A stretch of DNA of 64,000 nt, taken from assembly GCF_041248615.1 (NCBI RefSeq), contig NZ_CP158425.1; one strand, written 5' to 3'. A program made the translations under genes and the position numbers. The DNA is from Escherichia coli (lineage in GTDB: Bacteria > Pseudomonadota > Gammaproteobacteria > Enterobacterales > Enterobacteriaceae). The notes beneath the pieces are model-generated. The model was not told where the DNA came from. It made no database searches and saw only the letters and a list, made by a program, of their open reading frames with translations. Numbering within the stretch: position 1 is the stretch's first letter; the number at the start of each line of letters is the position of its first letter. Positions 1 through 64,000 of this stretch are shown here, in pieces.

Positions 1-133
1 GATTGGGTATCGCCGTGCTTCCGATATGTTCAATGGCTACGGCATGAGAACCGAAAAAATGGAGCAATTTTATTTTCTCTTCTTCAAAATTCTTTGTCCA
101 ATCCGGGTTATATTCCATAATTTCAATTTTCAT
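1..133 (-). CDS. GrpB-family protein, N-terminal part only (gene runs off the left window edge)
   Basis: Reverse-strand ATG at 131-133. Translation MKIEIMEYNPDWTKNFEEEKIKLLHFFGSHAVAIEHIGSTAIPN resembles GrpB/UPF0157 N-termini (IEHIGST motif). Absent from the ORF track because it is cut by the window edge. Confidence 0.45.
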   Translation of the reverse strand, partial: MKIEIMEYNPDWTKNFEEEKIKLLHFFGSHAVAIEHIGSTAIPN

Positions 134-170
134 GATAGTTTCGTCCTTGCCTCAAAAACCATGTTTGGTA

Positions 171-1034
171 TTATACTCCATATCTCTCCGGTGCAGGAAT
201 AGCCTTTTCTGATGCACGGCTAACAGCTTCCCATTCTTCCCAGGTAGCCATCCGTGCTTTTAAGGTATCCATCGCCAAATCGTATACCATGCTGCCAAGG
301 ATAAGCCTCAAAGGCGGATTATTGCTGGCTACTAATTTCATAAGGGCTTCCGCTGCCAAGGAAGGATCACTATCGACCGAATCTTCGGAATACTGTTTCG
401 CCAGCTCATCGCGCAGTGTACCGTATGAATCTAATGGATTGCTGTAACTCATCGAAGTGTATAAATCTGTCCAATATCCTCCTGGTTCCACCATAGTGAG
501 TTTCACTCCGAAATGTTCCGCTTCTTTTGCTAAGGCTTCACTCATTCCTTCCAGCGCAAATTTACTTGCACTGTAAATACCAGACATCGGACCCGAGATA
601 ATAGCGCCAATGCTTGTAATCTGTATGATATGTCCAGAACGCTGCGACCTCAAATAGGGCATCACTGCCTGACAAACCCAAAGAGCTCCAAAAAAGTTTG
701 TGTCCATTAGTTTCCGAGCATCGGATTCGTTTAGTTCTTCAATCATACCCATAGTCATGATACCCGCATTATTAACAACAATATCAAGCCTACCGAAATG
801 TTTAACTGCTGTTTCAACCGTAGAAAAAACAGCCTCCCTATCTGTAACATCGAGGTTTAATGGCAGTAAGCTCTCTTGATATGTTTCTTCTAGCTTCGCC
901 AAATTATCGATAGTCCTTGCAACTGCAACAACTTTATCCCCGGCTTTCAAGGCGGCGCATGTAAAAGCATAGCCAAGCCCCTTGCTTGCTCCGGTAATAA
1001 ACCATACTCTTTTATTTTCGCTATTAGGTATCAT
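171..1034 (-). CDS. short-chain dehydrogenase/reductase (SDR) family oxidoreductase
   Basis: 287-aa ORF with Rossmann TGASKGLG (TGxxxGxG), NNAG and catalytic YSASK (YxxxK) motifs. Confidence 0.85.
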   Translation of the reverse strand: MIPNSENKRVWFITGASKGLGYAFTCAALKAGDKVVAVARTIDNLAKLEETYQESLLPLNLDVTDREAVFSTVETAVKHFGRLDIVVNNAGIMTMGMIEELNESDARKLMDTNFFGALWVCQAVMPYLRSQRSGHIIQITSIGAIISGPMSGIYSASKFALEGMSEALAKEAEHFGVKLTMVEPGGYWTDLYTSMSYSNPLDSYGTLRDELAKQYSEDSVDSDPSLAAEALMKLVASNNPPLRLILGSMVYDLAMDTLKARMATWEEWEAVSRASEKAIPAPERYGV

Positions 1035-1179
1035 AGATATTCTCCTTTAGGCTATTATAGAAAGATTATTATAAGCGAAATTAATACCGTTAAACGCCAT
1101 GAGCCCGACAATTTTGAGCACTTTGTTTTGTACTCCCAGAAGCTCACCACTACAAATTATCATCAACCCGGTCCTTTTT

Positions 1180-1439
1180 TCAGTCCACTTGCGGTTTCAT
1201 TGTTACTTTGTCATAGCGTCGTGTCAGAATGCGGCAGAGAACAGCGTTTACTATCAACGCAACACCAGACCAGAAAAACCATGTATTAACACCTATAACC
1301 TCAACAACCGGACCTGCAACAAGTAAGCCTATCGGCATAGAAAGAGTCATGGCGGTCATCAAAAGGGAAAACACCTTGCCCATCATTTCAGGGGCAATGC
1401 TTTCTTGAACATAAGCCATAACAGGAACATTCATAAATG
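1180..1439 (-). pseudogene. C-terminal remnant of an MFS-type efflux transporter, 5' part removed by IS26
   Basis: Hydrophobic TM-rich ORF. Its apparent start codon lies inside the IS26 inverted repeat, so only the part left of 1440 is genuine. Confidence 0.55.
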
Positions 1440-2259
1440 GGCACTGTTGCAAAGTTAGCGATGAGGCAGCCTTTTGTCTTATTCAAAGGCCTTACATTTC
1501 AAAAACTCTGCTTACCAGGCGCATTTCGCCCAGGGGATCACCATAATAAAATGCTGAGGCCTGGCCTTTGCGTAGTGCACGCATCACCTCAATACCTTTG
1601 ATGGTGGCGTAAGCCGTCTTCATGGATTTAAATCCCAGCGTGGCGCCGATTATCCGTTTCAGTTTGCCATGATCGCATTCAATCACGTTGTTCCGGTACT
1701 TAATCTGTCGGTGTTCAACGTCAGACGGGCACCGGCCTTCGCGTTTGAGCAGAGCAAGCGCGCGACCATAGGCGGGCGCTTTATCCGTGTTGATGAATCG
1801 CGGGATCTGCCACTTCTTCACGTTGTTGAGGATTTTACCCAGAAACCGGTATGCAGCTTTGCTGTTACGACGGGAGGAGAGATAAAAATCGACAGTGCGG
1901 CCCCGGCTGTCGACGGCCCGGTACAGATACGCCCAGCGGCCATTGACCTTCACGTAGGTTTCATCCATGTGCCACGGGCAAAGATCGGAAGGGTTACGCC
2001 AGTACCAGCGCAGCCGTTTTTCCATTTCAGGCGCATAACGCTGAACCCAGCGGTAAATCGTGGAGTGATCGACATTCACTCCGCGTTCAGCCAGCATCTC
2101 CTGCAGCTCACGGTAACTGATGCCGTATTTGCAGTACCAGCGTACGGCCCACAGAATGATGTCACGCTGAAAATGCCGGCCTTTGAATGGGTTCATGTGC
2201 AGCTCCATCAGCAAAAGGGGATGATAAGTTTATCACCACCGACTATTTGCAACAGTGCC
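1440..2259 (-). mobile_element. IS26 (820 bp)
   Basis: Terminal repeats GGCACTGTTGCAAA at 1440 and TTTGCAACAGTGCC ending at 2259. The internal ORF is the well-known Tnp26 sequence. Confidence 0.95.
1492..2196 (-). CDS. tnp26: IS26 transposase
   Basis: MNPFKGRHFQRDIILWAVRWYCKYGISYRELQEM... matches Tnp26 from memory. The canonical start is 6 codons inside the tracked ORF. Confidence 0.95.
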   Translation of the reverse strand: MNPFKGRHFQRDIILWAVRWYCKYGISYRELQEMLAERGVNVDHSTIYRWVQRYAPEMEKRLRWYWRNPSDLCPWHMDETYVKVNGRWAYLYRAVDSRGRTVDFYLSSRRNSKAAYRFLGKILNNVKKWQIPRFINTDKAPAYGRALALLKREGRCPSDVEHRQIKYRNNVIECDHGKLKRIIGATLGFKSMKTAYATIKGIEVMRALRKGQASAFYYGDPLGEMRLVSRVFEM

Positions 2260-2605
2260 CCTGCGGGTTCTGACTGGAAAGGGCGCTCAGATCGACACCA
2301 CGACTGCGTCCGGTCGCATGGTGTTCGGAATCTTCGCCACCTTGGCCGAGTTCGAGCGGGATCTGATCCGAGAGCGCACCATGGCGGGTCTCGCCTCCGC
2401 GAGAGCGCGCGGTCGCAAGGGCGGACGAAAATTCGCGCTCACCAAAGCTCAGGTGCGTCTCGCGCAAGCCGCCATGGCCCAGCGCGATACTTCAGTTTCC
2501 GATCTCTGCAAGGAACTCGGCATCGAGCGCGTCACTCTCTACCGATATGTCGGTCCCAAAGGCGAGCTCAGAGACCATGGAAAGCATGTTCTCGGACTTA
2601 CGTAG
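2260..2605 (+). pseudogene. tnpR: 3' 346 bp of Tn5393-type resolvase gene tnpR, truncated by IS26
   Basis: Appears base-for-base identical (by eye) to 11075-11420, the end of the complete tnpR. It starts directly at the IS26 boundary. Confidence 0.9.
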
Positions 2606-2669
2606 TGGACTTGCCTCGGTTTCGTTCCGGTCTTTTTGAGAGCATTATTTGTTATCAAGGAGACCATAT

Positions 2670-2945
2670 ATGTCATTAAAGCATAGTGATGAATTTAAGC
2701 GTGATGCAGTTCGCATAGCACTCACTAGTGGCTTAACACGCCGTCAAGTTGCGTCAGATTTAAGTATTGGGCTTTCCACGCTTGGGAAATGGATCGCATC
2801 AATTTCCGATGAAACTAAAATTCCTACCCAAGACACTGATCTTCTGCGTGAGAATGAACGTTTACGCAAAGAGAACCGTATCCTTCGGGAGGAGAGGGAG
2901 ATATTAAAAAAGGCAGCAATATTTTTCGCAGTACAAAAGCTGTGA
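2670..2945 (+). CDS. IS1133 OrfA (HTH part of IS3-family transposase)
   Basis: ATG preceded by AAGGAG. IS3-type OrfA with a leucine-zipper-like C-terminus; it overlaps OrfB. Confidence 0.8.
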   Translation: MSLKHSDEFKRDAVRIALTSGLTRRQVASDLSIGLSTLGKWIASISDETKIPTQDTDLLRENERLRKENRILREEREILKKAAIFFAVQKL

Positions 2946-3799
2946 GATTTCAGTTTATTACGGATTACCGTGGCTCTCTCTCACGTTCACGCATATGTCG
3001 TTTGATGGGCGTAACAGATCGTGGTTTACGTGCATGGAAACGCCGTCCTCCATCACTGCGCCAGCGTCGTGATCTTATACTTCTAGCGCATATACGTGAG
3101 CAGCATCGGTTGTGTTTGGGGAGCTATGGTAGGCCGCGTATGACAGAAGAGTTGAAAGCGCTGGGCCTGCAGGTTGGGCAGCGTCGGGTTGGACGTTTGA
3201 TGCGCCAGAATAACATTACAGTTGTTCGAACGCGTAAATTCAAACGGACAACGGATAGTCATCATACCTTCAACATTGCACCGAACCTATTAAAACAAGA
3301 CTTTAGCGCAAGCGCACCCAACCAGAAATGGGCAGGCGATATCACTTATGTTTGGACCAGAGAAGGATGGGTCTATCTTGCTGTTATCCTTGACCTGTAT
3401 TCCCGTCGCGTGATTGGCTGGGCAACAGGTGATCGATTAAAGCAGGATCTTGCATTAAGGGCACTGAATATGGCGTTGGCTTTACGCAAACCACCACCGG
3501 GTTGTATTCAACACACAGACCGTGGGAGCCAATATTGCGCTCATGAATATCAAAAGCTACTGCTCAAACATCAATTGCTGCCGTCCATGAGCGGGAAAGG
3601 CAATTGTTTTGATAACTCCGCAGTAGAAAGCTTCTTTAAATCATTAAAGGCTGAGTTGATTTGGCGCAGACACTGGCAAACAAGGCGAGATATTGAGATT
3701 GCAATCTTCGAATATATAAATGGCTTTTATAATCCACGCCGAAGACATTCAACACTCGGCTGGAAATCGCCGGTGGCATTTGAGAAAAAAGCCGCTTAA
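2942..3799 (+). CDS. IS1133 OrfB (DDE catalytic part, normally expressed by frameshift fusion)
   Basis: 285-aa ORF with the IS3-family rve/DDE core (WAGDITYV..., HTDRGSQY...). Confidence 0.85.
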   Translation: MRFQFITDYRGSLSRSRICRLMGVTDRGLRAWKRRPPSLRQRRDLILLAHIREQHRLCLGSYGRPRMTEELKALGLQVGQRRVGRLMRQNNITVVRTRKFKRTTDSHHTFNIAPNLLKQDFSASAPNQKWAGDITYVWTREGWVYLAVILDLYSRRVIGWATGDRLKQDLALRALNMALALRKPPPGCIQHTDRGSQYCAHEYQKLLLKHQLLPSMSGKGNCFDNSAVESFFKSLKAELIWRRHWQTRRDIEIAIFEYINGFYNPRRRHSTLGWKSPVAFEKKAA

Positions 3800-3905
3800 A
3801 ATGAGAGATAGACCGGAACACAACCGGTGCAAGTCCATAGCAACTCGTTTCTTTTCGCAGGTTGAGCCACCTCCGCGCTTCATCAGAAAACTGAAGGAAC
3901 CTCCA

Positions 3906-4709
3906 TTGAATCGAACTAATATTTTTTTTGGTGAATCGCATTCTGACTGGTTGCCTGTCAGAGGCGGAGAATCTGGTGATTTTGTTTTTCGACGTGGTGA
4001 CGGGCATGCCTTCGCGAAAATCGCACCTGCTTCCCGCCGCGGTGAGCTCGCTGGAGAGCGTGACCGCCTCATTTGGCTCAAAGGTCGAGGTGTGGCTTGC
4101 CCCGAGGTCATCAACTGGCAGGAGGAACAGGAGGGTGCATGCTTGGTGATAACGGCAATTCCGGGAGTACCGGCGGCTGATCTGTCTGGAGCGGATTTGC
4201 TCAAAGCGTGGCCGTCAATGGGGCAGCAACTTGGCGCTGTTCACAGCCTATCGGTTGATCAATGTCCGTTTGAGCGCAGGCTGTCGCGAATGTTCGGACG
4301 CGCCGTTGATGTGGTGTCCCGCAATGCCGTCAATCCCGACTTCTTACCGGACGAGGACAAGAGTACGCCGCAGCTCGATCTTTTGGCTCGTGTCGAACGA
4401 GAGCTACCGGTGCGGCTCGACCAAGAGCGCACCGATATGGTTGTTTGCCATGGTGATCCCTGCATGCCGAACTTCATGGTGGACCCTAAAACTCTTCAAT
4501 GCACGGGTCTGATCGACCTTGGGCGGCTCGGAACAGCAGATCGCTATGCCGATTTGGCACTCATGATTGCTAACGCCGAAGAGAACTGGGCAGCGCCAGA
4601 TGAAGCAGAGCGCGCCTTCGCTGTCCTATTCAATGTATTGGGGATCGAAGCCCCCGACCGCGAACGCCTTGCCTTCTATCTGCGATTGGACCCTCTGACT
4701 TGGGGTTGA
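3906..4709 (+). CDS. strA: aminoglycoside 3''-phosphotransferase APH(3'')-Ib
   Basis: (L/M)NRTNIFFGESHSDWLPVRGGESGDFVFRRG... is the strA product. The TTG start at 3906 gives 267 aa. The tracked 329-aa ORF is an upstream run-on across the IS1133 junction. Confidence 0.95.
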   Translation: MNRTNIFFGESHSDWLPVRGGESGDFVFRRGDGHAFAKIAPASRRGELAGERDRLIWLKGRGVACPEVINWQEEQEGACLVITAIPGVPAADLSGADLLKAWPSMGQQLGAVHSLSVDQCPFERRLSRMFGRAVDVVSRNAVNPDFLPDEDKSTPQLDLLARVERELPVRLDQERTDMVVCHGDPCMPNFMVDPKTLQCTGLIDLGRLGTADRYADLALMIANAEENWAAPDEAERAFAVLFNVLGIEAPDRERLAFYLRLDPLTWG

Positions 4710-5545
4710 TGTTCATGCCGCCTGTTTTTCCTGCTCATTGGCACGTTTCGCAACCTGTTCTCATTGCGGACACCTTTTCCAGCCTCGTTTGGAAAGTTTC
4801 ATTGCCAGACGGGACTCCTGCAATCGTCAAGGGATTGAAACCTATAGAAGACATTGCTGATGAACTGCGCGGGGCCGACTATCTGGTATGGCGCAATGGG
4901 AGGGGAGCAGTCCGGTTGCTCGGTCGTGAGAACAATCTGATGTTGCTCGAATATGCCGGGGAGCGAATGCTCTCTCACATCGTTGCCGAGCACGGCGACT
5001 ACCAGGCGACCGAAATTGCAGCGGAACTAATGGCGAAGCTGTATGCCGCATCTGAGGAACCCCTGCCTTCTGCCCTTCTCCCGATCCGGGATCGCTTTGC
5101 AGCTTTGTTTCAGCGGGCGCGCGATGATCAAAACGCAGGTTGTCAAACTGACTACGTCCACGCGGCGATTATAGCCGATCAAATGATGAGCAATGCCTCG
5201 GAACTGCGTGGGCTACATGGCGATCTGCATCATGAAAACATCATGTTCTCCAGTCGCGGCTGGCTGGTGATAGATCCCGTCGGTCTGGTCGGTGAAGTGG
5301 GCTTTGGCGCCGCCAATATGTTCTACGATCCGGCTGACAGAGACGACCTTTGTCTCGATCCTAGACGCATTGCACAGATGGCGGACGCATTCTCTCGTGC
5401 GCTGGACGTCGATCCGCGTCGCCTGCTCGACCAGGCGTACGCTTATGGGTGCCTTTCCGCAGCTTGGAACGCGGATGGAGAAGAGGAGCAACGCGATCTA
5501 GCTATCGCGGCCGCGATCAAGCAGGTGCGACAGACGTCATACTAG
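4709..5545 (+). CDS. strB: aminoglycoside 6-phosphotransferase APH(6)-Id
   Basis: MFMPPVFPAHWHVSQPVLIADTFSSLVWKV... (278 aa). Its ATG overlaps the strA TGA by 1 nt, as in Tn5393. Confidence 0.95.
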   Translation: MFMPPVFPAHWHVSQPVLIADTFSSLVWKVSLPDGTPAIVKGLKPIEDIADELRGADYLVWRNGRGAVRLLGRENNLMLLEYAGERMLSHIVAEHGDYQATEIAAELMAKLYAASEEPLPSALLPIRDRFAALFQRARDDQNAGCQTDYVHAAIIADQMMSNASELRGLHGDLHHENIMFSSRGWLVIDPVGLVGEVGFGAANMFYDPADRDDLCLDPRRIAQMADAFSRALDVDPRRLLDQAYAYGCLSAAWNADGEEEQRDLAIAAAIKQVRQTSY

Positions 5546-5570
5546 ATATCAAGCGACTTCTCCTATCCCC

Positions 5571-5651
5571 TGGGAACACATCAATCTTACCGGAGAATAT
5601 CGTTGGCCAAAGCCTTAGCGTAGGATTTCGCCCTCTCCCGCAAACGACCCC
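5571..5651. repeat. Tn5393 terminal inverted repeat, strB side (about 81 bp)
   Basis: Ends ...CCCGCAAACGACCCC at 5651. It is the reverse complement of the repeat at 7762-7842, with a few mismatches. Confidence 0.8.
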
Positions 5652-5776
5652 TTTATTGTAGGTGGGCCAGTTGGTGATTTTGAACTTTTGCTTTGCCACG
5701 GAACGGTCTGCGTTGTCGGGAAGATGCGTGATCTGATCCTTCAACTCAGCAAAAGTTCGATTTATTCAACAAATCC
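5652..5776 (-). mobile_element. about 125-bp end remnant of an IS903-like element (Tn903-type aphA1 context), cut by the Tn5393 end
   Basis: The reverse complement reads GGATTTGTTGAATAAATCGAACTTTTGCTGAGTTGAAGGATCAG..., the IS903 terminus as I remember it (one mismatch in the IR). Confidence 0.6.
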
Positions 5777-5880
5777 ACGTTGTGTCTCAAAATCTCTGAT
5801 GTTACATTGCACAAGATAAAAATATATCATCATGAACAATAAAACTGTCTGCTTACATAAACAGTAATACAAGGGGTGTT

Positions 5881-6696
5881 ATGAGCCATATTCAACGGGA
5901 AACGTCTTGCTCGAGGCCGCGATTAAATTCCAACCTGGATGCTGATTTATATGGGTATAAATGGGCTCGCGATAATGTCGGGCAATCAGGTGCGACAATC
6001 TATCGATTGTATGGGAAGCCCGATGCGCCAGAGTTGTTTCTGAAACATGGCAAAGGTAGCGTTGCCAATGATGTTACAGATGAGATGGTCAGACTAAACT
6101 GGCTGACGGCATTTATGCCTCTTCCGACCATCAAGCATTTTATCCGTACTCCTGATGATGCATGGTTACTCACCACTGCGCTCCCCGGGAAAACAGCATT
6201 CCAGGTATTAGAAGAATATCCTGATTCAGGTGAAAATATTGTTGATGCGCTGGCAGCGTTCCTGCGCCGGTTGCATTCGATTCCTGTTAGTAATTGTCCT
6301 TTTAACAGCGATCGCGTATTTCGTCTCGCTCAGGCGCAATCACGAATGAATAACGGTTTGGTTGATGCGAGTGATTTTGATGACGAGCGTAATGGCTGGC
6401 CTGTTGAACAAGTCTGGAAAGAAATGCATAAGCTTTTGCCATTCTCACCGGATTCAGTCGTCACTCATGGTGATTTCTCACTTGATAACCTTATTTTTGA
6501 CGAGGGGAAATTAATAGGTTGTATTGATGTTGGACGAGTCGGAATCGCAGACCGATACCAGGATCTTGCCATCCTATGGAACTGCCTCGGTGAATTTTCT
6601 CCTTCATTACAGAAACGGCTTTTTCAAAAATATGGTATTGATAATCCTGATATGAATAAATTGCAGTTTCATTTGATGCTCGATGAGTTTTTCTGA
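5881..6696 (+). CDS. aphA1: aminoglycoside 3'-phosphotransferase APH(3')-I (kanamycin/neomycin resistance)
   Basis: MSHIQRETSCSRPRLNSN...HLMLDEFF is near-identical to Tn903 APH(3')-Ia from memory. The Tn903-type promoter/leader lies upstream. Confidence 0.95.
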   Translation: MSHIQRETSCSRPRLNSNLDADLYGYKWARDNVGQSGATIYRLYGKPDAPELFLKHGKGSVANDVTDEMVRLNWLTAFMPLPTIKHFIRTPDDAWLLTTALPGKTAFQVLEEYPDSGENIVDALAAFLRRLHSIPVSNCPFNSDRVFRLAQAQSRMNNGLVDASDFDDERNGWPVEQVWKEMHKLLPFSPDSVVTHGDFSLDNLIFDEGKLIGCIDVGRVGIADRYQDLAILWNCLGEFSPSLQKRLFQKYGIDNPDMNKLQFHLMLDEFF

Positions 6697-6849
6697 TAGT
6701 TAGTCTTTGTAGAGACACAAACCTGAAATTCCGGACACCGCGCTTCAGGACATCTCCCTGGACGCCGATATCTGGCAGTATCCGGACGGTACTATCGAAC
6801 GCCGGGCCAACGGTACTCCCCTGCCCTTTATGACTGACGACCGGCTATT

Positions 6850-7761
6850 TCACCCACGCACTTCTCCATGAAATTTAGCATCGTCGCGGTTAATGTCGAA
6901 AATTTGCCACCTGACGTGGTTGGCATCGAGGGTGAAAACTGCCGTGGCGAGGGTGTTCTCCTCATCCGGATCGTCGGCAGCCAGCCGGTAAATTGGCAGT
7001 TCTGCGTCATGGGTATCTGAGAGAATGGTTTTTGCCGCCGCGGCGTCAAACGGAGGTTGCGTTTCCCGCCACTGCACGAGGCGTAACTGCCGCGACGCTG
7101 AACTGTCGGTAACGATCTGCTCAACGCCAGCCAGTGCCGCATGCACCAGATGGTTGGCATGCCCGGTTACCGTCGTCAGGGGTAGAACGGAACAGCCTTG
7201 ACCGGTGGCCTCAACGCTGAACAGCCGCGCATCGCCCAGCTGCCCGAGCGTATGGTGAAACGCCCCGGATCGCGGCTGGCCGGTAAGTATAGTGATGGCC
7301 TCGTCGAGGGTGTTCGCATTCAGCGAGGCGCGAGCCAGGATCTGACGCGGTAATCCCTGCGGACGATACACTGCACGGATGTTATTCACCGTGTTAACGA
7401 TACCTTTTTCATTTACCGCAAAGGTGTGGCCGCAAATCGACCCCGGATAGGCAAAACTCGTAAAGCTCAGACCGCGACTCGGAGTAATGGTAGCCAGCAA
7501 GCATTCATCCCGTAACTGAGGAAAACCGTCTTCATTATGCGCGATAATCCGCTCGCCTGCGGCGTTTACCCCGGCCACCGTCGTACAGCCATCCGACGTT
7601 GAGCGCACCAGATCGCCACGGCAGTTCCAGGCAAAGACCTGATCAACAGTGGCCTCCAGTCCCTGCGCCAGCCCCTCCAGCTCCTGCCAGATGTGCGGAT
7701 AATGCCGCTGCACCTCGGCGCGCATTAACCGGGTCTCAGGGGATGCCTGCAGGGTCATCAC
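6850..7761 (-). CDS. peptidase C45 / acyl-CoA:6-aminopenicillanic-acid acyltransferase-like protein, 5' end probably truncated by the Tn5393-type end
   Basis: 303-aa ORF with an Ntn-hydrolase-like GCTT nucleophile motif (STSDGCTTVAG). Its GTG/ATG start directly abuts the transposon IR at 7762. Confidence 0.5.
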   Translation of the reverse strand: MMTLQASPETRLMRAEVQRHYPHIWQELEGLAQGLEATVDQVFAWNCRGDLVRSTSDGCTTVAGVNAAGERIIAHNEDGFPQLRDECLLATITPSRGLSFTSFAYPGSICGHTFAVNEKGIVNTVNNIRAVYRPQGLPRQILARASLNANTLDEAITILTGQPRSGAFHHTLGQLGDARLFSVEATGQGCSVLPLTTVTGHANHLVHAALAGVEQIVTDSSASRQLRLVQWRETQPPFDAAAAKTILSDTHDAELPIYRLAADDPDEENTLATAVFTLDANHVRWQIFDINRDDAKFHGEVRG

Positions 7762-7842
7762 GGGGTCGTTTGCGGGAGGGGGCGGAATCCTACGCTAAGG
7801 CTTTGGCCAGCGATATTCTCCGGTGAGATTGATGTGTTCCCA
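7762..7842. repeat. Tn5393-type terminal inverted repeat, tnpA side
   Basis: GGGGTCGTTTGCGGGAGGGGGCGGAATCCTACGCTAAGGCTTTGGCC... is the inverted match of 5571-5651. Confidence 0.8.
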
Positions 7843-10680
7843 TCCGAGCGGCGAAACATGGGCCAAGAGATCGGGCGATAGCAGCTTTCCATCGCGTTTC
7901 TGGTTTGCAACGACCTCGCCGAGCTTCATGGTGTTCCAGAAGATGATGATGGCGGCGAGCAGATTCATGCCGGCGATGCGGTAATGCTGGCCTTCGGCGG
8001 AACGGTCGCGGATTTCACCGCGGCGGTGGAAGCTGATTGCCCGCTTCAGCGCATGATGAGCTTCGCCTTTGTTGAGCCCGATCTGGGCACGCCGTTGGAG
8101 TTCGGCATCCAGAATCCAGTCGATCATGAACAGGGTGCGCTCGACGCGACCGACTTCCCGCAGGGCTGTCGCGAGCTCGTTCTGCCGCGGATAGGAGGCG
8201 AGTTTCCGCAGAATCTGGCTTGGCGCGACGGTCCCGGCAGCAATGGTGGCGGCGATGCGCAGGATGTCGGGCCAATTGCGCTCGATCATGGCTTGGTTGA
8301 CCTTTCCGCCGATCAACGCTCGCAGGTGCGCCGGGGCGGCCGACGGATTGAACGCGTAGAGCCGTTTGGATGGCAGGTCGCGGATGCGCGGAGCGAACCG
8401 GTAGCCGAGAATGGCACATGCGGCAAAGACGTGATCGGTGAAGCCGCCCGTGTCGGTGAACTGCTCGCGGATATGGCGTCCAGCATCGTTCATCAGCAGG
8501 CCATCGAGGATGTAAGGCGCTTCGCTTGCCGTTGCAGGAATCACCTGGGTTGCGAACGGCGCATATTGGTCGGAGACGTGGCTATAGGCTTTCAGGCCCG
8601 GGGTATTGCCATATTTCGCGTTGACCAGGTTCATGGCCTCACCTTGCTCTGTAGCGACGAAGAACTGTCCGTCGCTCGAAGCCGACGTGCCCATGCCCCA
8701 GAACCGGGCCATGGGTAACGCTGCCTGTGCCTCGACCACCATGGCCAGCGCCCGGTCATAGGCTTCGCCCTCGACATGCCACCGTCCAATGCGGATCAAT
8801 TCCCAGAAGGTGTGGGTGTTTGTCGCATCCGCCATTTTGCGCAAGCCGAGGTTGATCCCTTCCGCCAAGATAACGTTCATTAGCCCGATCCGGTCAGCGC
8901 AGGGTGCTCCTGTGCGCAGATGGGTGAACGCTTCGGTGAAGCCGGTCGCCGCATCCACCTCCAGCAGGAGATCGGTGATGCGCGTGGGCGGGATCTGCTT
9001 GTAGAGATCGAGCACCAGATCTTCGGCGCCTGTCGGCGCGGCGGCTTCGAGTTTCTCGATATGCAGAACGCCGTTTTCAATCGACCCGCCCGGGATCGTG
9101 CCTGCGCGAGCGGCACGGCCAAGCTCGCGCAACCGCATGTCGAGGCGAGCTTGCCGGTCTGCCAGCCATTCCTCCGGCCGCAATGGCACAGCGAGACGAC
9201 CGCCTTCCGCGATGGATTGTGCCGGAACGAGTGCGTGTTTCAGATCGCCATAGCGCCGGGACCTAGTAAGCCAGACATCTCCGGAGCGGAACGCATCGCG
9301 CAGATGGAACAGCACCGCGATCTCCCATAGGCGAGCGTCGCCAGCCCTCTGGGCCCGAAGGTGGCGATGCCATTTCGAGCTGGGCCGCAAGAAGCTGGTC
9401 ATCGCGGCATCGTTCAAACCGGTACGAAGGGCCGTCACCGCTTCCAGAAGCGGCAGTGCAACGGGCGCAGCTCGCAGATCGAGCAGGCGCAACATGCGTG
9501 GAGCGTATCGGCGGAAGCGGTGATAACCGTCGAGCACATGATTGAGCGGATCGTCGGCCATGGTGGCGGTCAGCCTGGTTGCCATTGCAACAAGGGTTTT
9601 TAAGCCGTCCCACCCTGACCCACTCGCGATGACATCGCCCAGCGGCTGGCCATCATCCTGTGCATCGACCAGGGCGCCCCCGATCTCGGCGAAGGATTTC
9701 AGGGTGTCACGCACCACCCCCGCTTCGTCTGCGACCTTTGCATGGCAAATACGCTCCGAAGCACGGTAGAGACGGCCGACGATCCGGTCGTGGGTTTCGA
9801 CCACTGCGTCGGCCAACATCGCCTGCCATTCCGAGACGCAAACAGCCAAGATCGCAAGCCGCCTGTCCTCCGGGAGATCGCGCATGCCGTCGGCATAATA
9901 CCGTTCACCCTGCCTGCGCAGACGAGTCACCCGATGGGCAGGAACGCCGGCAAGCAGATCCTCGGGGAGATCGATGCGTTGCAGATATTCGAGCCGGTCG
10001 AGCAGCCGGTTGGCCGACGAAGAGTTCGAGCCAGGCTCGAACTGGCGCAGCCACACAAAACGGGTCACCCGATCATCAGCCGTCTCCTCGAGCAATGCCA
10101 GCAACTGTTCTCGGATCGACATAGGCAGCCGACTGGCGATCCTCGTCTCGATGCGTCGCTCGGCATCGACGAGAGCCGCGGCACAAAGCCGCTCGATCGT
10201 GGATGTCGCGGGAAGGACAGTGCGGGTGCGTCGGCACTCGGCTACGAAGCGACGGGCGATATCCTCGTTCGACACCGCCATCTCGGCTTCTCGGAACAAC
10301 CATTCCTTCAGCTCGCTCGCACCACGTCCGGAGAAGGTGCGGAAGCCGTAGAGCCCCCGTAACTCGGCAAGATGCTCGTGCCGTGTTTCCTCGCGGGCAG
10401 CATAGTCTACGAGATCGTCGGCACCCAGGCCAAGCTGCGCTCCGATAAATTCGATGACCTCTGCAGGGATCAGTTCGCCTGGAGCCAGCACCCGGCCGGG
10501 ATAGCGCAGGACACACAATTGCAGGGCGAAGCCGAACCTGTTGTGAGCGCGCCGACGCAGCCTGATATGCCCAAGGTCTTCATCACTCAGCGTATAGTGC
10601 TTGAGCAAATCCGTCTGTGAAGTCGGCAAGCGCAACAGCGCGTCTTTCTGCCGATCGGTTAGAGTGACGCGACGCGGCAT
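7795..10680 (-). CDS. tnpA: Tn3-family transposase TnpA (Tn5393 type)
   Basis: 961-aa ORF ending inside the IR and divergent from tnpR. This is typical Tn3-family length and organisation. Confidence 0.9.
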   Translation of the reverse strand: MPRRVTLTDRQKDALLRLPTSQTDLLKHYTLSDEDLGHIRLRRRAHNRFGFALQLCVLRYPGRVLAPGELIPAEVIEFIGAQLGLGADDLVDYAAREETRHEHLAELRGLYGFRTFSGRGASELKEWLFREAEMAVSNEDIARRFVAECRRTRTVLPATSTIERLCAAALVDAERRIETRIASRLPMSIREQLLALLEETADDRVTRFVWLRQFEPGSNSSSANRLLDRLEYLQRIDLPEDLLAGVPAHRVTRLRRQGERYYADGMRDLPEDRRLAILAVCVSEWQAMLADAVVETHDRIVGRLYRASERICHAKVADEAGVVRDTLKSFAEIGGALVDAQDDGQPLGDVIASGSGWDGLKTLVAMATRLTATMADDPLNHVLDGYHRFRRYAPRMLRLLDLRAAPVALPLLEAVTALRTGLNDAAMTSFLRPSSKWHRHLRAQRAGDARLWEIAVLFHLRDAFRSGDVWLTRSRRYGDLKHALVPAQSIAEGGRLAVPLRPEEWLADRQARLDMRLRELGRAARAGTIPGGSIENGVLHIEKLEAAAPTGAEDLVLDLYKQIPPTRITDLLLEVDAATGFTEAFTHLRTGAPCADRIGLMNVILAEGINLGLRKMADATNTHTFWELIRIGRWHVEGEAYDRALAMVVEAQAALPMARFWGMGTSASSDGQFFVATEQGEAMNLVNAKYGNTPGLKAYSHVSDQYAPFATQVIPATASEAPYILDGLLMNDAGRHIREQFTDTGGFTDHVFAACAILGYRFAPRIRDLPSKRLYAFNPSAAPAHLRALIGGKVNQAMIERNWPDILRIAATIAAGTVAPSQILRKLASYPRQNELATALREVGRVERTLFMIDWILDAELQRRAQIGLNKGEAHHALKRAISFHRRGEIRDRSAEGQHYRIAGMNLLAAIIIFWNTMKLGEVVANQKRDGKLLSPDLLAHVSPLGWEHINLTGEYRWPKP

Positions 10681-10805
10681 ACATGTTCCTTTTTCAAAAT
10701 CTGATAGCGTTCAAGACGCTTTGTTTATGAAGCTGGTTGAGATACATTTCCAGAGGTCAATGCAATCGTGGCCGAAGCGCCGCCTCAAACCAACGTTTGT
10801 GATAC
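10681..10805. promoter_or_regulatory. tnpA-tnpR divergent intergenic region (expected res site and promoters)
   Basis: Assigned by position between the divergent tnpA and tnpR of a Tn3-family element. res subsites were not individually mapped. Confidence 0.5.
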
Positions 10806-11420
10806 ATGCTGATCGGATATGCCCGCGTCTCCAAAGCCGATGGCTCGCAGTCTCTCGACCTGCAGCACGACGCCTTGCGCGCCGCAGGTGTCGAACGGGA
10901 CAATATCTATGATGATCTTGCTTCCGGCGGTCGTGATGATCGCCCTGGCTTGACTGCCTGCCTCAAGTCATTGCGTGACGGCGATGTGCTGGTGGTCTGG
11001 AAGCTCGATCGCCTCGGACGATCGCTTGCCCATCTGGTCAACACGGTGAAGGAGCTGTCAGACCGCAAGATCGGCCTGCGGGTTCTGACTGGAAAGGGCG
11101 CTCAGATCGACACCACGACTGCGTCCGGTCGCATGGTGTTCGGAATCTTCGCCACCTTGGCCGAGTTCGAGCGGGATCTGATCCGAGAGCGCACCATGGC
11201 GGGTCTCGCCTCCGCGAGAGCGCGCGGTCGCAAGGGCGGACGAAAATTCGCGCTCACCAAAGCTCAGGTGCGTCTCGCGCAAGCCGCCATGGCCCAGCGC
11301 GATACTTCAGTTTCCGATCTCTGCAAGGAACTCGGCATCGAGCGCGTCACTCTCTACCGATATGTCGGTCCCAAAGGCGAGCTCAGAGACCATGGAAAGC
11401 ATGTTCTCGGACTTACGTAG
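10806..11420 (+). CDS. tnpR: serine-recombinase resolvase TnpR (Tn5393 type)
   Basis: MLIGYARVSKADGSQSLDLQ... has the serine-recombinase N-terminus and a C-terminal HTH. 204 aa. Confidence 0.9.
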   Translation: MLIGYARVSKADGSQSLDLQHDALRAAGVERDNIYDDLASGGRDDRPGLTACLKSLRDGDVLVVWKLDRLGRSLAHLVNTVKELSDRKIGLRVLTGKGAQIDTTTASGRMVFGIFATLAEFERDLIRERTMAGLASARARGRKGGRKFALTKAQVRLAQAAMAQRDTSVSDLCKELGIERVTLYRYVGPKGELRDHGKHVLGLT

Positions 11421-11450
11421 CAACTCGTTTCTTTTCGCAGGTTGAGCCAC

Positions 11451-11874
11451 AGAGGTGGATCAGGAAATTTGAACAACACTTATAAGTGATATTTTGCTCC
11501 CCAAATGATGTTATAAACATCAATATATGGAGTATTTTATGACACGTAGACCAAGAAGAAATCATTCAAATGACTTTAAAGCTAAGGTAGCACTTGCTGC
11601 GATTAAAGCAGAAAAAACACTTGCTGAATTGAGTGCTGAATTTGATGTTCATCAAAACCAAATTATTGACTGGAAAAATCAACTGATTTCAGCTTCCTCG
11701 CAAGCTTTCGATCAATCAAAAGCTCCAACAGAACCACCCATCGATCTAAAAAAACTACATGCAAAAATCGGTGAGCAGGCATTAGAAATTGATTTTTTAG
11801 AAGGTGTGTTGAAGAAACTGGGTCGCTTCAACCACAAAAGTTAATCGATGACTCACTTCAGATTTCAGTATCTA
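11451..11874 (+). mobile_element. 5' fragment of an IS3-family element that cuts the Tn5393 copy 30 bp after tnpR
   Basis: Its terminus AGAGGTGGATCAGGAAATTTGAACA is related to the ends of the intact IS at 13781-15064. Only orfA remains. Confidence 0.65.
11539..11844 (+). CDS. IS3-family OrfA
   Basis: MTRRPRRNHSNDFKAKVALAAIKAEKTLAELSAEF... is homologous to the OrfA at 14669-14980. Confidence 0.75.
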   Translation: MTRRPRRNHSNDFKAKVALAAIKAEKTLAELSAEFDVHQNQIIDWKNQLISASSQAFDQSKAPTEPPIDLKKLHAKIGEQALEIDFLEGVLKKLGRFNHKS

Positions 11875-11938
11875 GGGTCAGGACCCATTGATTTGAACTG
11901 ACGGCTGTGATTCAGATGGGCGTATAGGAGCCCGACTG

Positions 11939-12289
11939 ATGAGTAATTTGTTTTGGCTGACGGACGAGCAAATGGCTCGTCTTCAGCCCTATTTCCCCAA
12001 GAGCCATGGCCGCCAGCGCGTTGATGATCGACGCGTTCTGAGCGGCATCATCTTCGTCAACCGCAACGGGCTGCGTTGGCGTGATGCGCCGAAGGAATAT
12101 GGCCCGGCGAAGACGCTTTATAACCGCTGGAAACGCTGGGGCGACAAGGGCGTATTTATCCAGATGATGGAAGGTCTGGCCGTGCCTGAAGCCGCAGAGC
12201 ACAAGACCATCATGATCGATGCGACCTATCTCAAGGCCCACCGCACGGCTTCCAGCTTGCGGGTAAAAAAGGGGGCGCGGGCCGCCTGA
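11939..12289 (+). CDS. IS5-family transposase OrfA
   Basis: MSNLFWLTDEQMARLQPYFPKSHGRQRVDDRRVLSGIIFV... is the typical IS427-group N-terminal part. Confidence 0.75.
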   Translation: MSNLFWLTDEQMARLQPYFPKSHGRQRVDDRRVLSGIIFVNRNGLRWRDAPKEYGPAKTLYNRWKRWGDKGVFIQMMEGLAVPEAAEHKTIMIDATYLKAHRTASSLRVKKGARAA

Positions 12290-12309
12290 TTGGACGCACG
12301 AAAGGCGGC

Positions 12310-12699
12310 ATGAACACCAAGCTTCATGCCGTAACGGATGCGAGTGGTCGCCCGATCAGCTTCTTCATAACGGCAGGCCAGGTCAGCGATTACACCGGTG
12401 CTGCCGCCTTGCTTGATGAACTTCCCAAGGCCAAATGGTTGCTGGCCGACCGTGGCTATGATGCCGACTGGTATCGTGACGCTTTACAGGCGAAGGGGAT
12501 CACTCCCTGCATTCCAGGTCGAAAATCCCGCAAGAAGACCATCAAATACGACAAACGCCGCTACAAACGGCGCAACCGGATCGAGATCATGTTCGGGCGT
12601 CTCAAAGACTGGCGGCGTGTCGCTACGCGTTACGACCGGTGCCCAATGGCCTTTCTCTCCGCCATCGCTCTCGCTGCGACCGTTATCTTCTGGCTATGA
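12310..12699 (+). CDS. IS5-family transposase OrfB (DDE part)
   Basis: ...LLADRGYDADWYRDAL...RNRIEIMFGRLKDWRRVATRYDR is the characteristic IS5/IS427 C-terminal motif. Confidence 0.75.
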   Translation: MNTKLHAVTDASGRPISFFITAGQVSDYTGAAALLDELPKAKWLLADRGYDADWYRDALQAKGITPCIPGRKSRKKTIKYDKRRYKRRNRIEIMFGRLKDWRRVATRYDRCPMAFLSAIALAATVIFWL

Positions 12700-12718
12700 G
12701 CAATGAGTCCTGACCCTA

Positions 12719-13318
12719 GCGCATATCAAGCCAGAGGAGCCTGAGGTACTTGGTCTTTTAGCCCTCATGGAACTCCAGTGCTCTCGGCTGCTTGCCCGAC
12801 AAGATCGTCAAGGCTTGCCAGTGCCGCTCGATCGTCAGGATCGTGGCTTGTGGGATCGATTGCTCATACGTCGAGGTCTGGAGATAGTTGAGCGAGCATG
12901 CCGCATGTCGTCTCCCACTGGATGGTATCTTCTGCAAGCGTTGATTTCTGCTTGTCACGCGCGGGCTGCGAGCTTTCGAGACACCAATTGGCGAGAGATA
13001 CTGGCGAGATATGACGCGCTCTTCCTGTTGAGCCCTACATACGTAGTTGCCCTCAATCGAGCAGTCGCTGTGTCGTGGGCCATGAACCCCGCTGCAGGGA
13101 TGGCGGTCCTTAAGGCGATTGAGGACGAGTGGGACGTGGAGACCTACCCGCTTTTTCACGCGACGCGGGCGGATTTCCTTTCGCGTCTTGGTTTCCAAGA
13201 CCAAGCTGCGGCAGCCTATCAGGCTGCGGCCGTACTCAGCACCAACCTACCTCAAAAGTTGTTCTTGGTCACGCGCGCTGAGGAATGCCTGGCAGGGTCT
13301 CGGACAGATGTTGGATAA
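12719..13318 (+). pseudogene. C-terminal fragment of an ECF-type sigma-70 factor (DUF6596-like C-terminal domain)
   Basis: The open frame from the IS boundary reads ...EVLGLLALMELQCSRLLARQDRQGLPVPLDRQDRGLWD...LNRAVAVSWAMNP.... It has no N-terminal sigma regions. GC-rich. Confidence 0.45.
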
Positions 13319-13841
13319 CATCAGTCGATTGACGGTGATTGCGCGCACGTGGACGCGCATCATGACAGGTATGACGAGCCTTTGAACGTCCGCTGGCTGT
13401 GCCGGCGCCATCATATCCGGCTGCACTTCTACGGTGAGGACATGTTTCCTATGTGCAGGCCGCATCACGTATGAACGGCGGCTCTCCGGTTATGCCTCAA
13501 CGCCGCTGAAAGCGTCGCGCGGTCAGTCAGCCATGACGATCATACCTTATTCAGATCATGCGATCGGCGCCCTGCCATCAGGAGGATGAAATGCGTAAAG
13601 ATCAGATCCCGGATTTCGTTGATGAGATCTTCGCCACCGGCTGCCCAATCACCGCAGTAGGACAAGATTGCTATGTTTTGCAGAGAGCGATCTGCTGGCA
13701 GAAGACTTCGACCGTGTTGGTGAGGTGGTCGATAAAATCTGCCAGCGATAAGGAAAGCGTGACCATCTGTTGCTGACATCAGAGGTGGCTCGGTTTGTCT
13801 GAACAGTTTTGGGCGTTTTGCTAAGTGGATTTCCGCCTTGA

Positions 13842-14672
13842 TTATGCCGCCACCATCATTGGTGCCAGCGCGTTGAAGTAGGCCTGATCCGGCGTCTGCC
13901 GGTCAAGGGATGAATGTGGACGTCGGCTATTGTAGAAGGCGAGATAGCGGCCGATGCCAGCGCGAGCCTCGGATACGGTCTTGTAGGCGTGGAGATAGAC
14001 CTCTTCGTATTTGATCGACCGCCAGAGCCGCTCGACGAAGACGTTGTCGCGCCACGCGCCCTTGCCATCCATCGAGATGGCGATCTCCGCCTTCTTCAGC
14101 ACGGCTGTGAAGTCGATGGAGGTGAACTGCGAACCCTGATCGGTGTTGAATATTTCAGGCTTTCCATAGCGGGCCAGCGCGTCCTCGACCGCTTCGATGC
14201 AGAAGTCCGCCTCCATCGTGATCGACAGCCGCCAGGACAGAACCCGCCGGCTAAACCAGTCCACGACGGCGCAGAGATAGACGAATCCCCGCGCCATCGG
14301 CACATACGTTATGTCCATTGCCCAGACCTGGTTGGGCCGGGTGACCGCCAGCTTGCGCAGGAGATAAGGATAGATTTTGTGACCTGGCGCTGGTTTGGAG
14401 GTGTTCGGGCGACGGTAGATTGCCTCGATGCCCATCTTCTTCATCAGCGTGGCGACGTGCAACCGCCCGACCTCGGTCCCTTCACCCCTCAAAAGCCCTT
14501 GCAACATCCGACTTCCGGCGAACGGATAGTCGAGGTGCAGTTCGTCGATCCGCCGCATCAGGTCCAGATCGCCGTCGGACACTTGACGTGGAGAATAGTA
14601 GACACTGCCACGGCTGAAGCCGAGAAGCCTGGCCTGACGTGCGACCGACAGTTTGTGTGTTCGGTCGATCAT
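13842..14672 (-). CDS. IS3-family OrfB (DDE/rve catalytic part)
   Basis: ...NQVWAMDITYVPMARGFVYLCAVVDWFSRRVLSW...FNTDQGSQFTS... is the rve core. Confidence 0.85.
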   Translation of the reverse strand: MIDRTHKLSVARQARLLGFSRGSVYYSPRQVSDGDLDLMRRIDELHLDYPFAGSRMLQGLLRGEGTEVGRLHVATLMKKMGIEAIYRRPNTSKPAPGHKIYPYLLRKLAVTRPNQVWAMDITYVPMARGFVYLCAVVDWFSRRVLSWRLSITMEADFCIEAVEDALARYGKPEIFNTDQGSQFTSIDFTAVLKKAEIAISMDGKGAWRDNVFVERLWRSIKYEEVYLHAYKTVSEARAGIGRYLAFYNSRRPHSSLDRQTPDQAYFNALAPMMVAA

Positions 14673-14980
14673 TTCTTTCCGCCCAGCAATCCCGCTTTGC
14701 CGAGCGCTCCGGCTAAAAAATCATTCTCCAATGTCAGTTCGCCTATTTTGGCGTGCAGCGTTTTGACATCGACGGTTGGACCTGCCGGTTCCGCCTTCGC
14801 TTCATCGCCGAAAACGCCTGTCGCCCCATCAAGGAGCTGGTCTTTCCACTGTTTGATCTGGTTGGCATGCACGTCGAACTGCTGGGACAATTCCACCAGC
14901 GTCTGCTCACCTCGGATCGCGGCGAGCGCCACTTTTGCCTTGAAAGCCGGGCTGTGGTTCCGGCGCGGTCGTCTTGTCAT
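14669..14980 (-). CDS. IS3-family OrfA
   Basis: MTRRPRRNHSPAFKAKVALAAIRGEQTLVELSQQF...; overlaps OrfB by 4 nt. Confidence 0.8.
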   Translation of the reverse strand: MTRRPRRNHSPAFKAKVALAAIRGEQTLVELSQQFDVHANQIKQWKDQLLDGATGVFGDEAKAEPAGPTVDVKTLHAKIGELTLENDFLAGALGKAGLLGGKK

Positions 14981-15999
14981 GGTATCTCCTGTTCCCGGCA
15001 TCTAAGCCGAAGTCAGGCAGAAATTCCACTTATCACCGCTGTGCAGATTTCCCGAGCCACCTCTATCGTCGATCATTTGAGGAGCCTCGGCCGTTTCTAC
15101 GACCTGCGGCTTGAGACACTCCAATAGCGACTATGGGTCGGTCCGCGCTTTAGAATAAGGGATCTAGACCCTGTCGCCAATTTTGGCCTGACGGGGGTTT
15201 CCAGCTACGCCTTCATATGTCGTGCCTCAGCCGCGCTGCAAGCGCCGGGCACTGATGCCCAGCATGCTGGTGGTCTTCACCTTTCCGCCGACGCGCCTGA
15301 GGATGATGATTGCCGCGTCCGTGGCCAGCCCGGTGCCGATGGCAGCCAAATGACCCAATTGGAACGGCAGATAGCCCGGCTTGACCACGAGAAGCACTCC
15401 GATGAAGCCGATGACCACGGCGGTCCACCGCCGAACCGCGATGCTGAAGCCACAAATCGAGCTTTGCGAGGAGTTTCTTTATCCGTCTCAATGAGATAAG
15501 GGCCAACTTTAGATCAAGTGCGTCGTAGTACGGCGTGCACCTTGGGCTTGATCCAGCTATAGTGTAATTGTATGCTGGAAATATGTGCAACCCTGGTGTC
15601 TAGGCCGTGCGAAGCCAATCAGGCTCGAAAGTCGTTGCGGGTTGTTATCCGTTAAAGGCGGCGACTGTAGCCGCCGCTATTTGGCCCCTTGATACCATTT
15701 AGCATTTGGAGCTTTAGGTTCTATAATTTAACGTTACGCTACAGCCGACACCCCGCTTGCCTGAGCGTTTGGATTTCAATCACTTAGTAGACCAACTTGC
15801 GGGTCGACGGTTCGTGTCCCTTCAAGGCGGAGGCTTCGGCAGCTGGCGTCTCTATGCCGCGGTGGTGCTTTTCCGAAACGGAAGTCGCCCATTCGCGTCA
15901 CGTAAACCGACCGTCAGGCGGTACGGCTTAGGAGAATAATCGCAAAGCAGACTGAGACCACCACCCTCGCGCTACCCTTTGCGCAGGCGTCGAAGGCGA

Positions 16000-16542
16000 T
16001 CAGGTGCGCTGATCGAGTCTGTCGAGCACCATCGCTGCAAGTTCATCGCTGGTGTGTGCACCACTATCGAGAACACGGGTTGTGGACGGAAGCCGTTCCC
16101 TTGCGGCCAAGCATCGGGCGACATTCGCTAATCGCCACTCTCGAATCTCCGCATTCCGATTCGGGTCAGGATGCATGGTCTGGTTCGAGATCCGGTGACG
16201 CAATAGGTCCTCGTTAAGCATCAGAAAGATGTGCAGCAGCTGATCGTCGATCTGCCTTAACCCGTCGAGTATCTCAGTCAGATAGTCCGGGTGCACGAGC
16301 GTCATTGGGATGATGATGTCCTGCGAGTAATTCCTGCGAATCTCGCTGACCGCAGCGATCGTAAGTCCCCTCCACAAGGGGAGATCCTGATAGTCTCCGC
16401 TCGCTGGTATGGGGACCGTTTCTTTCACCACGAACCCGATTTCCTCAGGGTCAAAGATCAGCGATTTCGGACGCCGATCGCGCAGCCGCTCAGCGAGAGT
16501 CGTCTTTCCGGCGCCGAAAGGTCCGTTGATCCAGATTATCAT
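16000..16542 (-). CDS. tmrB: tunicamycin-resistance-like ATP-binding protein TmrB
   Basis: MIIWINGPFGAGKTTLAERL has a P-loop. 180 aa, immediately downstream of aac(3)-II as in the known aac(3)-II/tmrB module. Confidence 0.8.
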   Translation of the reverse strand: MIIWINGPFGAGKTTLAERLRDRRPKSLIFDPEEIGFVVKETVPIPASGDYQDLPLWRGLTIAAVSEIRRNYSQDIIIPMTLVHPDYLTEILDGLRQIDDQLLHIFLMLNEDLLRHRISNQTMHPDPNRNAEIREWRLANVARCLAARERLPSTTRVLDSGAHTSDELAAMVLDRLDQRT

Positions 16543-16554
16543 TGTCGACGGCCT

Positions 16555-17415
16555 CTAACCGGAAGGCTCGCAAGAGCGCTGGGCGGCTTCGTGTGCTGGC
16601 ACGATCGGAGTGGCTCCGAAGTGCTTCTCAAGATAGGTGACGCCGAACGTCACGATGTCCTGCGCGTCGAACAGGTAGCACTGAGCAAAGCCCACGACAC
16701 CTTCTCGATGGCGACCGAGCTTCACGTAAGCATTTGCTATAGTTTCGACCGCATCCGGCTTTCCTTCGATAGCAAAGCAATCGAGAATGCCGTTTGAATC
16801 GTATTCTGATGCCGTTTTCCAGGCGACTTCACCGTTTCTTCCAAGCATCGGCATCTCATACGTCACCCATCGTTTGTTGGGGATATCCGCAACCGCCTCG
16901 GCGTAGTGCAATGCGGTAACGGAGTTTAGCGGCGCACCCAACAGCAGGGCCTTCCCGCCAAGGCGGACGAACCGCTCGACGGGCGACCCTTCCCCCAAGG
17001 CGTGACCGAGTTCGTGAGGCTCCGTCAGCGTTTCAGCTAGCGGACCAACCGCGACCATCGATGCATCGGGGTGCGCGCTGCGCCGCGCGCCGGGGGCTTG
17101 AACCAGAAATTGATTCAGCAGGCCGAACCCACGGTAAGTCCCGGCCGTTGCGGGATCGAACGGCGGCCAGGTACGGCGGGCTTTGTCATCCAACCGAGCG
17201 CCATTCAGAGTCTCCTCGTAGGGTGATCGGTCCCACGACGCGTATCCCATCACAGTGCCAGTCGGCCCAACCGCGGAGCGTAACGCGGCAACGACCGTCT
17301 CCGCTCCTCCTTCGACCGGACCAATCGCTTTAAGTGAGGCATGCACCATCAACAGGTCACCGGTTTGGACTCCGAGTTTTCGAATTGCCTCCGTTATTGC
17401 CTTCCGCGTATGCAT
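16555..17415 (-). CDS. aac(3)-II: aminoglycoside 3-N-acetyltransferase AAC(3)-II (IIa/IId/IIe group; allele not resolvable by eye)
   Basis: MHTRKAITEAIRKLGVQTGDLLMVHASLKAIGPVEGGAETVV... 286 aa; matches the AAC(3)-II family from memory. Confidence 0.9.
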   Translation of the reverse strand: MHTRKAITEAIRKLGVQTGDLLMVHASLKAIGPVEGGAETVVAALRSAVGPTGTVMGYASWDRSPYEETLNGARLDDKARRTWPPFDPATAGTYRGFGLLNQFLVQAPGARRSAHPDASMVAVGPLAETLTEPHELGHALGEGSPVERFVRLGGKALLLGAPLNSVTALHYAEAVADIPNKRWVTYEMPMLGRNGEVAWKTASEYDSNGILDCFAIEGKPDAVETIANAYVKLGRHREGVVGFAQCYLFDAQDIVTFGVTYLEKHFGATPIVPAHEAAQRSCEPSG

Positions 17416-17491
17416 CGCGATATCTCCTTTTAAATTAAAAATGAAGTTTTAAATCAATCTAAAGTATATATGAGTAAACTTGGTCTGACAG

Positions 17492-18364
<873 letters not shown>

Positions 18365-18517
18365 TCAATATTATTGAAGCATTTATCAGGGTTATTGTCT
18401 CATGAGCGGATACATATTTGAATGTATTTAGAAAAATAAACAAATAGGGGTTCCGCGCACATGGTGATGCTGCCAACTTACTGATTTAGTGTATGATGGT
18501 GTTTTTGAGGTGCTCCA

Positions 18518-18793
18518 GTGGCTTCTGTTTCTATCAGCTGTCCCTCCTGTTCAGCTACTGACGGGGTGGTGCGTAACGGCAAAAGCACCGCCGGACATCA
18601 GCGCTATCTCTGCTCTCACTGCCGTAAAACATGGCAACTGCAGTTCACTTACACCGCTTCTCAACCCGGTACGCACCAGAAAATCATTGATATGGCCATG
18701 AATGGCGTTGGATGCCGGGCAACCGCCCGCATTATGGGCGTTGGCCTCAACACGATTTTCCGCCATTTAAAAAACTCAGGCCGCAGTCGGTAA
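18518..18793 (+). CDS. insA: IS1 InsA
   Basis: [43 protein letters not shown]... Confidence 0.95.
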
Positions 18794-19215
18794 CCTCGCG
18801 CATACAGCCGGGCAGTGACGTCATCGTCTGCGCGGAAATGGACGAACAGTGGGGATACGTCGGGGCTAAATCGCGCCAGCGCTGGCTGTTTTACGCGTAT
18901 GACAGGCTCCGGAAGACGGTTGTTGCGCACGTATTCGGTGAACGCACTATGGCGACGCTGGGGCGTCTTATGAGCCTGCTGTCACCCTTTGACGTGGTGA
19001 TATGGATGACGGATGGCTGGCCGCTGTATGAATCCCGCCTGAAGGGAAAGCTGCACGTAATCAGCAAGCGATATACGCAGCGAATTGAGCGGCATAACCT
19101 GAATCTGAGGCAGCACCTGGCACGGCTGGGACGGAAGTCGCTGTCGTTCTCAAAATCGGTGGAGCTGCATGACAAAGTCATCGGGCATTATCTGAACATA
19201 AAACACTATCAATAA
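18712..19215 (+). CDS. insB: IS1 InsB reading frame (expressed as InsAB' by -1 frameshift)
   Basis: ...[21 protein letters not shown]...[12 protein letters not shown]. Confidence 0.9.
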
Positions 19216-19230
19216 GTTGGAGTCATTACC

Positions 19231-20737
19231 CTCCCCTCAAAGCCATATCACGTACGTTAATCCTGACTTCATTAAAATCAGTGGTTTCACTGAGGAAGAA
19301 CTATTAGGCCAGCCTCACAACATCGTAAGACACCCAGATATGCCGCCTGCTGCATTTGAGCATATGTGGAGTACATTAAAATCTGGCCGCTCATGGATGG
19401 GGCTAGTAAAAAATCGCTGTAAAAATGGCGACCACTATTGGGTAAGTGCTTATGTAACGCCAATAGCTAAGAATGGTTCGATTGTTGAATACCAGTCTGT
19501 AAGGACCAAGCCTGAACCTGAGCAGGTTTTGGCTGCGGAAAAATTATATGCTCAATTGAGAAGCGGGAAGGCCGCGAGGCCGAAATTGGCTGCTAGCTTT
19601 TCCGTGAAAATACTCTTGCTCATATGGGGTAGTATTATATCAAGCGCAATGGCTGCCGGCATGCTTACTGATACATCAATAAGCAGCTTATTGTTAGCCA
19701 CTTTAATGTCAGGAAGCTTAAGCTCTGTTAGTGTTTTGGCTATTCTCTCTCCTCTTGGAAGACTGGTTGAAAGAGCCAGGAATATTTCCAATAACCCATT
19801 AAGTCAATCCCTCTACACTGGGCGCACCGATGAGTTTGGCCAAATAGAGTTTGCTTTACGAATGATGCAAGCTGAAACAGGCGCCATAGTAGGTCGCATA
19901 GGTGATGCATCAAATCGGCTTAGCGAACACACCCGAGGCCTACTAAAGGATATTGAGTCAAGCAATGTACTTACAGTTGAGCAGCAGGCAGAGACAGATC
20001 AAATAGCAACGGCAGTAAACCAAATGGTGGCAAGCATTCAAGAGGTTGCGAGCAATGCACAGCATGCTGCAGATGCGGCCGGAAGAGCAGACACTGAGAC
20101 GGCATCTGGCCAGCGTCTGGTAGCCCACACAAGCCAGTCAATCACTGCCCTTGAAGGTGAAATTAGGCAAGCCACTCAGGTTATTCATGAGCTTGAAGGT
20201 CAAAGTAACGAGATATCAAAAGTTCTTGACGTTATACGAGGGATCGCCGAGCAAACGAATTTGTTGGCACTCAACGCAGCAATTGAGGCCGCGCGTGCTG
20301 GTGAGCAGGGGCGTGGTTTTGCTGTTGTCGCCGATGAGGTTCGCAGTCTTGCTGCTCGCACACAGCAATCGACAACGGATATTCAAAGCATGATCAGCGC
20401 TCTACAAGAGCGAGCGCAATCCGCTGTTACAGTCATGGAGCAAAGTAGTCGGCAAGCGCACACGAGTGTAGCTCACGCAGAGGAAGCAGCTACAGCTCTT
20501 GATGGAATTGGCCAACGCGTTAACGAAATTACCGACATGAACGCGCAAATAGCGACTGCGGTCGAGCAGCAGGGAGCAGTAAGTGAAGACATAAACCGCA
20601 GTATTATCAATATACGCGATGCTGCTGATACCAATGTACAGACCGGGCAGAATAATTTGCAAAGTGCGAAATCTGTCGCTCAGTTAACTAGCGCTCTGAG
20701 CGAACTGGCAAAACAGTTTTGGGAAAAACGAGGATAA
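19231..20737 (+). pseudogene. Aer-like PAS-domain methyl-accepting chemotaxis protein, N-terminus removed by IS1
   Basis: The frame opens at the IS1 boundary. The PAS core [39 protein letters not shown]...NGDHYWV resembles E. coli Aer. It is followed by a hydrophobic hairpin, HAMP and the MCP signalling domain ([31 protein letters not shown]). Confidence 0.8.
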
Positions 20738-20870
20738 CGCTTTTCAGTATCTCGACAGGGATAACTTACTTTACCATCGGTTATCCCTTTTAGCCGCACA
20801 AATTTTAGCCATGGCTTTTCAGGAAGTCAGGGCTATCAGAATGGCCTTAGAAAGCCTAGTCAAAGAGCTG

Positions 20871-21671
20871 TCACGAGAACACCGTTAGCTTAGCGTACGA
20901 TTTTTTCCGAATTCTGCGGTTCCCCCTTAAATACCTTCCGATGGACTTAAACCTTGCCGCTGCAACTTCCTCGAAATAGGGCAGCATTCTTTTGCTGGCA
21001 TTAGCGATTGCCTGCGTTCGTTGTGTGATGATTTTGCTGATGGCTGTGCTGATCTGCCCTTCTTTTAAGGCCGCTTCTCTGATTTGTTCAATGCGGGTAT
21101 CTGAAATACCAGAGGACAGAGCATTCTGAACTGATCCAATTGCCAAGGAAGTGACCGCCTGCTGCTCTTGAGAGGGCACTAACGCAACGCTAATGCCCGT
21201 CACAGGGTTTTCACGGTCATCTGTACCTAATTGCTCAATCGCGAGGTCACGGAGCCCCTGAGCATCACTCACGAGGGCTGTAAGCGATGCCTGTAGGCTA
21301 TTCACTTCTTCCTGAGCTTGTCTGAGTTCAGCATCCCGGATTACCTTATGGTCGGGTTCAAATACAAAACTGGACAGAAAATCCTTAACCAGGAAGCGAT
21401 GCTCTCGCATTTCTTTGCCACGTTCCCTACGGTAGCCACTGCTGTCTTCAGTGACAATAGCAACAGTCTGACCGTAAACGCGGGGATGGGCGCGTAGAAT
21501 TACTGTATGCAGCTTATCTTCAACGTAACGCAAAGACGTAATGAGCAGTGTATCCCCTGCCACAATACCCTCTTCAGGGATGCTGTCAGTGGACGTCCAG
21601 TACTGACCCGCCAGCAAAGAATGAAATCGCTCTAAACGGTCAATGCTATTTTTGCTGACCAGGTCACCCAT
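20871..21671 (-). CDS. hypothetical protein with central coiled-coil
   Basis: 266-aa ORF with a GGAAGGA RBS 8 nt upstream of the ATG. No recognisable motif. Confidence 0.55.
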   Translation of the reverse strand: MGDLVSKNSIDRLERFHSLLAGQYWTSTDSIPEEGIVAGDTLLITSLRYVEDKLHTVILRAHPRVYGQTVAIVTEDSSGYRRERGKEMREHRFLVKDFLSSFVFEPDHKVIRDAELRQAQEEVNSLQASLTALVSDAQGLRDLAIEQLGTDDRENPVTGISVALVPSQEQQAVTSLAIGSVQNALSSGISDTRIEQIREAALKEGQISTAISKIITQRTQAIANASKRMLPYFEEVAAARFKSIGRYLRGNRRIRKKSYAKLTVFS

Positions 21672-21860
21672 ATACTTTTCCTTCCAGATTCGTGTGTTAG
21701 GTGAATCATACCAGATTGCCCTTGCCGTCTAATAACGCAGAAAACTGTGAATCCAAAATTCCTTAAATTCAAACCTGTCCAATATAAAAGATGGCTCTTT
21801 TTCTTATCCAGTGTTAAGCGATAATGCTCAATTTTATTTCATTATTGTCAGAATCAAAAT

Positions 21861-21896
21861 AATCTGAAAATAAAAAAGGCTTCAGAATTGAAGCCT
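21861..21896 (-). terminator. rho-independent terminator after the 118-aa gene
   Basis: Stem AGGCTTCA/TGAAGCCT with loop GAAT, followed on the minus strand by a T-run. Confidence 0.7.
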
Positions 21897-21921
21897 CTAT
21901 ATTATACAACGTGAATGTATT

Positions 21922-22278
21922 TTATTTATCTTTCACCGGGTTCATTTCCCAGTATCTTTCACGTACGTTTTCTTGGCAATGGTCCGCTCGCTCCGGCGTG
22001 TCCCTTTTACGAGTAGCAAATGCTTCAATTACGGCATTCAAGTCTTTTTCTTTGATTTTAGATCCAACAGGCAAGTTTTCTTCAAACTCAGTCCTTACCA
22101 GTTCTTTCGTTTTTTTATAATCGGTTTCACTTTGGATTTCAGGTTTTAAACAAATATCGGCAACCATCACATCTGATTTGCCCGGGATCGGTTTTTTCCC
22201 GTTTTCAGATGCAAGGACCGCAGAGGAGGTAAAGGCGACAGACAGAGTTGCACATAACAGAAGGTATTTTAATTTCAT
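21922..22278 (-). CDS. small secreted protein
   Basis: Signal peptide MKLKYLLLCATLSVAFTSSAVLA. GGAGTG RBS. Confidence 0.6.
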   Translation of the reverse strand: MKLKYLLLCATLSVAFTSSAVLASENGKKPIPGKSDVMVADICLKPEIQSETDYKKTKELVRTEFEENLPVGSKIKEKDLNAVIEAFATRKRDTPERADHCQENVRERYWEMNPVKDK

Positions 22279-22427
22279 GACTCACTCCATGATTATCAAT
22301 GATGGTTGCTCAGACACATCATTTATACCATGCCTGTCACCGAATACGAGATCCCCATATTTTGGCTTTAAATATTATCCAATAGGGTTTCATACACCTG
22401 GCTTCTGAAAGCAAGGTTCAAGGAGCT

Positions 22428-23045
22428 TCAGGGGGAAATCAGATTGTTGTCGACCCAGTACTTGTGCAAACCTACCACCCAATTCCTGGAAATGGACGAA
22501 AGTTCATGCGCCAGTTCACGACAGCATTCAGGCGTAAAAATACGTATGGGTCCTGAAGTACCGATATCAACAGACATGATAAACTCCAGAATGTTGCCAT
22601 GGCATAGGTTGTTTCTCAGCCTGACAATTTCTGCTTCAGGTGTTCTCCCGGCTGCTACCTTAACCAACATATCCTGCTCGGCTGGAAATGAAAGTAATTC
22701 TACCGGCACCCCTTCCTGCTTGGCCTTTCTCAGTAAGGCATTACTCATTACGGAGATACCCTCCAAGTCCACCAGCTCAGGAGCTGCATGCTGATCGTTA
22801 ACTGTTGGTTTCAGCATCAGCGACTTCAACGTAACCATGAGTGATGTTTCAATCCCGTTCAGGAAGCTCGTACAGGCCGGTATCCATAGTTCGTGATGCA
22901 ACGCCTCGGTTGCTTGTTTAAAGAACCAGTCAATCACGGGGACAGTGTGATAATCATAATAGTGATTTATCTCGCTGAATCTTGACATATAAGCATCGTA
23001 CTCAGCCTGGTCTTCAGGAGATAAAAAATTTGGTGGGAGGGGCAT
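22428..23045 (-). CDS. hypothetical protein with a HEPN-like R-x4-H motif
   Basis: 205-aa ORF with an AAGGA RBS. C-terminal third contains VRLRNNLCHGN (RNxxxHG). Confidence 0.55.
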   Translation of the reverse strand: MPLPPNFLSPEDQAEYDAYMSRFSEINHYYDYHTVPVIDWFFKQATEALHHELWIPACTSFLNGIETSLMVTLKSLMLKPTVNDQHAAPELVDLEGISVMSNALLRKAKQEGVPVELLSFPAEQDMLVKVAAGRTPEAEIVRLRNNLCHGNILEFIMSVDIGTSGPIRIFTPECCRELAHELSSISRNWVVGLHKYWVDNNLISP

Positions 23046-23199
23046 CAGAATCCTTTCATCCTAGCTTGTATACCTTCTTCGTAGGCCAGCTCGCCATTAT
23101 CGGTAAAAGATGGTTTTTGGTGTTTGTGACAAAGCTTAATTTTTCGTCAGGCTCGATAGCGTTACCGGAGAGATTTGATCTTTTCTCTGTAACTCGCAA

Positions 23200-23219
23200 T
23201 ACTGTTTATACATACAGTA
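23200..23219. promoter_or_regulatory. LexA (SOS) box upstream of the umuD-like gene
   Basis: TACTGTTTATACATACAGTA fits CTGT-N8-ACAG. It ends 20 bp before the umuD-like ATG. Confidence 0.85.
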
Positions 23220-23238
23220 TGAGAATTCGAGTGTAGCT

Positions 23239-23673
23239 ATGTCTGTTATCCTTGAGCACATTAGCAACAAGCCTTACGAAATGGCACCTTTTTTCAGTGA
23301 TTTACTGAGCTGTGGAGTGATGAGTCCGTGCGCCGGGCATGAAGATAATGAATTAAATTTGCATGAATATGTAGTCCGTAACCGCCCCTCAACCTTCTTT
23401 GTCAGGGCGGCGGGCCTCAGTATGATCAATGCCGGTATCAATGATGGCGCTATTCTGGTTGTGGATCGGTCTTTAACGGCACGACACGGCTCTATCGTCG
23501 TTGCGCTGGTGGATGGAGAGTTCACGGTAAAGATCTTACACACGTATCCTGAGCTGCTTTTGATGCCTTCTAATCCAGCCTATAAGCCGATACGTGTAAA
23601 TCCCGAATCCCTTGAGATATGGGGCGTCGTCACCTTTGCACTGAATCAGTTTAGCCATGTACATGCACGTTGA
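23239..23673 (+). CDS. UmuD/RumA/MucA-like SOS mutagenesis protein (S24 peptidase)
   Basis: 144 aa with LexA-like self-cleavage architecture: an SCG/CAG cleavage region, and Ser (GLSMINAG) and Lys (FTVKIL) positions. Confidence 0.85.
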   Translation: MSVILEHISNKPYEMAPFFSDLLSCGVMSPCAGHEDNELNLHEYVVRNRPSTFFVRAAGLSMINAGINDGAILVVDRSLTARHGSIVVALVDGEFTVKILHTYPELLLMPSNPAYKPIRVNPESLEIWGVVTFALNQFSHVHAR

Positions 23674-24916
23674 TATTAACGGGGCCTATGCGGCATTTGA
23701 GTGTGCGATGGATCCCAAGCTGGCAAAAAAGCCGCTCATCATAGCCAGCAATAACGATTCGTCCGTCATTGCAATGAATAAACTGGCTAAAAGCGTTGGT
23801 ATTAAGCGTGGGACCCCAATTTTTAAGTGCAGGGATTTGATTCAGCAACACCAGATCGAAGTCCGGAGCTCTAACTTTACTTTGTATGAAGACTACTCAA
23901 ATCGCTTCCATGAAACGCTGGAAAGCTTCGCGCCTCAATCGAGTCGATATAGCATAGATGAAAATTTCATGTTATTGAAAAACATGAACAAGATAATAGA
24001 TTATGAAGATTACGGCCGGTTGATCAGAAGTACACTTCTTCATAATCTGTCCCTTACCTGTGGTGTGGGGTGTTCAAGCACCAAAACCCTGGCTAAATTA
24101 TGCACCTATGCGAGCAAACGATGGGCAGCTACAGGCGGGGTTGTAGTTTTGACTGATCAGGCCAGGATCAGGAAGCTCCTGGGCCTTATCAGTACCAGAG
24201 AAATATGGGGTATTGGTCAAAAGATCAGTGAACGCCTGTCGGCTTTCGGGATCATCACTGCCGGTGATTTTTATAATAGCGACGTTCGCTTTTTACGTAA
24301 AAGCTTTGGCGTTGAAATCGAGCGTACCTGGCGGGAACTGCATGGCGAACCATGTTTCCGGCTGCATGAATCCCCTCCTGTCCGGCAACAGATTATCGTT
24401 TCCAGAAGTTTTGGTCAGCGCCTTAATGAGATAGGCAAGCTACATGAGGCAGTTTCATTTTTTACCGCCCGGGCGGCAGAGCAGCTGCGCAAGGATGGCT
24501 CGTGGACCCGTCAAATCACAGTCTTCATTCAGAGCAGCAATTATGCGCAAGGTGAAAACCGCTACAGCAATTGTGGTATCGAGCCGCTTACCGCTACACA
24601 GGACACCCGCGATCTGGTTGATGCAGCCATGACCATCCTGAACCGCATTTACAAACCCGGGATAGCGTATGCGAAAGCTGGGGTAATGCTCTCCGCTATG
24701 ACTGACGGCACAGAGCAACTCAGCCTGTTTGATGAGCGCCCGGCCAGGCCTGGCAGTCAGGCACTGATGAAAGTTATGGACCGGTTCAATAAAGAAAAGC
24801 GCGGAGCTCTGTTTTTGCTGGGGGAAGGCATTCAACAGGATTTTCGTATGAAACAGGCCATGCTATCACCGAGATATACGACCCGCTGGGATGAATTACT
24901 CGTTGTAAAAGCGTAG
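23657..24916 (+). CDS. UmuC/RumB-like Y-family DNA polymerase V subunit
   Basis: 419 aa. VDINGAYAAFE at the N-terminus and SIDENF are Y-family motifs. Overlaps the umuD-like gene by 17 nt. Confidence 0.85.
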   Translation: MYMHVDINGAYAAFECAMDPKLAKKPLIIASNNDSSVIAMNKLAKSVGIKRGTPIFKCRDLIQQHQIEVRSSNFTLYEDYSNRFHETLESFAPQSSRYSIDENFMLLKNMNKIIDYEDYGRLIRSTLLHNLSLTCGVGCSSTKTLAKLCTYASKRWAATGGVVVLTDQARIRKLLGLISTREIWGIGQKISERLSAFGIITAGDFYNSDVRFLRKSFGVEIERTWRELHGEPCFRLHESPPVRQQIIVSRSFGQRLNEIGKLHEAVSFFTARAAEQLRKDGSWTRQITVFIQSSNYAQGENRYSNCGIEPLTATQDTRDLVDAAMTILNRIYKPGIAYAKAGVMLSAMTDGTEQLSLFDERPARPGSQALMKVMDRFNKEKRGALFLLGEGIQQDFRMKQAMLSPRYTTRWDELLVVKA

Positions 24917-24961
24917 CGGCCATGACCGGCATGGCCGTACTCATCAAAAGTGAAAGTAACT

Positions 24962-25771
24962 TTAGGCCCCGCGAGCTTTTTCGATTGCGCCCTGCAAAGT
25001 TGCTGCGTCCATAGCCCCGGGGATAAATGTGGTAGTCGCCGCATTCGGCTTTTTCATATTCATAATGATGAAGCCGGGTGTGCCGGTGATCCCAAGCGCT
25101 TCGCCCAGCTGCATGTTGCCGGAGATCACGTTTTCATATCGGTTTTTTTCCCTGTCAGAAAACGTGCTGTTAAACCCTGACTTATCCACCACAGTATTAA
25201 AGTCGCTGAGTTCGAATTTGCGTTGAGAGGTCATGAAGGTATGAGCCACAGCCATCAGGTTGTTGTGGTATTTACGATAGGCTTCAGCACCGAAATTCTG
25301 ATAGACGTGCAGACCCGTAGCGGCCCCCATGGCAGATACAGGTTTTGAACCGGCAAAAATCGGGAATTCTTTAAAGAAGAATTTTACATCTTTGCTCTGA
25401 TTCATTACCGATTCAACAACAGGTGTAACCCGCATGCAGTAAATACACTGATAGTCGAAGAACTCGATTACCGCGACGTCGGCGTCATCCGGGCCGATGT
25501 TTGGCGTCTCCTTGGTATCCAGCAGAGCTGGCGCATATGGAATTATTCGTTCCACTGAGGCACTTACGTTCTGATTTTCCAGCGCCTTACCTGCTTCCAC
25601 TAAATAATGGGGATTTTTTACCAGGTAAGTAGCGGCAATTTTGCCAATTTCTTCCTCACTGAGCACCTTCGGTTTAAAATAAGTTGCCGCGATTAACGCC
25701 GAGGCAGCGGTAGCAATTACCGCAGAAATTAAAATCGTGGCCATCGGTTTTAAATAAAATTCTTTAGACAT
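24962..25771 (-). CDS. membrane-anchored DsbA-like thiol:disulfide oxidoreductase
   Basis: N-terminal TM segment and a thioredoxin CxxC motif (FFDYQCIYCMRV). Confidence 0.75.
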   Translation of the reverse strand: MSKEFYLKPMATILISAVIATAASALIAATYFKPKVLSEEEIGKIAATYLVKNPHYLVEAGKALENQNVSASVERIIPYAPALLDTKETPNIGPDDADVAVIEFFDYQCIYCMRVTPVVESVMNQSKDVKFFFKEFPIFAGSKPVSAMGAATGLHVYQNFGAEAYRKYHNNLMAVAHTFMTSQRKFELSDFNTVVDKSGFNSTFSDREKNRYENVISGNMQLGEALGITGTPGFIIMNMKKPNAATTTFIPGAMDAATLQGAIEKARGA

Positions 25772-25877
25772 AGCTACCTTTATGCTTTTCAGCCTGTTAG
25801 TTATTAACCTGCGATGGATTATACTGGCCCGGTAAATCGGAATTATTCGTGAAACAATGCTTTTTGGAGATTAAAGG

Positions 25878-26489
25878 ATGATTAGGCAGGGCTTTATACT
25901 CACAACCGCAATGCTTTTGAGTGGTTGTGGATATCATTTCGCAAACCAGGTAGATGCGTACGATCTAATGCCTCGTCCTGTTACAAATAAAAGGTTTCAG
26001 ATAGTCCCTCCGGACGAAAGTATTCAGTCCAGAATGTTTTCAGGCCGTTTTGCTGATGGATTAGCAAAAAAAGGAGTCATTATTTCCACTCACCAGCCAG
26101 ATTATGTGCTCAGGTTCCGAATGAGCAGCTCACAGGAGAACATGCAGTATAGCGAGCAGCTTCTTACTGGGGTGACAGGCTACGTTGTAGATAAAAAGAC
26201 AACGAGAACTGACAAGCATGGCGAATCGCATACTGACTATGACTACAGGCCGGTCGATGGGGTAATAGGCACTGAGACGATGTCGCAGATGCACTATATG
26301 CGACAGCTGGATGTCGAGGTATACCCGTCAGCGAAAGGAGCAAAGCAGGTTCTGAAAGTGAGTATGCAAAGCAATGCACCTGTGCCGTCAGACAGCATTG
26401 CTTATTCAGCAATGATCGACGCCTTTACTGATAAATTTGATGCGCCGCTGCGTTCCGGAAATTATGTTGCAGTGATCCCCTGGAACTGA
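25878..26489 (+). CDS. lipoprotein of unknown function
   Basis: Lipobox LLSGC at residues 13-17. RBS GGAG. Confidence 0.6.
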   Translation: MIRQGFILTTAMLLSGCGYHFANQVDAYDLMPRPVTNKRFQIVPPDESIQSRMFSGRFADGLAKKGVIISTHQPDYVLRFRMSSSQENMQYSEQLLTGVTGYVVDKKTTRTDKHGESHTDYDYRPVDGVIGTETMSQMHYMRQLDVEVYPSAKGAKQVLKVSMQSNAPVPSDSIAYSAMIDAFTDKFDAPLRSGNYVAVIPWN

Positions 26490-26548
26490 AAGCAGACGGC
26501 GGGAAGAGAATGTTCAAAAGTGACTTTTGGACACGCACATAAACGTGG

Positions 26549-26971
26549 CTATCGCCCTCCCCCATTAAAATCATAAAGTCGGTAAAGATCGCCCATCGTG
26601 ATGGAATTGGGCTTATTAATGATTAGATACTGTAACTGTTCTTTATGTTGAGTACTGGCGGCTGCATTCATAAGCACTTCCAGGTAGAACTTGTAGCCTA
26701 TGCTTCGCTCTGAATACATATACTGGAACTGCAACAGTAAAATGCCTGACATAACATACAACAGCAGCAGACTGAGTAACACAGTGCTATCAGGCTGTTC
26801 CAGTGCCATACTGACATACCCTGAACCCAGAATGCACAGAAGCCAACCCGTCATTAGAGCAGGCACCCTACGACTCAGACGTTCATAACAACGTTTTATT
26901 ACGGGATCCCGGAGATACTTTTTGTCAGGTATCCCCGTTGCCCTGATGACGAAGTTACTGAGTATCGACAT
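26549..26971 (-). CDS. small inner-membrane protein (two to three TM segments)
   Basis: 140 aa with a GAAGGAAAAAAG RBS. Size and topology are compatible with an entry-exclusion-type protein, but there is no sequence evidence for that. Confidence 0.5.
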   Translation of the reverse strand: MSILSNFVIRATGIPDKKYLRDPVIKRCYERLSRRVPALMTGWLLCILGSGYVSMALEQPDSTVLLSLLLLYVMSGILLLQFQYMYSERSIGYKFYLEVLMNAAASTQHKEQLQYLIINKPNSITMGDLYRLYDFNGGGR

Positions 26972-27004
26972 CTTTTTTCCTTCTGGACGCTCTCAGTCAA
27001 TAAA

Positions 27005-27397
27005 TCAGGCCAGGCGCTCATTGAAAGCTACCACGAGCTGCGAATCGGGATTTTTTACCAGTTCGGGCCGGATAACTTTTAGTTGCCTCGTTGGGGCGAG
27101 CTCATCTGTAGGCCTGATGGTGGTATTACCCGGCCCCTTGCGGGTACTGTCGGTGTTTACCTTGAGCTTTTTATTTCCCAGGTAGCTTTCCATCTTTTTA
27201 GAGATGGTGTCACCTGTGGTCGCAACACCAGAGAGTTCCTTTAGTTGTTCACCTTGATCCATTTGTACCGATGACATCAGAAATACGATTCCTGGATCGT
27301 TTTCCGTTCCACAGGCTCCGTACTGACATTGTGCAGCGAAAACGGGCTGTACACCTACAGCAACCAGCATTAACGTACTCAGTAAAGTAGATTTCAT
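27005..27397 (-). CDS. small secreted protein
   Basis: MKSTLLSTLMLVAVGVQPVFA signal peptide. AGAGG RBS 5 nt before the ATG at 27397. Confidence 0.55.
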   Translation of the reverse strand: MKSTLLSTLMLVAVGVQPVFAAQCQYGACGTENDPGIVFLMSSVQMDQGEQLKELSGVATTGDTISKKMESYLGNKKLKVNTDSTRKGPGNTTIRPTDELAPTRQLKVIRPELVKNPDSQLVVAFNERLA

Positions 27398-27421
27398 ACA
27401 CACCTCTTACAGTCGGAAAAG

Positions 27422-28171
27422 TTACTTTTGCGCAGCGCCCATTTGGGTCACCAGGTTTTCCGGGCTCAGCCACCCCGTAAATAACTGCGGTTTGCCGCTT
27501 AGTGTCACCATGGTAGGAGTACCTTGCAGCGGGATTGTTGAGGCCACCTGGAAATGCGATTTGATAATGTTTAAGCAAGCCTCATCAGGACGTCCTTCCG
27601 GGATAGTTGAAACCGGATTCATCGCTGCATCCAGAGCTTCGTTTGGCTTTGCTGAACACCAGATTTTGGCCATGTTCCCGGCTACTACCGAGTTCAGTCC
27701 TGCACGTGGGAATGCAAGAAACTTAATCGAAATACCGGCATCAAGATAAGACTTCAGATCATGATGCAGTTTTTGGCAGTATCCACAGGTTATATCGGTA
27801 AAGATAGCAAGCCGGTATTTTTCGTTTGGTGATTTGTAGTCGATGGATTTTGTTTTGGATGCGAATTCCCGGACGCCCATTAAAATGGCCTGCTCAGTGG
27901 TGTTTACCACATCTTTACCTTTCACGTGGAATAAGCTTCCGGTAAAAATGTAATCTCCGTCTTTGCTCACGTAACTTACCCCCTCCCTGGAAATCACCGT
28001 AAAAATATCTTTTACTGGCGAGGGTTCGACGTGCTCGATTGAAAGCCCAATGGCTTTGAGCTTATCCCGGGCTGCATCTGGCAGTACCATTGTATTAACC
28101 GGCTCGGCATTCATCGTGAAGGCGGTACTTAATGAAAGAAGTAATACCGATGCCTTAATAATTTTTTTCAT
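27422..28171 (-). CDS. dsbC: DsbC-like periplasmic disulfide isomerase
   Basis: Signal peptide, an N-terminal dimerisation-like domain and a thioredoxin CGYC motif (DITCGYCQKLH). DsbC homologues are typical of SXT/IncC-type transfer regions. Confidence 0.8.
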   Translation of the reverse strand: MKKIIKASVLLLSLSTAFTMNAEPVNTMVLPDAARDKLKAIGLSIEHVEPSPVKDIFTVISREGVSYVSKDGDYIFTGSLFHVKGKDVVNTTEQAILMGVREFASKTKSIDYKSPNEKYRLAIFTDITCGYCQKLHHDLKSYLDAGISIKFLAFPRAGLNSVVAGNMAKIWCSAKPNEALDAAMNPVSTIPEGRPDEACLNIIKSHFQVASTIPLQGTPTMVTLSGKPQLFTGWLSPENLVTQMGAAQK

Positions 28172-28318
28172 TTATGCTCCTTGAATCGAGCACTAATATT
28201 ATCACGCCCAAAAATTCCAGAATTTTGCTTAAACGCTTAAATCAACGGGTAAAGCCGAAAGAAAGTCGATAGATATATGGGAGAATAGATAAAACGTAGA
28301 TTCAGTGGAGAAATCGTT

Positions 28319-28858
28319 GTGTTTACACCACCAGCAGATGATGTGAAACCTATTCCCGTTCCTGATGAGATTTACACTCAGTGCATTACGGATGCCGCCC
28401 GCTTCTTCGGAATTGATGCCGAACTGGTTTTTACGTTGTTTGACAATGAAGGCGGTAAGGTTGGTACTTTCAGCAGGAATACTAACGGCACTTATGATAT
28501 TGGCCCGATGCAGATCAACTCATCCAATCTGCCTGAAATAAAAAAGCATTTCCCGACTGTAACGTGGCGGGTTCTGGCTTACGATGCTTGCGCTAGTTTC
28601 TGGGTTGGAACATGGTGGCTCTACAGAAAAATTGTTGATCGCAAGGGCAATGTGTTTGAAGGGATTGCAGATTACAACAGCAAAACCCCAAAGGTACGTG
28701 CAAAGTACATATTTAACTTCATGGTAAAGTACAATCGCCGGATCCAGCAGCGTAACGGGATGGGTGAGCTTTATCAATGGACCCAACAACCTCCTCGATA
28801 CAATGGCCATATAGCTAAAAATGTCCCGGAGCAAAACCCGACTCCTGTTGTTAAATAA
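28319..28858 (+). CDS. SLT-domain lytic transglycosylase
   Basis: FDNEGGKVGTFSRNTNGTYDIGPMQINS resembles plasmid Orf169/TrbN-type transglycosylases, with the catalytic E in NEGG. Confidence 0.75.
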   Translation: MFTPPADDVKPIPVPDEIYTQCITDAARFFGIDAELVFTLFDNEGGKVGTFSRNTNGTYDIGPMQINSSNLPEIKKHFPTVTWRVLAYDACASFWVGTWWLYRKIVDRKGNVFEGIADYNSKTPKVRAKYIFNFMVKYNRRIQQRNGMGELYQWTQQPPRYNGHIAKNVPEQNPTPVVK

Positions 28859-28940
28859 ATTCAACCTGATATTACAGAAGATCATCGAGTAGCTTGGGTA
28901 CCCCCCCGCAAAAAATTCGCATAGACTCAGGGGTAATAAA

Positions 28941-29507
28941 TTGTCTTTTTCTGCAAGAAATATATTTAAGATTCTCTCTTCTTTCTTGATGCAGAAAAGC
29001 CCTCTTCATGAAGAAGTATGTGTTCCTGAAGAAACAACAGCTGGTTTATGGGGCCCTCTCCCTGATTCGCATGTCGTGCTTTTCTTAGATTTCGATGGGG
29101 TTTGTCACAGGTGCAAAAATGAAACCTTTGAGCGAATGCCATTGGTGGAAAAATTACTGGATAAATGCCCTTCCATGGTGATTGTCATCTCCAGTTCGTG
29201 GCGTGAATGTGCCAGTATAACTTACCTGAAATCTCTTTTCCGGCTACCTTATAGAGACAAAGTCATAGGTGCTACCGATTCGGTATATTTAAAACCTAAT
29301 CAGTCAGGTGTGCGGGCTGCTGAGTGTGAGGACTTTGTATTTTCACATCGAGTTAAAGCATTTATCTGCCTTGATGACGACGAATCATTATTCCCGGTCG
29401 GTTATCCACATTTGCAAAAAACCAATTATTACACCGGCCTCACCGAATCTGATCTTGCAGCTCTTAACACCAGGTATCATCTGCTTATGAAACGTTGGGC
29501 TTCCTGA
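28941..29507 (+). CDS. HAD-like (HAD_SAK-type) hypothetical hydrolase
   Basis: VVLFLDFDGVCHR ... VVISSSWRE resembles the HAD domain family seen in phage/plasmid proteins. The start codon is uncertain (TTG at 28941 or a downstream ATG). Confidence 0.45.
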   Translation: MSFSARNIFKILSSFLMQKSPLHEEVCVPEETTAGLWGPLPDSHVVLFLDFDGVCHRCKNETFERMPLVEKLLDKCPSMVIVISSSWRECASITYLKSLFRLPYRDKVIGATDSVYLKPNQSGVRAAECEDFVFSHRVKAFICLDDDESLFPVGYPHLQKTNYYTGLTESDLAALNTRYHLLMKRWAS

Positions 29508-29614
29508 ATTAAAGTAACTTTTACGGAGAGCATGCCCGCATTATCAGTTCTATGCTTCTCCATTTCTGCCCCGGGTCAAAGCATTGCACAGTTGGAAGAA
29601 AACATGCCGGTCTC

Positions 29615-30904
29615 TTAAGCTTGCTGCTCAGTTTGGTTCCGGTGCTGAAAAACCTGCCAACGGTGCTTTAGGAATTCAGTATTGATGGGTTTACGCAGCG
29701 GCTTAATAAACTCTCCTTGATATGCCGCTAAATCATGATCTACCGCCAAAGCTTCAGCGAGAATGTTAACCTCCAACGTCACCGGATGAATGGCAATCAT
29801 GTTTGCGTCGAAAAGATCGTGTATATCATGGCGTAAGAGCAACCCATTTGTATAATGGTCTACTCCTCCGTTACGATGCTCCATCAGATGAGCAGCCTCA
29901 GTGCGCTGGCGCAGTCTAGAGCCTGTAATCACACATTGGTCATAACAGTTGTTGCGGACGGCTTCTGCAAATGAGGCCTGATCTGGTCGTGTCTCGACAG
30001 TTGTCTTACTACCCTTACGCTTACCCGGTACAGTAGTTTCATCAGGAATATTCGGCTGAAGCTCCTTTTCTTCTATACCATCAGTCTTCATAGCGACCAT
30101 AATCGCGGCCGGTGGAGATTTAGGCTGATCTTCCTGCGATCTTTCGCGGCCACCAACTGGATACCCTAGAAAACCCTCAATGATCTCTAGTGGAGGTAAT
30201 GTAGCGTTTGAACGTGCATAAATAGCGAACTCTGCGGCACGTCCGCCGGGAATATATCTACGTACCAGTATTGGAAGAGAGGCTTCTTCATCTGGTTCCT
30301 CTTTTTCCGACAGGATTATTCGTTCGGTGAGACGGGCTGAATTTTTTTTCATTTCACTCAACAGTCTATTGCGTTCTTTTACCTTTCGGTCATTATCCTC
30401 CAACATCTTACGATGACTAACCTTAGCCAGATGGTCTTCCAGTTCCTGTATATATTCGGGATCGATAGTGTCAATTAGACCGAACGCCATCAACCGCTCC
30501 CCCCTTGTTTTACAAGATTCTAGCCGAACGCGAATGTACTCCTTACGCTTGGCCATCAAATGTTCTTTTTGTTTTTTTTCTCGAATTACACGGAGCTGAG
30601 TATTGTAATTAGAATAAACGGTTTCGCTATTCTGCTCTGTCTCTAGAGCAAATTTTTGTAGGTGTTCACGTAGTTTTTTACGGGTATTTTTGGGGGCATG
30701 CATTACGGTACGCTCAATGTATGAGCCTGTGCAGCGTAAAGAAAGTACAGTTTCAGCATGGGAATAACCAGCATTGAGACGATAGCGGGCAATTTTAAGC
30801 AAATTATTAAAGTGTGCACCATTACATATACCTAGTTCTTCCAAGACACGACGTTCTCTATCATTAATAGATGGATGGTTAATATCTTTTACTTTGTTTG
30901 CCAT
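29615..30904 (-). CDS. HNH endonuclease-domain protein with long coiled-coil N-terminal region
   Basis: 429 aa. The C-terminal part ...AAHLMEHRNGGVDHYTNGLLLRHDIHDLFD... is an HNH-type motif. It has its own putative promoter (TTCATA-17-TACAAT) after the traG terminator. Confidence 0.7.
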   Translation of the reverse strand: MANKVKDINHPSINDRERRVLEELGICNGAHFNNLLKIARYRLNAGYSHAETVLSLRCTGSYIERTVMHAPKNTRKKLREHLQKFALETEQNSETVYSNYNTQLRVIREKKQKEHLMAKRKEYIRVRLESCKTRGERLMAFGLIDTIDPEYIQELEDHLAKVSHRKMLEDNDRKVKERNRLLSEMKKNSARLTERIILSEKEEPDEEASLPILVRRYIPGGRAAEFAIYARSNATLPPLEIIEGFLGYPVGGRERSQEDQPKSPPAAIMVAMKTDGIEEKELQPNIPDETTVPGKRKGSKTTVETRPDQASFAEAVRNNCYDQCVITGSRLRQRTEAAHLMEHRNGGVDHYTNGLLLRHDIHDLFDANMIAIHPVTLEVNILAEALAVDHDLAAYQGEFIKPLRKPINTEFLKHRWQVFQHRNQTEQQA

Positions 30905-30984
30905 GTCCTGTGTCTCAGTGCCTATTCAGCCGGAACATCTACTACATAAAGAACGAGATTGTACAGAAATCAGCTAAGTTTATG

Positions 30985-31020
30985 AATAAAAAAGGCCGCA
31001 AATTTATACTTTGCGGCCTT
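30985..31020 (-). terminator. rho-independent terminator after traG
   Basis: Stem AAGGCCGCAA/TTGCGGCCTT followed by a T-run on the minus strand. Confidence 0.75.
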
Positions 31021-31084
31021 CACTGTTTAACACCATATTTTAGTAAATACGTTTAATTTTCATTAGGTTATATTTGAAACTCAC

Positions 31085-34000
31085 CTACCTTTTATTTTCA
31101 TTAAGCCACTGATCCGCTTTATCGACACGTGACTGGTAAGGCTCATTTGTGTTGCTCAGCTCTGACTTCATGTACTGAATGAATTCATCTGCTTTCTGAG
31201 GCCCAAAGCGTGGGTCATCCGTCAATTGCTGCCGGATAGCCCTTTCAGAGTTCTGCGCTGCATTCGCATAAGTCGAAACGCCGTCGCTGCTAATACTCTG
31301 ATACCGGTCACTTACAGCTGCGACGCCATCAGACATCTGCATGTGATTAAGGACTTTACCCTGGAGAGAATCAGGCATATTTGCAGGGTTAGAGGCATCA
31401 TTTGCTATCGATGTCTGGGTTTGAAGGATGCCCGCTCCCGTAAGCATCTCATTTACCGGTTTCGCCCCAACGCTGGTTAGCGTATCCGAAACAAATTGCT
31501 GGCCCCCGAGTAGCGCACCAGAAATCGCGCCCCGCTCAGTGTTGGCCTCTATCTTTTCCCCAACCAAGCGATCTGTGACGGTCTGAGTGCGGTTACCAAC
31601 GAGACCACCGCCCGACCCACCCTCTCCTAGGTTTGCCCGTACGACTGACTCAAGTGAACCATCAGCTCTGTTATGAGTGTTGAAACTGCTATGGATGCTC
31701 TGAACGTCATTCATACTCCAGTTAACGTTATAGTTACCCAGTTCATTAAGGATCTTCTGGGTATCCGCTTTGAGCTGCTCTCTTTCGGCACCGGTAGCCA
31801 TGGTGCTGGCACCATAGGTAAAGACAGCTTGCTGTGCCAATTCAGCTCGCTTATCGTCCCGGCTTAAGTTCGGGTTGTTGGCAACACGACTAAAGTAGTT
31901 ATCAGTGTTATTAGATAAGCCACGAACTTGACCGCTCTGATACATACTGTTCAAAGCAGTGGCTCGTTGATCCATTCCATCACCAACCACCCGACCTCCG
32001 GTAGCCTTTTCCAGATCGTTAAATGTGCCTTCTGCATTTCTGACATCCTGACCTGAATTGACGACTTTCTCTACACCCTGATTATTCAGTACAGGGCCAT
32101 TCGTTTTGAGAGAATTGAGCACATTCCTTTCTTCATCAGAATAAGTGCGGCCCACGTTGTTGTTATGTATTCCCTGAATATCGCCTTTGCCCGCGTTATC
32201 AAGGTTATACGGAGTAAAGCCAGCTTCACTTTTTCCAGGGACACGCTGAGTCGCGTCCTGAGCGTTGGAGGAAAGACCGAGTTTAGCCTGCGAATCAACA
32301 CTTCCACCCAGTTCCCCTACGCGTGACGCACTCATCACGCCAGACGTATTTACGCTGTCAGGAGTTCTATCCTGTGCCTGAGTGATAGTATTAATTCCTG
32401 ACCCTTCGCCTGAAATTCTGTCGAGCTGATTGGTGATAGGTAGCAGCTGCTGTGCATTACCACCGAAGTCGGAAACCAGACTTTTAAGCAGGCTGGAGGT
32501 TTCACGGAGATCCTGTTTATTACTTTCGGCCGTCTCTCCCCGGGCGGTATCAATCGCAATTTTTTGCTCACTGAAATCTCGTGTTGCAGCCACAAGCGCG
32601 TCAGTACGTTGAAGCTGCGAACCAAGCTGATTACTGGCCTTGAAGGTATCGTTATAGGAGTTAAATTTCTCCATAAACGCATTCTCATCCAGCCCATTCT
32701 TACGAGCAAAATTCCTTACATCATCATCACTGAAGTTTTTGTTGCGAATAGAATCGGAGAACCTGTCCAGGTTAATGCTTTGTTTAGAATCAAGGCTCAT
32801 TCCACTATTGGAGCTGGCGTTAGTCGATACCGATGTAGAAATGTTTTGCGCCATCGTCTGTGTCGCCTGGTTCATTTTCGACGATGCTTCTTTAAACGCA
32901 TTAGTATTGGATATCTGATCGCTGCTTACCTGAGACGCCGCTTTACTGAACTGGTCAGTCAAAGCAGAATCCTGGCTAAGCTGATTCGTGATTGCTTTTG
33001 AAAGGTCATTTGAAAGCGAGTCACTGCCTGTATTGGTCTTAGATGCGCCGCTACTCAATTGCCCTGCTACAGCTGCTTTCAGCCCGGCTCCGTTGCCAGT
33101 TCCAGCACCTCCATTAAGCCCAGCGTTTAGAATAACATTTGAAGCAATGCTGGCCATCTGAGACGCACTCACCCCATGTTTCGTTGCAATACCTTCTGCT
33201 ACAGAGGCACCAATCTTATCCGAGATCTGCTTCATTGTTTGCAGGTTGGTTGAGAACTGCTGGCTCGACTGTCCTGACCTTCCAATTTCACTCATCTGAC
33301 TGTAACCAGCCTGGAATGAATTACTTGCCGCACTCATAACTGATGAGGTTACAGCTGATCCTTGCCCCTGGCTGTTAGCGATACTTGAACCAGCATTCCA
33401 CATTCCAAGACGGAAATTACTTGAATCAACTGCGCCGCCATCGCTGTATCCCTGACCGGTACTGGTCAAGGCGGTTCGTGTCACGTCACCAAATGAAGAT
33501 TTACCGCTGTTAGGGCCATCCCATACTTTGGGCGTTACATGACCAGTATCCACCGGCGCATCGGGGGTCACTCCCTTAACCGCATTCATCATCGGGTGAA
33601 TCGACTGTGTCATCAGGAATAATGTGAGTACCGGAATCAGAGCATAAAGCGCGGAAGCAACAGACAGGTATGAACTGTATGTTTCCGCAAGCCCTGGGAG
33701 CCCCATCCACGTGACGGCATTATTCTGGCTGTTGAGGGTGCTCCAGGTATCCAGATCGGCCGTCGCGACTTTCTTCACATACGCGTTGACCATTACTGCC
33801 GTAAGCGGCCACATATTCACGAAGAGAATAAGTTGCAAATATTTCGCCGCAGCGGCAACACCATTACCACCTAACGCCAGCAGCATAAGCAAAGCAAATG
33901 GAGCAACCATGTAAGCAAACATCTCAAGGAATGCGATTGCTGCTCCAGACAGTTGTAACCACAACTGGCCCTGTGAAGCCATTGTGTTGGTTCGCTTCAG

Positions 34001-35038
34001 AGAAGCCTCAAACAACTGCATATCGGAAGCCAGACCGAGTGGGGTCTTATATTTGCTTGCGCCATTTCTGAGCTCATTCATTATGAACAGGTTCAGGGTG
34101 GCGTCATACGAACCAATAGCCTTACCGTACATACCATTTGCTGACGCCATAACATCAGTAAAACTTGCGCCGGTAGGTGCACCATTTGCTTCGTCTGGAG
34201 TAAGGATGCCGTTTGTCTGTCCTATAAGGGAAATAGTCTGGCGAGCTTCAGCTGTACTGGTAACCTGTTTCACAGTTGACCAGACCTCATCACACGTACC
34301 AGATTTTGAACCGTTAGCGCCAACAATACTGGCAGAGGCATTCTTCAGTGCGCCTTTCATCGCCTGATTAATCCGGTCCATGCTATCTGCCAGATTAGCT
34401 GAGAAAATATCGTTAAAAATAGTTTCTTTACCGGCAATATTTGCGCTTGAGTTTTGGGTAGCCTTCAGGCAGTTGTATGCAAGAGACTGAACGGTAGCAC
34501 ATACGTTCATTGGCCCTAGCCCGCTGGCCGGTTCAGGAAATGCAGAACAGTAGCCCTGGCTATCGCCGCCCCATTGCAAAAACTTCACGAATCGGATCAT
34601 CGGACCGAGGGTGATGTCATCGTCCAGAGTTGTTGCAGACAGGTCCACCGGAGAAAGCGGATCAAACGCAGTTTTATAATCCTTCAGCAAACCCTGGCTT
34701 AAGTTAGTGGTGACGGTGGCCATCGCAGCAATAAAAATTGGAATTCCGTCGACGTTTCTGACCTCTCCCGACTTTACAGATTCAATAGTTACATCCACTC
34801 GAACCATTGCCATCATGAAAAGGATCAACCCCAAAAACCAGGAGAAAAACGGTAATTCATTTTTGGTCGGAGCCTGAAGCCATAGCCACGTTTTATAGAA
34901 TAGGCTCACACCTGCTACAACGGCGGCCGTGGTCAGGAACTCTTTTACACCAGTATATTGAGAAAAGATTAGGGCAATACCGGTAAAAGCCGACCAGACA
35001 AAATCAATATCACCCAGGGTATATATGTTGTAATCCAT
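31085..35038 (-). CDS. traG: F-type T4SS mating-pair stabilisation protein TraG
   Basis: 1317 aa. Polytopic N-terminal TraG_N-like half and a long Ser/Gly/Asn/Gln-rich C-terminal half. Synteny traF-traH-traG. Confidence 0.85.
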   Translation of the reverse strand: MDYNIYTLGDIDFVWSAFTGIALIFSQYTGVKEFLTTAAVVAGVSLFYKTWLWLQAPTKNELPFFSWFLGLILFMMAMVRVDVTIESVKSGEVRNVDGIPIFIAAMATVTTNLSQGLLKDYKTAFDPLSPVDLSATTLDDDITLGPMIRFVKFLQWGGDSQGYCSAFPEPASGLGPMNVCATVQSLAYNCLKATQNSSANIAGKETIFNDIFSANLADSMDRINQAMKGALKNASASIVGANGSKSGTCDEVWSTVKQVTSTAEARQTISLIGQTNGILTPDEANGAPTGASFTDVMASANGMYGKAIGSYDATLNLFIMNELRNGASKYKTPLGLASDMQLFEASLKRTNTMASQGQLWLQLSGAAIAFLEMFAYMVAPFALLMLLALGGNGVAAAAKYLQLILFVNMWPLTAVMVNAYVKKVATADLDTWSTLNSQNNAVTWMGLPGLAETYSSYLSVASALYALIPVLTLFLMTQSIHPMMNAVKGVTPDAPVDTGHVTPKVWDGPNSGKSSFGDVTRTALTSTGQGYSDGGAVDSSNFRLGMWNAGSSIANSQGQGSAVTSSVMSAASNSFQAGYSQMSEIGRSGQSSQQFSTNLQTMKQISDKIGASVAEGIATKHGVSASQMASIASNVILNAGLNGGAGTGNGAGLKAAVAGQLSSGASKTNTGSDSLSNDLSKAITNQLSQDSALTDQFSKAASQVSSDQISNTNAFKEASSKMNQATQTMAQNISTSVSTNASSNSGMSLDSKQSINLDRFSDSIRNKNFSDDDVRNFARKNGLDENAFMEKFNSYNDTFKASNQLGSQLQRTDALVAATRDFSEQKIAIDTARGETAESNKQDLRETSSLLKSLVSDFGGNAQQLLPITNQLDRISGEGSGINTITQAQDRTPDSVNTSGVMSASRVGELGGSVDSQAKLGLSSNAQDATQRVPGKSEAGFTPYNLDNAGKGDIQGIHNNNVGRTYSDEERNVLNSLKTNGPVLNNQGVEKVVNSGQDVRNAEGTFNDLEKATGGRVVGDGMDQRATALNSMYQSGQVRGLSNNTDNYFSRVANNPNLSRDDKRAELAQQAVFTYGASTMATGAEREQLKADTQKILNELGNYNVNWSMNDVQSIHSSFNTHNRADGSLESVVRANLGEGGSGGGLVGNRTQTVTDRLVGEKIEANTERGAISGALLGGQQFVSDTLTSVGAKPVNEMLTGAGILQTQTSIANDASNPANMPDSLQGKVLNHMQMSDGVAAVSDRYQSISSDGVSTYANAAQNSERAIRQQLTDDPRFGPQKADEFIQYMKSELSNTNEPYQSRVDKADQWLNENKR

Positions 35039-35046
35039 GTCAGACC

Positions 35047-36462
35047 TCAGTTACGTGTGCCACGAATACTTTCAGTGAAAGCCTTCCGTTGCAGGCGACG
35101 GTTATCCCAGGTTGAAATGACGTCCGAGCTGGTACCGACCTGGCTGTGCGATAGCTCATAGGCGGCTTTAACCTGTTTTGAGAGATTGTCTGTTAATCGG
35201 TTGAGATCATCCCTTTTACCCGACAGCGACTCACTCGGTATGCTCATGGTTGAAATTTTGGCCTCAACCTGGCGCAACATGTTGATTACGAGGCTCGTCG
35301 CAGCAATAGTGCTTATGTCCTGAATGTATGCGTACCCTTCCGGTGCTTCGAATGTTTGCAAAGAGTCGATAATGGTCGGGATGCCGATATAGGAGATAAT
35401 GCGTAATTCATCATCTGAAACACGAACGTCGTTGATGATTTTTTTCTGTACGTTTAAAAGAAGATCAGAAATGGTATCCTTCAATCCCTTAAAACCACCG
35501 TCATTAACTTCTGACATGACAAGGCACTGAGCCTTTCGTGGGGATGATGGATCTGGTGCCGGAGAACACTTGAGCATTTTAATTGATCCGCCAGCTGGTG
35601 GCCCCATGATGTAATCCGTGACAGTCATGGTAGACGGGCGGACTTCCATTCCCGCTTTTTCGCCTTTGCTATCCCAGTTGATAATGACAGTACCCACGAG
35701 AGACATAAGTTGTTCTGCCAATTTATAACCGGATAACTCCGTTACCCCTCCGATGTTCATTGTTCCCTTATCAATATCCATGAACGACATATAGAAGAGG
35801 TTACCACTGAATTTTTCAGCGAACTCTTCGGGATCCTTTGCTTTAACCTGAGAAGTGACAGCTTCAGGTGACTTTGTCATCGATGAGCCAAAATCAGGAA
35901 TGAGACCATTAATCGATCCCAGAATTGAGGCTGGTCCAGAGCTAACTGAGTTAGCGAACTGGCTTGGCGTACCCACGTTTTCAGAAAGGAAAGAGTAAGT
36001 TGCATTGCATGAATCTTTCGCAAATTTATTTAGCGCTTGCAGTTTGTTTTGGATGTCATTAATCGTTGCAGCACAGTCAGCACAAATAGCTGAAACAGCA
36101 ACGTTAAAAGCATAGATAGCCGCACCCTGGGCAATACCACGGGCCACCTGCACAAGCTGGTCCCCGTTGATCATGCTGAAGGACCCAAGAAAAACGTCAA
36201 TACCATTACAACCGACAGAAGCTTTTGGAAACGACATGGAAACAAGGTTGGTATTAACGTTTGTTGTTCGGTAAGACATTGACCCGCCAACTATGCCTGT
36301 ACGGGTTGCTGTGGAAAAGGTGGCCGGGCTGGTAGACGTCATCATGCCATTGAAAATGTTACGCATTGCGTTGTCTGCATTTGCAGTCGGGGCTAAAATT
36401 GCAGCACAAACAGAAAGAGACAAAAGTAACTTTTTGAAGTTGAAAACGGCATTACTGCGCAT
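35047..36462 (-). CDS. traH: F-type T4SS protein TraH
   Basis: Signal peptide MRSNAVFNFKKLLLSLSVCAAILAPTANA. The start at 36462 overlaps the traF stop by 11 nt. Typical TraH size. Confidence 0.8.
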   Translation of the reverse strand: MRSNAVFNFKKLLLSLSVCAAILAPTANADNAMRNIFNGMMTSTSPATFSTATRTGIVGGSMSYRTTNVNTNLVSMSFPKASVGCNGIDVFLGSFSMINGDQLVQVARGIAQGAAIYAFNVAVSAICADCAATINDIQNKLQALNKFAKDSCNATYSFLSENVGTPSQFANSVSSGPASILGSINGLIPDFGSSMTKSPEAVTSQVKAKDPEEFAEKFSGNLFYMSFMDIDKGTMNIGGVTELSGYKLAEQLMSLVGTVIINWDSKGEKAGMEVRPSTMTVTDYIMGPPAGGSIKMLKCSPAPDPSSPRKAQCLVMSEVNDGGFKGLKDTISDLLLNVQKKIINDVRVSDDELRIISYIGIPTIIDSLQTFEAPEGYAYIQDISTIAATSLVINMLRQVEAKISTMSIPSESLSGKRDDLNRLTDNLSKQVKAAYELSHSQVGTSSDVISTWDNRRLQRKAFTESIRGTRN

Positions 36463-37498
36463 AAGTGCCTCCAAAACTGCCGCCAGCATTGAGATAATTG
36501 ACCGGATCGGCCGTAGGCATGTCATAGCCTTCGAGTTTTTGGTCCATTATTTTTTGAAGTAAGAATGGGTCTGATTCCATTTCGGATTTATTAACGGTAA
36601 TAACGCCATCATCACCGATGGTATATTGCCTTTTAATATCTAGAGTTGACTGAAACGAAGCGTCATCGATCAGATTCATGCCCTTCGCGGCAAGTATAAT
36701 AGTGTTCTTTAATTCATCAGCGGAGATCATGCCTTCACTAATGCGCTGAGCTGATGTCCCATCCTTTGAAACCAGGAAAATTGTAGGTACCTCTCGAATT
36801 TTAAATTGATCAATAATTTGTGCATTGGGGATGTTAAAATCCTGAAAAAGGCCATTATGCAATGGCCTTCCATCCATACTGATTGGAAGAATATCTACCG
36901 AATAATAGTTCTGCATAAATTGAAGTATTTGGCTCTCTTCGTGGCAAAACTGGCAAGTACTCTGGAAAAAGAAAAATAAACCTGACTTAGTAAAGATATC
37001 TTTCATTACCGTTTGCTGATTTTTTTCAACAACAGTGCGGTGAGCATCCAGTGCCACCTTTTCCACTGGTTGCCTGCGTTTTTCAGACATCATCGGGTTT
37101 TTAAGAAAATAATCTTTTGATTTGTCAGAAAAACGCGTACTGATATCCAGCATTAACCTTTGCGCCGTGTAATAACGTGATAGATTTTCTGCGGTAGGGT
37201 TATCCATTGCCTGCGTTAACAGTCGAGGCATATTCTCTTTTAGCCATTTTGAATTTAAATCTACCTTTTCCTCTTTTGAAGGCGAGCTAGCAGCACCGGT
37301 TGGTGGCAAAACCTTTTCTTCTTCAGCTTCGCTTTTTTTAGCAGGATCGTCATACCAGAAGAAACCCTTCTTATAAGCCTGGCCTGATACAAAGGGCGTA
37401 TCTTTTATTAGGGGTTGCTCAGGGCTGGCGTGGGCACCAGTAATTACCAAAGACATAAGCAAAACCATCTTTGAAGGCGCTAATGCAATACGAGTCAT
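36452..37498 (-). CDS. traF: TraF/TrbB-like thioredoxin-fold T4SS protein
   Basis: Signal peptide plus a C-terminal thioredoxin-like domain with CxxC (QSTCQFCHEES). Confidence 0.8.
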   Translation of the reverse strand: MTRIALAPSKMVLLMSLVITGAHASPEQPLIKDTPFVSGQAYKKGFFWYDDPAKKSEAEEEKVLPPTGAASSPSKEEKVDLNSKWLKENMPRLLTQAMDNPTAENLSRYYTAQRLMLDISTRFSDKSKDYFLKNPMMSEKRRQPVEKVALDAHRTVVEKNQQTVMKDIFTKSGLFFFFQSTCQFCHEESQILQFMQNYYSVDILPISMDGRPLHNGLFQDFNIPNAQIIDQFKIREVPTIFLVSKDGTSAQRISEGMISADELKNTIILAAKGMNLIDDASFQSTLDIKRQYTIGDDGVITVNKSEMESDPFLLQKIMDQKLEGYDMPTADPVNYLNAGGSFGGTYAQ

Positions 37499-38091
37499 AG
37501 ACCGTTCTCCTTTTCTGATGCGGTTATGATGGCATACAAAAAAAAGGTTAGAGCTCGTATAGCATGGTCGTTTTTATGTTGAAAAGGACGGAAAAGGAGT
37601 GCTGACTAAGAAGATAGTCTCGGTGATGGAAAGATCATCCATCTTGCACATTGTGAAAAATCCGGTGTAACAAAAACATGGTTTTATCGAATATCTAAAA
37701 GCAAATATTGCTTTGAAAACAGGTGTATTAAGAGCTGAAAAAAATCATCACCAGTAACGCTGTTTCTATATTTCAAAGAAGGAATAGCTAAGGATCAAAG
37801 AAGCGAACTTAGGCAAGAATATAAAATATATTAATTGAAAGCGATTAAGAAGTCGTCATGCATAGAAGGTTTTAGAGAACCTAAGTAGTTTTACGTTTTC
37901 AACAGAAAAAAAGGTGAACATTTTTTGGAACGAAGAAAGACTGTATAAAGAAAAATCAAATTATATCTTTACTTGTCAAGAGTTAATATTTAAGTTGTAA
38001 CTAATATTTGATTGTAAAGCAAACAACAGAATTTGACTTAAGTCAATATTTAGATTCAGACAAGGCAAGTTTCGCGATATCTTTTTTAAAT

Positions 38092-38604
38092 TTAATCTAA
38101 TTCTTCTTGAGAATACCTCTCTATGGCTGAAGCAGTTGAAGATAATCTGCAACGTGGACAATAAGCATCATTTGTCACTGGCACAATGTATGGGCGTTTA
38201 CATTTTTCGCAGGCACCTAGTTCTTCAATTTCTTTCATAGAAGTAAGGATTTCTATTATTTTATTAACTTCCGGTGCGCATACAAAGTATCCCAGATTAT
38301 GAAGGACACTCATTATTCGGTTGAAGTCAATTTGCCGAAAACTCGCTTCCGGATTTATTGGATCAAAACCAAAATAGTTAACTGCGACATCAATAACAGC
38401 AGAAAAAGCTCGGCGGTTATCTGTGCGTTTGCTCCAGCCCCGGATACCTTTTTTGAGTTTTGTTTTTGCACCAGGCTCAAAATCGATATTTTCAGCAACA
38501 TGATTACCGTACAAAATTCGTATTGTATTTTTATTTGCCCCAAGCGACATAGTCCTTGCTGCTCGCAATAGAGCATTAGCTTTTGTTTGATCGACCTTTG
38601 CCAT
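38092..38604 (-). CDS. FlhC-family transcriptional activator subunit (SetC/AcaC type)
   Basis: 170 aa. C-terminal zinc-ribbon CEKC...CPRC as in FlhC. Sits upstream of traFHG as in SXT/IncC-type elements. Confidence 0.75.
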   Translation of the reverse strand: MAKVDQTKANALLRAARTMSLGANKNTIRILYGNHVAENIDFEPGAKTKLKKGIRGWSKRTDNRRAFSAVIDVAVNYFGFDPINPEASFRQIDFNRIMSVLHNLGYFVCAPEVNKIIEILTSMKEIEELGACEKCKRPYIVPVTNDAYCPRCRLSSTASAIERYSQEELD

Positions 38605-38605
38605 A

Positions 38606-39406
38606 TTAATAATCCTTTAACATAACTTTATTTGTTAAAGTGTTGAACACATCCTGACGGTGACTGGTGAACATAGTGTCATAACGTAATAGTTCCATCA
38701 AATCATCACTAACTTTTCCTAACCGGATGTCAGCAGACAATTCATAAGCCCAGGCAAAAACTTTCGTTTTAAGTGAAACACTCTCTTCAATATGCCCTTG
38801 TGAGAAAGCAATTGTACGTGGGAAAAGAACGACATCGTTAATTGTTTTTAACGATGAATAACCAATGTCTTTAATAGCATCAGCTGTAGTTGGTTTTAAA
38901 CCAAAGAAAACACTTACAAACTCTGGTGCGAGCATTGAGATAAAGAACACCTGCATAAAGTAGTCATTCTGTATATCAACACATTTAGAACGCAACTCAT
39001 GAATCTTCTTGGGATTATAGATATCCACTGTACCATTCAGAAAAGTCACTTTTTCACCGGCATCGTAAATACCATAGTCAATATCATTTGTATCATATTC
39101 ACGAATTACATTGGAATCACCGTCCAAGACCGCAGAAAAAAACCTCTCCCATGTAATTTCCTTTCCGAGTGTACGCGGAACCAAAAAACTACCTGGACGT
39201 GTTTCCACTTCAAAAGCTAAATCAGCGGCTGTACTAAATCCTTTCCCAAATAGGCGACGCTGGAGAAGAGGAGTCCCAGTTTGATATGCAGAAGATCCAT
39301 GCACAGGCAATAACATTAAAAATGCACGGTAACTACGAATAAGCGAAATCTCAGTGCGGAAAAGTTTACCGAGTAAGCTACGAGTTAAATTATCAGATTC
39401 TGACAT
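38606..39406 (-). CDS. putative FlhD-like activator subunit (SetD/AcaD position) with about 140-aa N-terminal extension
   Basis: Stop codon lies 1 nt before the FlhC-like ATG. Residues about 145-210 (YFMQVFFISMLAPEFVSVFFGLKPTTADAIKDIGYSSLKTI) weakly resemble the FlhD helical core. The assignment rests mostly on synteny. Confidence 0.45.
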   Translation of the reverse strand: MSESDNLTRSLLGKLFRTEISLIRSYRAFLMLLPVHGSSAYQTGTPLLQRRLFGKGFSTAADLAFEVETRPGSFLVPRTLGKEITWERFFSAVLDGDSNVIREYDTNDIDYGIYDAGEKVTFLNGTVDIYNPKKIHELRSKCVDIQNDYFMQVFFISMLAPEFVSVFFGLKPTTADAIKDIGYSSLKTINDVVLFPRTIAFSQGHIEESVSLKTKVFAWAYELSADIRLGKVSDDLMELLRYDTMFTSHRQDVFNTLTNKVMLKDY

Positions 39407-39733
39407 GTGCTGATTGTCCTTGCGCCATTACAATTGTTCAAATCTTCAACATGGATTTTTTGTTAGGTGTTCGGTAGGGTGAAAAGTAACTTTTAGTATT
39501 TTCTTAAGGCTTGAATAAGCCTTAAATCTATCCCTTCAACCACACCGCTTACTTGTAACACTTTTTAACCAAACTGACCAGAATTTTATCAAAATTTCTT
39601 CGCATGCTAACGAAATGTGAAGCGATTAAAAAAAAACCTAAATCCAGCCCCTCCCAACGTTGGATTAGAATAACGACGTCTTTCACTGACCGTCATAAAC
39701 TGACATTTTTACTTTTCATCAACCTCATGCTTA

Positions 39734-39897
39734 CATAGGATCACTAAACAAAGAAAAGTGACCCTATGAATGCCTCACATAGGGTCACTTATGTTTGAAA
39801 AGTGACCCTATGTAATGTCGTCATAGGGTCACTTTTTATAAAAGTGTCACTATGGACAAAGTTCCATAGGGTCATTTTTTTTGGAAAAGTGGCACTA
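39734..39897. repeat. array of eight alternating half-sites (AAAAGTGACCCTATG / CATAGGGTCACTTTT) forming three tandem 35-46-bp hairpin-capable dyads
   Basis: Half-sites at 39734-39746(r), 39754-39768, 39778-39790(r), 39797-39812, 39822-39836(r), 39840-39855, 39864-39877(r) and 39884-39897. Read directly from the sequence. Confidence 0.9.
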
Positions 39898-40164
39898 GAT
39901 ATATGTATAACTTTAATAGAGCAATGCACATTATCAAAAGCAATAATCCACAATGGTCATTCCCTCAAAAGTAACTTTAGAGGGTAGCGATGGAAGTGAG
40001 GCTAAACTCGCTGTTACTGTTTCTGAAGGCCCCTCCCGAATGGGGGAAACAGCGAGTGCATTACATCTGTTCAATTCCCTCATCAAAGAGCATTCAAAAA
40101 TCTTCTGTTCGTGAAAAAAAACGGAAATTTCCTCCGGTATAGTAATTTCACATCAGGAGGCGTC

Positions 40165-40650
40165 ATGAGTAATTCGAATCTTATAAGTTCTATAGAGCTA
40201 ACACGTAAAAATTTACGTGCTCAGATTGAAGGTTTGCGTGTTGAGGCTGAAGATCTCATTACAAAATACTGGATCAAGTGGAAGGAACGAAACCACCAAG
40301 AGATTAACCTTACCCGACATAGCAAAGTTCCAAAGAGGGAGTATCTGGGTTCTTACGCACCAAAAGTTGAGCTAATTGGTAATGCCAGAAAAGTAACGAT
40401 CACTTGGCATCAGTTCAGCCCTTATAAAACAAGAGCGCCTAGTCACATGTCAAAACGGGTGCAACCAATGAAAAGTGGAAAATATTCTAAGAACTGTTTT
40501 GTAAACCATGCCAGCTGGGAATACGAAATGATTTCTGAAACGGAAGCATTGCTGGAGCCTTACAGAGAAATGCTTGAGCTCTATCATTCAGCATATATCG
40601 AACTTGGACGAAAAATCCGTCAATACTCAAAAACTAAGGTGGCACAATGA
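40165..40650 (+). CDS. hypothetical protein, first gene of the relaxase operon (possible MobI-like oriT accessory factor)
   Basis: AGGAGG RBS 5 nt before the ATG at 40165 (161 aa). The MobI analogy rests only on position, next to a repeat-rich region and traI. Confidence 0.5.
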   Translation: MSNSNLISSIELTRKNLRAQIEGLRVEAEDLITKYWIKWKERNHQEINLTRHSKVPKREYLGSYAPKVELIGNARKVTITWHQFSPYKTRAPSHMSKRVQPMKSGKYSKNCFVNHASWEYEMISETEALLEPYREMLELYHSAYIELGRKIRQYSKTKVAQ

Positions 40651-41384
40651 CCGACGCAATTATCACGGACAATGAGCGTATTAACATTGAACCAAAAGAT
40701 GTAATGGTAAAAGGTTCAAATAAAAAGCAAGGCGTAAACGCTCAAACTTCTACTCAACGTAGACCAGAGCACCAGGGTATGGCCAAAGTTATTATTAACC
40801 CCGGCACCCCAGATTTTAACCGGTTTTTAACTGCCAGAAATGGAGCAGTCATCAGAGGTTTTGATGATGTGAGTATCGCTATTTCCTCTCTCTTTAAAAC
40901 GGTTGATGCAGTTAAACATCCTGACCTTGTTCAGGCTATTCAGGATTGGTTCAACGAGCTGCATGAAGAAAACAATAAGATGAAAGAAAATCTTGTTGCT
41001 TATATTAAGTCAATTGAGTTCGACAAGAATGACTCATTCATGTCATCAACTCAGTTTGTACCTTTCAGTTTTGAACCAGTACAACTCAACTTCAATAACC
41101 ACAACACCATGAGGTTTTACAAGTACATCTTCGAGATGAACCAGCTCATGAACACAATGTATGAGTACAACTCATTGGGTTTACTGGCTGTAAGCGACTA
41201 TCCGGTTATGTCTCACAACATTATAAAGAGTATTAATTTATATGTTGAGAATGTGAAAAAGACTCTGAATGTTTCTCGCCGTAAGGATGGGCCATACAGT
41301 CCAGCAGAGTTCATCACCAAAGTAATGCAATATAAAAGTGTGCAGGCATACATTGCAGCCGAACTGTCAGGCAAACGTCGATAA
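40647..41384 (+). CDS. hypothetical protein (translationally coupled, ATGA overlap)
   Basis: 245-aa ORF between orf161 and traI. Confidence 0.55.
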   Translation: MTDAIITDNERINIEPKDVMVKGSNKKQGVNAQTSTQRRPEHQGMAKVIINPGTPDFNRFLTARNGAVIRGFDDVSIAISSLFKTVDAVKHPDLVQAIQDWFNELHEENNKMKENLVAYIKSIEFDKNDSFMSSTQFVPFSFEPVQLNFNNHNTMRFYKYIFEMNQLMNTMYEYNSLGLLAVSDYPVMSHNIIKSINLYVENVKKTLNVSRRKDGPYSPAEFITKVMQYKSVQAYIAAELSGKRR

Positions 41385-41387
41385 GGT

Positions 41388-44300
41388 ATGATGATGAATT
41401 TCAGGGCGCTGTATTTATGTATTAAACGGATTTTGGGGATATTCTCATCTCAGGAGAATGATGCAACCTCTGTAATGATTGAGGATATATCAAGCCTCTC
41501 TCCTTTTGCGCAGATTCTAGGAGATCAGAAGTACACTGTTCCTGATCATCCAAATCCAGAAGTCCTGAAATTCATCGAGTATCCAACTCGTCCGACGGGC
41601 ATACAGACATTTAATGAACAGTCAATCCTGTCTCTGTATCGGGAAAAGCTGCACTCAATTTCAATGATGTTAGCTATCAGCGATAGCGACATCAGGGACG
41701 ATGCATATACATTTACTAATTTAGTATTAAAGCCCTTGGTTGAATATGTTCGCTGGATACATCTTTTGCCAGCTTCCGAAAATCATCATCATAATGGTAT
41801 TGGTGGGTTACTTTCTCACAGCCTGGAAGTGGCCATACTCTCTTTAAAAAATGCGCATCACTCAGAACTGAGACCAATCGGATATCAAGATGAAGAAGTA
41901 GTCCGTAGAAAAGTATATCTCTATGCTGCGTTTATCTGTGGTTTAGTCCATGATGCCGGAAAGGTTTACGATCTCGATATTGTAAGCCTGAATTTAGCTA
42001 GTCCGATCATTTGGACGCCAAGCTCACAAAGTCTTCTTGACTGGGCACGTGAAAATGACGTGGTTGAATACGAAATCCACTGGCGAAAGCGTATTCATAA
42101 TCAACATAATATCTGGTCCAGCGTTTTCCTTGAGCGAATCCTAAACCCGGTATGTCTTGCATTTTTGGATCGGGTAAATAAAGAACGTGTTTATTCAAAA
42201 ATGATCACCGCCCTAAACGTTTATACTGATGGGAATGACTTTTTGTCTAAATGCGTGAGGACCGCTGATTTCTATTCTACTGGTACAGACCTTAATGTTT
42301 TACGTGACCCTATCATGGGTCTGCGTTCTAATGATGCAGCAGCAAGGGCCATTAGTACCATCAAGCACAACTTTACCAGTATCAATATCAACAATTACAA
42401 TGCTAAGCCTATGCACATCATTATCGTAAATGGTGAGGTATACCTTAACGAGAACGCATTCCTTGATTTTGTTCTCAATGATTTCGAATTACATAAATAT
42501 AACTTCCCTCAGGGAGAGGCTGGTAAGACGGTATTGGTAGAATCCCTAGTTCAACGTGGTTACGTCGAGCCCTATGATGATGAGCGTGTCGTTCACTACT
42601 TCATTCCGGGTATCTATTCGGAAAACGAAATATCAAACATCTTTAGAAATGGGATAGGGAAACTAGAATTCTATAACCTTCTTAAGCTAAGGTGGATTGG
42701 TTTAATCTTTGATTCCTATAAAATCCCTGACTCAGTGCCGGGTCTTTTTAGCGTTAATGCCAATAAAGACTTTATTTACATTGACGAGCAAAAAACAGTT
42801 ACTGAATACAGAAGACCAGTGCCCGGTCGGGACGCTATAACTAAAATTACTGATACTGTTGAGACGGCTGTTCTTAAGGTTAATGATTTAGGCCGCTCCA
42901 CTGCCTCTATTGATGTTGATATACATTCTAAGAAAAATGAAGGCTCATCCGACGATTTTGAGAAGAAAGCCGAAAGTGATAATGAAATTGATAATGACAC
43001 GCAGATAGTTAAATCTGAGGGTGAGGAAGCAGCTGATCCTGTCATTCCTGATATAGAAGAAAGTGAAGATGAATCGGCAAAGGACACGGAATCCCATGTC
43101 CTGGTCAACCAACTTCATGAACTCCTTTTAAGCGCTCCACTTTCCAATGACTATATAGTGTGTGTAGATGCTGTCCCCTACCTCAACATAGATGCCACTA
43201 TGGCATTGCTGCCGGGATTAGATGAAAAAGCATTTAGTGAAGAGCCCTATTTCCAACTGACATTCAGAGAAGGCTCTCTCGATGGAATGTGGATAGTAAG
43301 GGACATTGACGATCTGCGTTTAGTCCAGCTCGGCGATAACTGCGCCGGGTTCCAGCTCACCTATCATGAGCCAAGAAGGCCAACAACTTTAAAGTCACTT
43401 TTCAATACTTCTATGTATCAGGCATTAGTGATTAATGATGAGTCTTCTGTTGAAAACTCTGCCCCACGTCCAAAGCAAACGCTTGAGCTGCCTCCCCCAC
43501 GTGTAAATGCACTCGAAGAACATTCTGGCGACGTGGAATATCATGGAACCGATAGTGCATCCGCGACTGGTCCGCTGAAAACTGAGGCTGTGGAATATGA
43601 ACATTATCAACATCTTTTTGAGGAAGAAGATGAAGAGCATGAGATCATTGATTATACCGATTTCACACAGCTTAGTGTTTCTCGGCCAGAAGTCGGTAGT
43701 TGTGCAACAAGCTCTTCGGTCCATAATGAAAAGCTTCTCCCCGAGCCGTCAGAATTACCAGAACTTAACCGAGAACAGAACGCTGATCCCCAGGGTACGA
43801 TTGAACGCTCTATGGATGTTTCTGTAGGACAAGAAAACTCAGAACCAGATACTGAGGGTAACTGCCCACCACCAGCTGAAGTTGTGTATTCCCAGACCGA
43901 AGCAGCCGCAACCAGTGTGATGGCAAGTGAAGAGCCCGCCTTACCTCCTGTACTTGAAGAATCAAATGGAGAGCATGCGCCCACAGACGCTAAGGGGCAT
44001 CATCTTTCGCCAGCACTGGCCAGACTGTTCGCCCCAACAGCACCGGTAGAAAAACAAAATCCCAAGCGCAACCGGAATAAATCATCGGACAAAGCAGAAG
44101 TACAAAAACCAGCATCACCTGTTTCTGGTCACAATCTGAACAGTAAAGTCTTTGCAACTACTGAATCAGACCAAAATGGTGAATTCTCGCTTATAAGCGA
44201 AGGTGACGTTACAGAGCTTGAATTTGTAGAAATTGCGTCAGTACTGCATCAAATTCTGTCCAAAATGGAGGTGGCGTTTAAAAGAAAGCGCAAAAACAGA

Positions 44301-44540
44301 TTTATGGTAAGTACTCCTAATACTCTCTATCTGACCCAATCTTGCGTGGAAAAATTTGGGTCGCAGTTAGAGGCTCAAGATCTTTTCAATAAGCTTCCTC
44401 AGTACCTCGTTAATTCTGGTGCTGTGATCAATACAAAATGCCATGCATTTAACATGCCTACTTTGCTGGCCGCATCAGACCGGGCGAAAGTGGACATTGA
44501 ACGAATTATCAATAACCTGAAAGAGGCTGGGAACCTATAA
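41388..44540 (+). CDS. traI: MOBH-family relaxase TraI (HD-domain type)
   Basis: 1050 aa. HD-domain signature ...HNGIGGLLSHSLEVAI...GLVHDAGKVYD is typical of SXT/R391/IncC/IncHI TraI. Acidic low-complexity C-terminal half. Confidence 0.85.
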   Translation: MMMNFRALYLCIKRILGIFSSQENDATSVMIEDISSLSPFAQILGDQKYTVPDHPNPEVLKFIEYPTRPTGIQTFNEQSILSLYREKLHSISMMLAISDSDIRDDAYTFTNLVLKPLVEYVRWIHLLPASENHHHNGIGGLLSHSLEVAILSLKNAHHSELRPIGYQDEEVVRRKVYLYAAFICGLVHDAGKVYDLDIVSLNLASPIIWTPSSQSLLDWARENDVVEYEIHWRKRIHNQHNIWSSVFLERILNPVCLAFLDRVNKERVYSKMITALNVYTDGNDFLSKCVRTADFYSTGTDLNVLRDPIMGLRSNDAAARAISTIKHNFTSININNYNAKPMHIIIVNGEVYLNENAFLDFVLNDFELHKYNFPQGEAGKTVLVESLVQRGYVEPYDDERVVHYFIPGIYSENEISNIFRNGIGKLEFYNLLKLRWIGLIFDSYKIPDSVPGLFSVNANKDFIYIDEQKTVTEYRRPVPGRDAITKITDTVETAVLKVNDLGRSTASIDVDIHSKKNEGSSDDFEKKAESDNEIDNDTQIVKSEGEEAADPVIPDIEESEDESAKDTESHVLVNQLHELLLSAPLSNDYIVCVDAVPYLNIDATMALLPGLDEKAFSEEPYFQLTFREGSLDGMWIVRDIDDLRLVQLGDNCAGFQLTYHEPRRPTTLKSLFNTSMYQALVINDESSVENSAPRPKQTLELPPPRVNALEEHSGDVEYHGTDSASATGPLKTEAVEYEHYQHLFEEEDEEHEIIDYTDFTQLSVSRPEVGSCATSSSVHNEKLLPEPSELPELNREQNADPQGTIERSMDVSVGQENSEPDTEGNCPPPAEVVYSQTEAAATSVMASEEPALPPVLEESNGEHAPTDAKGHHLSPALARLFAPTAPVEKQNPKRNRNKSSDKAEVQKPASPVSGHNLNSKVFATTESDQNGEFSLISEGDVTELEFVEIASVLHQILSKMEVAFKRKRKNRFMVSTPNTLYLTQSCVEKFGSQLEAQDLFNKLPQYLVNSGAVINTKCHAFNMPTLLAASDRAKVDIERIINNLKEAGNL

Positions 44541-46624
44541 TGTCAGATTCGAAGAGGACTAACCTCCATGCACAAGAGAATTTTTATCGGCCTATTCTTG
44601 AGTATCGTAGTGCCTCAATACTTTTGATTTGTTCGGTTTCTATGCTTTATATGGGACTTTCTTCAGACGGACTGGACATCGCCCCAATAGTTCTGTTCAC
44701 CTCAATATTGCTTTTTTTGCTGTGCCTTTATCGTTGCAAAACAGCAGCGCCATTCTTGATGGCTCATTGGCGTGTATTCAAGCGACATTTCATGTTCGTT
44801 AGTCTTGATTCACTGCGTGTAATTAACAAAAGTAACTTTTTCTCCAATGAGCGAAAGTATCGTCAACTGGTTCAGGATTATCAAAATAAAAATAAGGATA
44901 TACCCGAGCGAAAGTCCTATTTTTGTGATGGGTTTGAGTGGGGCCCGGAACATGCGGATCGGGCATATCAAATAGCTAACCTCTCCAGTGATAAACGTGA
45001 GATCGAGTTGCCATTCGTCTTCAACCCAATTAAGAGACATTTTGACGCAATGGCTCGTAAGATGGGCGGCAGCAATGCAATTTTTGCTGTGGAACGTAGG
45101 GAACCCATATTTGTAACTGAAGACAATTGGTTTGGTCATACTCTGATAACCGGAAACGTGGGTACCGGGAAAACGGTGCTACAGCGTTTACTAAGCATTA
45201 GCATGCTTCATCTTGGTCATGTTGTTGTTGTCATAGATCCAAAGAACGATGCAGAGTGGCGAGAATCTCTAATGGAAGAGGCTAAGACCCTCGGTCTTCC
45301 TTTCTATAAATTTCATCCTGGCCAGCCAGCATCTTCGGTCTGTATTGATGTCTGCAACACCTATACTAATGTTTCTGACCTAACATCTCGTCTTTTGAGC
45401 TTGGTGACAGTTCCCGGTGAGGTTAACCCATTCGTTCAGTATGCCAAGGCTCTCGTTTCCAATGTGATTTCCGGGCTTTCTTACATAGAGAAAAAGCCTT
45501 CTATTTATCTGATTCACAAGAACATGAAAAGCCACATGTCTATTGTGAATCTTACAGTCAAGGTAATGGAGTCATGTTACGCGAGATATTATGGTTACGA
45601 TGTCTGGACCGAAAAAGTTAAGTACGTCGCTAACGAAACCTTGCCGGTACGTTTCAAGCGTCTCGCTGAATGGTTTACGGCTCATTTCATGAATTACGAG
45701 GGGTCCGAACAAATAGACTGGTTAGATACTGTTTCCCAGCTTATTGATTACTCAATGTCCGACCCAGAGCATATGGCTAAAATGACCGCAGGTATTATGC
45801 CTGTTTTCGATATGCTCATTGAAAAACCTTTAAATGAGCTTTTATCTCCTAACCCGAACTCAGTATCATCAAGAGAAATTGTAACAAGCGAAGGGATGTT
45901 CAGCACTGGCGGGGTGCTATACATTTCGCTTGATGGCCTTTCAAACCCCGATACAGCAGCTGCTATTTCTCAATTAATAATGTCAGATCTGACCTCCTGT
46001 GCCGGTAGTCGCTACAACGCTCAGGATGGTGATATGTCAGCTAATTCCAGGATAAGTATTTTTGTTGATGAGGCACACTCAGCCATTAACAACCCTATGA
46101 TTAACCTTCTGGCGCAGGGTCGTGCAGCGAAAATTGCACTGTTTATTTGCACCCAAACCATCTCCGACTTTATTGCTGCGGCAAGTGTTGAAACTGCCAA
46201 TCGAATTACGGGGCTCTGCAACAATTATATAAGCTTGCGAGTCAACGATACTCCTACTCAGACGCTTGTTGTAGAGAACTTTGGTAAGAGTGCGATAAGC
46301 ACAAATATGGTCACTTATACGACCGGTTCAGAAACATCTTTGCCGCATAATAACTTCTCAGGTTCAATCTCAGAAAGAAAGCAGACAACTTTAGAAGAGA
46401 GTATTCCAAAGGATCTCTTGGGTCAGGTCCCTATGTTTCACATAGTTGCCAGGCTTCAAGATGGCAGGAAGGTTGTAGGCCAAATCCCTATTGCTGTTGC
46501 TGAGAAACAAATGAAGCCAAACACAACTCTGTCGGAAATGCTTTTCAAGAAGGCCGGAAAAGTTACTTTGCGTCAAAATCTCGATATCAAAAATCTTAAT
46601 AAATTTCTAAGGAAGTTGCATTGA
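44540..46624 (+). CDS. traD: type IV coupling protein TraD
   Basis: 694 aa. N-terminal TM segments, Walker A GNVGTGKT and Walker B-like ISIFVDEAH. ATG overlaps the traI stop by 1 nt. Confidence 0.85.
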   Translation: MSDSKRTNLHAQENFYRPILEYRSASILLICSVSMLYMGLSSDGLDIAPIVLFTSILLFLLCLYRCKTAAPFLMAHWRVFKRHFMFVSLDSLRVINKSNFFSNERKYRQLVQDYQNKNKDIPERKSYFCDGFEWGPEHADRAYQIANLSSDKREIELPFVFNPIKRHFDAMARKMGGSNAIFAVERREPIFVTEDNWFGHTLITGNVGTGKTVLQRLLSISMLHLGHVVVVIDPKNDAEWRESLMEEAKTLGLPFYKFHPGQPASSVCIDVCNTYTNVSDLTSRLLSLVTVPGEVNPFVQYAKALVSNVISGLSYIEKKPSIYLIHKNMKSHMSIVNLTVKVMESCYARYYGYDVWTEKVKYVANETLPVRFKRLAEWFTAHFMNYEGSEQIDWLDTVSQLIDYSMSDPEHMAKMTAGIMPVFDMLIEKPLNELLSPNPNSVSSREIVTSEGMFSTGGVLYISLDGLSNPDTAAAISQLIMSDLTSCAGSRYNAQDGDMSANSRISIFVDEAHSAINNPMINLLAQGRAAKIALFICTQTISDFIAAASVETANRITGLCNNYISLRVNDTPTQTLVVENFGKSAISTNMVTYTTGSETSLPHNNFSGSISERKQTTLEESIPKDLLGQVPMFHIVARLQDGRKVVGQIPIAVAEKQMKPNTTLSEMLFKKAGKVTLRQNLDIKNLNKFLRKLH

Positions 46625-47733
46625 TGGATGAAAAAATTGTCCTGACGCGCCAGCAAATTTTAAGCTCTGCACTAAAAGTCAGCAAATGTCGCTCGCTCGT
46701 AAAAAGGCGCTTTCAGTCTTTGGGTTTAAAGTACGCAGATTCTCAGGAAGTTCGAGATCGGCTAACTAAGATAGAAAAAAACGCGTTTCATCATTTGGGA
46801 AAATTTTGTCAGAGCAACGATATCGATTCCCTATTCTCCATGGCAAATACCCTGTCTGAGCTTTTCCTTTTAAAGGGAGAGTTGATCACGACTGATCCCT
46901 TTGGGGACCGTGAAACCAGCTACTGGTCGGTACCACAAGGTTCATGCCATGAATGGATTCAATCGCTGACCACCAGCGAAGGTCCTGAACGTAAATTCGT
47001 TAGTTTCCGTATTTCTTTCGATAACAATGACGAACGGTGTGATCTTGTAAAGAAGAATGCCCGTATGCTTGGTTGTTATCTTTTGCCTTATTTCGTCGAT
47101 TTGACACGCACGGTGGGCGCATTCATTAATTTGCCAGGTAGTGTCTCTTTTAAACAAGTACAGCGCATCAAACCCCAGATTCATCCAGAAACAACACATA
47201 GTCATATAGTTACTATTGAGGACTCTCCCTTTCTTTCTCGGTTAAAATTTAAAATCATTACTGCCATAGATCGGCTTCCTGACCCTAATGGCCTTTATAC
47301 AAACACCTTTAACAGCATTATTGACCGTGCACTGCTGACTCATCTCAAAACCGAACAGGAAAAAATAGATAGTCCAAGAGTCTGCAAAAATGTGATTTCG
47401 GCTTTTGCCGACTCAACTCTTTCTCTGCCGGTGTTTAACATCGGCCTAAACGAGCAGTACAGATACTGGACGCCGTGGGGCATCAACTTTATAGAATTTT
47501 CCCGCCAGGCCGCAAAAGCAAGGACCGCTGTATTTGTTCCTGATGTGGGACAGATCGAGTGGAAAAGCGCAGAGCATAAAGAACTGGCGGAGTTAAGCCT
47601 CATCGACCAAATCATACCTAAACAGTACCACTGGCTCCTGGGTATCCCGACGATGTGGCGTAACAACTATTGCAATCACGATCAGAGGCTAGCTCTTTTT
47701 CGTGAATGGAGGGAAAGCAATGGCTGCGGATAA
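46624..47733 (+). CDS. hypothetical protein (position of s043-type gene after traD)
   Basis: ATG overlaps the traD TGA by 1 nt. 369 aa, no recognised motif. Confidence 0.55.
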   Translation: MDEKIVLTRQQILSSALKVSKCRSLVKRRFQSLGLKYADSQEVRDRLTKIEKNAFHHLGKFCQSNDIDSLFSMANTLSELFLLKGELITTDPFGDRETSYWSVPQGSCHEWIQSLTTSEGPERKFVSFRISFDNNDERCDLVKKNARMLGCYLLPYFVDLTRTVGAFINLPGSVSFKQVQRIKPQIHPETTHSHIVTIEDSPFLSRLKFKIITAIDRLPDPNGLYTNTFNSIIDRALLTHLKTEQEKIDSPRVCKNVISAFADSTLSLPVFNIGLNEQYRYWTPWGINFIEFSRQAAKARTAVFVPDVGQIEWKSAEHKELAELSLIDQIIPKQYHWLLGIPTMWRNNYCNHDQRLALFREWRESNGCG

Positions 47734-48382
47734 TACAAGCAGAGCAGCAGTGCTCAGAACAATGCTTTTTTTTGGCATGGTCATTTATTTTGGTTACAGC
47801 CTGGCTTTCCAGAATACTGAGGAGCTCAAATATCAGATTACTCAGGAGGTTAATGCAAGCCGGTCCATCATATCAAATGACCGTTGGAAGTCTGTTATTG
47901 CAAATAGTGAAGCGACTTTAAATTGGTTGGTACATGACTATAAGTTAATTGACTATCTGAATACTATTCTGATCCCTGACACCAAAAAACCAGCCAGAGG
48001 TATTAACATTGTTGCTGAAAAATTTACCTCTATTAATTACACTATGGCCAAAAACATACCCCTCTTACTTTATCAGTCCATTTTCCGGTGGAACTTAATC
48101 CTGGGGTGGCTAATCGTTTTTCTGCCCTATCTATTTGCCATGCTAGCAGATGGAATGTACCAGTGGAAATTGAAGAGGTACGTATTTGGTAAGGTTACAG
48201 TTCAGTTTTATCGTATTTGGTTTCGAGCATTTTGGGTGATCAGTGCTTTAACGATGGTCTACCTGGTCATGCCGAATATGTCACTATTTAACAATATCGC
48301 TCAACTTTTCCCACCAGTCGCTTTATTGATACTGGGAATTGCATTGAATCGCTTGTGGTCTAACTTTCAAAAACTCATGTAA
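47720..48382 (+). CDS. polytopic membrane protein in the traJ position of SXT/IncC-type operons
   Basis: GGAGGG RBS before the ATG at 47720. Four to five hydrophobic segments. Confidence 0.5.
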   Translation: MAADNTSRAAVLRTMLFFGMVIYFGYSLAFQNTEELKYQITQEVNASRSIISNDRWKSVIANSEATLNWLVHDYKLIDYLNTILIPDTKKPARGINIVAEKFTSINYTMAKNIPLLLYQSIFRWNLILGWLIVFLPYLFAMLADGMYQWKLKRYVFGKVTVQFYRIWFRAFWVISALTMVYLVMPNMSLFNNIAQLFPPVALLILGIALNRLWSNFQKLM

Positions 48383-48392
48383 AGGTGGTCAG

Positions 48393-49574
48393 ATGTTAAG
48401 CAGTAAAAAAAGGAAGTCCCCTACAAATATCAAAGAATCGCTCAATGATAACGCTGACCGTTTTTATAAGATGTTTCGCATTCATACCACGGCAAAAGTT
48501 GCTATGTCGCTAATTGCCATGACCGCTGTAGGGTTTTCTTTCTACAATCTTTACGAACAATGGCAGGACGCTGAAGGGAAGAAAGACCATATAGCTGTAA
48601 TACGGATTTCTGGCGAGATGGGTACCGGCTCGGAAACGGGCGATGGAACAGTGATCGCAACAGCTCTTGCCAAAGCTTACAATAATCCCCATGCCAAAGC
48701 AGTTATTATCGAGGCAGAGTCAGGTGGTGGTGGTCCCTCTGACGCCATCATTATTTACCGCCAGATAAACGCGCTTAAAAACCACCAGCCACAGATTGAA
48801 CGCGTATCAGATGCCGGTTGCTCTCTTTCATCTGTAGCCGCTGACAAGAGTAACAAAACCGGGAGCACAGAACGTGGCGATGAAGCACGGTCGAAGCAAA
48901 ACTCCCTCGAAGTACTCTCCAGCGGTACCGGTCGTTTTTTCTCTGATATCGCAGACTCATATAAACCAATCATCGTTAGTGTGAAAGGCATATGCGCATC
49001 CGCATGCTATTACGCGGTATCGCCCGCTGATGCAATTTATGCCGACAGTAATGCCCTGATCGGTTCTATCGGTGTGCGTATGGACCACTGGAATCTGTCA
49101 GAGATCATGAGCACAGTAGGCGTCAAGAATGAGCCCCTTACGGCCGGTGAGTTCAAAGATGCTCTTGACCCCTTCCACCCATTGTCCGATTCAACGAGGG
49201 AGTTCATGCAGAAGGAGATCCTGAACACGATGCATGAAAAATTTATAACTGATGTTGAACTTGGACGGGGTAAAAAGCTTCTCTCGCGTCATGATGCCGA
49301 TGCTGTTTCTCTCTATTCAGGCCGTGTATGGCCAACACCTCAGGCAGTTAAGTACGGCCTGGTGGATGGAGATCTTACGTCAGTAGAGATCCGTACACGT
49401 CTTTCAAAAATGTACTCCACTGACACGTTCAAAAACTACAATGAGCCTCATCGTAATCTCCGTTCTGCACTCGGCATGCTGATGAGCCTGTCTTCAAATA
49501 TTGAGAGCCTTACCGGTACCACTACCCGCTTGGTAGAATCTGTTAATGCCACCAGCTACCCCTCTGTGAGGTAA
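48393..49574 (+). CDS. S49-family (SppA-like) serine peptidase with N-terminal membrane anchor
   Basis: ...VIRISGEMG..., AVIIEAESGGGGP, GICASACYYAVSPADAIYADSNALIGSIGV are ClpP/crotonase-fold S49 motifs. Confidence 0.7.
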   Translation: MLSSKKRKSPTNIKESLNDNADRFYKMFRIHTTAKVAMSLIAMTAVGFSFYNLYEQWQDAEGKKDHIAVIRISGEMGTGSETGDGTVIATALAKAYNNPHAKAVIIEAESGGGGPSDAIIIYRQINALKNHQPQIERVSDAGCSLSSVAADKSNKTGSTERGDEARSKQNSLEVLSSGTGRFFSDIADSYKPIIVSVKGICASACYYAVSPADAIYADSNALIGSIGVRMDHWNLSEIMSTVGVKNEPLTAGEFKDALDPFHPLSDSTREFMQKEILNTMHEKFITDVELGRGKKLLSRHDADAVSLYSGRVWPTPQAVKYGLVDGDLTSVEIRTRLSKMYSTDTFKNYNEPHRNLRSALGMLMSLSSNIESLTGTTTRLVESVNATSYPSVR

Positions 49575-49575
49575 C

Positions 49576-50307
49576 ATGGATGCTTTCAATCTGCTGTGGA
49601 GCATTACGGGGGTAGCTTTCATTATCCTTATTTTCGTCGTGTTGCTGTGTCTGTTGGGTTTTATGACCTCTGCCATAGCGGAACGGCGGACTGCAAAGGC
49701 AATTGAATCTGGGCTTCCTGAAGAAGCTCAGGGGCTACTTAGTGATCTCACCTTTCAGTTGTCGGCTCATAGCACTACTCAGGTTGATCACATTCTCGTA
49801 GCCCCACATGGTATATACGTCATAGAGCAGAAAAACTACGTAGGCAAGCTCTACGGTACTCTGGAGGAAAGCCACTGGCGGAAATGGACTCAGTCCCGAA
49901 CCCTCAAGTTGCAGAACCCGTTTAAGCAAAACCAGGGGCACATCAGGGCTATTCAGTCTGCTCTTAAGGCTAGAGAACTGGAATGTATCAATGTCGTCAT
50001 CATAAACGGACGTTGTAAGTTTGATGGCATCAAGCCGGAATGGTTATGTATGGGGATGGACGATTTTATCCATAAAGTCAAACAACGACGAGGGCTACGG
50101 TTGTTCACACCGGAGTCTGTTCAGCACATCTGTTCGGTGTTGAAGTCAACAAGGAAGTCGCCAGGGCTCTATACGGACCTTACTCATATTCACAACATAA
50201 CGACAAAGTACAAAGCCCCGATGAAATTCGAGCAACGAGTAACATACATTCTGCTCAACTTTATCCATTATCTGTGGGCAAGTCTGTTCACTAAGCAGAA
50301 GCCTTAG
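49576..50307 (+). CDS. membrane-anchored NERD-domain (nuclease-related) protein
   Basis: N-terminal TM helix, then VDHILVAPHGIYVIEQKNYVGKLYG...W....Q.....NPFKQNQGHI, a typical NERD pattern. ATG lies 1 nt after the S49 stop. Confidence 0.7.
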   Translation: MDAFNLLWSITGVAFIILIFVVLLCLLGFMTSAIAERRTAKAIESGLPEEAQGLLSDLTFQLSAHSTTQVDHILVAPHGIYVIEQKNYVGKLYGTLEESHWRKWTQSRTLKLQNPFKQNQGHIRAIQSALKARELECINVVIINGRCKFDGIKPEWLCMGMDDFIHKVKQRRGLRLFTPESVQHICSVLKSTRKSPGLYTDLTHIHNITTKYKAPMKFEQRVTYILLNFIHYLWASLFTKQKP

Positions 50308-50342
50308 CGCTCTATCATTGGTAAGGCTGTAAAATGTCTGCA

Positions 50343-50378
50343 AAAGGCCCCATCGGTAAATTGTTGGGGCTTTTTCTT
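50343..50378 (+). terminator. rho-independent terminator closing the traI-traD-...-NERD operon
   Basis: Stem AAAGGCCCCA/TGGGGCTTT followed by TTTTCTTT. Confidence 0.75.
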
Positions 50379-50593
50379 TGCGTAGTTCTGATACGGTTTA
50401 TCCTGTGGAGCATTATGGCCACCAGCCAGCTGGTGACTGGCCAACGCTTTGTATGACGTAGCCTACTCAGGGCAGGCTATTTTAGAGGGACCGATTTTTA
50501 TCCGGGCTAATTTAGAAAGAGATAATTTGAACTTAGGCGGGCTGACCACCAGCAGAGAGGTAAATCACTAGCCGGTGATATTGACAGAAGTCG

Positions 50594-50956
50594 TCAGGGG
50601 TTTAACGCCGGAATATTTTGCCAGGCCTCCTGCAAGGTCTGCAAGACTTCTACAAGTGATAGTGACGGCCACAGGACTGTTTCCGTCATTATCACTCCAG
50701 GTGGCTCGCACTCTACTGGTACCAGAATTAAAACAACACGAGTTCCTTTTACCTGGTAGGCAAGGTTTACTGCCGGTTGGCGGTAGGAGGCCAGTACACC
50801 CTCACCATATTGAGCAGGGTTACTTGCCCAGTTCCGCACCATTGCATACACCTGAGGCATATACCGACTATCCAGATCCCCTTTGGGCCGTCTGAACGGC
50901 ACGATTTCTTCTGAGCGGTAGGTGGTCGTTGTTGTATTGGTTGTCATCTTTGTCAC
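50594..50956 (-). CDS. hypothetical protein
   Basis: 120 aa with a GGGGAGGTG RBS. Confidence 0.55.
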   Translation of the reverse strand: MTKMTTNTTTTTYRSEEIVPFRRPKGDLDSRYMPQVYAMVRNWASNPAQYGEGVLASYRQPAVNLAYQVKGTRVVLILVPVECEPPGVIMTETVLWPSLSLVEVLQTLQEAWQNIPALNP

Positions 50957-51012
50957 CTCCCCTGTTCGTCCATTTAGAGTTTTAAGCTGCTTTACACATC
51001 ACACTCAACTGA

Positions 51013-51297
51013 TTATTTAAGCTGGTCATCGTCTCTGGCCAGCATAGCCCAACCATTCGACTGGTTTTCGCGGGAGTAAGGATTCATTTCAAAATAACTA
51101 TCTACCGCGTCGCTGTCCGCAACAGAACTGTTGTTAGCTCTCTTTGAACCCTGAACCACTACAGCATCAACCTCTGCGGCTTTCCCGTTGCGCTGTACCA
51201 GGATTTTAACCGTCTTGGGCTTACGTCTTGCGAGCAGTTTGTTGGCGATAAAAAGCACAACAATCCAGGCCAAAAGCACGTATAAAAATTTATTCAT
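51013..51297 (-). CDS. small membrane-anchored protein
   Basis: 94 aa with an N-terminal TM helix, AAGGAGGG RBS and a TATAAT-like -10 upstream. Confidence 0.6.
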   Translation of the reverse strand: MNKFLYVLLAWIVVLFIANKLLARRKPKTVKILVQRNGKAAEVDAVVVQGSKRANNSSVADSDAVDSYFEMNPYSRENQSNGWAMLARDDDQLK

Positions 51298-51653
51298 AAT
51301 GCCCTCCTTTGTATGTGATTATTATACCTGCTTCCATTGCAGGCCAAACAGGTTCGGTGTATGAAAAATAGACTTCTCTCCGGCGTATAGCAATCTACTT
51401 ACTGATCTGTTTTCGTATCAAACTGTATGGCATAACCGAGGGGCGTACGTGGTGAGTCAGAAAGTTACTTTTCCGTAATAGTTAATTTCAGATCCTTCTT
51501 CCAGTTACGCTTCAGTATAAAACCGATACCCTCTAATTCAGCATCCTTCACGTTTAATACGCTTCACTTTAAGGCAGGGCTTTTCGGTTGATATGAATTC
51601 TTTTTCCGGTTGCTGGACATGGGTTTCATCCTGATAGTTAAAATTGCAGGCTA

Positions 51654-51956
51654 TCAGTCACCACCACCACCTCCTCCTCCTCCTCCTCCACCGCCACCAT
51701 CACAACCACCAGCTATGCTATTTTCACCATTACAATCACCTCCGAGGGGGTTCAAATGGCTGCTCCCCTGTAGATGGTGTCCTTGCCAGATCGAACCCGA
51801 ACCAGCGCCTCCTGAGCGTCTTTGCTTGCCCTGAGGCAATTGTGCAGGCTCACCAGCACCGGCGGTCCCAAAAATGTCCCGGGCAATTTTATAAAGAAGG
51901 TAAAAAGGTACGCCCAGCATCATAAAAAAGATTACTGAAAATATTACACGTTCCAT
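51654..51956 (-). CDS. small membrane-anchored protein with glycine-rich tail ending in a 13-Gly run
   Basis: AGGAGA RBS. N-terminal TM helix. The C-terminus ...GGCDGGGGGGGGGGGGGD is encoded by (GGT/GGC/GGA)13. Confidence 0.55.
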   Translation of the reverse strand: MERVIFSVIFFMMLGVPFYLLYKIARDIFGTAGAGEPAQLPQGKQRRSGGAGSGSIWQGHHLQGSSHLNPLGGDCNGENSIAGGCDGGGGGGGGGGGGGD

Positions 51957-52388
51957 TGATGATCTCCTGTCTTGTGAGAGACCAGTTATATCAGGGTGAT
52001 TCAGTATTTCCGTTTAGAAAAGAGTACTAATTTGGCCCTGTTCGATCTTAATTTGCCATCCGGGAAAAAGTCATAGGGATAGGCCTGCCAGAGTCAATAA
52101 CTTCCAGTGATCTGGAGGAGACCCCGGCTCTCTGAGCCCTCATGGATGGTACGGCTTTACCCCCTGTAAACAGATTCACGTTCCGCAGGACAAACATCGA
52201 CTACTGACGTCTCATATTTGCTGACGCTAATCCGACGTCTCATTGCCGTCTGCTTGTTTTCTTTAAAGGGTGTATTAGACGAATATCAAATCGGAATGGT
52301 AGGGGATGTGTGGGCACCATGCCCGGCCCTCTTTGAGCATCTGAGAGATTGGAGACCTAGCCGGGTAAGATAGCTACTTTCTTACGGG

Positions 52389-52757
52389 TTACCCTTCAAA
52401 TCCAAAGACGAAACGGACGCTGCCGTTCTCCACGTGGAGACGCTTTACTTCTTCGACAAATTCCTGGATCACCTCTCCGGCGTTATCGGGTGGTATGGCT
52501 GACAAAATTTCTTCCGAAGTCAGCCATGAGTATGAATGTTCACCGAATAAATCATCATCTTCGGACGGTATATCATCAGGTAATCCGCGTAATGCGTGGA
52601 TAAAAACTGCTGATGTGCTCGCCCTTTCACGATCTACATCAAATCCGAGCCAGGCAAAGTGGAGATATGATCGGTCCCCTTTATAATTGCTTGATAAATT
52701 AATCCATTTACCAGGCTTTTCTTCCCTTTGAAATCGCCAGCAGATATCAACGCCCAT
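52389..52757 (-). CDS. hypothetical protein
   Basis: 122 aa with a GGAG RBS. Confidence 0.55.
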   Translation of the reverse strand: MGVDICWRFQREEKPGKWINLSSNYKGDRSYLHFAWLGFDVDRERASTSAVFIHALRGLPDDIPSEDDDLFGEHSYSWLTSEEILSAIPPDNAGEVIQEFVEEVKRLHVENGSVRFVFGFEG

Positions 52758-52921
52758 TAAGAAACTCCATTACTATCGTTCGTATGAGATAACTATCATT
52801 TCAGAATACTATGACTTCTTCCCGTATAGAACTAATCGCTCACGCCAACTGGGCGAAGCCAACCGGTTCCGCCACTTCGCTCATTGGTTTTTAGGCGTAA
52901 GCACTGAAGCCAGTCTCCATG

Positions 52922-53464
52922 CTAACTGGCGAGCCTGCGAAAGTCAGACTCGTTGTTATAAAGCGGCATATCGTAAGCGGTGTCTGAAATGAACATGCGG
53001 ATCTGCTCAAGCGTCATGCCACAATGAAAACGGTTTACGCTCACATTGGCCCGGGGGAAGTCAGCACAAAACGCATTCAAAACATTTTCATGGACAATGC
53101 CAATGTTGATCAACGCAGCTGGCCCGTTGTCACGGAAGGATACGACACGGAATCCCCCATACCAGCCTGAATGGGAGAAAAATGAAAATGCGCCGGATGC
53201 CAGACCATTAGACAGGTCATAGCGCAATTTCCCGCACAGAGACTGGCTGTCTTTGCTGTACACGCGATTAATGAAAATACCGGGACCAACTTCTACCGGC
53301 TGCTTGTTGCTTGCTAAACACGGAAAGCCCACCAGCGAAACCTCCCTTTCTCCTGACCAGTTTACCTGATACCCGGCAGTGAGAAAGTCCGTCAGTTCTA
53401 CGCCAGAAAGAGCATTAATGGCCGCGATATCGGTAGTCAAAATATTTACGTTTTTCATATTCAT
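52922..53464 (-). CDS. hypothetical protein
   Basis: 180-aa ORF with a weak RBS. Confidence 0.5.
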   Translation of the reverse strand: MNMKNVNILTTDIAAINALSGVELTDFLTAGYQVNWSGEREVSLVGFPCLASNKQPVEVGPGIFINRVYSKDSQSLCGKLRYDLSNGLASGAFSFFSHSGWYGGFRVVSFRDNGPAALINIGIVHENVLNAFCADFPRANVSVNRFHCGMTLEQIRMFISDTAYDMPLYNNESDFRRLAS

Positions 53465-53525
53465 CTCATCTTTATTCTAAAGTGCGTTTTTTGTCTATCA
53501 GCCCGAGGATTGAAAATTTGAATAT

Positions 53526-53963
53526 TTAATGTGACAGATAAATACCTGTCACTTTTTCAAAAACAGCCTGTAATTGAATATCGAGAGAGTTCATTTTAAA
53601 ATCCACCAGCTCACCTTTATTATCGCAAACCAAATAAAAATAGGAGTCAAATGCGTCTGTATCTTCATCTTTAAAAATACGGAAGGAATTAATTTTATCA
53701 TGCCCTTCAAATTCGGCATGAATACCATAGCGAACCGAGCCGTCATCGAACTGAACAACCCGTCGTACAGAATTAATCCGGACGTACTGTTTTAAGGCCC
53801 TCGCGAAATCGGCATTTAACGCCAACGCTCGTAAGATTGAATCAGCGGTTTCATTCTGCTTTTTACGATCGTATTCAAATATCCCACAGCCGGTGTTACG
53901 AAAGACCGGCTGAAGAGCATTAACCAGGTTGAAGGAATCCACGTTTCTGTCGTTTCTGTACAT
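53526..53963 (-). CDS. hypothetical protein
   Basis: 145 aa with an AGGAGA RBS. Confidence 0.55.
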   Translation of the reverse strand: MYRNDRNVDSFNLVNALQPVFRNTGCGIFEYDRKKQNETADSILRALALNADFARALKQYVRINSVRRVVQFDDGSVRYGIHAEFEGHDKINSFRIFKDEDTDAFDSYFYLVCDNKGELVDFKMNSLDIQLQAVFEKVTGIYLSH

Positions 53964-54007
53964 GAGATATCTCCTGCCCCTCCGCTATACGAAGGGGCTT
54001 GATAGGG

Positions 54008-54304
54008 TTACTGCCAGGCTGCGATCACTTCTTCGCACTGGAAATGAGATAAGCACTGCTGGAGTAGAAGAGCCAGCACCGCTGTGTTAGGGACGCGATT
54101 GTTACACCACGCGTTGAAAAGCAGCTGCCATGGACCGGCATAATACCCGGCCAGTTTCTTTTTTTGTTTAGCTGTACGGCAGCGGGAAATGGCCTGCTGA
54201 TAAAGGCTTTCATTCTCATCACCAGCCCGTTTTTGCAGAGTGCGATAAATATACGAATAAAGACTGTCAGAACAGTTTGAAGCGTACGCCAGTTGTTTTT
54301 TCAT
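54008..54304 (-). CDS. hypothetical protein
   Basis: 98 aa with an AGGAGG RBS. Confidence 0.55.
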   Translation of the reverse strand: MKKQLAYASNCSDSLYSYIYRTLQKRAGDENESLYQQAISRCRTAKQKKKLAGYYAGPWQLLFNAWCNNRVPNTAVLALLLQQCLSHFQCEEVIAAWQ

Positions 54305-54424
54305 AATACCTCCTGTTTAGAAGTATTATATGTAAACAGCCTCAGCGGCTAATAACCCGTAGCAATATAATTTGCATTTTTTCTATTTCTGAAGACGCTT
54401 TTTAAATTAATATTTACTGAGTTA

Positions 54425-54703
54425 TCACAACTTATTATTCTTCCCGTCTGCTGTTTTATTAATCCCCCAGTTAGTAATCACGCCAAGTCGGCGCAATTTT
54501 TCACGTTGTTCATAAATAAAAAAATCGCCAAGGCAGTCTTTTAAAACTTCACTATCCTGATATTTTATTTTTTGAAGCATCCTCGCAACTATGGCGCGTT
54601 TCAGGAATATGGCTGCATCAGACTCAAGCATTTGTGAGGACTGTCTGACGGTCTCCTGCATGTCGACGATACTGCTGAGCTTTCGTCTGACCACGCTTAG
54701 CAT
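54425..54703 (-). CDS. hypothetical protein
   Basis: 92-aa ORF with no convincing RBS. Confidence 0.35.
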   Translation of the reverse strand: MLSVVRRKLSSIVDMQETVRQSSQMLESDAAIFLKRAIVARMLQKIKYQDSEVLKDCLGDFFIYEQREKLRRLGVITNWGINKTADGKNNKL

Positions 54704-54887
54704 AGTGTCCGGGAACCGCTTAGCGGCTGAATGTAACCCGCAACAACGTTACGCATTGTTTTACTCACTGCAATTTTCCATTTAAGTCTGTTTGTTCCAC
54801 CAGCTGCTAACATCAGCGTTATTCATCCTGAGGTTTCGCCCGCGATTGACAGATCAGAGGCAGCATGGATGAAATTGCCAGAGTAGA

Positions 54888-55169
54888 TCACTGCATACGC
54901 GAATAGTGGTTTGTATTCAGTTCTGCGTTTGCCTGCTTTTCCAGTGCTGTCATAACCCGGCGGAGCATCGCCAGAGCCTGAACAGGCGAGCTCCCAAACT
55001 GCACTTTCACTTCAGCCGTATCATGATCCTGAATCAGGTCGAGTATATTCACTTCGATCCCTGCCCCGTTTTCATCTTTTGCCGTGCACTGAATACTTAC
55101 CCGGGTCACCGAATCCGTCAGGACTGGCAGTGGGTTAGTTTTGTCTACGTTGATAACAGCCTTCTTCAT
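54888..55169 (-). CDS. hypothetical protein
   Basis: 93 aa with an AAGGGGA RBS, directly downstream of the parB-like terminator. Confidence 0.5.
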   Translation of the reverse strand: MKKAVINVDKTNPLPVLTDSVTRVSIQCTAKDENGAGIEVNILDLIQDHDTAEVKVQFGSSPVQALAMLRRVMTALEKQANAELNTNHYSRMQ

Positions 55170-55189
55170 TGCCCTGTTTCCCCTTGTCC

Positions 55190-55228
55190 TGAAAAAGTTA
55201 CCGACCCGTCCGGATGGAGGGGTCGGTC
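55190..55228 (-). terminator. rho-independent terminator after the parB-like gene
   Basis: Stem CCGACCC/GGGTCGG followed on the minus strand by AACTTTTTC. Confidence 0.65.
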
Positions 55229-55234
55229 AGAAAA

Positions 55235-56419
55235 TCATGACTGTCCCTTGTTCATCTTATCAGCATGCTTACGCAGGTACTCTTTCAGGTCAGCATGAGC
55301 GTTGATGATATCGTTCATTTCATCATTGGTCAGAACAAGCGTGTAAGTATCAGTACTGACAGATTCACCTTCTTTAAGCTTGGCTTCTTCAGCAATACGT
55401 TCAAAAATCGGGATCGCGGTGTCTGCAATGACGGTCACAGTCTTTTTGTTCAGAACGCTGGACATGGAAGGTGCTTTACCTGCCGGGTTCTGTTTAGGAG
55501 CGCTGTCCTTTGGAGCTGGAGCCGGTTCCTGTACCGGTGGCGTATCCAGCGTCTCCGTATTGCTTTCATCGTTCAGTTGATCCGGTACCGGGGTGTTATC
55601 GGTAGTATCATCTGCCGGTTGCTCAGCACCGATGTTTTCCGGAGTCTGCGGATCTGCCATGCGCTCTTCTACCTTGGCAGCTTTGACGAATTTCAGCGTG
55701 TTTTTCGTCGCCTTGCCATAGATGGAGATCGCTTTGTTGATGTTATCTACCGCATCCTCACCGCTGTACATATACTCGTCCAGTGCAACGTACATGCTCA
55801 CCTGATCGCTCACAAGCATGGTCTGTAGTTCAGAAGGCAGGTCCAGTACGCGAACCATCTGGCGAAGATGCTGCTCTGATTTACCACGTTTTTTTGCCAG
55901 TTCCGCAAAGGTCTTAGGCTCTTCTTTATCTTCAACCAGACGCTTAATTGAAAGCGCTTCAGCTACGACAGACAGCGCCAGGTTGGAGTTGCCGGTCAGG
56001 GTGAAGAGTTCTGCTTTTGAAGCGCTACCGCGAAACTCTTCGCAGCGAATACGAGTAATGCGTTCACGCCCTTCTGCTTCCAGCTGGCGGTTTGCAATAG
56101 CGATGGAACGGATACGGCAAGCCCCCTGACGCAGTACAGGTACGCCATTAACCATCTGAACAACGATAGGCGTCACGCTGAACGGGTCTTCCATGTAGGC
56201 ATCGGCCAGGCTGTTCAGGTGTTCCACAACGTGAGGCATTGAATAGTAGAGCTCGCCCATACCGGCCGTGCGGGTGTTAAAGCCTTCCTGCTCTACAACA
56301 ACCGAAGGGTCAATGATAAGGCCGTTGCCTTTACGGGCACCGTTACCAGTGCGTTCCAGGTAACCACGAAGGCTGATTTCGTTGCTGTTGTTTTTTACTT
56401 CAGTTTCGATTGCGGACAT
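55235..56419 (-). CDS. ParB/KorB-like DNA-binding protein (orphan, no adjacent ParA)
   Basis: 394 aa. ParB N-terminal-domain-like region (LIIDPSVVVEQEGFNTRT ... LRQGACRIRSIAIA), an HTH region (KTFAELAKKRGKSEQHLRQMVRVLDLPSELQ) and an acidic/proline-rich linker. Confidence 0.7.
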   Translation of the reverse strand: MSAIETEVKNNSNEISLRGYLERTGNGARKGNGLIIDPSVVVEQEGFNTRTAGMGELYYSMPHVVEHLNSLADAYMEDPFSVTPIVVQMVNGVPVLRQGACRIRSIAIANRQLEAEGRERITRIRCEEFRGSASKAELFTLTGNSNLALSVVAEALSIKRLVEDKEEPKTFAELAKKRGKSEQHLRQMVRVLDLPSELQTMLVSDQVSMYVALDEYMYSGEDAVDNINKAISIYGKATKNTLKFVKAAKVEERMADPQTPENIGAEQPADDTTDNTPVPDQLNDESNTETLDTPPVQEPAPAPKDSAPKQNPAGKAPSMSSVLNKKTVTVIADTAIPIFERIAEEAKLKEGESVSTDTYTLVLTNDEMNDIINAHADLKEYLRKHADKMNKGQS

Positions 56420-56834
56420 TTTTGTTCTCTTTTTTGGTTGGTTGTTTAACTGCGCTACAACACAACAATACCAGGTTCGACATTTTTCCTAATAGGTTGC
56501 GGAGAAGAAAAAGTAACTTTTTTTAAAAATTTTCCTGAGGCAATACTACTCGATCCGTCCGTTTTAAATCTTCACAACAGTGGGCCGTTTTTACGTTTAA
56601 GCAAAATAACTGGTTCAGAAGGTGACTCAGAGAGAAAAGTTACTTTTCCGGTTGTCTGGGCCAGTGATGGGAGAGTGGCAGGACAGGAATGGCTAAACCG
56701 GTGCGGGTCTCTTGTAAGTCGCAGGGGATTCAGGAGATATAGAGGTAAACTGGTACGTTCAGTTTTTGGATTGAGCCGGGCTTTTGGCCCGGGCTTAAGG
56801 AAGCAGAAATTTGAACGAACTGGCAGGTAATGCT

Positions 56835-57011
56835 TTATGCCGCCGACAGCTGGCCGTCAGTGCTTTGCTGTTCTGGTTTGACAGTTGGGGGATAACCGGC
56901 AGTTAGCCGCTGGCATTCCGCATCACAGAAAGCCCTGAGGTTGCTGAAGACGGACTCCATGAAATCAGCATGAGCATACGAGTCTACAGGACGTGTCTTG
57001 TTATCTTTCAT
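56835..57011 (-). CDS. small hypothetical protein (58 aa)
   Basis: GAGGAG RBS before the ATG at 57011. The tracked 76-aa ORF is an upstream extension. Confidence 0.45.
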   Translation of the reverse strand: MKDNKTRPVDSYAHADFMESVFSNLRAFCDAECQRLTAGYPPTVKPEQQSTDGQLSAA

Positions 57012-57520
57012 CTTGTTCTCCTCAATCATTATTAAAACCAGCGGATTTAGTTTCTGGCGCTCCATCTGCTGACCGGCTTTCCCAGAGAGCAGCGATGTGT
57101 CGGGTTCTTTTTCTCATTTTATCGTTTTCATCGGGCCCATCCGGGCGTATAAGAGACCGATTTGGCATGTTTAGGAAACGTACTGGCGTAATTAAAAGCT
57201 GAGGTTGGATTTGGAATAAAAGGATGCTTTTCCCGTTTGTCGGGTCTTTCGCCACCGCTGCACGATGATTCTGTCAGGCATTCTGCGCCCTCCCAGGCTG
57301 CACATCTGGAAACAAGCGTTGGGATGTTCCCTTCCCCTGCTCACCGTAGAAAGATCGGCAAGTCCCGACGGTCGTTCCGTACGAGCCGGGTCCAAATAAT
57401 GAATAAATAAAACGCCGCTTCAATTGTATTGACAATAGAAGTCAGGAGGATCATAGTGTCATTCATGGTGCGGCTTTCGCACCACCGCCCCGGCGGTACC
57501 GGGCAGAACTGGAGTACCTC

Positions 57521-58465
57521 ATGAAACTTTCCCGTCAGACGACTTCTGATACTTCTGTTGATGGCCGTTCACGCGCATATGCCTGGGGCCGTGTCCATTA
57601 TTTCATTATCGAACATGCACCAATGGCTGAGCTGGTCGCTATTGACGAGCTGCTGGAAAAAGCTGGCTGGAGCAATGACGGCTGTCCGAACTATGAGAAA
57701 GATGACGAGTTTGGTAATGCTGGTTACAGCTGTGGTTACTGGATCGATATTGACAGCGTGGGAAGCTTCAAGGCTGACTACAAACGTCTTAAGGGGGAGA
57801 TTAGTGCGCATATCGCCTCAAAGGCGGCAGAGGTGGAGATCCGCGTACTGGACTCGATGTCCGACAAAGAATGTAAAGATGTTGCCTCGGTGGCATCTAC
57901 TGTTCGCCGTGACTTACGTACGCAGTCCGAATCGCTTCATTCACTGCGTACAATCGTAACGGTTGATCATTACAATCCCTATGTGACCACCAGCCGCCCG
58001 CTGAGCATTTCCGCCTGGACACTTATCCACGACTGTCTGAAAACAGGCACCATCAATGACGTCTGTTCACGGTTGAGTTCATTAATCCTGCACTCTGAAG
58101 CCGCGATTGCCCGTTGTAAGGGAAGCTCCGACTACTCTTCGGAACACGCTCAGCTATCGTTTTTTGCTGGTAACGACTATGTCACCAGACGCACCCTTGT
58201 TGATGCAGCTCACGAAGAGGCTCTGCGAATGAACCGCCGCTTTGATGAACGCATTGCAATGAACGCGGATTCTGATGCCAGAAGGCTCCAGTGCGAATTC
58301 AACCTTAGCAACCATGTCGTACAGCGTAGGACCGTTGAATCTGCTCATATCCAGGCACTCAATGAAGACGTCACCCGTTCACAGGCGGAACCACGCTGCC
58401 CTGGAAAGCTTCTTCTGAATATGACCAGTCATGAGGAAGTGCGGGACTCACTGAGCGCCTGTTAG
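57521..58465 (+). CDS. hypothetical protein
   Basis: 314 aa with a GGAG RBS. TTGACA-like -35 at 57429-57434. Confidence 0.55.
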   Translation: MKLSRQTTSDTSVDGRSRAYAWGRVHYFIIEHAPMAELVAIDELLEKAGWSNDGCPNYEKDDEFGNAGYSCGYWIDIDSVGSFKADYKRLKGEISAHIASKAAEVEIRVLDSMSDKECKDVASVASTVRRDLRTQSESLHSLRTIVTVDHYNPYVTTSRPLSISAWTLIHDCLKTGTINDVCSRLSSLILHSEAAIARCKGSSDYSSEHAQLSFFAGNDYVTRRTLVDAAHEEALRMNRRFDERIAMNADSDARRLQCEFNLSNHVVQRRTVESAHIQALNEDVTRSQAEPRCPGKLLLNMTSHEEVRDSLSAC

Positions 58466-58561
58466 TCCAGCGACACCCCCTGCGGCTCTACTACCGGGCC
58501 GCAGTCTGCTCCTGCCCAGATGGTGCCAGTGGTGTAATGAATTTGTTTAATAAGGCTAAGT

Positions 58562-59164
58562 ATGATGAATAAAGAACAACTAATCGACAAACTGGAACGC
58601 GTGGTATGTGGTCAGTACTCCTACGAAATGCAGGAGCTTGCGTATTCGGCCCTCTGCTGCATTAAAGGCACCCCGGACGACTGCGCTAAGTTCCCTGTTA
58701 CGCGTCCGCTGCCTGACACCTTAGTGGACGTATGGGACGAAATCGGGCAATACCTTGGCACAGGCAAAGCCATTGAAACTCGCAGTTGCGGCGTTTCGCT
58801 TCTGCTTCATGGACACTGCTACGATTCAAATCATGTGCTTTACTGGCGCAATGCTGGCGCACTTCCAGCAGCTTGCGATACGCCACTGGCTGGTGGGTCT
58901 CGCAAACTGTTCACCTGCTCAGCCTGTGGAGTGGACGGTCTGGATGAACCACCTGAAACCAGTTGCCACTGCTGCACAGAGGGGGCCCACTGGGTTGAGA
59001 GCAGGCTCTTCACCTCCGGGCAGGCAGACCCTGAAGAATTTAGACCCGTGGCGGTCGTGAAAGAGTGTGCAGGCTCAACGCCGGATGATCGGCTCATCTG
59101 GAGTGTGATTGAACAGCTCAACGGCGAACTGGCGGAAGGCGATAAACTATTTAAGCGACGCTGA
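58562..59164 (+). CDS. cysteine-rich hypothetical protein
   Basis: 200-aa ORF containing many Cys, including CSACGVDG...CHCC. Confidence 0.5.
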   Translation: MMNKEQLIDKLERVVCGQYSYEMQELAYSALCCIKGTPDDCAKFPVTRPLPDTLVDVWDEIGQYLGTGKAIETRSCGVSLLLHGHCYDSNHVLYWRNAGALPAACDTPLAGGSRKLFTCSACGVDGLDEPPETSCHCCTEGAHWVESRLFTSGQADPEEFRPVAVVKECAGSTPDDRLIWSVIEQLNGELAEGDKLFKRR

Positions 59165-59217
59165 CAGATCACGGCAGCATTTATAACAGACGAACTCCAG
59201 AATAATTTAAAGCAACC

Positions 59218-59574
59218 ATGAACATGAAAAAGCCCAAAGCTGCATTACAGAATGCCATGAAAGAAGATGTGCCAGCTGTGACACAGATTCAGATGCGATC
59301 TACGGTTTCCAGAAAGGTTCGCTATGTAAAACAGGCAAATCGAGAGGGTCTGAAATTATCTGAGTGGATGTCGCGGCATCTCGACGCTGTCTGTGATACC
59401 GCAGATGAGATTCATAAAGGCAAACGCTCAACTCCGGTTGCGCCTGGGAAGATTCCCCCAGAGGTATACCAGGTGATATACGATCAGTGCGGCGGGTTCG
59501 TGGAGTGTGATGCTAATGCCCAGGTTATCTGGGAAGCCTGCCGTAATGCCATTCTTAACGGAGACAAAGGGTAA
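59218..59574 (+). CDS. putative ribbon-helix-helix DNA-binding protein
   Basis: The N-terminal segment QIQMRSTVSRKVRYVKQANREGLKLSEWMSRHLDAV resembles a CopG/Arc RHH fold pattern. Confidence 0.45.
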   Translation: MNMKKPKAALQNAMKEDVPAVTQIQMRSTVSRKVRYVKQANREGLKLSEWMSRHLDAVCDTADEIHKGKRSTPVAPGKIPPEVYQVIYDQCGGFVECDANAQVIWEACRNAILNGDKG

Positions 59575-59619
59575 ACGGCAGGTATCGCCTGTCATTTTAC
59601 CCTTGTGAGGACAATACTG

Positions 59620-59823
59620 ATGAACCATGAGAGCCGAACTGTATACCTGAACACGGCCATTGAGGCCCTGCTGAAAGCTGAGGCGGCTCTGAACGATCTG
59701 GCATTAGCCTATGAGCTTAAACCTGATGAAAAGGCAAGCGCATGCCATCCCAGAACCGGCACACTTTCCACTGCGTCCCAGGTAAAAAAACTCCGCCGTG
59801 TCCTTGAGAAGCAGAAGGTATGA
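59620..59823 (+). CDS. small hypothetical protein (67 aa)
   Basis: GAGGA RBS before the ATG at 59620. Confidence 0.45.
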   Translation: MNHESRTVYLNTAIEALLKAEAALNDLALAYELKPDEKASACHPRTGTLSTASQVKKLRRVLEKQKV

Positions 59824-60140
59824 AGGGCTGCATCAGCCAGGCCCGGATATAAATACATGCTCTGCCAGGTGAGTACCACTGCCCGGTAGCCGAATGATAA
59901 GTTTTGATTTCACGGTTGCAATTTCTCCCTCTGGCATCACTGCTCCACGATGCACCCCGATCAGCTTAGCGTCTGAAAATGAAGATGCACCGGACCTGCA
60001 TGAAGCGGAACGGTGCCCAGCTGAGTGTTTGTGGGCACAATGAACCGCAATTTCATGATGGGAATGAAAGATGGCTGGTGGCCCGCTGATATGAACGCTT
60101 ACCCTGCATAACGTTACTAACCACAATCTTTTCACTAAAA

Positions 60141-60173
60141 GAAAAAAGGGTTCCTCCGCTTTAGAGGAACCCT
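60141..60173 (-). terminator. strong rho-independent terminator at the 3' end of the hok-type transcript
   Basis: Stem AGGGTTCCTC/GAGGAACCCT followed on the minus strand by TTTTTTC. Confidence 0.7.
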
Positions 60174-60241
60174 TTCAAAAGGTGCCGATGGCATACTAAT
60201 CCACACCCTGAAAAGAGGGGGGTTGCCCCCCTCTTTGTCAG

Positions 60242-60400
60242 CTACTTACCGGATTCGTAGGCCAGGATAGCAAATACCTCCCTTGTTCCGTCTTTCATCC
60301 GCAACTCGCAAAGCGAGTTTCGTGTGAGCCAGGTGAATATCAACAGCGTTAAACAAACTATTAATATGCACAAAACAATGGGTTGGTTCGGCATTTTCAT
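60242..60400 (-). CDS. hok: Hok/Gef-family type I toxin (52 aa)
   Basis: [52 protein letters not shown] aligns along its length with R1 Hok ([52 protein letters not shown], from memory). Confidence 0.9.
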
Positions 60401-60754
60401 GGCCTTCTTCTCCTTGCATTTAAGCAGGCAAGAGGCTACGCTGTGTGTGACTAGCATACAGGGGCCTCGGGTTAATTGAAAAATTACTCGGGGCTTTCTG
60501 CTTTTACCACAGTCAAACAGTGTTACCGCTGGCTGGGGCAAAAGCCTCCAGCACCAGCGTCATTATATCACTCTGCCCTGATCAGCCAAACACCCTGCCT
60601 GCATAAATCATTGATTTATAATTTATTTGACATGAGTCACTTCCGGTTGTCGGAGACAGTCTTTTTACACTAAAGAAAAGGGTAACGGGCAGCTGCTTGG
60701 TCGGAACATACAGTGCAGTTCCTGCCCGTTTAATTTCCGGATGCAATGGTAGGA

Positions 60755-61360
60755 TCAGGAGGCACTGGTTCCGTTGATTAGGGAAAGCTTATGTGCCTGA
60801 ATACGGCTGTATTCGAGATGGGATGGAATATTACAGATGCGCTCCAGTCGATCATGCAGCCTCGTGTAGGTCAGTCGATGAATACCGGACATTTCATCAA
60901 GTAGCCAGCGCTTGATGTAAGGGTTACAGGAAAGCCGGGCAAGATCGTCGTCATCCACTTCGTCAAAGAACCAGTACTGCTCCATCGGGACTACCTGAAA
61001 TATCCACGGCCGGGGATAGTCCCCTGTGACAACCAAAAACCATGCGAGAAAGCATAGACACAGCTCAACGATCATCAGCATCGAAAATTGCGAATAACTT
61101 AGACCAGGCACATAGGGTGAACTATCCGCAACATACCCCCTGAACAATTCCGCCACAAGGTAGCCCAATAGCGACAAGGCCAGCATCAGGGTCAGGATTA
61201 ATCCCCCATTAAACGCTACCGAAGCCTTTTGAACCCGATCAGGTGCTGTCCGGCTGCGATAGTTGGTCACTACTCTTTCTACAAGTGCCCTTATGGCAGC
61301 CTGTTCTTTACTGACATCAGCTCCGGAAAAACCGGACGGGCTTTTATTTAATTCAGTCAT
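60755..61360 (-). CDS. integral membrane protein of unknown function
   Basis: 201 aa with three hydrophobic segments and an AGGAG RBS. Confidence 0.55.
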   Translation of the reverse strand: MTELNKSPSGFSGADVSKEQAAIRALVERVVTNYRSRTAPDRVQKASVAFNGGLILTLMLALSLLGYLVAELFRGYVADSSPYVPGLSYSQFSMLMIVELCLCFLAWFLVVTGDYPRPWIFQVVPMEQYWFFDEVDDDDLARLSCNPYIKRWLLDEMSGIHRLTYTRLHDRLERICNIPSHLEYSRIQAHKLSLINGTSAS

Positions 61361-61575
61361 ACCCCACTCCTGTTATGTGCTCTACTGAACAAACACGTAG
61401 ATCATACAGAGCTCACGGACGCACTCCTGCCAGATAAAGGAGGGAATTTGGCTGTAAGACGGTTAGCCAACAGTTCAGGTTATGCGTGGGATCCGGCCAG
61501 TCAGAAAGGATTCCGTTATTAACAGGCAAGGTTAAAGGCAGATGGACGTTGAAATTGTGGATGCTAAAAGGGGTA

Positions 61576-61857
61576 TTACTCTTTTTCCTGCATAGCGGCT
61601 TTTTCAGCCCGGGTGGCCAGGCGAGCATTTCCGAAAGGTTCACGGACAAGCAGGGGCTTCTCCTTCTTCCAGCCCCTGATAGCCGTTTCTCCAAAACGAC
61701 GTGGTGCATTGCCGTTCCAGCGAGCAATCACATGATTATCATGAATTTCTATAATGACAACGGGGTGGACAATGACCGTTGTAATGGTGGTATTTCCCAT
61801 TTTGGTACGGGTTACAGACCAAACCTGCATCCCGGATTCCAGCTGGCTGATTTTCAT
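61576..61857 (-). CDS. hypothetical protein
   Basis: 93 aa with an AAGGA RBS. Confidence 0.55.
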   Translation of the reverse strand: MKISQLESGMQVWSVTRTKMGNTTITTVIVHPVVIIEIHDNHVIARWNGNAPRRFGETAIRGWKKEKPLLVREPFGNARLATRAEKAAMQEKE

Positions 61858-62082
61858 ATTATATCCTTAAGCCAACACGAACTGCGCCACAAAAATTAAT
61901 GTGGCGCAATTTACCATAAACAATAAACATCAGATACCCGTGAAGAGATTTCCCTTTATTTTAAAATTCTTCTGGAGAAAAAATGATATTTCCAGAAGAA
62001 GTCAGCGAAATTCAGAAACGGCCATCACAATGGTGCTGCGCTGACGCTGGCGTTCTGCCTTGCGCTGCCTGCGGCGATAGAT

Positions 62083-62178
62083 CTATTTTGCGCTGACGTA
62101 AGGGCAGTCCTCACGGGTATACCAGCAGCAGCCGCAAGGTTCGGGCCGGGGTTTTCCGGCAAGTCCAAATGGTTTCAT
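62083..62178 (-). CDS. unannotated 31-aa cysteine-rich peptide
   Basis: AAGGTG RBS 5 nt before the ATG. MKPFGLAGKPRPEPCGCCWYTREDCPYVSAK. Below the ORF-track size cutoff. Confidence 0.35.
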   Translation of the reverse strand: MKPFGLAGKPRPEPCGCCWYTREDCPYVSAK

Positions 62179-62231
62179 CAAGTCACCTTTTTAATATTTT
62201 TAATGGCAAGATACTTCCCTAACACATTGTT

Positions 62232-62543
62232 TTATCGCATATAACGCTGTTGCATAAACAGATACAGATAACCCTCAGGAGAAAACATGCAAAGGTTATC
62301 AGTGATAACCGCATCCAGATACCGAGTGTCAGTCTGTAAACGTTTTATCACCAGAAAATGTGCTGCCGCAGCCTTAATGCCAGAACTACCGTTTACAACA
62401 TTATGTATACCCGCTTCGAATAACGAACGAGCATGAATTACCTTTTCCCGGGCCGCTTCGATCTCCGCATTAATAACGCATTGCCGCGCCTGGATGACTG
62501 CCTCTCCGGTTAAATCGCGGAAATTCATTAGAGATGTGATCAT
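62232..62543 (-). CDS. hypothetical protein
   Basis: 103 aa with a GGAGA RBS. TATAAT -10 at about 62565-62570. Confidence 0.55.
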   Translation of the reverse strand: MITSLMNFRDLTGEAVIQARQCVINAEIEAAREKVIHARSLFEAGIHNVVNGSSGIKAAAAHFLVIKRLQTDTRYLDAVITDNLCMFSPEGYLYLFMQQRYMR

Positions 62544-62765
62544 GATTAACTCTCCAGATTATGTGGAATCATTATAACAACTGGCATCCCGCCACAAATA
62601 ACCTGAGAAAAATTCTTTGAAATATTCCTATATATAAGGAATTACAGTCGGAAAAGAAACGATGAAATAGCGCCGACCGCTTAAAATCGATAAATTAAAA
62701 TGGACGGCACTGGAATGAAAAACTGAAAGTAGTAAGACCGTAATTATCCTTCACGGATGTAAGCT

Positions 62766-62966
62766 TTATAAGAGGAGTACTGGCAAAGCTTTGCCAAGTA
62801 CTTCGGCGGTTGTGTCTACGATTTTACGGATGTCATCGATCTGCGAAGGCTTATTCAACACCACCGTAAAAAGCTCTCCTTCGTTATCAGCCTGCTCGCA
62901 GTTTCCGTATCGGCTCCCGTCGTACAGCTGCACAATACGTGACATAGAAGACTTTGTTTGTTTCAT
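62766..62966 (-). CDS. small hypothetical protein, paralogue of 63006-63230
   Basis: 66 aa with an AGGTG RBS. Confidence 0.5.
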   Translation of the reverse strand: MKQTKSSMSRIVQLYDGSRYGNCEQADNEGELFTVVLNKPSQIDDIRKIVDTTAEVLGKALPVLLL

Positions 62967-63005
62967 GGCTTTGCACCTGCTTTTAGGCAGTTTGGTTACT
63001 GGTTA

Positions 63006-63230
63006 TCAGAAGCTGGTTTCATGCGCTTCCGGCTGGGACACGAACTGGTATTTGACGCCGCCAGGCACACCTACTGCTTCGGCAATAGAGTCGCAAAGCC
63101 GCGATAAATCATTTAGTGTCATCGGATATTCAATATCTACAGAATATAAAGCACCTGCATTTTCAGCATCTTCGATGTTTTTATACTGGGCACTAAATAT
63201 AGCAATGGTCTGAATTTCGTGGTTATGCAT
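63006..63230 (-). CDS. small hypothetical protein, paralogue of 62766-62966
   Basis: 74 aa with an AAGGA RBS. Confidence 0.5.
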   Translation of the reverse strand: MHNHEIQTIAIFSAQYKNIEDAENAGALYSVDIEYPMTLNDLSRLCDSIAEAVGVPGGVKYQFVSQPEAHETSF

Positions 63231-63251
63231 GAACCGGTCCTTATTAAATTA

Positions 63252-63276
63252 TAAAAGCCACCCGAGAGTGGCCTGA
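63252..63276 (-). terminator. probable terminator after the 67-aa membrane-protein gene
   Basis: Stem GCCAC/GTGGC followed on the minus strand by TTTTAT. Confidence 0.45.
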
Positions 63277-63284
63277 GTTGAAAC

Positions 63285-63488
63285 TTAAATCTGTGAAGTA
63301 TTTTTGAGAGATTTTTTGCGATCCAGATGCCGGGCAACAATGGTTCCGATAACAAGTAGCATGATGACCGCACTGAAGAAGGTGCTGTCAGGGACGCCCT
63401 GGAAAAAATCACTGAAACTGTAAACAATAAAAATCAATGCGCAAAAATAGAAAACGATACGAACATAAGGGGTAAAAAACATTTTCAT
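63285..63488 (-). CDS. small two-TM membrane protein
   Basis: 67 aa, very hydrophobic, with a GGAAGG RBS. Confidence 0.5.
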   Translation of the reverse strand: MKMFFTPYVRIVFYFCALIFIVYSFSDFFQGVPDSTFFSAVIMLLVIGTIVARHLDRKKSLKNTSQI

Positions 63489-63667
63489 CGGTTGCCTTCC
63501 ATTCAGGGAGAATTCTCAGTAATTACATCACACCTGAAGAGAAACTATTTTCGTATAAATGAGCATTTTCGACATATCAGAGGGGGGGTTTACTCATAAA
63601 TGAGGTAGTAAGGGTCACACTTGAGGTGAAAGTTACTTTCCTGGCTGCGAACGAACTATCTCAAATG

Positions 63668-63961
63668 TTAGAGGTGTGCGTTCGCCTTGAGAGCCTCATG
63701 CCCTGAGGAGCTCAACTTGAGCCGATAGTATAAACCTGGCTCCAGATGGCTTGCTGGCTGGCATAACTCCACGAGGCCGAGCCGGAACAGGACCGGAGAG
63801 CTCCTGCACGTCACATCATCAGGATTCCCCATAAACGTACGCCGTTCTCTGGCCCGTCTGAAATTGCCAGAGATATCATAGACCGTGCCGGATGCCATCC
63901 GTCGTAACACGTAAATCTGTGCCATTGTAAGCTTCTGGGCGGAACTGCTTAAACCTGACAT
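63668..63961 (-). CDS. hypothetical protein (possible winged-helix DNA-binding)
   Basis: 97 aa with an AGGAGGGGAAGG RBS. Confidence 0.5.
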   Translation of the reverse strand: MSGLSSSAQKLTMAQIYVLRRMASGTVYDISGNFRRARERRTFMGNPDDVTCRSSPVLFRLGLVELCQPASHLEPGLYYRLKLSSSGHEALKANAHL

Positions 63962-64000
63962 ACCTTCCCCTCCTTATATAAAACAATCCGCCAGCAGCTC

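Follow-up and report, generated by a model that had tools for sequence, protein, structure and literature searches.

Dispersed copies of a 13-bp palindrome on the IncHI plasmid backbone and an orphan ParB/KorB-like protein as their candidate binder

KorB of the IncP-1 plasmids RK2/RP4 is a CTP-dependent sliding clamp and a global repressor, and RK2 has a size of about 60 kb. The chromosome of Bacillus subtilis carries roughly 70 NBS sites for Noc. Other non-canonical ParB-like regulators are BisD, a long-distance activator of ICEclc, VirB, the anti-silencer of Shigella pINV, and HerB/YfjB, a host reprogrammer from the F leading region. For RK2 KorB, 12 OB sites are cited (PMC11790492), and for the ParB of IncC plasmids 14 dispersed parS sites were shown by EMSA (PMC10954446).

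The stretch of DNA analysed here (64,000 nucleotides, hereafter the window) is part of the IncHI2 plasmid p14408_M1 from E. coli, 238 kb as a whole. It carries the 13-bp palindrome AAAAGT-N-ACTTTT, whose core AAAGTNACTTT was found at 15 exact sites, against 0.08 expected from 100 dinucleotide shuffles of the window (largest count 1). The centre base was A in seven sites, T in five, C in two and G in one. On the complete IncHI2 plasmid there were 51 copies, versus 0.56 expected under a 3rd-order Markov model, and 46 on the IncHI1 plasmid R27; the core was the single outlier palindrome in both. The 51 copies were dispersed over all backbone modules, beyond the transfer genes, with a backbone density of ~1 site per 3.8 kb. 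A one-mismatch search of the window for AAAGTNACTTT added no site, and the longer form AAAAGTNACTTTT with up to two mismatches gave a single extra match there, at chance level. The flanks showed a weak but real preference for A at −6 (65–74%) and G at −7 (38–51%). No AAAGTNACTTT site was found in 42 kb of accessory DNA, in 150 kb sampled from the E. coli K-12 chromosome or in 40 kb of an IncC plasmid, and no description of the dyad was found in the literature searched. The motif is thus element-specific, and purifying selection on it is strong.

A first-pass annotation of this DNA had reported 14 copies in a network on the transfer backbone, none in the resistance mosaic, and a chance expectation well below one. 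The expectation agrees with the shuffles, no window site lies before 24953 and all 14 coordinates were right, but the copy at 39042 was missed, C was counted once at the centre instead of twice (A/T in 12 and G in one being correct), and the sites extend over the whole IncHI backbone. The ACTTTTCCG flank that it saw shared among several copies corresponds to the −6/−7 preference, which is weak and ends within ±8 bp. Two supposed degenerate copies, at 60636 and 62641, were not copies of the motif: one was a half-site and the other a 15-nt identity in the flank, a length that we estimate to be expected by chance in 64 kb.

That the dyads reflect no protein-binding network at all appears very improbable, whether they are put down to base composition, to a short mobile repeat that left remnants, to recognition by a host factor or to restriction-modification or methylation. 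The backbone is AT-rich (37–48% GC) and IncHI plasmids encode several orphan methyltransferases and HNH nucleases, but the shuffles of the window and the Markov model of the plasmid each predict fewer than one copy. Because no information was found in the flanks beyond ±8 bp, the dyad is not a transposable repeat, and its absence from the 150 kb of sampled chromosome speaks against the host-wide repeat that the first-pass annotation had considered as a contrary outcome. In general, a stem of 5 bp closed by a 1-nt loop does not form a hairpin in either RNA or DNA, and targets of restriction or methylation do not look like these sites, which specify 10 bases, are over-represented and keep their positions.

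We read the placement of the window sites, to none of which a strand is assigned, against the RefSeq annotation. Three were at convergent junctions: gAAAGTAACTTTa at 24953..24963, between the stops of umuC and a DsbA-family gene, with an exact copy at the orthologous R27 position (about 122053-122063); AAAAGTGACTTTT at 26517..26527, between two small hypothetical genes, with flanks not alignable to R27; and the site at 29511..29521, 4 nt past the stop of a HAD-domain gene that converges with an HNH-endonuclease gene. The site GGAAAAGTTACTTTTg at 27418..27428 overlaps the stop of a thioredoxin-fold gene and lies 21 bp upstream of the start of the gene 27005-27397(-); it is kept in R27 at about 119599, the centre changing from T to C. 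Within trhH, the site at 36423..36433 covers codons ~10–13, and the orthologous R27 position, 111899, carries an exact site. The additional copy, AAAAGTCACTTTT at 39042..39052, is within trhR and is kept in R27 at 109261, with C replaced by T at the centre. Further intragenic sites were found in the mobH/traI relaxase gene (43391..43401, outside the R27 alignment coverage) and twice in traD (44829..44839 and, near the 3′ end, 46559..46569). Both traD sites are kept in R27, and their 1730-bp spacing is identical in the two plasmids.

The divergent region between trhR and mobI contained two sites. The first (39483..39493, kept in R27 at 108821) is 77 bp upstream of the ATG of a 266-aa gene that is annotated as trhR in other records. 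The second (39968..39978) is about 190 bp upstream of the operon of mobI, whose product has a MobI Pfam match, and the relaxase gene; a site in R27, at 108336, is 187 bp upstream of the R27 mobI, in flanks that did not align. By analogy with IncA/C and SXT, the surroundings of the window site are the presumed oriT region. Two other intergenic sites, at 51461..51471 and 63629..63639, lie 164 bp upstream of the gene 51013-51297(-) and 141 bp upstream of the gene 63285-63488(-), respectively. The remaining two precede a gene for a 394-aa ParB-like protein, the proximal one (56510..56520) by 91 bp and the distal one (56636..56646) by 217 bp.

The RefSeq annotation agrees with what had been noted earlier on the trhR start, the relaxase operon, the genes starting at 51297 and 63488, the three convergent junctions, the sites in trhH, mobH/traI and traD, and the pair of sites 126 bp apart before the ParB-like gene. 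A 23-bp dyad claimed around the mobI-proximal site (39962-39984) has one mismatched pair, and R27 does not preserve it outside the core. The reading of TrhR and TrhY as FlhD/FlhC-like was not supported by Pfam, NCBIfam or PDB sequence searches.

Exact sites were present at the orthologous R27 position for 21 of the 23 alignable IncHI2 sites, or 22 of 23 when counting one misplaced by an alignment gap, in DNA with about 72% identity (locally 65–81%). The kept sites include intragenic ones, the centre base varies freely, and the three intragenic sites in mobH and traD fall in three different reading frames (arithmetic on the annotated coordinates). Intergenic sites made up 28 of 51, versus 20% non-coding DNA (P = 3.7e-8), and about 22 of these 28 were 21–310 bp upstream of a start codon (annotation read by eye). 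The sites are enriched at promoter-compatible intergenic positions and are also kept inside genes. This enrichment, together with fixed distances to start codons, suggests a promoter-related role. No exact site was found upstream of htdA, and no dyad near the parA promoter, in the IncHI2 plasmid or R27.

The ParB-like gene (55235..56419, minus strand) encodes an N-terminal ParB-type domain (aa about 17–142), a ParB HTH domain (149–255), a disordered acidic/Pro-rich linker (255–323) and a two-helix domain at the C-terminus. The HTH was recognized by Pfam (HTH_ParB, 26.6 bits) and by PDB sequence search; the Pfam ParB_N and KorB models gave no match. The AF2 model had a pLDDT of about 90 over aa 17–255 and a C-terminal domain of low confidence. 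Its best PDB fold matches, which span two domains, were KorB (8qa9, E 2e-8), then Myxococcus ParB and Noc (7ol9, E 1e-7), and as modelled the protein has a KorB/ParB fold. The residues that are invariant across the three IncHI paralogs and an IncC orphan homolog are confined to GFNxR of Box I, RxGxxR of Box II and the Asn of Box III, which suggests a conserved nucleotide pocket. Box II of the 394-aa protein reads QGACRIR, a Cys replacing the first Arg of GERRxRA; since this box is divergent and the Pfam model of the ParB N-terminus gave no match, CTP binding is uncertain. The window annotation shows no adjoining ParA gene, and neither a KorA-like nor a ParA partner was identified nearby.

The same protein could use the dyads mainly as dispersed centromeres (parS) for partition or compaction of a large low-copy plasmid, perhaps with the Par1 ParA in trans, transcriptional control not being its main role. 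IncC ParB binds 14 dispersed inverted repeats (PMC10954446), and many IncHI sites are intragenic or between convergent genes, places that do not readily suggest an operator. Their backbone spacing is slightly more even than random (CV 0.76 vs 0.97, P about 0.03), and a conserved N-terminal RKGNGL stretch resembles, by our own comparison by eye, the ParA-interacting peptides of ParB N-termini. We nevertheless regard a mainly centromeric role as rather unlikely. The gene has no adjacent ParA, no dyad is near the parA promoter, and partition is already provided for on the plasmid by two complete modules, Par1, with a ParB of the P1 type and a repeat array of 12.6 x 249 bp, and the ParM-based Par2; the intergenic enrichment and the fixed distances point to promoters.

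The region upstream of the ParB-like gene was compared among seven plasmid lineages (IncHI2, R27, Klebsiella pKP100_NDM1, and Yersinia, Leclercia-type, Buttiauxella and Pseudocitrobacter plasmids), with 35–100% identity of the 394-aa protein, the lowest value being that of Klebsiella. The dyad motif was identical in all seven. Within 900 bp upstream of the gene there were one to six dyads (six in Klebsiella), against the background of ~1 per 3.8 kb. Counted from the ATG, the proximal one was at about −91 to −121 in six of seven lineages, and all the lineages examined had a second at about −210 to −340. In the alignment, read by eye, the proximal site at 56510 is followed by two conserved elements: a TTAGGA block, a candidate −35, lies 16 nt downstream of its 3′ end, and a −10 element of the TATTGT type lies 39 nt downstream. 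With its centre near −60, the site precedes the putative −35, a location as compatible with activation as with repression. The ParB-like gene was the only conserved neighbour of the cluster, and no other neighbouring gene, small genes included, was conserved across the seven lineages. The recognition helix differs in part in the Klebsiella ortholog (SVTHVRK vs SEQHLRQ), yet the dyad motif is unchanged, which counts against this protein as the binder. Among the lines of evidence, only this upstream clustering singles out a candidate binder, and it points to the 394-aa protein.

Co-occurrence of gene and motif cannot separate this protein from other backbone proteins, because all lineages share the whole IncHI backbone. 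The ParB-like gene could thus be a mere target of another such protein: one of its paralogs, TrhR/TrhY, HtdA or an uncharacterised small repressor. Sites do occur upstream of trhR and several tra operons, small repressors of the HTH or RHH type, KorA for example, also typically have short perfect dyads, and each IncHI plasmid encodes three ParB-like paralogs, the other two also carrying HTH_ParB. These two have different recognition helices, however, and lack an exact dyad upstream of their own genes. Paralog 2 is preceded by a conserved near-cognate dyad, AAAAAGTACCTTTTT, at −93/−97 from its ATG in the IncHI2 plasmid and R27, which would fit a family habit of autoregulation from that position. 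TrhR/TrhY have no recognisable DNA-binding or FlhDC domain, htdA has no exact site upstream, and no small gene beside the cluster is conserved across lineages. Sites are also found at a long distance from the tra regions, namely in the Tus-like gene, the ter region and Ig-like protein genes and upstream of hns. Altogether we hold a different binder to be distinctly unlikely.

It is probable that a dimeric DNA-binding protein encoded by the plasmid uses (G)AAAAGT-W-ACTTTT(C) as its specific binding or loading site; this protein is most likely the orphan 394-aa one, which would regulate its own gene and act plasmid-wide. We infer its role as dyad binder, its NTP switching and sliding, and the sign and targets of its regulation. 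The protein would bind as a dimer, via its ParB-type helix-turn-helix, to ~50 backbone sites (proposed target DNA: AAAAGTWACTTTT) and would control its own operon through the two conserved upstream dyads. From the remaining sites it may act on neighbouring DNA; about half of them are 20–300 bp upstream of genes (trhR, the mobI-relaxase operon, parM, the trhA region, hns), the others intragenic or at the ends of operons. By analogy with KorB, it might close into an NTP-dependent sliding clamp and reach distant promoters. In this way transfer and maintenance genes would be co-ordinated, probably silenced, across the whole plasmid, and compaction or segregation of the plasmid may be a further effect.

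Like the IncHI protein, BisD, VirB and HerB are orphan ParB-fold HTH proteins of mobile elements, which control transcription via DNA loading. BisD and VirB, however, have one or a few loading sites on their element, HerB binds the host chromosome without a defined motif, and a set of ~50 perfect dyads on the protein's own replicon is seen for none of the three. VirB and BisD are activators, whereas for the IncHI protein we only infer a regulatory sign. Noc shares the lack of a ParA partner, many palindromic sites dispersed over the replicon and missing from one part of it, and a strong fold match (7ol9). Yet Noc is a chromosomal protein that anchors DNA at the membrane via an N-terminal amphipathic helix, while no bearing on division control was seen in the IncHI protein or the context examined.

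IncC (IncA/C2) belongs to a related MOBH/MPF_F conjugative plasmid family. There too, a short inverted repeat is scattered over the backbone, a ParB-family protein binds it (in IncHI a candidate), and one copy lies at the promoter of the operon that encodes this protein; we saw seven copies in 40 kb of IncC. The IncC repeat is a 22-bp one with the core TTTCACATGTGAAA, in place of AAAGTNACTTT, and its binder, the partition ParB of a parA-parB-053 operon, shows clear Pfam domains of the KorB and ParB_N types. A separate orphan ParB of IncC resembles the IncHI protein more closely (32% identity over aa 29–230) than this partition ParB does.

KorB differs from the IncHI protein in sequence (only ~18% identity in the fold alignment, no match of the IncHI protein to Pfam KorB and ParB_N, Box II QGACRIR instead of GERRxRA) and in its site (TTTAGCSGCTAAA versus AAAAGTNACTTTT in IncHI). 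The IncHI plasmid has ~50 sites rather than 12 and holds three paralogs, and its gene is outside any ParA (incC)-korB operon, with no known KorA/TrbA partner. In both systems the site is a perfect palindrome of 13 bp whose central base is free, present backbone-wide in promoter-proximal, distal and intragenic positions (~1 per 3.8 kb in IncHI, 12 on about 60 kb in RK2) and upstream of the protein's own operon. They also share the order of NTD, HTH DNA-binding domain, flexible linker and C-terminal domain (PMC11790492), and KorB 8qa9 is the best PDB structural match to the IncHI model. The first-pass annotation had proposed a KorB/OB-like network, a reading that is supported in part; unlike KorB, the 394-aa protein is not encoded in a ParA-ParB operon, but the element-specific motif, its tight link to a ParB-family gene, the predicted fold closest to KorB and the similar density of sites all agree with it.

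The window was identical in sequence to positions 128001-192000 of the E. coli plasmid p14408_M1 (NZ_LT599829.1), which has 238,073 bp, is typed as IncHI2A, MOBH and MPF_F, and carries mcr-1.1. A resistance mosaic extended from window position 1 to ~20,700. The remainder was IncHI backbone, with umuDC, the Tra1 region (including trhH, trhR/trhY, mobI, mobH/traI and traD) and, starting with a gene for a 394-aa ParB-like protein (55235-56419, minus strand), a long series of small genes annotated as hypothetical.

The dyad AAAAGT-N-ACTTTT (AAAAGTAACTTTT in the form meant for binding probes) was searched for by its core, AAAGTNACTTT. We found 15 exact copies in the window, where dinucleotide shuffles predicted 0.08, so the excess over chance proposed in the first-pass annotation was real. 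All 14 coordinates listed there were correct, and its placement of the dyads relative to genes agreed with the RefSeq annotation; its total was one short, the added copy lying at 39042, inside trhR. Two further sites, described there as degenerate copies, found no support on re-examination. Allowing one mismatch across the window gave no extra copy, indicating that the ten specified bases are all-or-none there. On the whole plasmids the one-mismatch neighbours were in modest excess and mostly had the innermost half-site base changed from T to C or G. The centre base was A or T in 86–91% of sites, and in the flanks only A at −6 and G at −7 were preferred. Past ±8 bp there was no information, which makes the dyad a free-standing unit of 13-15 bp, (G)AAAAGT-W-ACTTTT(C), and not a piece of a longer repeat.

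The whole IncHI2 plasmid had 51 exact dyads, against 0.56 expected under a third-order Markov model, and the IncHI1 plasmid R27 had 46. Chance or base composition as the source of the dyads was rejected on the shuffles and the Markov model. When all palindromes with 5-6-bp arms and gaps of 0-4 were compared, the dyad was the single outlier in both plasmids; the runner-up of the same 5-N1-5 geometry reached 8 copies in the IncHI2 plasmid and 4 in R27. Dyads were present in every IncHI2 backbone module, that is, both Tra, both partition and the replication regions. More were located upstream of hns, within a Tus-like gene and within genes for Ig-like proteins, and the ter region had two. The network had been described as one of the transfer backbone; the Tra regions do hold dyads, but so do all the other backbone modules. 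Accessory DNA carried by IS elements or integrons (42 kb) was free of dyads, as were 40 kb of an IncC plasmid. A host-wide repeat would occur throughout the chromosome, and in 150 kb of E. coli K-12, taken from three regions, there were no dyads. By the K-12 and IncC samples the motif is thus element-specific, and a host factor as the binder is unlikely, because the sampled chromosome holds no sites for it.

Twenty-three of the IncHI2 dyads fell in DNA alignable to R27, at a local identity of 65-81%. At the orthologous R27 position 21 were exact, one more (in trhH) was exact but shifted by an alignment gap, and only one carried a substitution. The positional conservation in a relative, suggested earlier as a check, was therefore seen for 22 of the 23. 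By our arithmetic, ten bases would all survive at ~72% identity with a chance of ~4%. The centre base swapped freely between the two plasmids. Intragenic dyads were among those kept, and the traD pair was 1730 bp apart in both plasmids. The three intragenic window dyads in mobH and traD lay in three different reading frames (arithmetic on annotation coordinates), which argues for a constraint on the DNA and not on the peptide. Intergenic positions accounted for 28/51 dyads, although unannotated DNA is only 20% of the backbone (P = 3.7e-8); as read from the annotation, ~22 of these preceded a start codon by 21-310 bp, while convergent junctions accounted for four. The other 23 were intragenic. 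Along the backbone the dyads were spaced a little more regularly than expected at random (CV 0.76 vs 0.97, P ~0.03). From these sequence comparisons we are confident that the dyad is a conserved, IncHI-specific candidate protein-binding site.

To link the dyad with the ParB-like gene, seven lineages were compared. By identity of the homolog to the 394-aa protein, and with the number of dyads just upstream of its gene, these were IncHI2-type (98%, two dyads), R27 (65%, two), Pseudocitrobacter (64%, three), Leclercia-type (50%, one), Buttiauxella (48%, two), Yersinia (44%, two) and Klebsiella pKP100_NDM1 (35%, six). These 1-6 copies contrast with a background density of ~1 dyad per 3.8 kb. The dyad was identical in all seven, with 4-12 copies per 21-41 kb and 2 at one 15-kb contig-end locus. 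A diverged motif, as would be needed to compare protein-DNA covariation, was sought in plasmids with diverged homologs (PLSDB tblastn and contig searches), and the dyad was unchanged down to 35% protein identity; a scan of genome contigs gave close relatives only. The Klebsiella plasmid also had, at 15001-41224 of its record part L010, 13 copies of a GC-rich palindrome unrelated to the dyad, CCCCCG-N4-CGGGGG, eight of them as CCCGCA|TGCGGG, which could represent a REP-like element.

In six of the seven lineages a dyad was located ~91-121 bp before the ATG of the ParB-like gene, and in all of them another lay ~210-340 bp before it. The upstream alignment showed the proximal dyad, then a conserved TTAGGA block, then a conserved TATTGT-type element. 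Read as −35 and −10, these would place the centre of the proximal dyad near −60. A promoter consensus scan of the minus strand upstream of the gene gave no match, and the −35/−10 call takes cross-lineage conservation as its sole basis. The ParB-like gene was the only neighbour of the dyad clusters kept in all lineages.

The 394-aa protein had an HTH_ParB domain (Pfam) at aa 149-209, scoring 26.6 bits (cut-off 22.6), and a PDB profile search matched Caulobacter ParB and Spo0J chains. Pfam searches gave no match to ParB_N or to the KorB domain (PF08535). With an alignment of 15 homologs, AlphaFold2 gave a model with a pLDDT of ~90 at aa 17-255. The linker that follows (255-323) is acidic/Pro-rich and disordered, and for the conserved block at the C-terminus (aa ~325-390), the candidate dimerisation domain, two helices were predicted at low confidence. 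The top Foldseek match in the PDB was the RK2 KorB-KorA-DNA complex (8qa9, E 2e-8), followed by Myxococcus ParB-CTPgS, Noc-NBS and Caulobacter ParB. The alignments to KorB, ParB and Noc spanned 216-236 columns (E 2e-8 to 1e-7), with both the N-terminal ParB/Srx-like domain and the HTH domain covered. Homologs included two paralogs on the IncHI2 plasmid (32% and 26% identity) and an orphan protein on IncC plasmids. The only residues invariant across all of these were GFNxR, RxGxxR and one Asn, which by our reading correspond to Boxes I, II and III of ParB; the 394-aa protein has GFNTR, RQGACRIR and GN. Its Box II reads QGACRIR rather than GERRxRA, with the first Arg of GERR replaced by Cys; as judged from the sequence, nucleotide binding is therefore no more than plausible. 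Taking gene linkage and modelled fold together, we are moderately confident that this orphan KorB-fold protein is the most likely binder of the dyad.

Other candidates from the plasmid itself were weighed. KorA-like binders among the small neighbouring genes were rejected: none was kept across all lineages, and those adjoining the ParB-like gene had no Pfam domain. We identified no candidate for a clamp-locking partner of the KorA/TrbA type and no second operator motif. Around the ParB-like gene, at 50594-55169 (minus) and 57521-59574 (plus), at least ten successive small genes had no Pfam family. Three of these, encoding 98, 145 and 180 aa, recurred across several IncHI-like lineages at a distance of 3-8 kb from that gene. 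A 93-aa hypothetical gene at 61576-61857 (41576-41857 in the window part L001) was called "Brucella suis mprF", with 100% identity, in the PLSDB resistance prediction; this looks like a database artefact.

An activator of the FlhDC/AcaCD/SetCD type, with the dyads as its boxes, had been raised on the basis of an FlhD/FlhC-like pair. The genes concerned encode a 266-aa protein (trhR in some records) and its 170-aa downstream partner TrhY (38092-39406, minus strand). Neither matched any Pfam or NCBIfam family, and searches of Pfam, NCBIfam and PDB sequences returned no FlhC or FlhD, so the label finds no support at the sequence level. With 23/51 dyads intragenic and many far beyond the tra operons, the distribution also argues against a tra-specific activator. 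The Par1 ParB was rejected as well: it is P1-type (Pfam PF08775), a separate array of 249-bp repeats accompanies it, and parA has no dyad nearby. This array, of 12.6 tandem units, fills an unannotated gap between trhC and Par1 parA/parB (12504-15594 of the IncHI2 record part L002) and is probably the Par1 centromere or an incompatibility array. Two of its units each contain AAAGTCACATT, which is one mismatch away from the dyad.

The paralogs of the candidate binder have differing recognition helices. Paralog 2 (IncHI2 record 232168-233331, minus strand) had a near-cognate dyad, AAAAAGTACCTTTTT, 93 and 97 bp before its ATG in the IncHI2 plasmid and R27, respectively. It was kept in both (upstream regions at L005 41332-41700 for IncHI2 and L006 44832-45190 for R27), at the same ATG distance as the proximal cognate dyad of the 394-aa gene. 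This sequence conservation suggests that autoregulation from about −93/−97 could be a habit of the family. For the third paralog (record 236542-237597, minus strand), a shared upstream palindrome was not found. In R27, 43-bp iterons beside RepHI1A (L006 38377-39006) carried AAAAGGCACTTTT, another one-mismatch neighbour of the dyad, in three consecutive units; this might reflect cross-talk of the replication iterons with the protein that binds the dyad, or coincidence.

IncHI1 plasmids carry multidrug resistance in Salmonella Typhi, and IncHI1B-type plasmids carry NDM-1 in Klebsiella. In E. coli, Salmonella and Enterobacter, mcr-1 is found on IncHI2 plasmids along with many further resistance genes. 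To our knowledge, the known regulation of IncHI plasmids (H-NS/Hha, TrhR/TrhY, HtdA) has no plasmid-wide sequence-specific factor. Full-text searches of the openly readable literature on IncHI, R27 and R478 regulation, together with the R27 regulation papers, gave no account of the dyad or of the function of the 394-aa protein. With its link to a KorB-fold protein, the conserved array of ~50 sites suggests that a global layer of control or organisation is missing from this picture. As a loaded clamp, the binder would co-ordinate transcription across the plasmid, organise its DNA, or both, and one gene plus one 13-bp sequence would offer a handle on IncHI transfer, stability and silencing. We also considered a reading that we judge improbable, in which the 394-aa protein acts as a clamp switched by NTP, is loaded at the ~50 evenly spread dyads, coats the ancestral IncHI backbone and spares recent resistance DNA, as a plasmid-specific chromatin layer. 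If true, this layer would mark the "self" backbone and, together with the plasmid's own H-NS/Hha or in opposition to them, would set the programme of transfer and maintenance; it might also act directly after entry into the recipient. Further layers would come from the two paralogs, whose sites would be near-cognate or different. The programme could include the temperature-sensitive conjugation that the R27 literature describes as typical of IncH plasmids.

By analogy, the closest functional counterpart of the dyad and its KorB-fold candidate binder is KorB with the 12 OB sites of RK2. The two share the type of site, its density, its occurrence at proximal, distal and intragenic positions alike, the fold and, presumably, autoregulation. 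The 394-aa protein shares the KorB domain order of NTD, DNA-binding domain, flexible linker and C-terminal domain (PMC11790492). As in the KorB network, one short perfect palindrome is spread over the backbone, including the upstream region of the ParB-like gene. Unlike KorB, the ParB of a ParA (IncC)-KorB operon, the 394-aa protein has no ParA encoded beside it; its neighbours are small hypothetical genes, and the IncHI2 ParA/ParB (P1-type) and ParM modules are sited elsewhere. The KorB/OB likeness drawn in the first-pass annotation thus holds for the dispersed palindrome, the copies upstream of the gene itself and the fold, but not for a ParA operon or a KorB Pfam domain.

In a related plasmid family, the closest analogue would be the IncC ParB with its dispersed parS. 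This ParB bound 14 dispersed parS inverted repeats, as shown by EMSA (PMC10954446). As criterion for IncC ParABS we used a 22-bp inverted repeat with a 14-bp core, TTTCACATGTGAAA, and one copy at the parA promoter. The IncHI dyad differs in sequence, no dyad lies near IncHI parA, and the KorB model PF08535 gave 130.8 bits with the IncC partition ParB, against no match with the 394-aa protein. On the IncC plasmid pNDM-M21015 (L017) we found a palindrome, (A)CTTTCACATGTGAAAG(T), seven times in 40 kb (at 290, 3874, 4333, 9648, 12984, 24028 and 27443), one copy being ~50 bp upstream of parA. It appears to match the published dispersed IncC parS, of which the KorB-domain ParB binds 14 copies (PMC10954446). 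Besides the partition ParB, IncC encodes the separate orphan homolog of the 394-aa protein. This homolog was set aside as a negative or variant control, IncC being without AAAGTNACTTT and its other dispersed palindrome apparently being the published parS.

The IncHI system differs from both the KorB and IncC systems in having an orphan protein, whose operon contains no ParA, which lacks the KorB and ParB_N Pfam signatures and whose Box II is divergent, and in having sites that are ~4x as numerous. The 394-aa protein is therefore not a strict KorB family member; by analogy, it plausibly works like KorB. It would then be a second, evolutionarily distant case of the KorB-type combination of many loading sites plus a clamp, here uncoupled from ParA, and would bear on how mobile elements repurpose ParB-fold proteins.

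Follow-up and report, generated by a model that had tools for sequence, protein, structure and literature searches.

The intergenic region between trhR and traH of an IncHI2 (R478-type) plasmid contains a regular array of eight short half-sites. Our preferred interpretation, to which we assign a probability of roughly 0.6, is that this array provides the repeated recognition sites of the IncHI origin of transfer (oriT), and that TraH dimers bind its everted units and recruit the relaxase TraI. The gap that contains the array is orthologous to the oriT-bearing intergenic region of R27, and Lawley et al. reportedly cloned the R27 traH–trhR intergenic fragment in 2002 and saw it mobilised by R27. 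The locus is the known IncHI transfer-origin region seen in finer detail, and not a new kind of element; the array itself is most likely the platform onto which the accessory proteins of transfer are loaded. A four-unit everted lattice, its conservation pattern and its uniqueness within the plasmid were not found described in a literature search that lacked the original R27 oriT paper, and the same search likewise held no description of the conserved flank or of the separation between the array and a dispersed palindrome. Text searches of the literature for the motif returned unrelated matches only.

Gene neighbourhood and anatomy of the array

The window, i.e. the whole 64-kb stretch of DNA that was analysed, is from an IncHI2 (R478-type) plasmid. 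As the first-pass annotation of this DNA had claimed, a trhR/trhY activator operon is divergent from an operon containing traH (MobI), orf245, traI (MOBH) and traG. TrhR and TrhY are activators of the IncHI transfer operons (PMC7366339). TraH matched the Pfam MobI family PF19456 (E 2.7e-22, 79.5 bits, cut-off 26.6) and TraI matched PF07514 TraI_2 (E 1e-32); PGAP names the genes here mobI, mobH and traD. The array is intergenic, and the mobI-family gene beside it shares an operon with the genes for the MOBH relaxase and the coupling protein. The gap from 39407 to 40164 is 758 bp long and free of genes, as had been reported, with all mechanical ORFs at most 61 aa. The array begins 431 bp and ends 266 bp upstream of the traH ATG (40165), in agreement with the earlier estimate of about 270-430 bp. 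Coordinates of all features are given in Table 1.

Eight 15-bp half-sites with the consensus AAAAGTGACCCTATG alternate strictly in orientation from 39734 to 39899, a span of 166 bp, and consecutive half-sites are separated by gaps of 5, 9, 5, 9, 3, 10 and 5 bp. Inspection of the sequence bore out the eight alternating half-sites of the first-pass annotation to within one base: the degenerate outer copy at 39734 is present, and the last copy starts at 39885 instead of 39884. With up to 3 mismatches allowed, AAAAGTGACCCTATG matched the window eight times compared to an expectation of 1.73, a count that was reached in 0 of 100 shuffles, and six of the eight matches were inside the array. Similarly, CATAGGGTCAC matched seven times with at most 1 mismatch (0.58 expected). 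Both strands of the segment from 39725 to 39915 folded far better than shuffled sequences (z -7.9 and -7.2), and the array region is AT-rich, with a GC content of 37-38% compared to 48% across the window. The array is confirmed as real and far beyond chance. The three places per record returned by our first BLAST search were the array aligning to its own reverse.

Table 1. Features of the trhR–traH region and of related loci in the window (a dot marks features given no strand)
Feature	Coordinates	Strand	Description
trhY	38092-38604	-	activator of IncHI tra operons, divergent from array
trhR	38606-39406	-	activator of IncHI tra operons, divergent from array
13-bp palindrome left of array	39482-39494	.	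AAAAGTAACTTTT, 76 bp upstream of trhR start
Conserved block with predicted leftward promoter	39545-39620	-	consensus match only
Half-site 1	39734-39748	-	CATAGGATCACTAAA, degenerate in IncHI2, perfect in IncHI1
Half-site 2	39754-39768	+	AAAAGTGACCCTATG
Half-site 3	39778-39792	-	CATAGGGTCACTTAT
Half-site 4	39798-39812	+	AAAAGTGACCCTATG
Half-site 5	39822-39836	-	CATAGGGTCACTTTT
Half-site 6	39840-39854	+	AAAAGTGTCACTATG
Half-site 7	39865-39879	-	CATAGGGTCATTTTT
Half-site 8	39885-39899	+	AAAAGTGGCACTAGA
Unit 1, everted pair (half-sites 1 and 2)	39734-39768	.	5-bp gap
Unit 2, everted pair (half-sites 3 and 4)	39778-39812	.	5-bp gap
Unit 3, everted pair (half-sites 5 and 6)	39822-39854	.	3-bp gap
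Unit 4, everted pair (half-sites 7 and 8)	39865-39899	.	5-bp gap
Conserved flank	39894-39911	.	ACTAGATATATGTATAAC, fused to last half-site
13-bp palindrome right of array	39967-39979	.	AAAAGTAACTTTA here, perfect in IncHI1
traH	40165-40650	+	161 aa, MobI family
orf245	40647-41384	+	traH operon
traI	41388-44540	+	MOBH relaxase, TraI_2 domain
traG/traD	44540-46624	+	coupling protein
ParB-HTH protein gene	55235-56419		394 aa, PF17762 ParB HTH domain

Putative promoters lie on both sides of the array. The only good promoter-like match in the intergenic region was found in the conserved block from 39545 to 39620 and reads leftward, with TTAGCA at 39610-39605, a 16-bp spacer, TAAAAT ending at 39583 and an upstream TG; judged by its consensus match, it is the probable promoter of trhR. 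A ninth half-site-like element, AAAAGTGTTACAAGTAAG, is present on the minus strand at 39548-39565. The final 60 bp upstream of traH are conserved, and TATAGT at 40138-40143 was picked out by eye as the likely -10 element of traH.

Conservation defines an everted repeat unit

The intergenic region was compared with those of a set of relatives: the IncHI1 plasmid pHCM1 (TraH 76% identical), p8025 (75%), a Photorhabdus plasmid (86%), two metagenomic contigs (54%), one partial contig (59%) and, more distantly, Klebsiella and Pluralibacter plasmids (39%) and Vibrio plasmids (32%). Scanning genome contigs added little diversity to this set. Positions 39407-40164 are 100% identical in R478 and in several hundred (about 950) IncHI2 plasmids. 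Between IncHI2 and IncHI1 plasmids synteny is kept, and the mean column identity over the whole intergenic region is 84%.

All eight half-sites are present in IncHI1, in IncHI1B and in the relative with 54% TraH identity. The gaps differ little: 5, 9, 5, 9, 3, 9 and 5 bp in both IncHI1 types, and 5, 9, 5, 10, 3, 10 and about 5 bp in the 54% relative. Conservation was concentrated in the half-sites: IncHI2 and IncHI1 are identical at 93% of half-site positions compared to 42% of positions in equal-length spacers (Fisher p 5e-10), and the corresponding values for IncHI2 and the 54% relative are 78% and 27% (p 5e-8). Individual peculiarities were also preserved. Unit 3 retains its 3-bp gap and CAC-type right half-site in IncHI1, Photorhabdus and the 54% relative, and GGCAC-type half-sites are found at positions 6 and 8 across families. 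Half-site 8, which ends in ACTAGA, is identical in IncHI2, IncHI1, IncHI1B and Photorhabdus. Variants and gap lengths held position by position are the signature of sequence-specific protein-binding sites at fixed distances, and the retention of position-specific variants is more readily explained by a protein that recognises specific sequence than by hairpin structure alone.

Copy number and pairing were informative as well. Six half-sites only are present in the Photorhabdus plasmid and in the IncHI1A plasmid pPSJ-16_1, and the region of the latter is 44 bp shorter than that of pHCM1, which is exactly one -/+ pair plus a spacer. In the Klebsiella and Pluralibacter plasmids the motif has drifted to AAAAGKTACMAATG and the inter-pair distances have changed to 12 and 23 bp, with three -/+ pairs and their 5-bp gap preserved. 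Because distant relatives keep only the -/+ gaps and inter-pair distances vary, the conserved unit appears to be the everted pair CATAGGGTCACTTTT-N3-5-AAAAGTGACCCTATG, which is 33-35 nt long and recurs every 43-44 bp to give three or four copies. The first-pass annotation had grouped the half-sites into three +/- dyads plus two orphan half-sites; these dyads are present exactly as quoted, but it is the -/+ pairs that distant relatives keep, so that a grouping into four everted units, which leaves no half-site over, is the better one.

Other elements of the gap behaved differently. The hairpin with a 9-bp stem at 39503-39525 exists, as does the CCAACGTTGG palindrome, although the latter is at 39654-39663, one base from where it had been placed; conservation in IncHI1 was not found for either of them or for a nested inverted repeat at 40006-40057. 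TAGGGT does lie beside the dyad at 39476, although it is not conserved in IncHI1. The hybrid copy (at 52066) and the copy near 63611 that had been listed also exist, but each is a single, weak match.

The best-conserved non-repeat element across IncHI families is the sequence ACTAGATATATGTATAAC, which is preserved in IncHI1, in Photorhabdus and in the relatives with 54-59% TraH identity, and partly in Klebsiella (ACTTATGTATAAG). We speculate that the minus strand of this flank could contain nic, because it is conserved and because of a loose analogy with the oriT of the gonococcal island (GGI). The IncP nic consensus YATCCTGY had no match in any of six relatives, and neither did the IHF consensus WATCAANNNNTTR in these six. 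We know of no MOBH1 element with a mapped nic, a nic consensus or biochemically shown MobI binding sites. A nic-like motif common to the IncC oriT was considered, and the TAGAT..ATATGTA-like strings of pSN254 lie in AT-rich repeats and were treated as chance; the best of them, at 129-146, falls outside the minimal IncC oriT if the coordinates match those of R55. For pNDM-CIT-type plasmids oriTfinder gives a 284-bp oriT, which was set aside because it may correspond to the P-type oriT reported for IncHI1 plasmids of this kind.

The array is a single-copy site

We assembled the complete IncHI2 plasmid pSH111_227 (227,608 bp) from pieces and scanned it for the motif with at most 2 mismatches. Six array sites and one isolated match were found, such that the array is present in one copy per replicon. 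No similar sites were observed near parA/parB (13018-15272) or parM/parR (18380-20067) of this plasmid, near either of its rep genes, or in its Tra2 region (the AC-operon genes trhB, trhV and a TraC-family gene, and htdA). The motif was also not found in the F-operon promoter region of the window (37499-38091).

A single-copy cis-acting site fits an oriT, and is unfit for the operator of an activator that serves four operons or for the centromere of distant par genes. A partition centromere is not supported, as the par genes are about 145 kb from the array and the motif does not occur there; the parS suggested by the first-pass annotation lacks support on the same evidence, with no copy at either parAB or parMR. 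A multi-promoter operator, whether a TrhR/TrhY box or the master operator suggested earlier, is not supported either, since the motif does not recur in the F-operon promoter region or in the Tra2 region. An iteron-type replication origin likewise lacks support, with the RepB-family gene (1-876) and repHI2 (209995-211083) of the reference plasmid lying far off. Finally, an Rfam scan of 39200-40400 for known structured RNAs detected only generic miRNA-like hairpins, at 13-30 bits compared to gathering scores of 55-440. Of the three functions that had been put forward, oriT is the best supported: the region is orthologous to the R27 oriT region, has a MobI-family neighbour, is AT-rich and occurs once.

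A dispersed palindrome and its probable reader

The 13-bp palindrome AAAAGTNACTTTT is a system separate from the array. It occurs 13 times in the window compared to an expectation of 0.24, and 43 times plasmid-wide, mainly in the backbone and often within genes. One copy lies on each side of the array, and the position of both is conserved in every family, Klebsiella included. Its probable reader, judged from sequence, is a protein with a ParB HTH domain that is conserved in IncHI2, IncHI1 (about 64% identity) and the Klebsiella plasmids (35%). The three families examined have 2, 3 and 5 palindromes upstream of the gene for this protein, a cluster that looks like autoregulation. The suggestion that the array might be the centromere of this ParB-like protein was not upheld, as the protein has its own candidate operator in the 13-bp palindrome.

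The resemblance between array and palindrome that the first-pass annotation had noticed is real. Each half-site opens with nine bases (AAAAGTNAC) that match the left 9 of 13 palindrome positions and are constant in all families. However, another six conserved bases (CCTATG) are present in the half-sites and absent from the palindrome, and the half-site arms are everted (ACTTTT-N3-5-AAAAGT) whereas those of the palindrome are inverted around a single base. Given the six extra bases and the everted geometry, binding of the ParB-HTH protein next to the array seems more likely than binding to the array itself.

TraH as the candidate reader of the array

Several published observations bear on the identity of the protein that reads the array. 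The mobI-like genes of SXT and R27 directly adjoin oriT (PMC10838148), R27 TraH, which is necessary for transfer, is cited as the MobI-like factor that MOBH11 relaxases need, and proteins of the MobI family associate with themselves and are presumed to recognise oriT (PMC13635750). For IncC MobI, which self-associates, modelling gave an antiparallel dimer whose positively charged beta-sheet face is proposed to bind oriT, the binding being supported by genetics and modelling (PMC13635750). In the AlphaFold model of TraH (pLDDT 84), a long helix (residues 3-47) is followed by three strands and a second long helix (117-160), which is the topology described for IncC MobI (helix, three strands, helix). 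A Foldseek search of the PDB with this model gave no significant match (best E 0.22).

We infer that TraH reads the half-sites, with one dimer per everted unit. A symmetric dimer would suit a dyad unit, and by rough estimate a 45-residue helix would measure about 67 Å, or about 20 bp, which is the distance between half-site centres in an everted unit. In our preferred model, one TraH dimer would occupy each of the four everted dyad units, CATAGGGTCACTTTT-N3-5-AAAAGTGACCCTATG, placed about 44 bp apart, and the resulting multi-dimer complex would mark a single site on the plasmid for recruitment of the MOBH relaxase TraI. Nicking would take place close to the array, with ACTAGATATATGTATAAC as a speculative nic region. 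Occupancy of the array may also tune the trhR and traH promoters, since the array sits between them and accessory proteins bound at oriT have this effect in other plasmids.

Other MobI families also carry family-specific repeat arrays upstream of mobI. Vibrio pVPS92-type plasmids have eight direct CGGCACCGAACT repeats arranged as four pairs, and IncC has ATCTGGAATCTT in both orientations; neither contains TrhR or TrhY. TrhR, TrhY, TraH, Orf245 and TraI diverge at similar rates between families, and covariation therefore cannot single out TraH. Moreover, AAAAGTNAC is common to the half-sites and the 13-bp palindrome, whose reader probably differs, so that a second protein may touch the half-sites. 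Counting against the preferred model, 266-431 bp separate the array from traH, in contrast to the IncC oriT, which abuts mobI.

Alternative explanations

The shared AAAAGTNAC raises the question of whether the ParB-HTH protein itself reads the array, with eight weak, one-armed operator-like sites nucleating a KorB/ParB-type complex over oriT and the divergent promoters that silences trhR and traH or assists the relaxase. Consistent with this idea, every half-site begins with that sequence and it is the distal part that drifts, a palindrome lies on either side of the array at a conserved position, the protein is conserved in the same three plasmid families with palindrome clusters upstream of its gene in each, and ParAB reportedly interacts with TraI and assists this MOBH2 relaxase in the gonococcal island system (cited in PMC13635750). 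Nevertheless, we consider it improbable: CCTATG is found in the half-sites and not in the palindrome, the arms are everted and not inverted around one base, and 43 palindromes compared to one array imply that the array is not simply another operator. We regard as equally improbable a purely transcriptional role, in which the array would serve the divergent trhR and traH promoters as an operator for TrhR/TrhY, or for TraH acting solely as an autoregulator, with oriT elsewhere in the gap. The array does sit between the predicted leftward promoter and the traH leader, and oriT accessory proteins commonly autoregulate (F TraM/TraY, R388 TrwA). The R27 H operon, which starts with traH, requires TrhR and TrhY, although binding sites are undescribed there (PMC7366339). 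However, TrhR/TrhY are activators of the F, AC and Z operons as well, and the F promoter and Tra2 regions are devoid of the motif. Neither TrhR nor TrhY had a Pfam, NCBIfam or PDB sequence match indicating a DNA-binding domain. In addition, a simple operator would not need eight sites spread across 166 bp at a distance of 120-240 bp from either putative promoter, and the repeat arrays upstream of mobI in families without TrhR/TrhY do not fit this explanation.

The favourable folding of both strands of 39725-39915 would also be expected if the half-sites formed single-stranded hairpins bound directly by TraI, with a single unit used as the relaxase site proper and the rest being redundant or serving termination. 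The size of the everted unit, 33-35 nt, is near that of the 32-nt inverted repeat of the minimal GGI oriT (PMC6736028), and conserved non-repeat sequence abuts the last unit. On the other hand, no more than 10 of 15 positions would pair in unit 4, and the mismatches have been conserved instead of compensated; position-specific variants likewise point to sequence and not to shape; in GGI it was shape and not sequence that mattered (PMC6736028). Furthermore, MOBH1 systems need MobI and MOBH2 systems seemingly do not (PMC13635750), and three or four tandem copies would be needless for a relaxase hairpin. We therefore hold direct hairpin recognition by TraI to be very improbable, and retain recognition of the everted units by TraH dimers as the preferred interpretation.

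Comparison with known transfer origins

The closest known system is the oriT of R27 (IncHI1). This locus is orthologous, is bordered by the same genes and has all eight half-sites, and the proteins are 74-85% identical to those of the window. The window differs in being IncHI2, in the divergence of the spacers and of about half of the intergenic region, and in the degeneracy of half-site 1. In the classical oriTs (TraM at sbmA-C and TraY in F, TraJ/TraK in RP4 and TrwA in R388), phased accessory sites lie beside nic, and the accessory proteins are small oligomers that recruit or stimulate the relaxase and autoregulate adjacent promoters. These proteins are of the ribbon-helix-helix and other types and are unrelated to the MobI family; their binding arrays are partly summarised in PMC5587640.

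In IncC, oriT spans 150 bp of AT-rich sequence that directly precedes mobI and contains repeats in both inverted and direct orientation, and the authors who described it state that attempts to map nic failed (PMC5587640). AT-richness, inverted and direct repeats and a neighbour of the mobI family are common to the IncA/IncC and SXT/R391 oriTs and the IncHI locus. In contrast, there is no sequence similarity between IncC and IncHI. The IncC array is irregular, abuts mobI and overlaps the mobI promoters, whereas the IncHI array is a regular 44-bp lattice at least 266 bp from traH, and the regulators differ as well (AcaCD in IncC, TrhR/TrhY in IncHI). In the GGI oriT, the MOBH2 TraI nicks 3 nt 5' of the 32-nt inverted repeat (PMC6736028). 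The likeness lies in a MOBH relaxase and an inverted repeat of about 32 nt near nic, close in size to one everted unit; the differences are a single repeat, an apparent lack of a MobI requirement, dependence on shape over sequence and a relaxase of another sub-clade. The KorB OB operators of IncP resemble the dispersed palindrome and not the array: the likeness is a 13-bp palindrome scattered over the backbone, in promoters and within genes, and associated with a ParB-family HTH protein. The array half-sites, compared to OB, are 15 bp long, asymmetric and confined to one locus.

The IncHI array could be the cleanest natural example of a general rule for MOBH1 transfer origins, with MobI-family dimers on three or four phased dyad units, nic in the flank fused to the last half-site and the ParB-HTH protein at the two flanking palindromes gating assembly. 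We consider such a rule unlikely; if true, the MobI binding code and the MOBH1 nic site would be readable from sequence.

Implications and natural occurrence

Plasmids of the R478-type IncHI2 group are important vehicles for mcr-9, blaNDM and heavy-metal resistance. By analogy with R27, their oriT has so far been located no more finely than an intergenic fragment of about 0.75 kb. The lattice offers precise targets for footprinting and cleavage assays, namely eight half-sites and one flank, and would be useful for the design of minimal mobilisable vectors and for spotting IncHI-type oriTs in sequence data. Its architecture is that of an ordinary oriT and leaves the present understanding of conjugation unchanged.

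Natural carriers of the array alone, such as small plasmids or chromosomal islands without tra genes, were sought among the database matches and none was convincing. Records of 24.7 kb and 105 kb that contain the array are fragments or remnants, and the matches to E. coli chromosomes look like integrated IncHI DNA.

Variation of the half-site array and its flanking sequences

Natural variants of the trhR-traH intergenic array were found with six rather than eight half-sites in a Photorhabdus plasmid and in the IncHI1A plasmid pPSJ-16_1. Comparison of pPSJ-16_1 with the IncHI1 plasmid pHCM1 revealed a clean 44-bp deletion, which corresponds to one unit, i.e. an everted half-site pair plus spacer. 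We also observed an IncHI1 remnant in the unrelated IncFII/IncR plasmid pMB3093_1. The alignment starts inside the array region and includes its final ~65 bp, the remaining intergenic DNA up to traH, traH itself and a shortened ORF 3' of traH; a fragment of a restriction-enzyme gene and IS1 border the remnant.

Among the non-repeat sequences of the intergenic region, ACTAGATATATGTATAAC, which is joined to the last array half-site, shows the strongest conservation across IncHI families. This sequence is a possible nic region or promoter element. On the trhR side, a conserved block contains a predicted leftward promoter that likely serves trhR. An isolated half-site-like element within this block, AAAAGTGTTACAAGTAAG, would fall immediately downstream of the predicted transcription start. 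The interval between the array and traH contains a perfect 10-bp inverted repeat, ACTCGCTGTT / AACAGCGAGT, surrounding a GC-rich inner hairpin; this repeat is not conserved in IncHI1.

Upstream of mobI, Vibrio pVPS92-VEB-type plasmids carry eight direct CGGCACCGAACT repeats arranged as four pairs, with a within-pair distance of 55 bp. These repeats separate mobI from a PRTRC/ParB gene cluster.

Table. Coordinates of sequence features in the window and in comparison loci
Feature	Locus	Coordinates	Strand
AAAAGTNACTTTT, copies 1-7	window	26516, 27417, 29510, 36422, 39041, 39482, 39967	
AAAAGTNACTTTT, copies 8-13	window	43390, 44828, 46558, 51460, 56509, 56635	
Conserved block	window	39545-39620	
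AAAAGTGTTACAAGTAAG	window	39548-39565	-
ACTAGATATATGTATAAC	window	39894-39911	
ACTCGCTGTT / AACAGCGAGT	window	40006-40057	
ParB HTH-domain protein	window	55235-56419	-
Six-half-site variants	L016; L024	2616-2737; 2502-2622	
CGGCACCGAACT repeat regions	L005; L015	2460-2943; 1959-2443	
pMB3093_1 remnant	L023	4001-5164	

The dispersed palindrome and the ParB-HTH protein

The window holds 13 copies of the 13-bp palindrome AAAAGTNACTTTT, against an expectation of 0.24, and the whole 227-kb plasmid holds 43, chiefly in backbone DNA and frequently within genes. The palindrome sequence is invariant across plasmid families whose proteins share only 27-39% identity. Copies were also counted upstream of the gene encoding the 394-aa ParB HTH-domain protein (window 56420-56760; L032 1-700; L031 1-700), yielding two in IncHI2, three in pNDM-CIT and five in a Klebsiella IncHI1B/FIB plasmid. 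The arrangement looks like that of a KorB-like protein that binds DNA globally and regulates its own gene, with the palindromes as its operators.

Follow-up and report, generated by a model that had tools for sequence, protein, structure and literature searches.

An orphan ParB-like protein and a dispersed 13-bp palindrome point to a plasmid-wide control or DNA-organising system of IncHI plasmids

An orphan gene for a ParB-like protein lies in a 64,000-nucleotide stretch of an IncHI2 plasmid backbone (hereafter the window), and its leader holds two copies of a 13-bp palindrome which, judged from cross-lineage comparison, is under selection at the DNA level; on the same grounds, the leader dyads are real, selected sites. 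Gene and motif point to a system, so far undescribed, for control or DNA organisation across the whole plasmid. A literature search found no earlier account of the motif, the protein, or a ParB-like or KorB role on IncHI plasmids. Our best explanation, to which we give an even chance, is that a ParB-fold protein resembling KorB, VirB or BisD binds the palindromes, autoregulates and acts on the whole plasmid.

The ParB-like protein and its motifs

The gene begins with ATG on the minus strand, and RefSeq lists its product as a 'hypothetical protein' (WP_001272970.1), the orthologue of R27 R0104 by gene order. The gene and the parts of its product, with the evidence for each, are as follows.

55235..56419 (-): orphan ParB-like gene, 394 aa (ORF, annotation, HTH_ParB, PHROG 1033, AF2 and Foldseek)
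55976..56347 (-): ParB/Srx-fold N-domain, aa ~25-148 (Foldseek, family conservation, hhalign)
55655..55975 (-): ParB-type HTH DNA-binding domain, aa ~149-255 (Pfam PF17762; profile match to the Caulobacter ParB HTH)
55457..55654 (-): disordered acidic, Pro-rich linker, aa 256-321 (pLDDT, composition, variability)
55238..55456 (-): conserved C-terminal domain, aa 322-394 (conservation; pLDDT 50-68)

The initial annotation, made from the sequence letters, had described a ParB-like N-terminal segment, an HTH and an acidic, Pro-rich linker, and this architecture was confirmed. Pfam HTH_ParB matched aa 149-209 (26.6 bits, cutoff 22.6), the family profile matched the Caulobacter ParB HTH (6s6h/6t1f), and PHROG 1033, 'ParB-like partition protein', covered aa 24-255 (E 1.6e-21). 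The outcome of the profile searches was nevertheless divided, as neither Pfam ParB_N (PF02195) nor Pfam KorB (PF08535) matched the 394-aa protein and TIGR00180 remained below its cutoff (29.5 against 58.45 bits). A PDB sequence search with the N-domain alone returned nothing. Assignment to the ParB/Srx fold therefore rests on PHROG 1033 and structure comparison, the curated ParB models having failed.

The AF2 model reached a pLDDT of about 85-93 across aa 20-250, and structure prediction, proposed as a check, gave a fold resembling ParB, KorB, Noc and Spo0J. Foldseek aligned it over 215-233 columns with M. xanthus ParB-CTPgS (E 2.7e-8), RK2 KorB-KorA (8qa9, E 3.7e-8), Noc and Spo0J at a sequence identity of only about 18%, and 8qa9 had the best TM among the top matches (0.65 on target); weaker matches were Srx, SbnI and SerK. 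On the modelled structure, the protein is a member of the ParB/Srx-fold superfamily that is DNA-clamp ParB-like over the N-domain and HTH. HTH_ParB, Foldseek and PHROG 1033 all set it apart from a nuclease-only ParB/Srx clade without an HTH.

The N-domain carries a box I-like GFNTR (aa 46-50) and a P-motif, G99-A-C-R102-I-R104-S. The presence of a CTP-binding GxxRxxA box, raised earlier as a point to check, was upheld in part. GxxR (G99, R102) is invariant in 20 orthologues and 124 subfamily sequences, as are G99, C101, R102, R104 and N144 in the family; most homologues have the full GxxRxxA, the focal copy ends it in Ser, and hhalign sets GACRIRS against GERRWRA. However, the catalytic Glu of box II is absent (Ala instead), the first Arg is replaced by the invariant Cys, and the E-N of box III is absent, hhalign pairing ENIQR with TLTGN at a probability of only 47%. 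With these residues missing, CTP-clamp behaviour cannot be assumed. Orphan ParBs are often without box III, and the nucleotide specificity of this fold is predicted neither by sequence inspection nor by AlphaFold3 (PMC12704722). The focal protein may use a nucleotide.

The P-motif also bears on a different reading, in which the protein is a ParB/Srx-fold enzyme (a nuclease, or else an Osa/DndB/IbrB-type NTPase) that is targeted by its HTH and serves establishment, anti-defence or exclusion in the course of conjugation, the dyads being ordinary operators for some repressor. The subfamily consensus RDGHCRxRA presumably resembles the DGHHR/GCHR motifs of enzymatic ParB/Srx members. The weaker Foldseek matches favour this reading too, as do the several orphan methyltransferases and the PAPS-reductase-family gene on the plasmid, and orphan ParB-fold proteins of mobile elements bind ATP, GTP or CTP (PMC12704722). 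It is nonetheless very improbable: DNA-clamp ParBs are the best structural matches over the N-domain and HTH, PADLOC (like Rfam) gave no matches, the R27 orthologue is expressed constitutively and not only on entry, and about 50 conserved palindromes would be left unexplained.

Beyond the modelled fold, the 66-residue linker from aa 256 contains 13 D/E, 13 P and 3 K/R, has a pLDDT <50 over aa 256-321 except at one residue, and varies in length and sequence among homologues. The C-terminal domain, with two helices predicted at low confidence, is confined to close orthologues (3 full-length clusters at 50% identity) and is likely a dimerisation or partner-binding module. Ahead of the fold, the peptide SLRxYLE is conserved at aa 16-22, and we take it to be faintly like ParA-stimulating peptides. 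A Noc-like membrane tether was rejected upon inspection, the N-terminus MSAIETEVKNNSNE being polar and acidic with no amphipathic helix. A second homologue search yielded mostly paralogue-2-type proteins, and a related-locus search from the close-homologue alignment yielded close relatives only; the locus is carried by >1000 records of the plasmid collection.

Neighbourhood, leader and expression of the gene

From the gene to the oriT gap is ~16 kb, on the side of the relaxase operon, and a leading-region setting is no more than a possibility. Its upstream-side neighbour is an ORF of 58 aa as annotated, or 76 aa from the longest start (56835-57011/57065), and on the other side stands an ORF of 93 aa (54888-55169); neither small ORF has a Pfam match or is conserved beyond IncHI1/HI2. 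That no ParA gene adjoins, as had been noted at the outset, was corroborated by annotation, Pfam and a Walker-A scan of ORFs, which found no ParA gene in the 64-kb window; the Walker-A ORFs were the coupling protein and one 184-aa ORF of the accessory region only. Nor does a cognate parA stand immediately outside. The parAB and parMR modules are elsewhere on the plasmid; parA, ~80 kb off around the circle, has a P1-type ParB as its partner, together with a 249-bp x6 repeat array. At the promoter of this canonical IncHI ParB, no copy of the 13-bp palindrome was found. R27 stability is attributed to Par1 and Par2, and a natural IncHI2 derivative lacking Tra1 and the focal gene persists. The gene does not look like a spare or canonical partition gene (ParABS): no parA is adjacent, and the curated ParB models were unmatched. 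As the plasmids without the focal gene are recent IncHI2 deletion derivatives, they are uninformative on decay of the motif.

The gap upstream of the gene (56420-56834) is 415 bp long. The features assigned to it and to the region past the stop codon are listed below, the palindromic sites being given without strand.

56509..56521: AAAAGTAACTTTT, the proximal leader site, with its centre 96 bp before the ATG
56635..56647: AAAAGTTACTTTT, the distal leader site, with its centre 222 bp before the ATG and at a distance of 126 bp from that of the proximal one
56465..56473 (-): putative extended -10, TGgTATTGT, picked by eye; the leader block CGAACCTGGTATTGTTGT is kept between IncHI1 and IncHI2
55192..55227 (-): terminator-like hairpin with T-run, 8 nt past the stop codon (by eye, RNA fold)

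Both dyads seen earlier in the leader proved to be perfect 6+1+6 copies of one enriched and conserved palindrome, and they are mutually reverse complementary. The proximal site aligns across four lineages amid otherwise diverged DNA. The candidate -10 would put the two sites at about -57 and -183; a consensus scanner found no sigma-70 site at the leader, and no clear promoter overlaps the leader sites.

The hairpin reads ACCGACCC.UCC....GGA.GGGUCGGU, then AACUUUUU (55227-55192, minus strand), at about -20 kcal/mol. In R27 arrays, the signal falls from about 2200 units for R0104 to about 200 for the next gene, R0105, which fits a terminator. The claim that the gene has its own terminator thus stands as plausible and unproven: hairpin and T-run are present, but the z-score against shuffles was only -1.7 and a simple terminator scanner missed the hairpin. 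R0104 is constitutively expressed in vegetative R27 cells, at 2196 units at 25 C and 2155 at 37 C, among unexpressed neighbours, and rose only 2.6-fold in an htdA mutant, compared with 10-27-fold for typical targets.

The 13-bp palindrome across the plasmid and its lineages

The motif is AAAAGT-N-ACTTTT. At <=1 mismatch, the window contained 13 matches against 0.24 expected, with a maximum of 3 in 100 shuffles. On the 276-kb IncHI2 plasmid pSTM6-275, the 11-bp core occurred in 49 copies against 0.38 expected and was by far the top-enriched palindrome when IS26 copies were excluded; the accessory DNA (about 75 kb) held 1 core copy only. As a control of the method, the same scan recovered the 14-bp core of the published IncC parS, a dispersed, mostly intergenic site that overlaps the promoter of its own ParB operon and in its 22-bp form binds ParB in EMSA (PMC10954446). 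The copies in the window other than the leader sites, again without strand, are as follows.

24953..24963: 11-bp core copy in the gap where umuC and a dsbA-like gene converge (core scan)
26516..26528: copy between convergent genes (motif scan)
27417..27429: copy at a gene junction; the next ATG follows about 26 bp on (motif scan)
29510..29522: copy between convergent genes (motif scan)
36422..36434: intragenic copy 34 nt into trhH; 10/10 specified bases kept in IncHI1, gene 75% identical
39041..39053: intragenic copy in trhR (motif scan, IncHI1 comparison)
39482..39494: copy 82 bp before trhR, within the intergenic gap that holds oriT; position kept in IncHI1
39967..39979: copy with 1 outer-base mismatch in the oriT gap, 192 bp upstream of mobI/traH; position kept in IncHI1
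43390..43402: intragenic copy in the mobH relaxase gene; absent from IncHI1
44828..44840: intragenic copy in the 5' part of the coupling-protein gene (motif scan, IncHI1 comparison)
46558..46570: copy at the junction of the 3' end of the coupling-protein gene with the next gene (motif scan, IncHI1 comparison)
51460..51472: copy in an intergenic gap, 169 bp before a small gene on the minus strand (motif scan)
63629..63639: intergenic 11-bp core copy, at 218655 of pSTM6-275 (core scan)

Within the annotated span of the window, where intergenic DNA makes up 16%, 8 of the 14 sites were intergenic (P = 5e-4). For 25 site-gene pairings, the site centre lay 26-301 bp before the start codon, mostly 80-250 bp, and the motif stood upstream of the AC, Z, H and R tra operons; sites also clustered near replication genes. 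No second motif was found at a fixed distance from the sites. Three window sites are in gaps between convergent genes, and one site-bearing R27 gap showed no promoter activity, so the sites are not simply operators.

Such a distribution would also suit a centromere-binding or DNA-organising ParB, for which parS-like sites would serve segregation, clustering or compaction of so large a plasmid, with the Par1 ParA acting in trans or with no motor, and with transcription secondary. The many sites inside genes or between convergent genes, the clustering near replication genes and the conserved SLRxYLE ahead of the fold are in its favour, and IncC ParB binds 14 dispersed parS sites (PMC10954446). 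Against it, ParA is not adjacent, Par1 already has its P1-type ParB and repeat array, the derivative without Tra1 and the focal gene persists, and enrichment of the sites is seen in gaps that could contain promoters, 80-250 bp before start codons. On balance we consider it unlikely.

The motif is kept on IncHI1, on IncHI1B (Klebsiella) and on Yersinia/Buttiauxella relatives. The ParB-like orthologue was preceded by at least two sites in each of the lineages checked, namely IncHI2, IncHI1 (64.8% protein identity, tblastn), two relatives at 64-73%, Buttiauxella (48%) and Yersinia (44%), and the Klebsiella IncHI1B orthologue (35% identity) had 5-6 leader sites. In each lineage about 100-120 bp separate the start of the proximal site from the ATG, within leaders that are otherwise barely alignable. 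At four of five intragenic sites, all 10 specified bases were the same in IncHI2 and IncHI1; the genes bearing them share 73-75% identity, with differences in the flanks and at the centre base. For a single plasmid, two sites in one 415-bp gap are no rarity in themselves, with a P of about 0.1 estimated from the intergenic site density.

The binder of the palindrome and known ParB-like systems

Co-location and conservation link the focal protein to the motif and suggest that it is the binder. As the elements that carry the motif all have an IncHI-like backbone, the binder could instead be any conserved factor of these plasmids. In both IncHI1 and IncHI2, the R0042-type paralogue has in its leader a conserved 1-mismatch site (about -85 to -90), and in two metagenome contigs (L033, L104) this paralogue type is preceded by two perfect sites; thus, the paralogue could be the binder or a co-binder. 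The recognition helices differ, SPTTISS and STTAIRN in the IncHI paralogues against SEQHLRQ in the focal HTH (helix GKSEQHLRQMVRVL), a covariation that is suggestive but ambiguous. A metagenome scan for paired sites met a ParB-like gene at 3 of 120 loci, yielding L033, L104 and a third contig, L127. Many other loci were regularly spaced tandem copies, and they are mostly probable chance pairs in AT-rich DNA, which makes the scan unfit as an unbiased test of association.

The palindrome could accordingly be the site of another IncHI regulator (TrhR/TrhY, HtdA or the R0042-type paralogue), with the focal gene only one target, an account we regard as possible but distinctly the less probable one. 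A plasmid-wide circuit does exist, since 139 of 181 expressed R27 genes are derepressed by htdA mutation (PMC7366339). The sites upstream of the four tra operons and in the R0042-type leader (near-consensus, and perfect pairs in L033 and L104) agree with this account, as does the expression of the R0042 type at about 6100 array units in R27. TrhR and TrhY had no profile or PDB sequence match, and the FlhC-like CxxC...CxxC of TrhY was seen by eye only; FlhDC-type complexes, moreover, recognise long, imperfect repeats rather than strict palindromes of 13 bp. The promoter gap of the TrhRY-dependent F operon has no site, whereas the HtdA-independent R operon has one, and the response of R0104 to the htdA mutation is small. 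Conserved intragenic sites are ill-suited to a promoter-bound activator, and the focal gene alone has at least two perfect sites in every lineage, with paralogue recognition helices that differ.

Under the KorB/VirB/BisD-like explanation, dimers would recognise the 13-bp palindrome aAAAGT(A/T)ACTTTt via the HTH, and the two copies in the gene's own leader would provide autoregulation, which would explain steady, temperature-independent R0104 expression among silent R27 neighbours. About 50 further backbone copies, whether in gaps ahead of promoters, around oriT, where operons join or within tra genes, would be binding or loading sites from which the protein may influence transcription, DNA organisation or both across the plasmid, rather than serve as the adaptor of a ParA motor. 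Regulation may take the direction of repression or of activation. The density of AAAGTNACTTT over plasmid records is predicted to track the focal family. The earlier suggestion of a regulator rather than, or besides, a partition protein, with KorB as precedent, is strengthened by the ~49 backbone sites and the two or more leader copies everywhere, although the identity of the binder is deduced indirectly.

KorB of RK2 is a ParB-CTPase clamp and global repressor (PMC11790492, PMC13584720). The focal protein shares with it a ParB-fold N-domain, an HTH, a long linker and a C-terminal domain, and 8qa9 has the top TM; a copy of the putative target also lies in what is probably its own promoter region. 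The KorB site OB is a 13-bp odd-centred palindrome with many plasmid copies in promoter-proximal, distal and remote positions, and the 6+1+6 geometry of the focal palindrome matches it. However, PF08535 does not match the focal protein while it matches IncC ParB at 1.7e-38, the gene has neither an IncC/ParA partner nor an identified KorA/TrbA-like clamp lock, the sites number about 49 rather than 12, and box II is GACRIR, not GERRxR, with box III not conserved.

VirB of the Shigella virulence plasmid is an orphan ParB-like CTP switch that counters H-NS (PMC10770331). Like the focal protein, it is an orphan without a part in a ParA system, encoded by a large enterobacterial plasmid under H-NS silencing. 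Its near-palindromic AT-rich sites stand before promoters, as many copies of the focal motif may do, and IncHI genes are H-NS/Hha targets (PMC7366339). It differs in having few virS sites, compared with about 49 focal copies that include conserved intragenic ones; the two were likened by description. In ICEclc, the ParB-like CTP clamp BisD activates transfer promoters with its FlhC-like partner BisC, and bisS is an inverted repeat with a 1-nt centre, inside genes (PMC12409273). The likeness extends to a conjugative-element ParB-like protein with an extra non-ParB domain, to IncHI TrhY with its FlhC-like zinc-ribbon pattern (by eye), and to sites that flank oriT and precede tra operons. In contrast, bisD adjoins a parA-like gene, bisS sites number two against about 49, and the tests made showed no relationship between the C-terminal domains.

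IncC/IncA plasmids have a related MOBH megaplasmid backbone, and the IncC ParB has a dispersed, mostly intergenic palindrome with a copy at the ParB operon promoter and some copies by activator-dependent promoters. That ParB, however, belongs to a parA-parB-053 operon and functions in partition (PMC10954446), and its motif is another, with a TTTCACATGTGAAA core. IncC also has an orphan homologue of the focal protein (32% identity), whose leader contains no palindrome. Noc of Bacillus, a Foldseek match (7ol9), is likewise an orphan ParB paralogue with tens of dispersed palindromes, in a chromosomal setting rather than on a plasmid. Its palindromic sites number ~70.

IncHI megaplasmids carry multidrug-resistant typhoid and mcr-1, and IncHI1 and IncHI2 are major multidrug-resistance vehicles in Salmonella Typhi, E. 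coli, Enterobacter and Klebsiella. H-NS/Hha, TrhR/TrhY and HtdA account for no more than part of the thermosensitive transfer and wide-ranging co-regulation of these plasmids. A bolder proposal, which we put forward only tentatively and consider rather doubtful, is that a ParB-clamp system of ~50 sites loads on the strictly conserved palindrome, with the copies within tra genes and beside oriT among its sites, and sets temperature-gated IncHI expression over the whole plasmid, VirB-like against H-NS/Hha or BisD-like with TrhR/TrhY-HtdA; if true, it would explain why most R27 genes are derepressed by htdA mutation. If our favoured explanation is right, the protein would be a fourth, site-rich ParB-fold regulator of mobile elements beside KorB, VirB and BisD, and its palindrome would offer a sequence handle against IncHI maintenance or transfer, as SGI1 uses IncC parS.

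Fold and plasmid setting of the orphan ParB-like protein

The region matched IncHI2 plasmids, among them pSTM6-275 (NZ_CP019647), at 100% identity, and 1010 of the 1044 plasmid records with similar DNA were typed as conjugative. Collinearity of the window with the IncHI2 backbone started at ~21,500, and the backbone content comprised umuDC, dsb genes, a series of small uncharacterised genes and the Tra1 region (trhG/H/F, trhY, trhR, the oriT gap, mobI/traH, the MobH relaxase, the coupling protein, an S49 peptidase and a nuclease-related gene). The ParB-like gene lay ~5 kb past the end of the relaxase operon.

Features of the window
1-21500, accessory DNA without collinearity to the pSTM6-275 backbone at the matching offset; 0 copies of the motif AAAAGT-N-ACTTTT
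38092-38604 (-), trhY
55235-56419 (-), orphan ParB-like gene, 394 aa (WP_001272970.1)
56509-56521 and 56635-56647, dyads in its 415-bp leader
~56770-56800, GC-rich inverted repeat AGCCCGGGC/GCCCGGCT without a T-run, between a 58-aa ORF and the leader

The sole Pfam match of the protein was the ParB HTH (aa 149-209, 26.6 bits vs a cutoff of 22.6); Pfam ParB_N and KorB were not matched, and TIGR00180 scored under its cutoff. PHROG 1033, 'ParB-like partition protein', spanned aa 24-255 (E 1.6e-21). An AF2 model from an alignment of 20 homologues had good confidence at aa 20-250, disorder at aa 256-321 and weak confidence at aa 322-392. Foldseek aligned 215-233 columns of this model to M. xanthus ParB-CTPgS (E 2.7e-8), RK2 KorB-KorA 8qa9 (E 3.7e-8), Noc and Spo0J, with the highest target TM of the top matches for 8qa9 (0.65). 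Thus, the protein has both the ParB/Srx N-domain and the HTH proposed in the initial annotation and does not belong to a nuclease-only clade without an HTH; composition likewise confirmed its acidic, Pro-rich linker. A hairpin of ~-20 kcal/mol followed by a U-run was located just 3' of the stop codon. N-terminal to the ParB fold, the peptide SLR(G/T)Y(L/V)E(R/K)T (aa 16-24, window 56347-56374) was kept across orthologues, and we take it to bear a faint likeness to the peptide of LGRGL type with which partition ParBs stimulate ParA.

Residues invariant in the family included R50 (in GFNTR), G99, C101, R102, R104 and N144. The P-motif consensus in 124 subfamily sequences was RDGHCRxRA, with G and R invariant, and hhalign paired GACRIRS with GERRWRA and TLTGN with ENIQR, so that a conserved nucleotide pocket is likely. 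The chemistry for CTP hydrolysis was not evident from sequence, and neither the CTPase expectation nor the framing of the gene as part of a leading region is established. A 2025 survey found orphan ParB-fold proteins to be common on mobile elements, often without box III, and to bind CTP, ATP or GTP unpredictably (PMC12704722).

The gene had been described as lacking a ParA partner, and there was indeed no ParA anywhere in the 64-kb window. The parA of the plasmid is paired with a P1-type ParB (PF08775) behind a 249-bp x6 repeat array in Tra2, with parM/parR nearby, likewise in Tra2. In pSTM6-275 (locus L003, 12515-14025), the 249-bp tandem repeat (~6 copies, 74% match) occupies a stretch without genes upstream of the canonical parA and is probably the Par1 centromere or a regulatory region. 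A natural IncHI2 derivative, pIncHI2-1301491 (159.8 kb), typed as non-mobilizable, lacks the relaxase and gave no match to the ParB-like gene, indicating that, over short periods at least, the plasmid can survive without the gene. This derivative retains both replicons and paralogue 1, a second ParB-like gene.

A dispersed palindrome on IncHI plasmids

The two dyads reported in the leader are real, and both are copies of AAAAGT-N-ACTTTT. With at most one mismatch, this motif occurred 13 times in the window vs 0.24 expected, and its 11-bp core occurred 15 times. The complete pSTM6-275 carried 49 cores (0.38 expected) and 23 perfect 13-mers (0.03 expected); only one motif copy lay in its ~75 kb of accessory DNA, and no other backbone palindrome came near this enrichment in the scan. 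The consensus was aAAAGT(A/T)ACTTTt without extended flanks. No description of the motif was found in our literature search.

Of the 14 sites in the annotated part of the window, 8 were intergenic, though intergenic DNA makes up 16% of it (P = 5e-4). Plasmid-wide, about half of the sites, by a hand-mapped estimate, lay between genes and ahead of a gene start, and in the site-gene pairings examined by hand the distance from site centre to start codon was mostly 80-250 bp. Two sites flanked the oriT gap; others were intragenic or were located at operon junctions and between convergent genes.

The core was also enriched on the plasmids listed below and found on further relatives.

Core copies and leader sites in related plasmids (percentages, protein identity to the IncHI2 ParB-like protein)
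IncHI1 pHCM1 / R27, 9 cores in 22.6 kb
Klebsiella IncHI1B/FIB plasmid, 21 cores in 41 kb
Yersinia plasmid, 7 cores in 21 kb
Buttiauxella plasmid, 7 cores in 21 kb
Leaders of IncHI2 and IncHI1 orthologues, 2 sites and 2 sites
Leaders of two 64-73% relatives, 3 sites
Leaders of the 48% and 44% relatives, 2 sites each
Leader of the 35% Klebsiella homologue, 5-6 sites

In the IncHI1 locus examined, which covers Tra1 and the leader of the orthologue, eight of nine sites matched site positions in the window. Between IncHI2 and IncHI1, four of five intragenic sites retained all ten specified bases, whereas their host genes were 73-75% identical and the site flanks and free centre base differed, which argues for selection acting on the motif as DNA. 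The Klebsiella IncHI1B/FIB plasmid (locus L008) also has a repeat array of ~61 bp period at 29080-30235, just downstream of a cluster including Cas6-like and helicase-domain genes, which looks like a plasmid-borne CRISPR locus.

Association with the ParB-like gene and candidate binders

At least two sites were present upstream of every orthologue examined, and these orthologues were between 98% and 35% identical to the present protein. When the leaders of four lineages were aligned, the sole block common to all was the proximal site, starting ~100-120 bp before the ATG. Within one plasmid, a site pair in 415 bp is not improbable (P ~0.1, estimated from intergenic density), and all elements with motif-bearing leaders share ancestry, which limits the weight of the association.

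By gene order (flmA = R0101), the R27 orthologue is R0104 (WP_000108722, 92336-93541). In published arrays, the R0104 signal was 2196 and 2155 units at 25 and 37 C, respectively, and rose only 2.6-fold in the htdA mutant; R0102/3 and R0106-9 were not expressed, and R0105 reached ~200. This pattern fits an independently transcribed, buffered gene.

The plasmid carries two further orphan ParB-like paralogues with HTH_ParB, near a Dam methylase and a RepB-type replicon, whose recognition helices are unlike that of the protein studied here.

Paralogues and metagenomic relatives
pSTM6-275 (locus L006), 269897-271060 and 274270-275325, the two paralogues
R27 (locus L148), 17192-18349 and 12891-13967, the same two paralogues
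Metagenome contig L033, sites 8603 and 8782, paralogue-1-type gene ~8899-10077
Metagenome contig L104, sites 4294 and 4471, paralogue-1-type gene ~4590-5780

The first paralogue, which adjoins the Dam methylase, is the very highly expressed 'partition protein' R0042 of R27; in IncHI1 and IncHI2 alike, a site with one mismatch, AAAGTACCTTT, is conserved in its leader at ~-85 to -90. The two contigs (GC 0.40) are motif-dense, with 12 sites in 14 kb (L033, whose ORF sizes also resemble IncHI Tra2 genes) and 10 in 7 kb (L104). Their paralogue-1-type genes have perfect sites at ~-113 and -293 and a recognition helix resembling that of the present protein (SEMAVRQ vs SEQHLRQ). Together, the paired sites and this helix support binding of the motif by some ParB-like protein of the family, which may be the present one or a paralogue, perhaps with cross-regulation.

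Alternatively, TrhR/TrhY may bind the motif instead. The C-terminal CEKC...(15 aa)...CPRC of TrhY is, by eye only, spaced similarly to the zinc site of FlhC/SetC/AcaC; profile and PDB sequence searches with TrhR/TrhY gave no match.

Comparison with IncC and known ParB-fold regulators

As a control, the identical scan on the IncC plasmid pNDM-EcoGN568 (locus L009) independently recovered CTTTCACATGTGAAAG, whose 14-bp core is the published IncC parS core, in seven copies in 40 kb (290, 3874, 4333, 9648, 12984, 24028 and 27443), nearly all intergenic and one 63 bp upstream of parA. IncC has 14 dispersed parS copies, bound in their 22-bp form by a KorB-domain ParB in EMSA; one overlaps the -10 of the parAB promoter, and several adjoin AcaCD-dependent promoters (PMC10954446). 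About 3 kb upstream of its true parA-parB-053 operon, IncC also carries an orphan homologue of the IncHI2 protein (19944-20882, 32% identity), whose leader contains no palindrome.

Mobile elements have known regulators with the ParB fold, namely KorB (PMC11790492), VirB (PMC10770331) and BisD, whose sites are intragenic inverted repeats with a 1-nt centre and whose partner is the FlhC-like BisC (PMC12409273). The zinc-ribbon-like pattern of TrhY and the presence of an orphan ParB-like protein are reminiscent of the BisD/BisC pair in ICEclc. The earlier idea of a KorB-like regulator is strengthened by the plasmid-wide motif, and we consider the chances evenly balanced that the ParB-fold protein acts via this motif. 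If so, it would be a new addition to the ParB-fold regulators of mobile elements; it belongs neither to the KorB family proper nor to the canonical partition ParBs.
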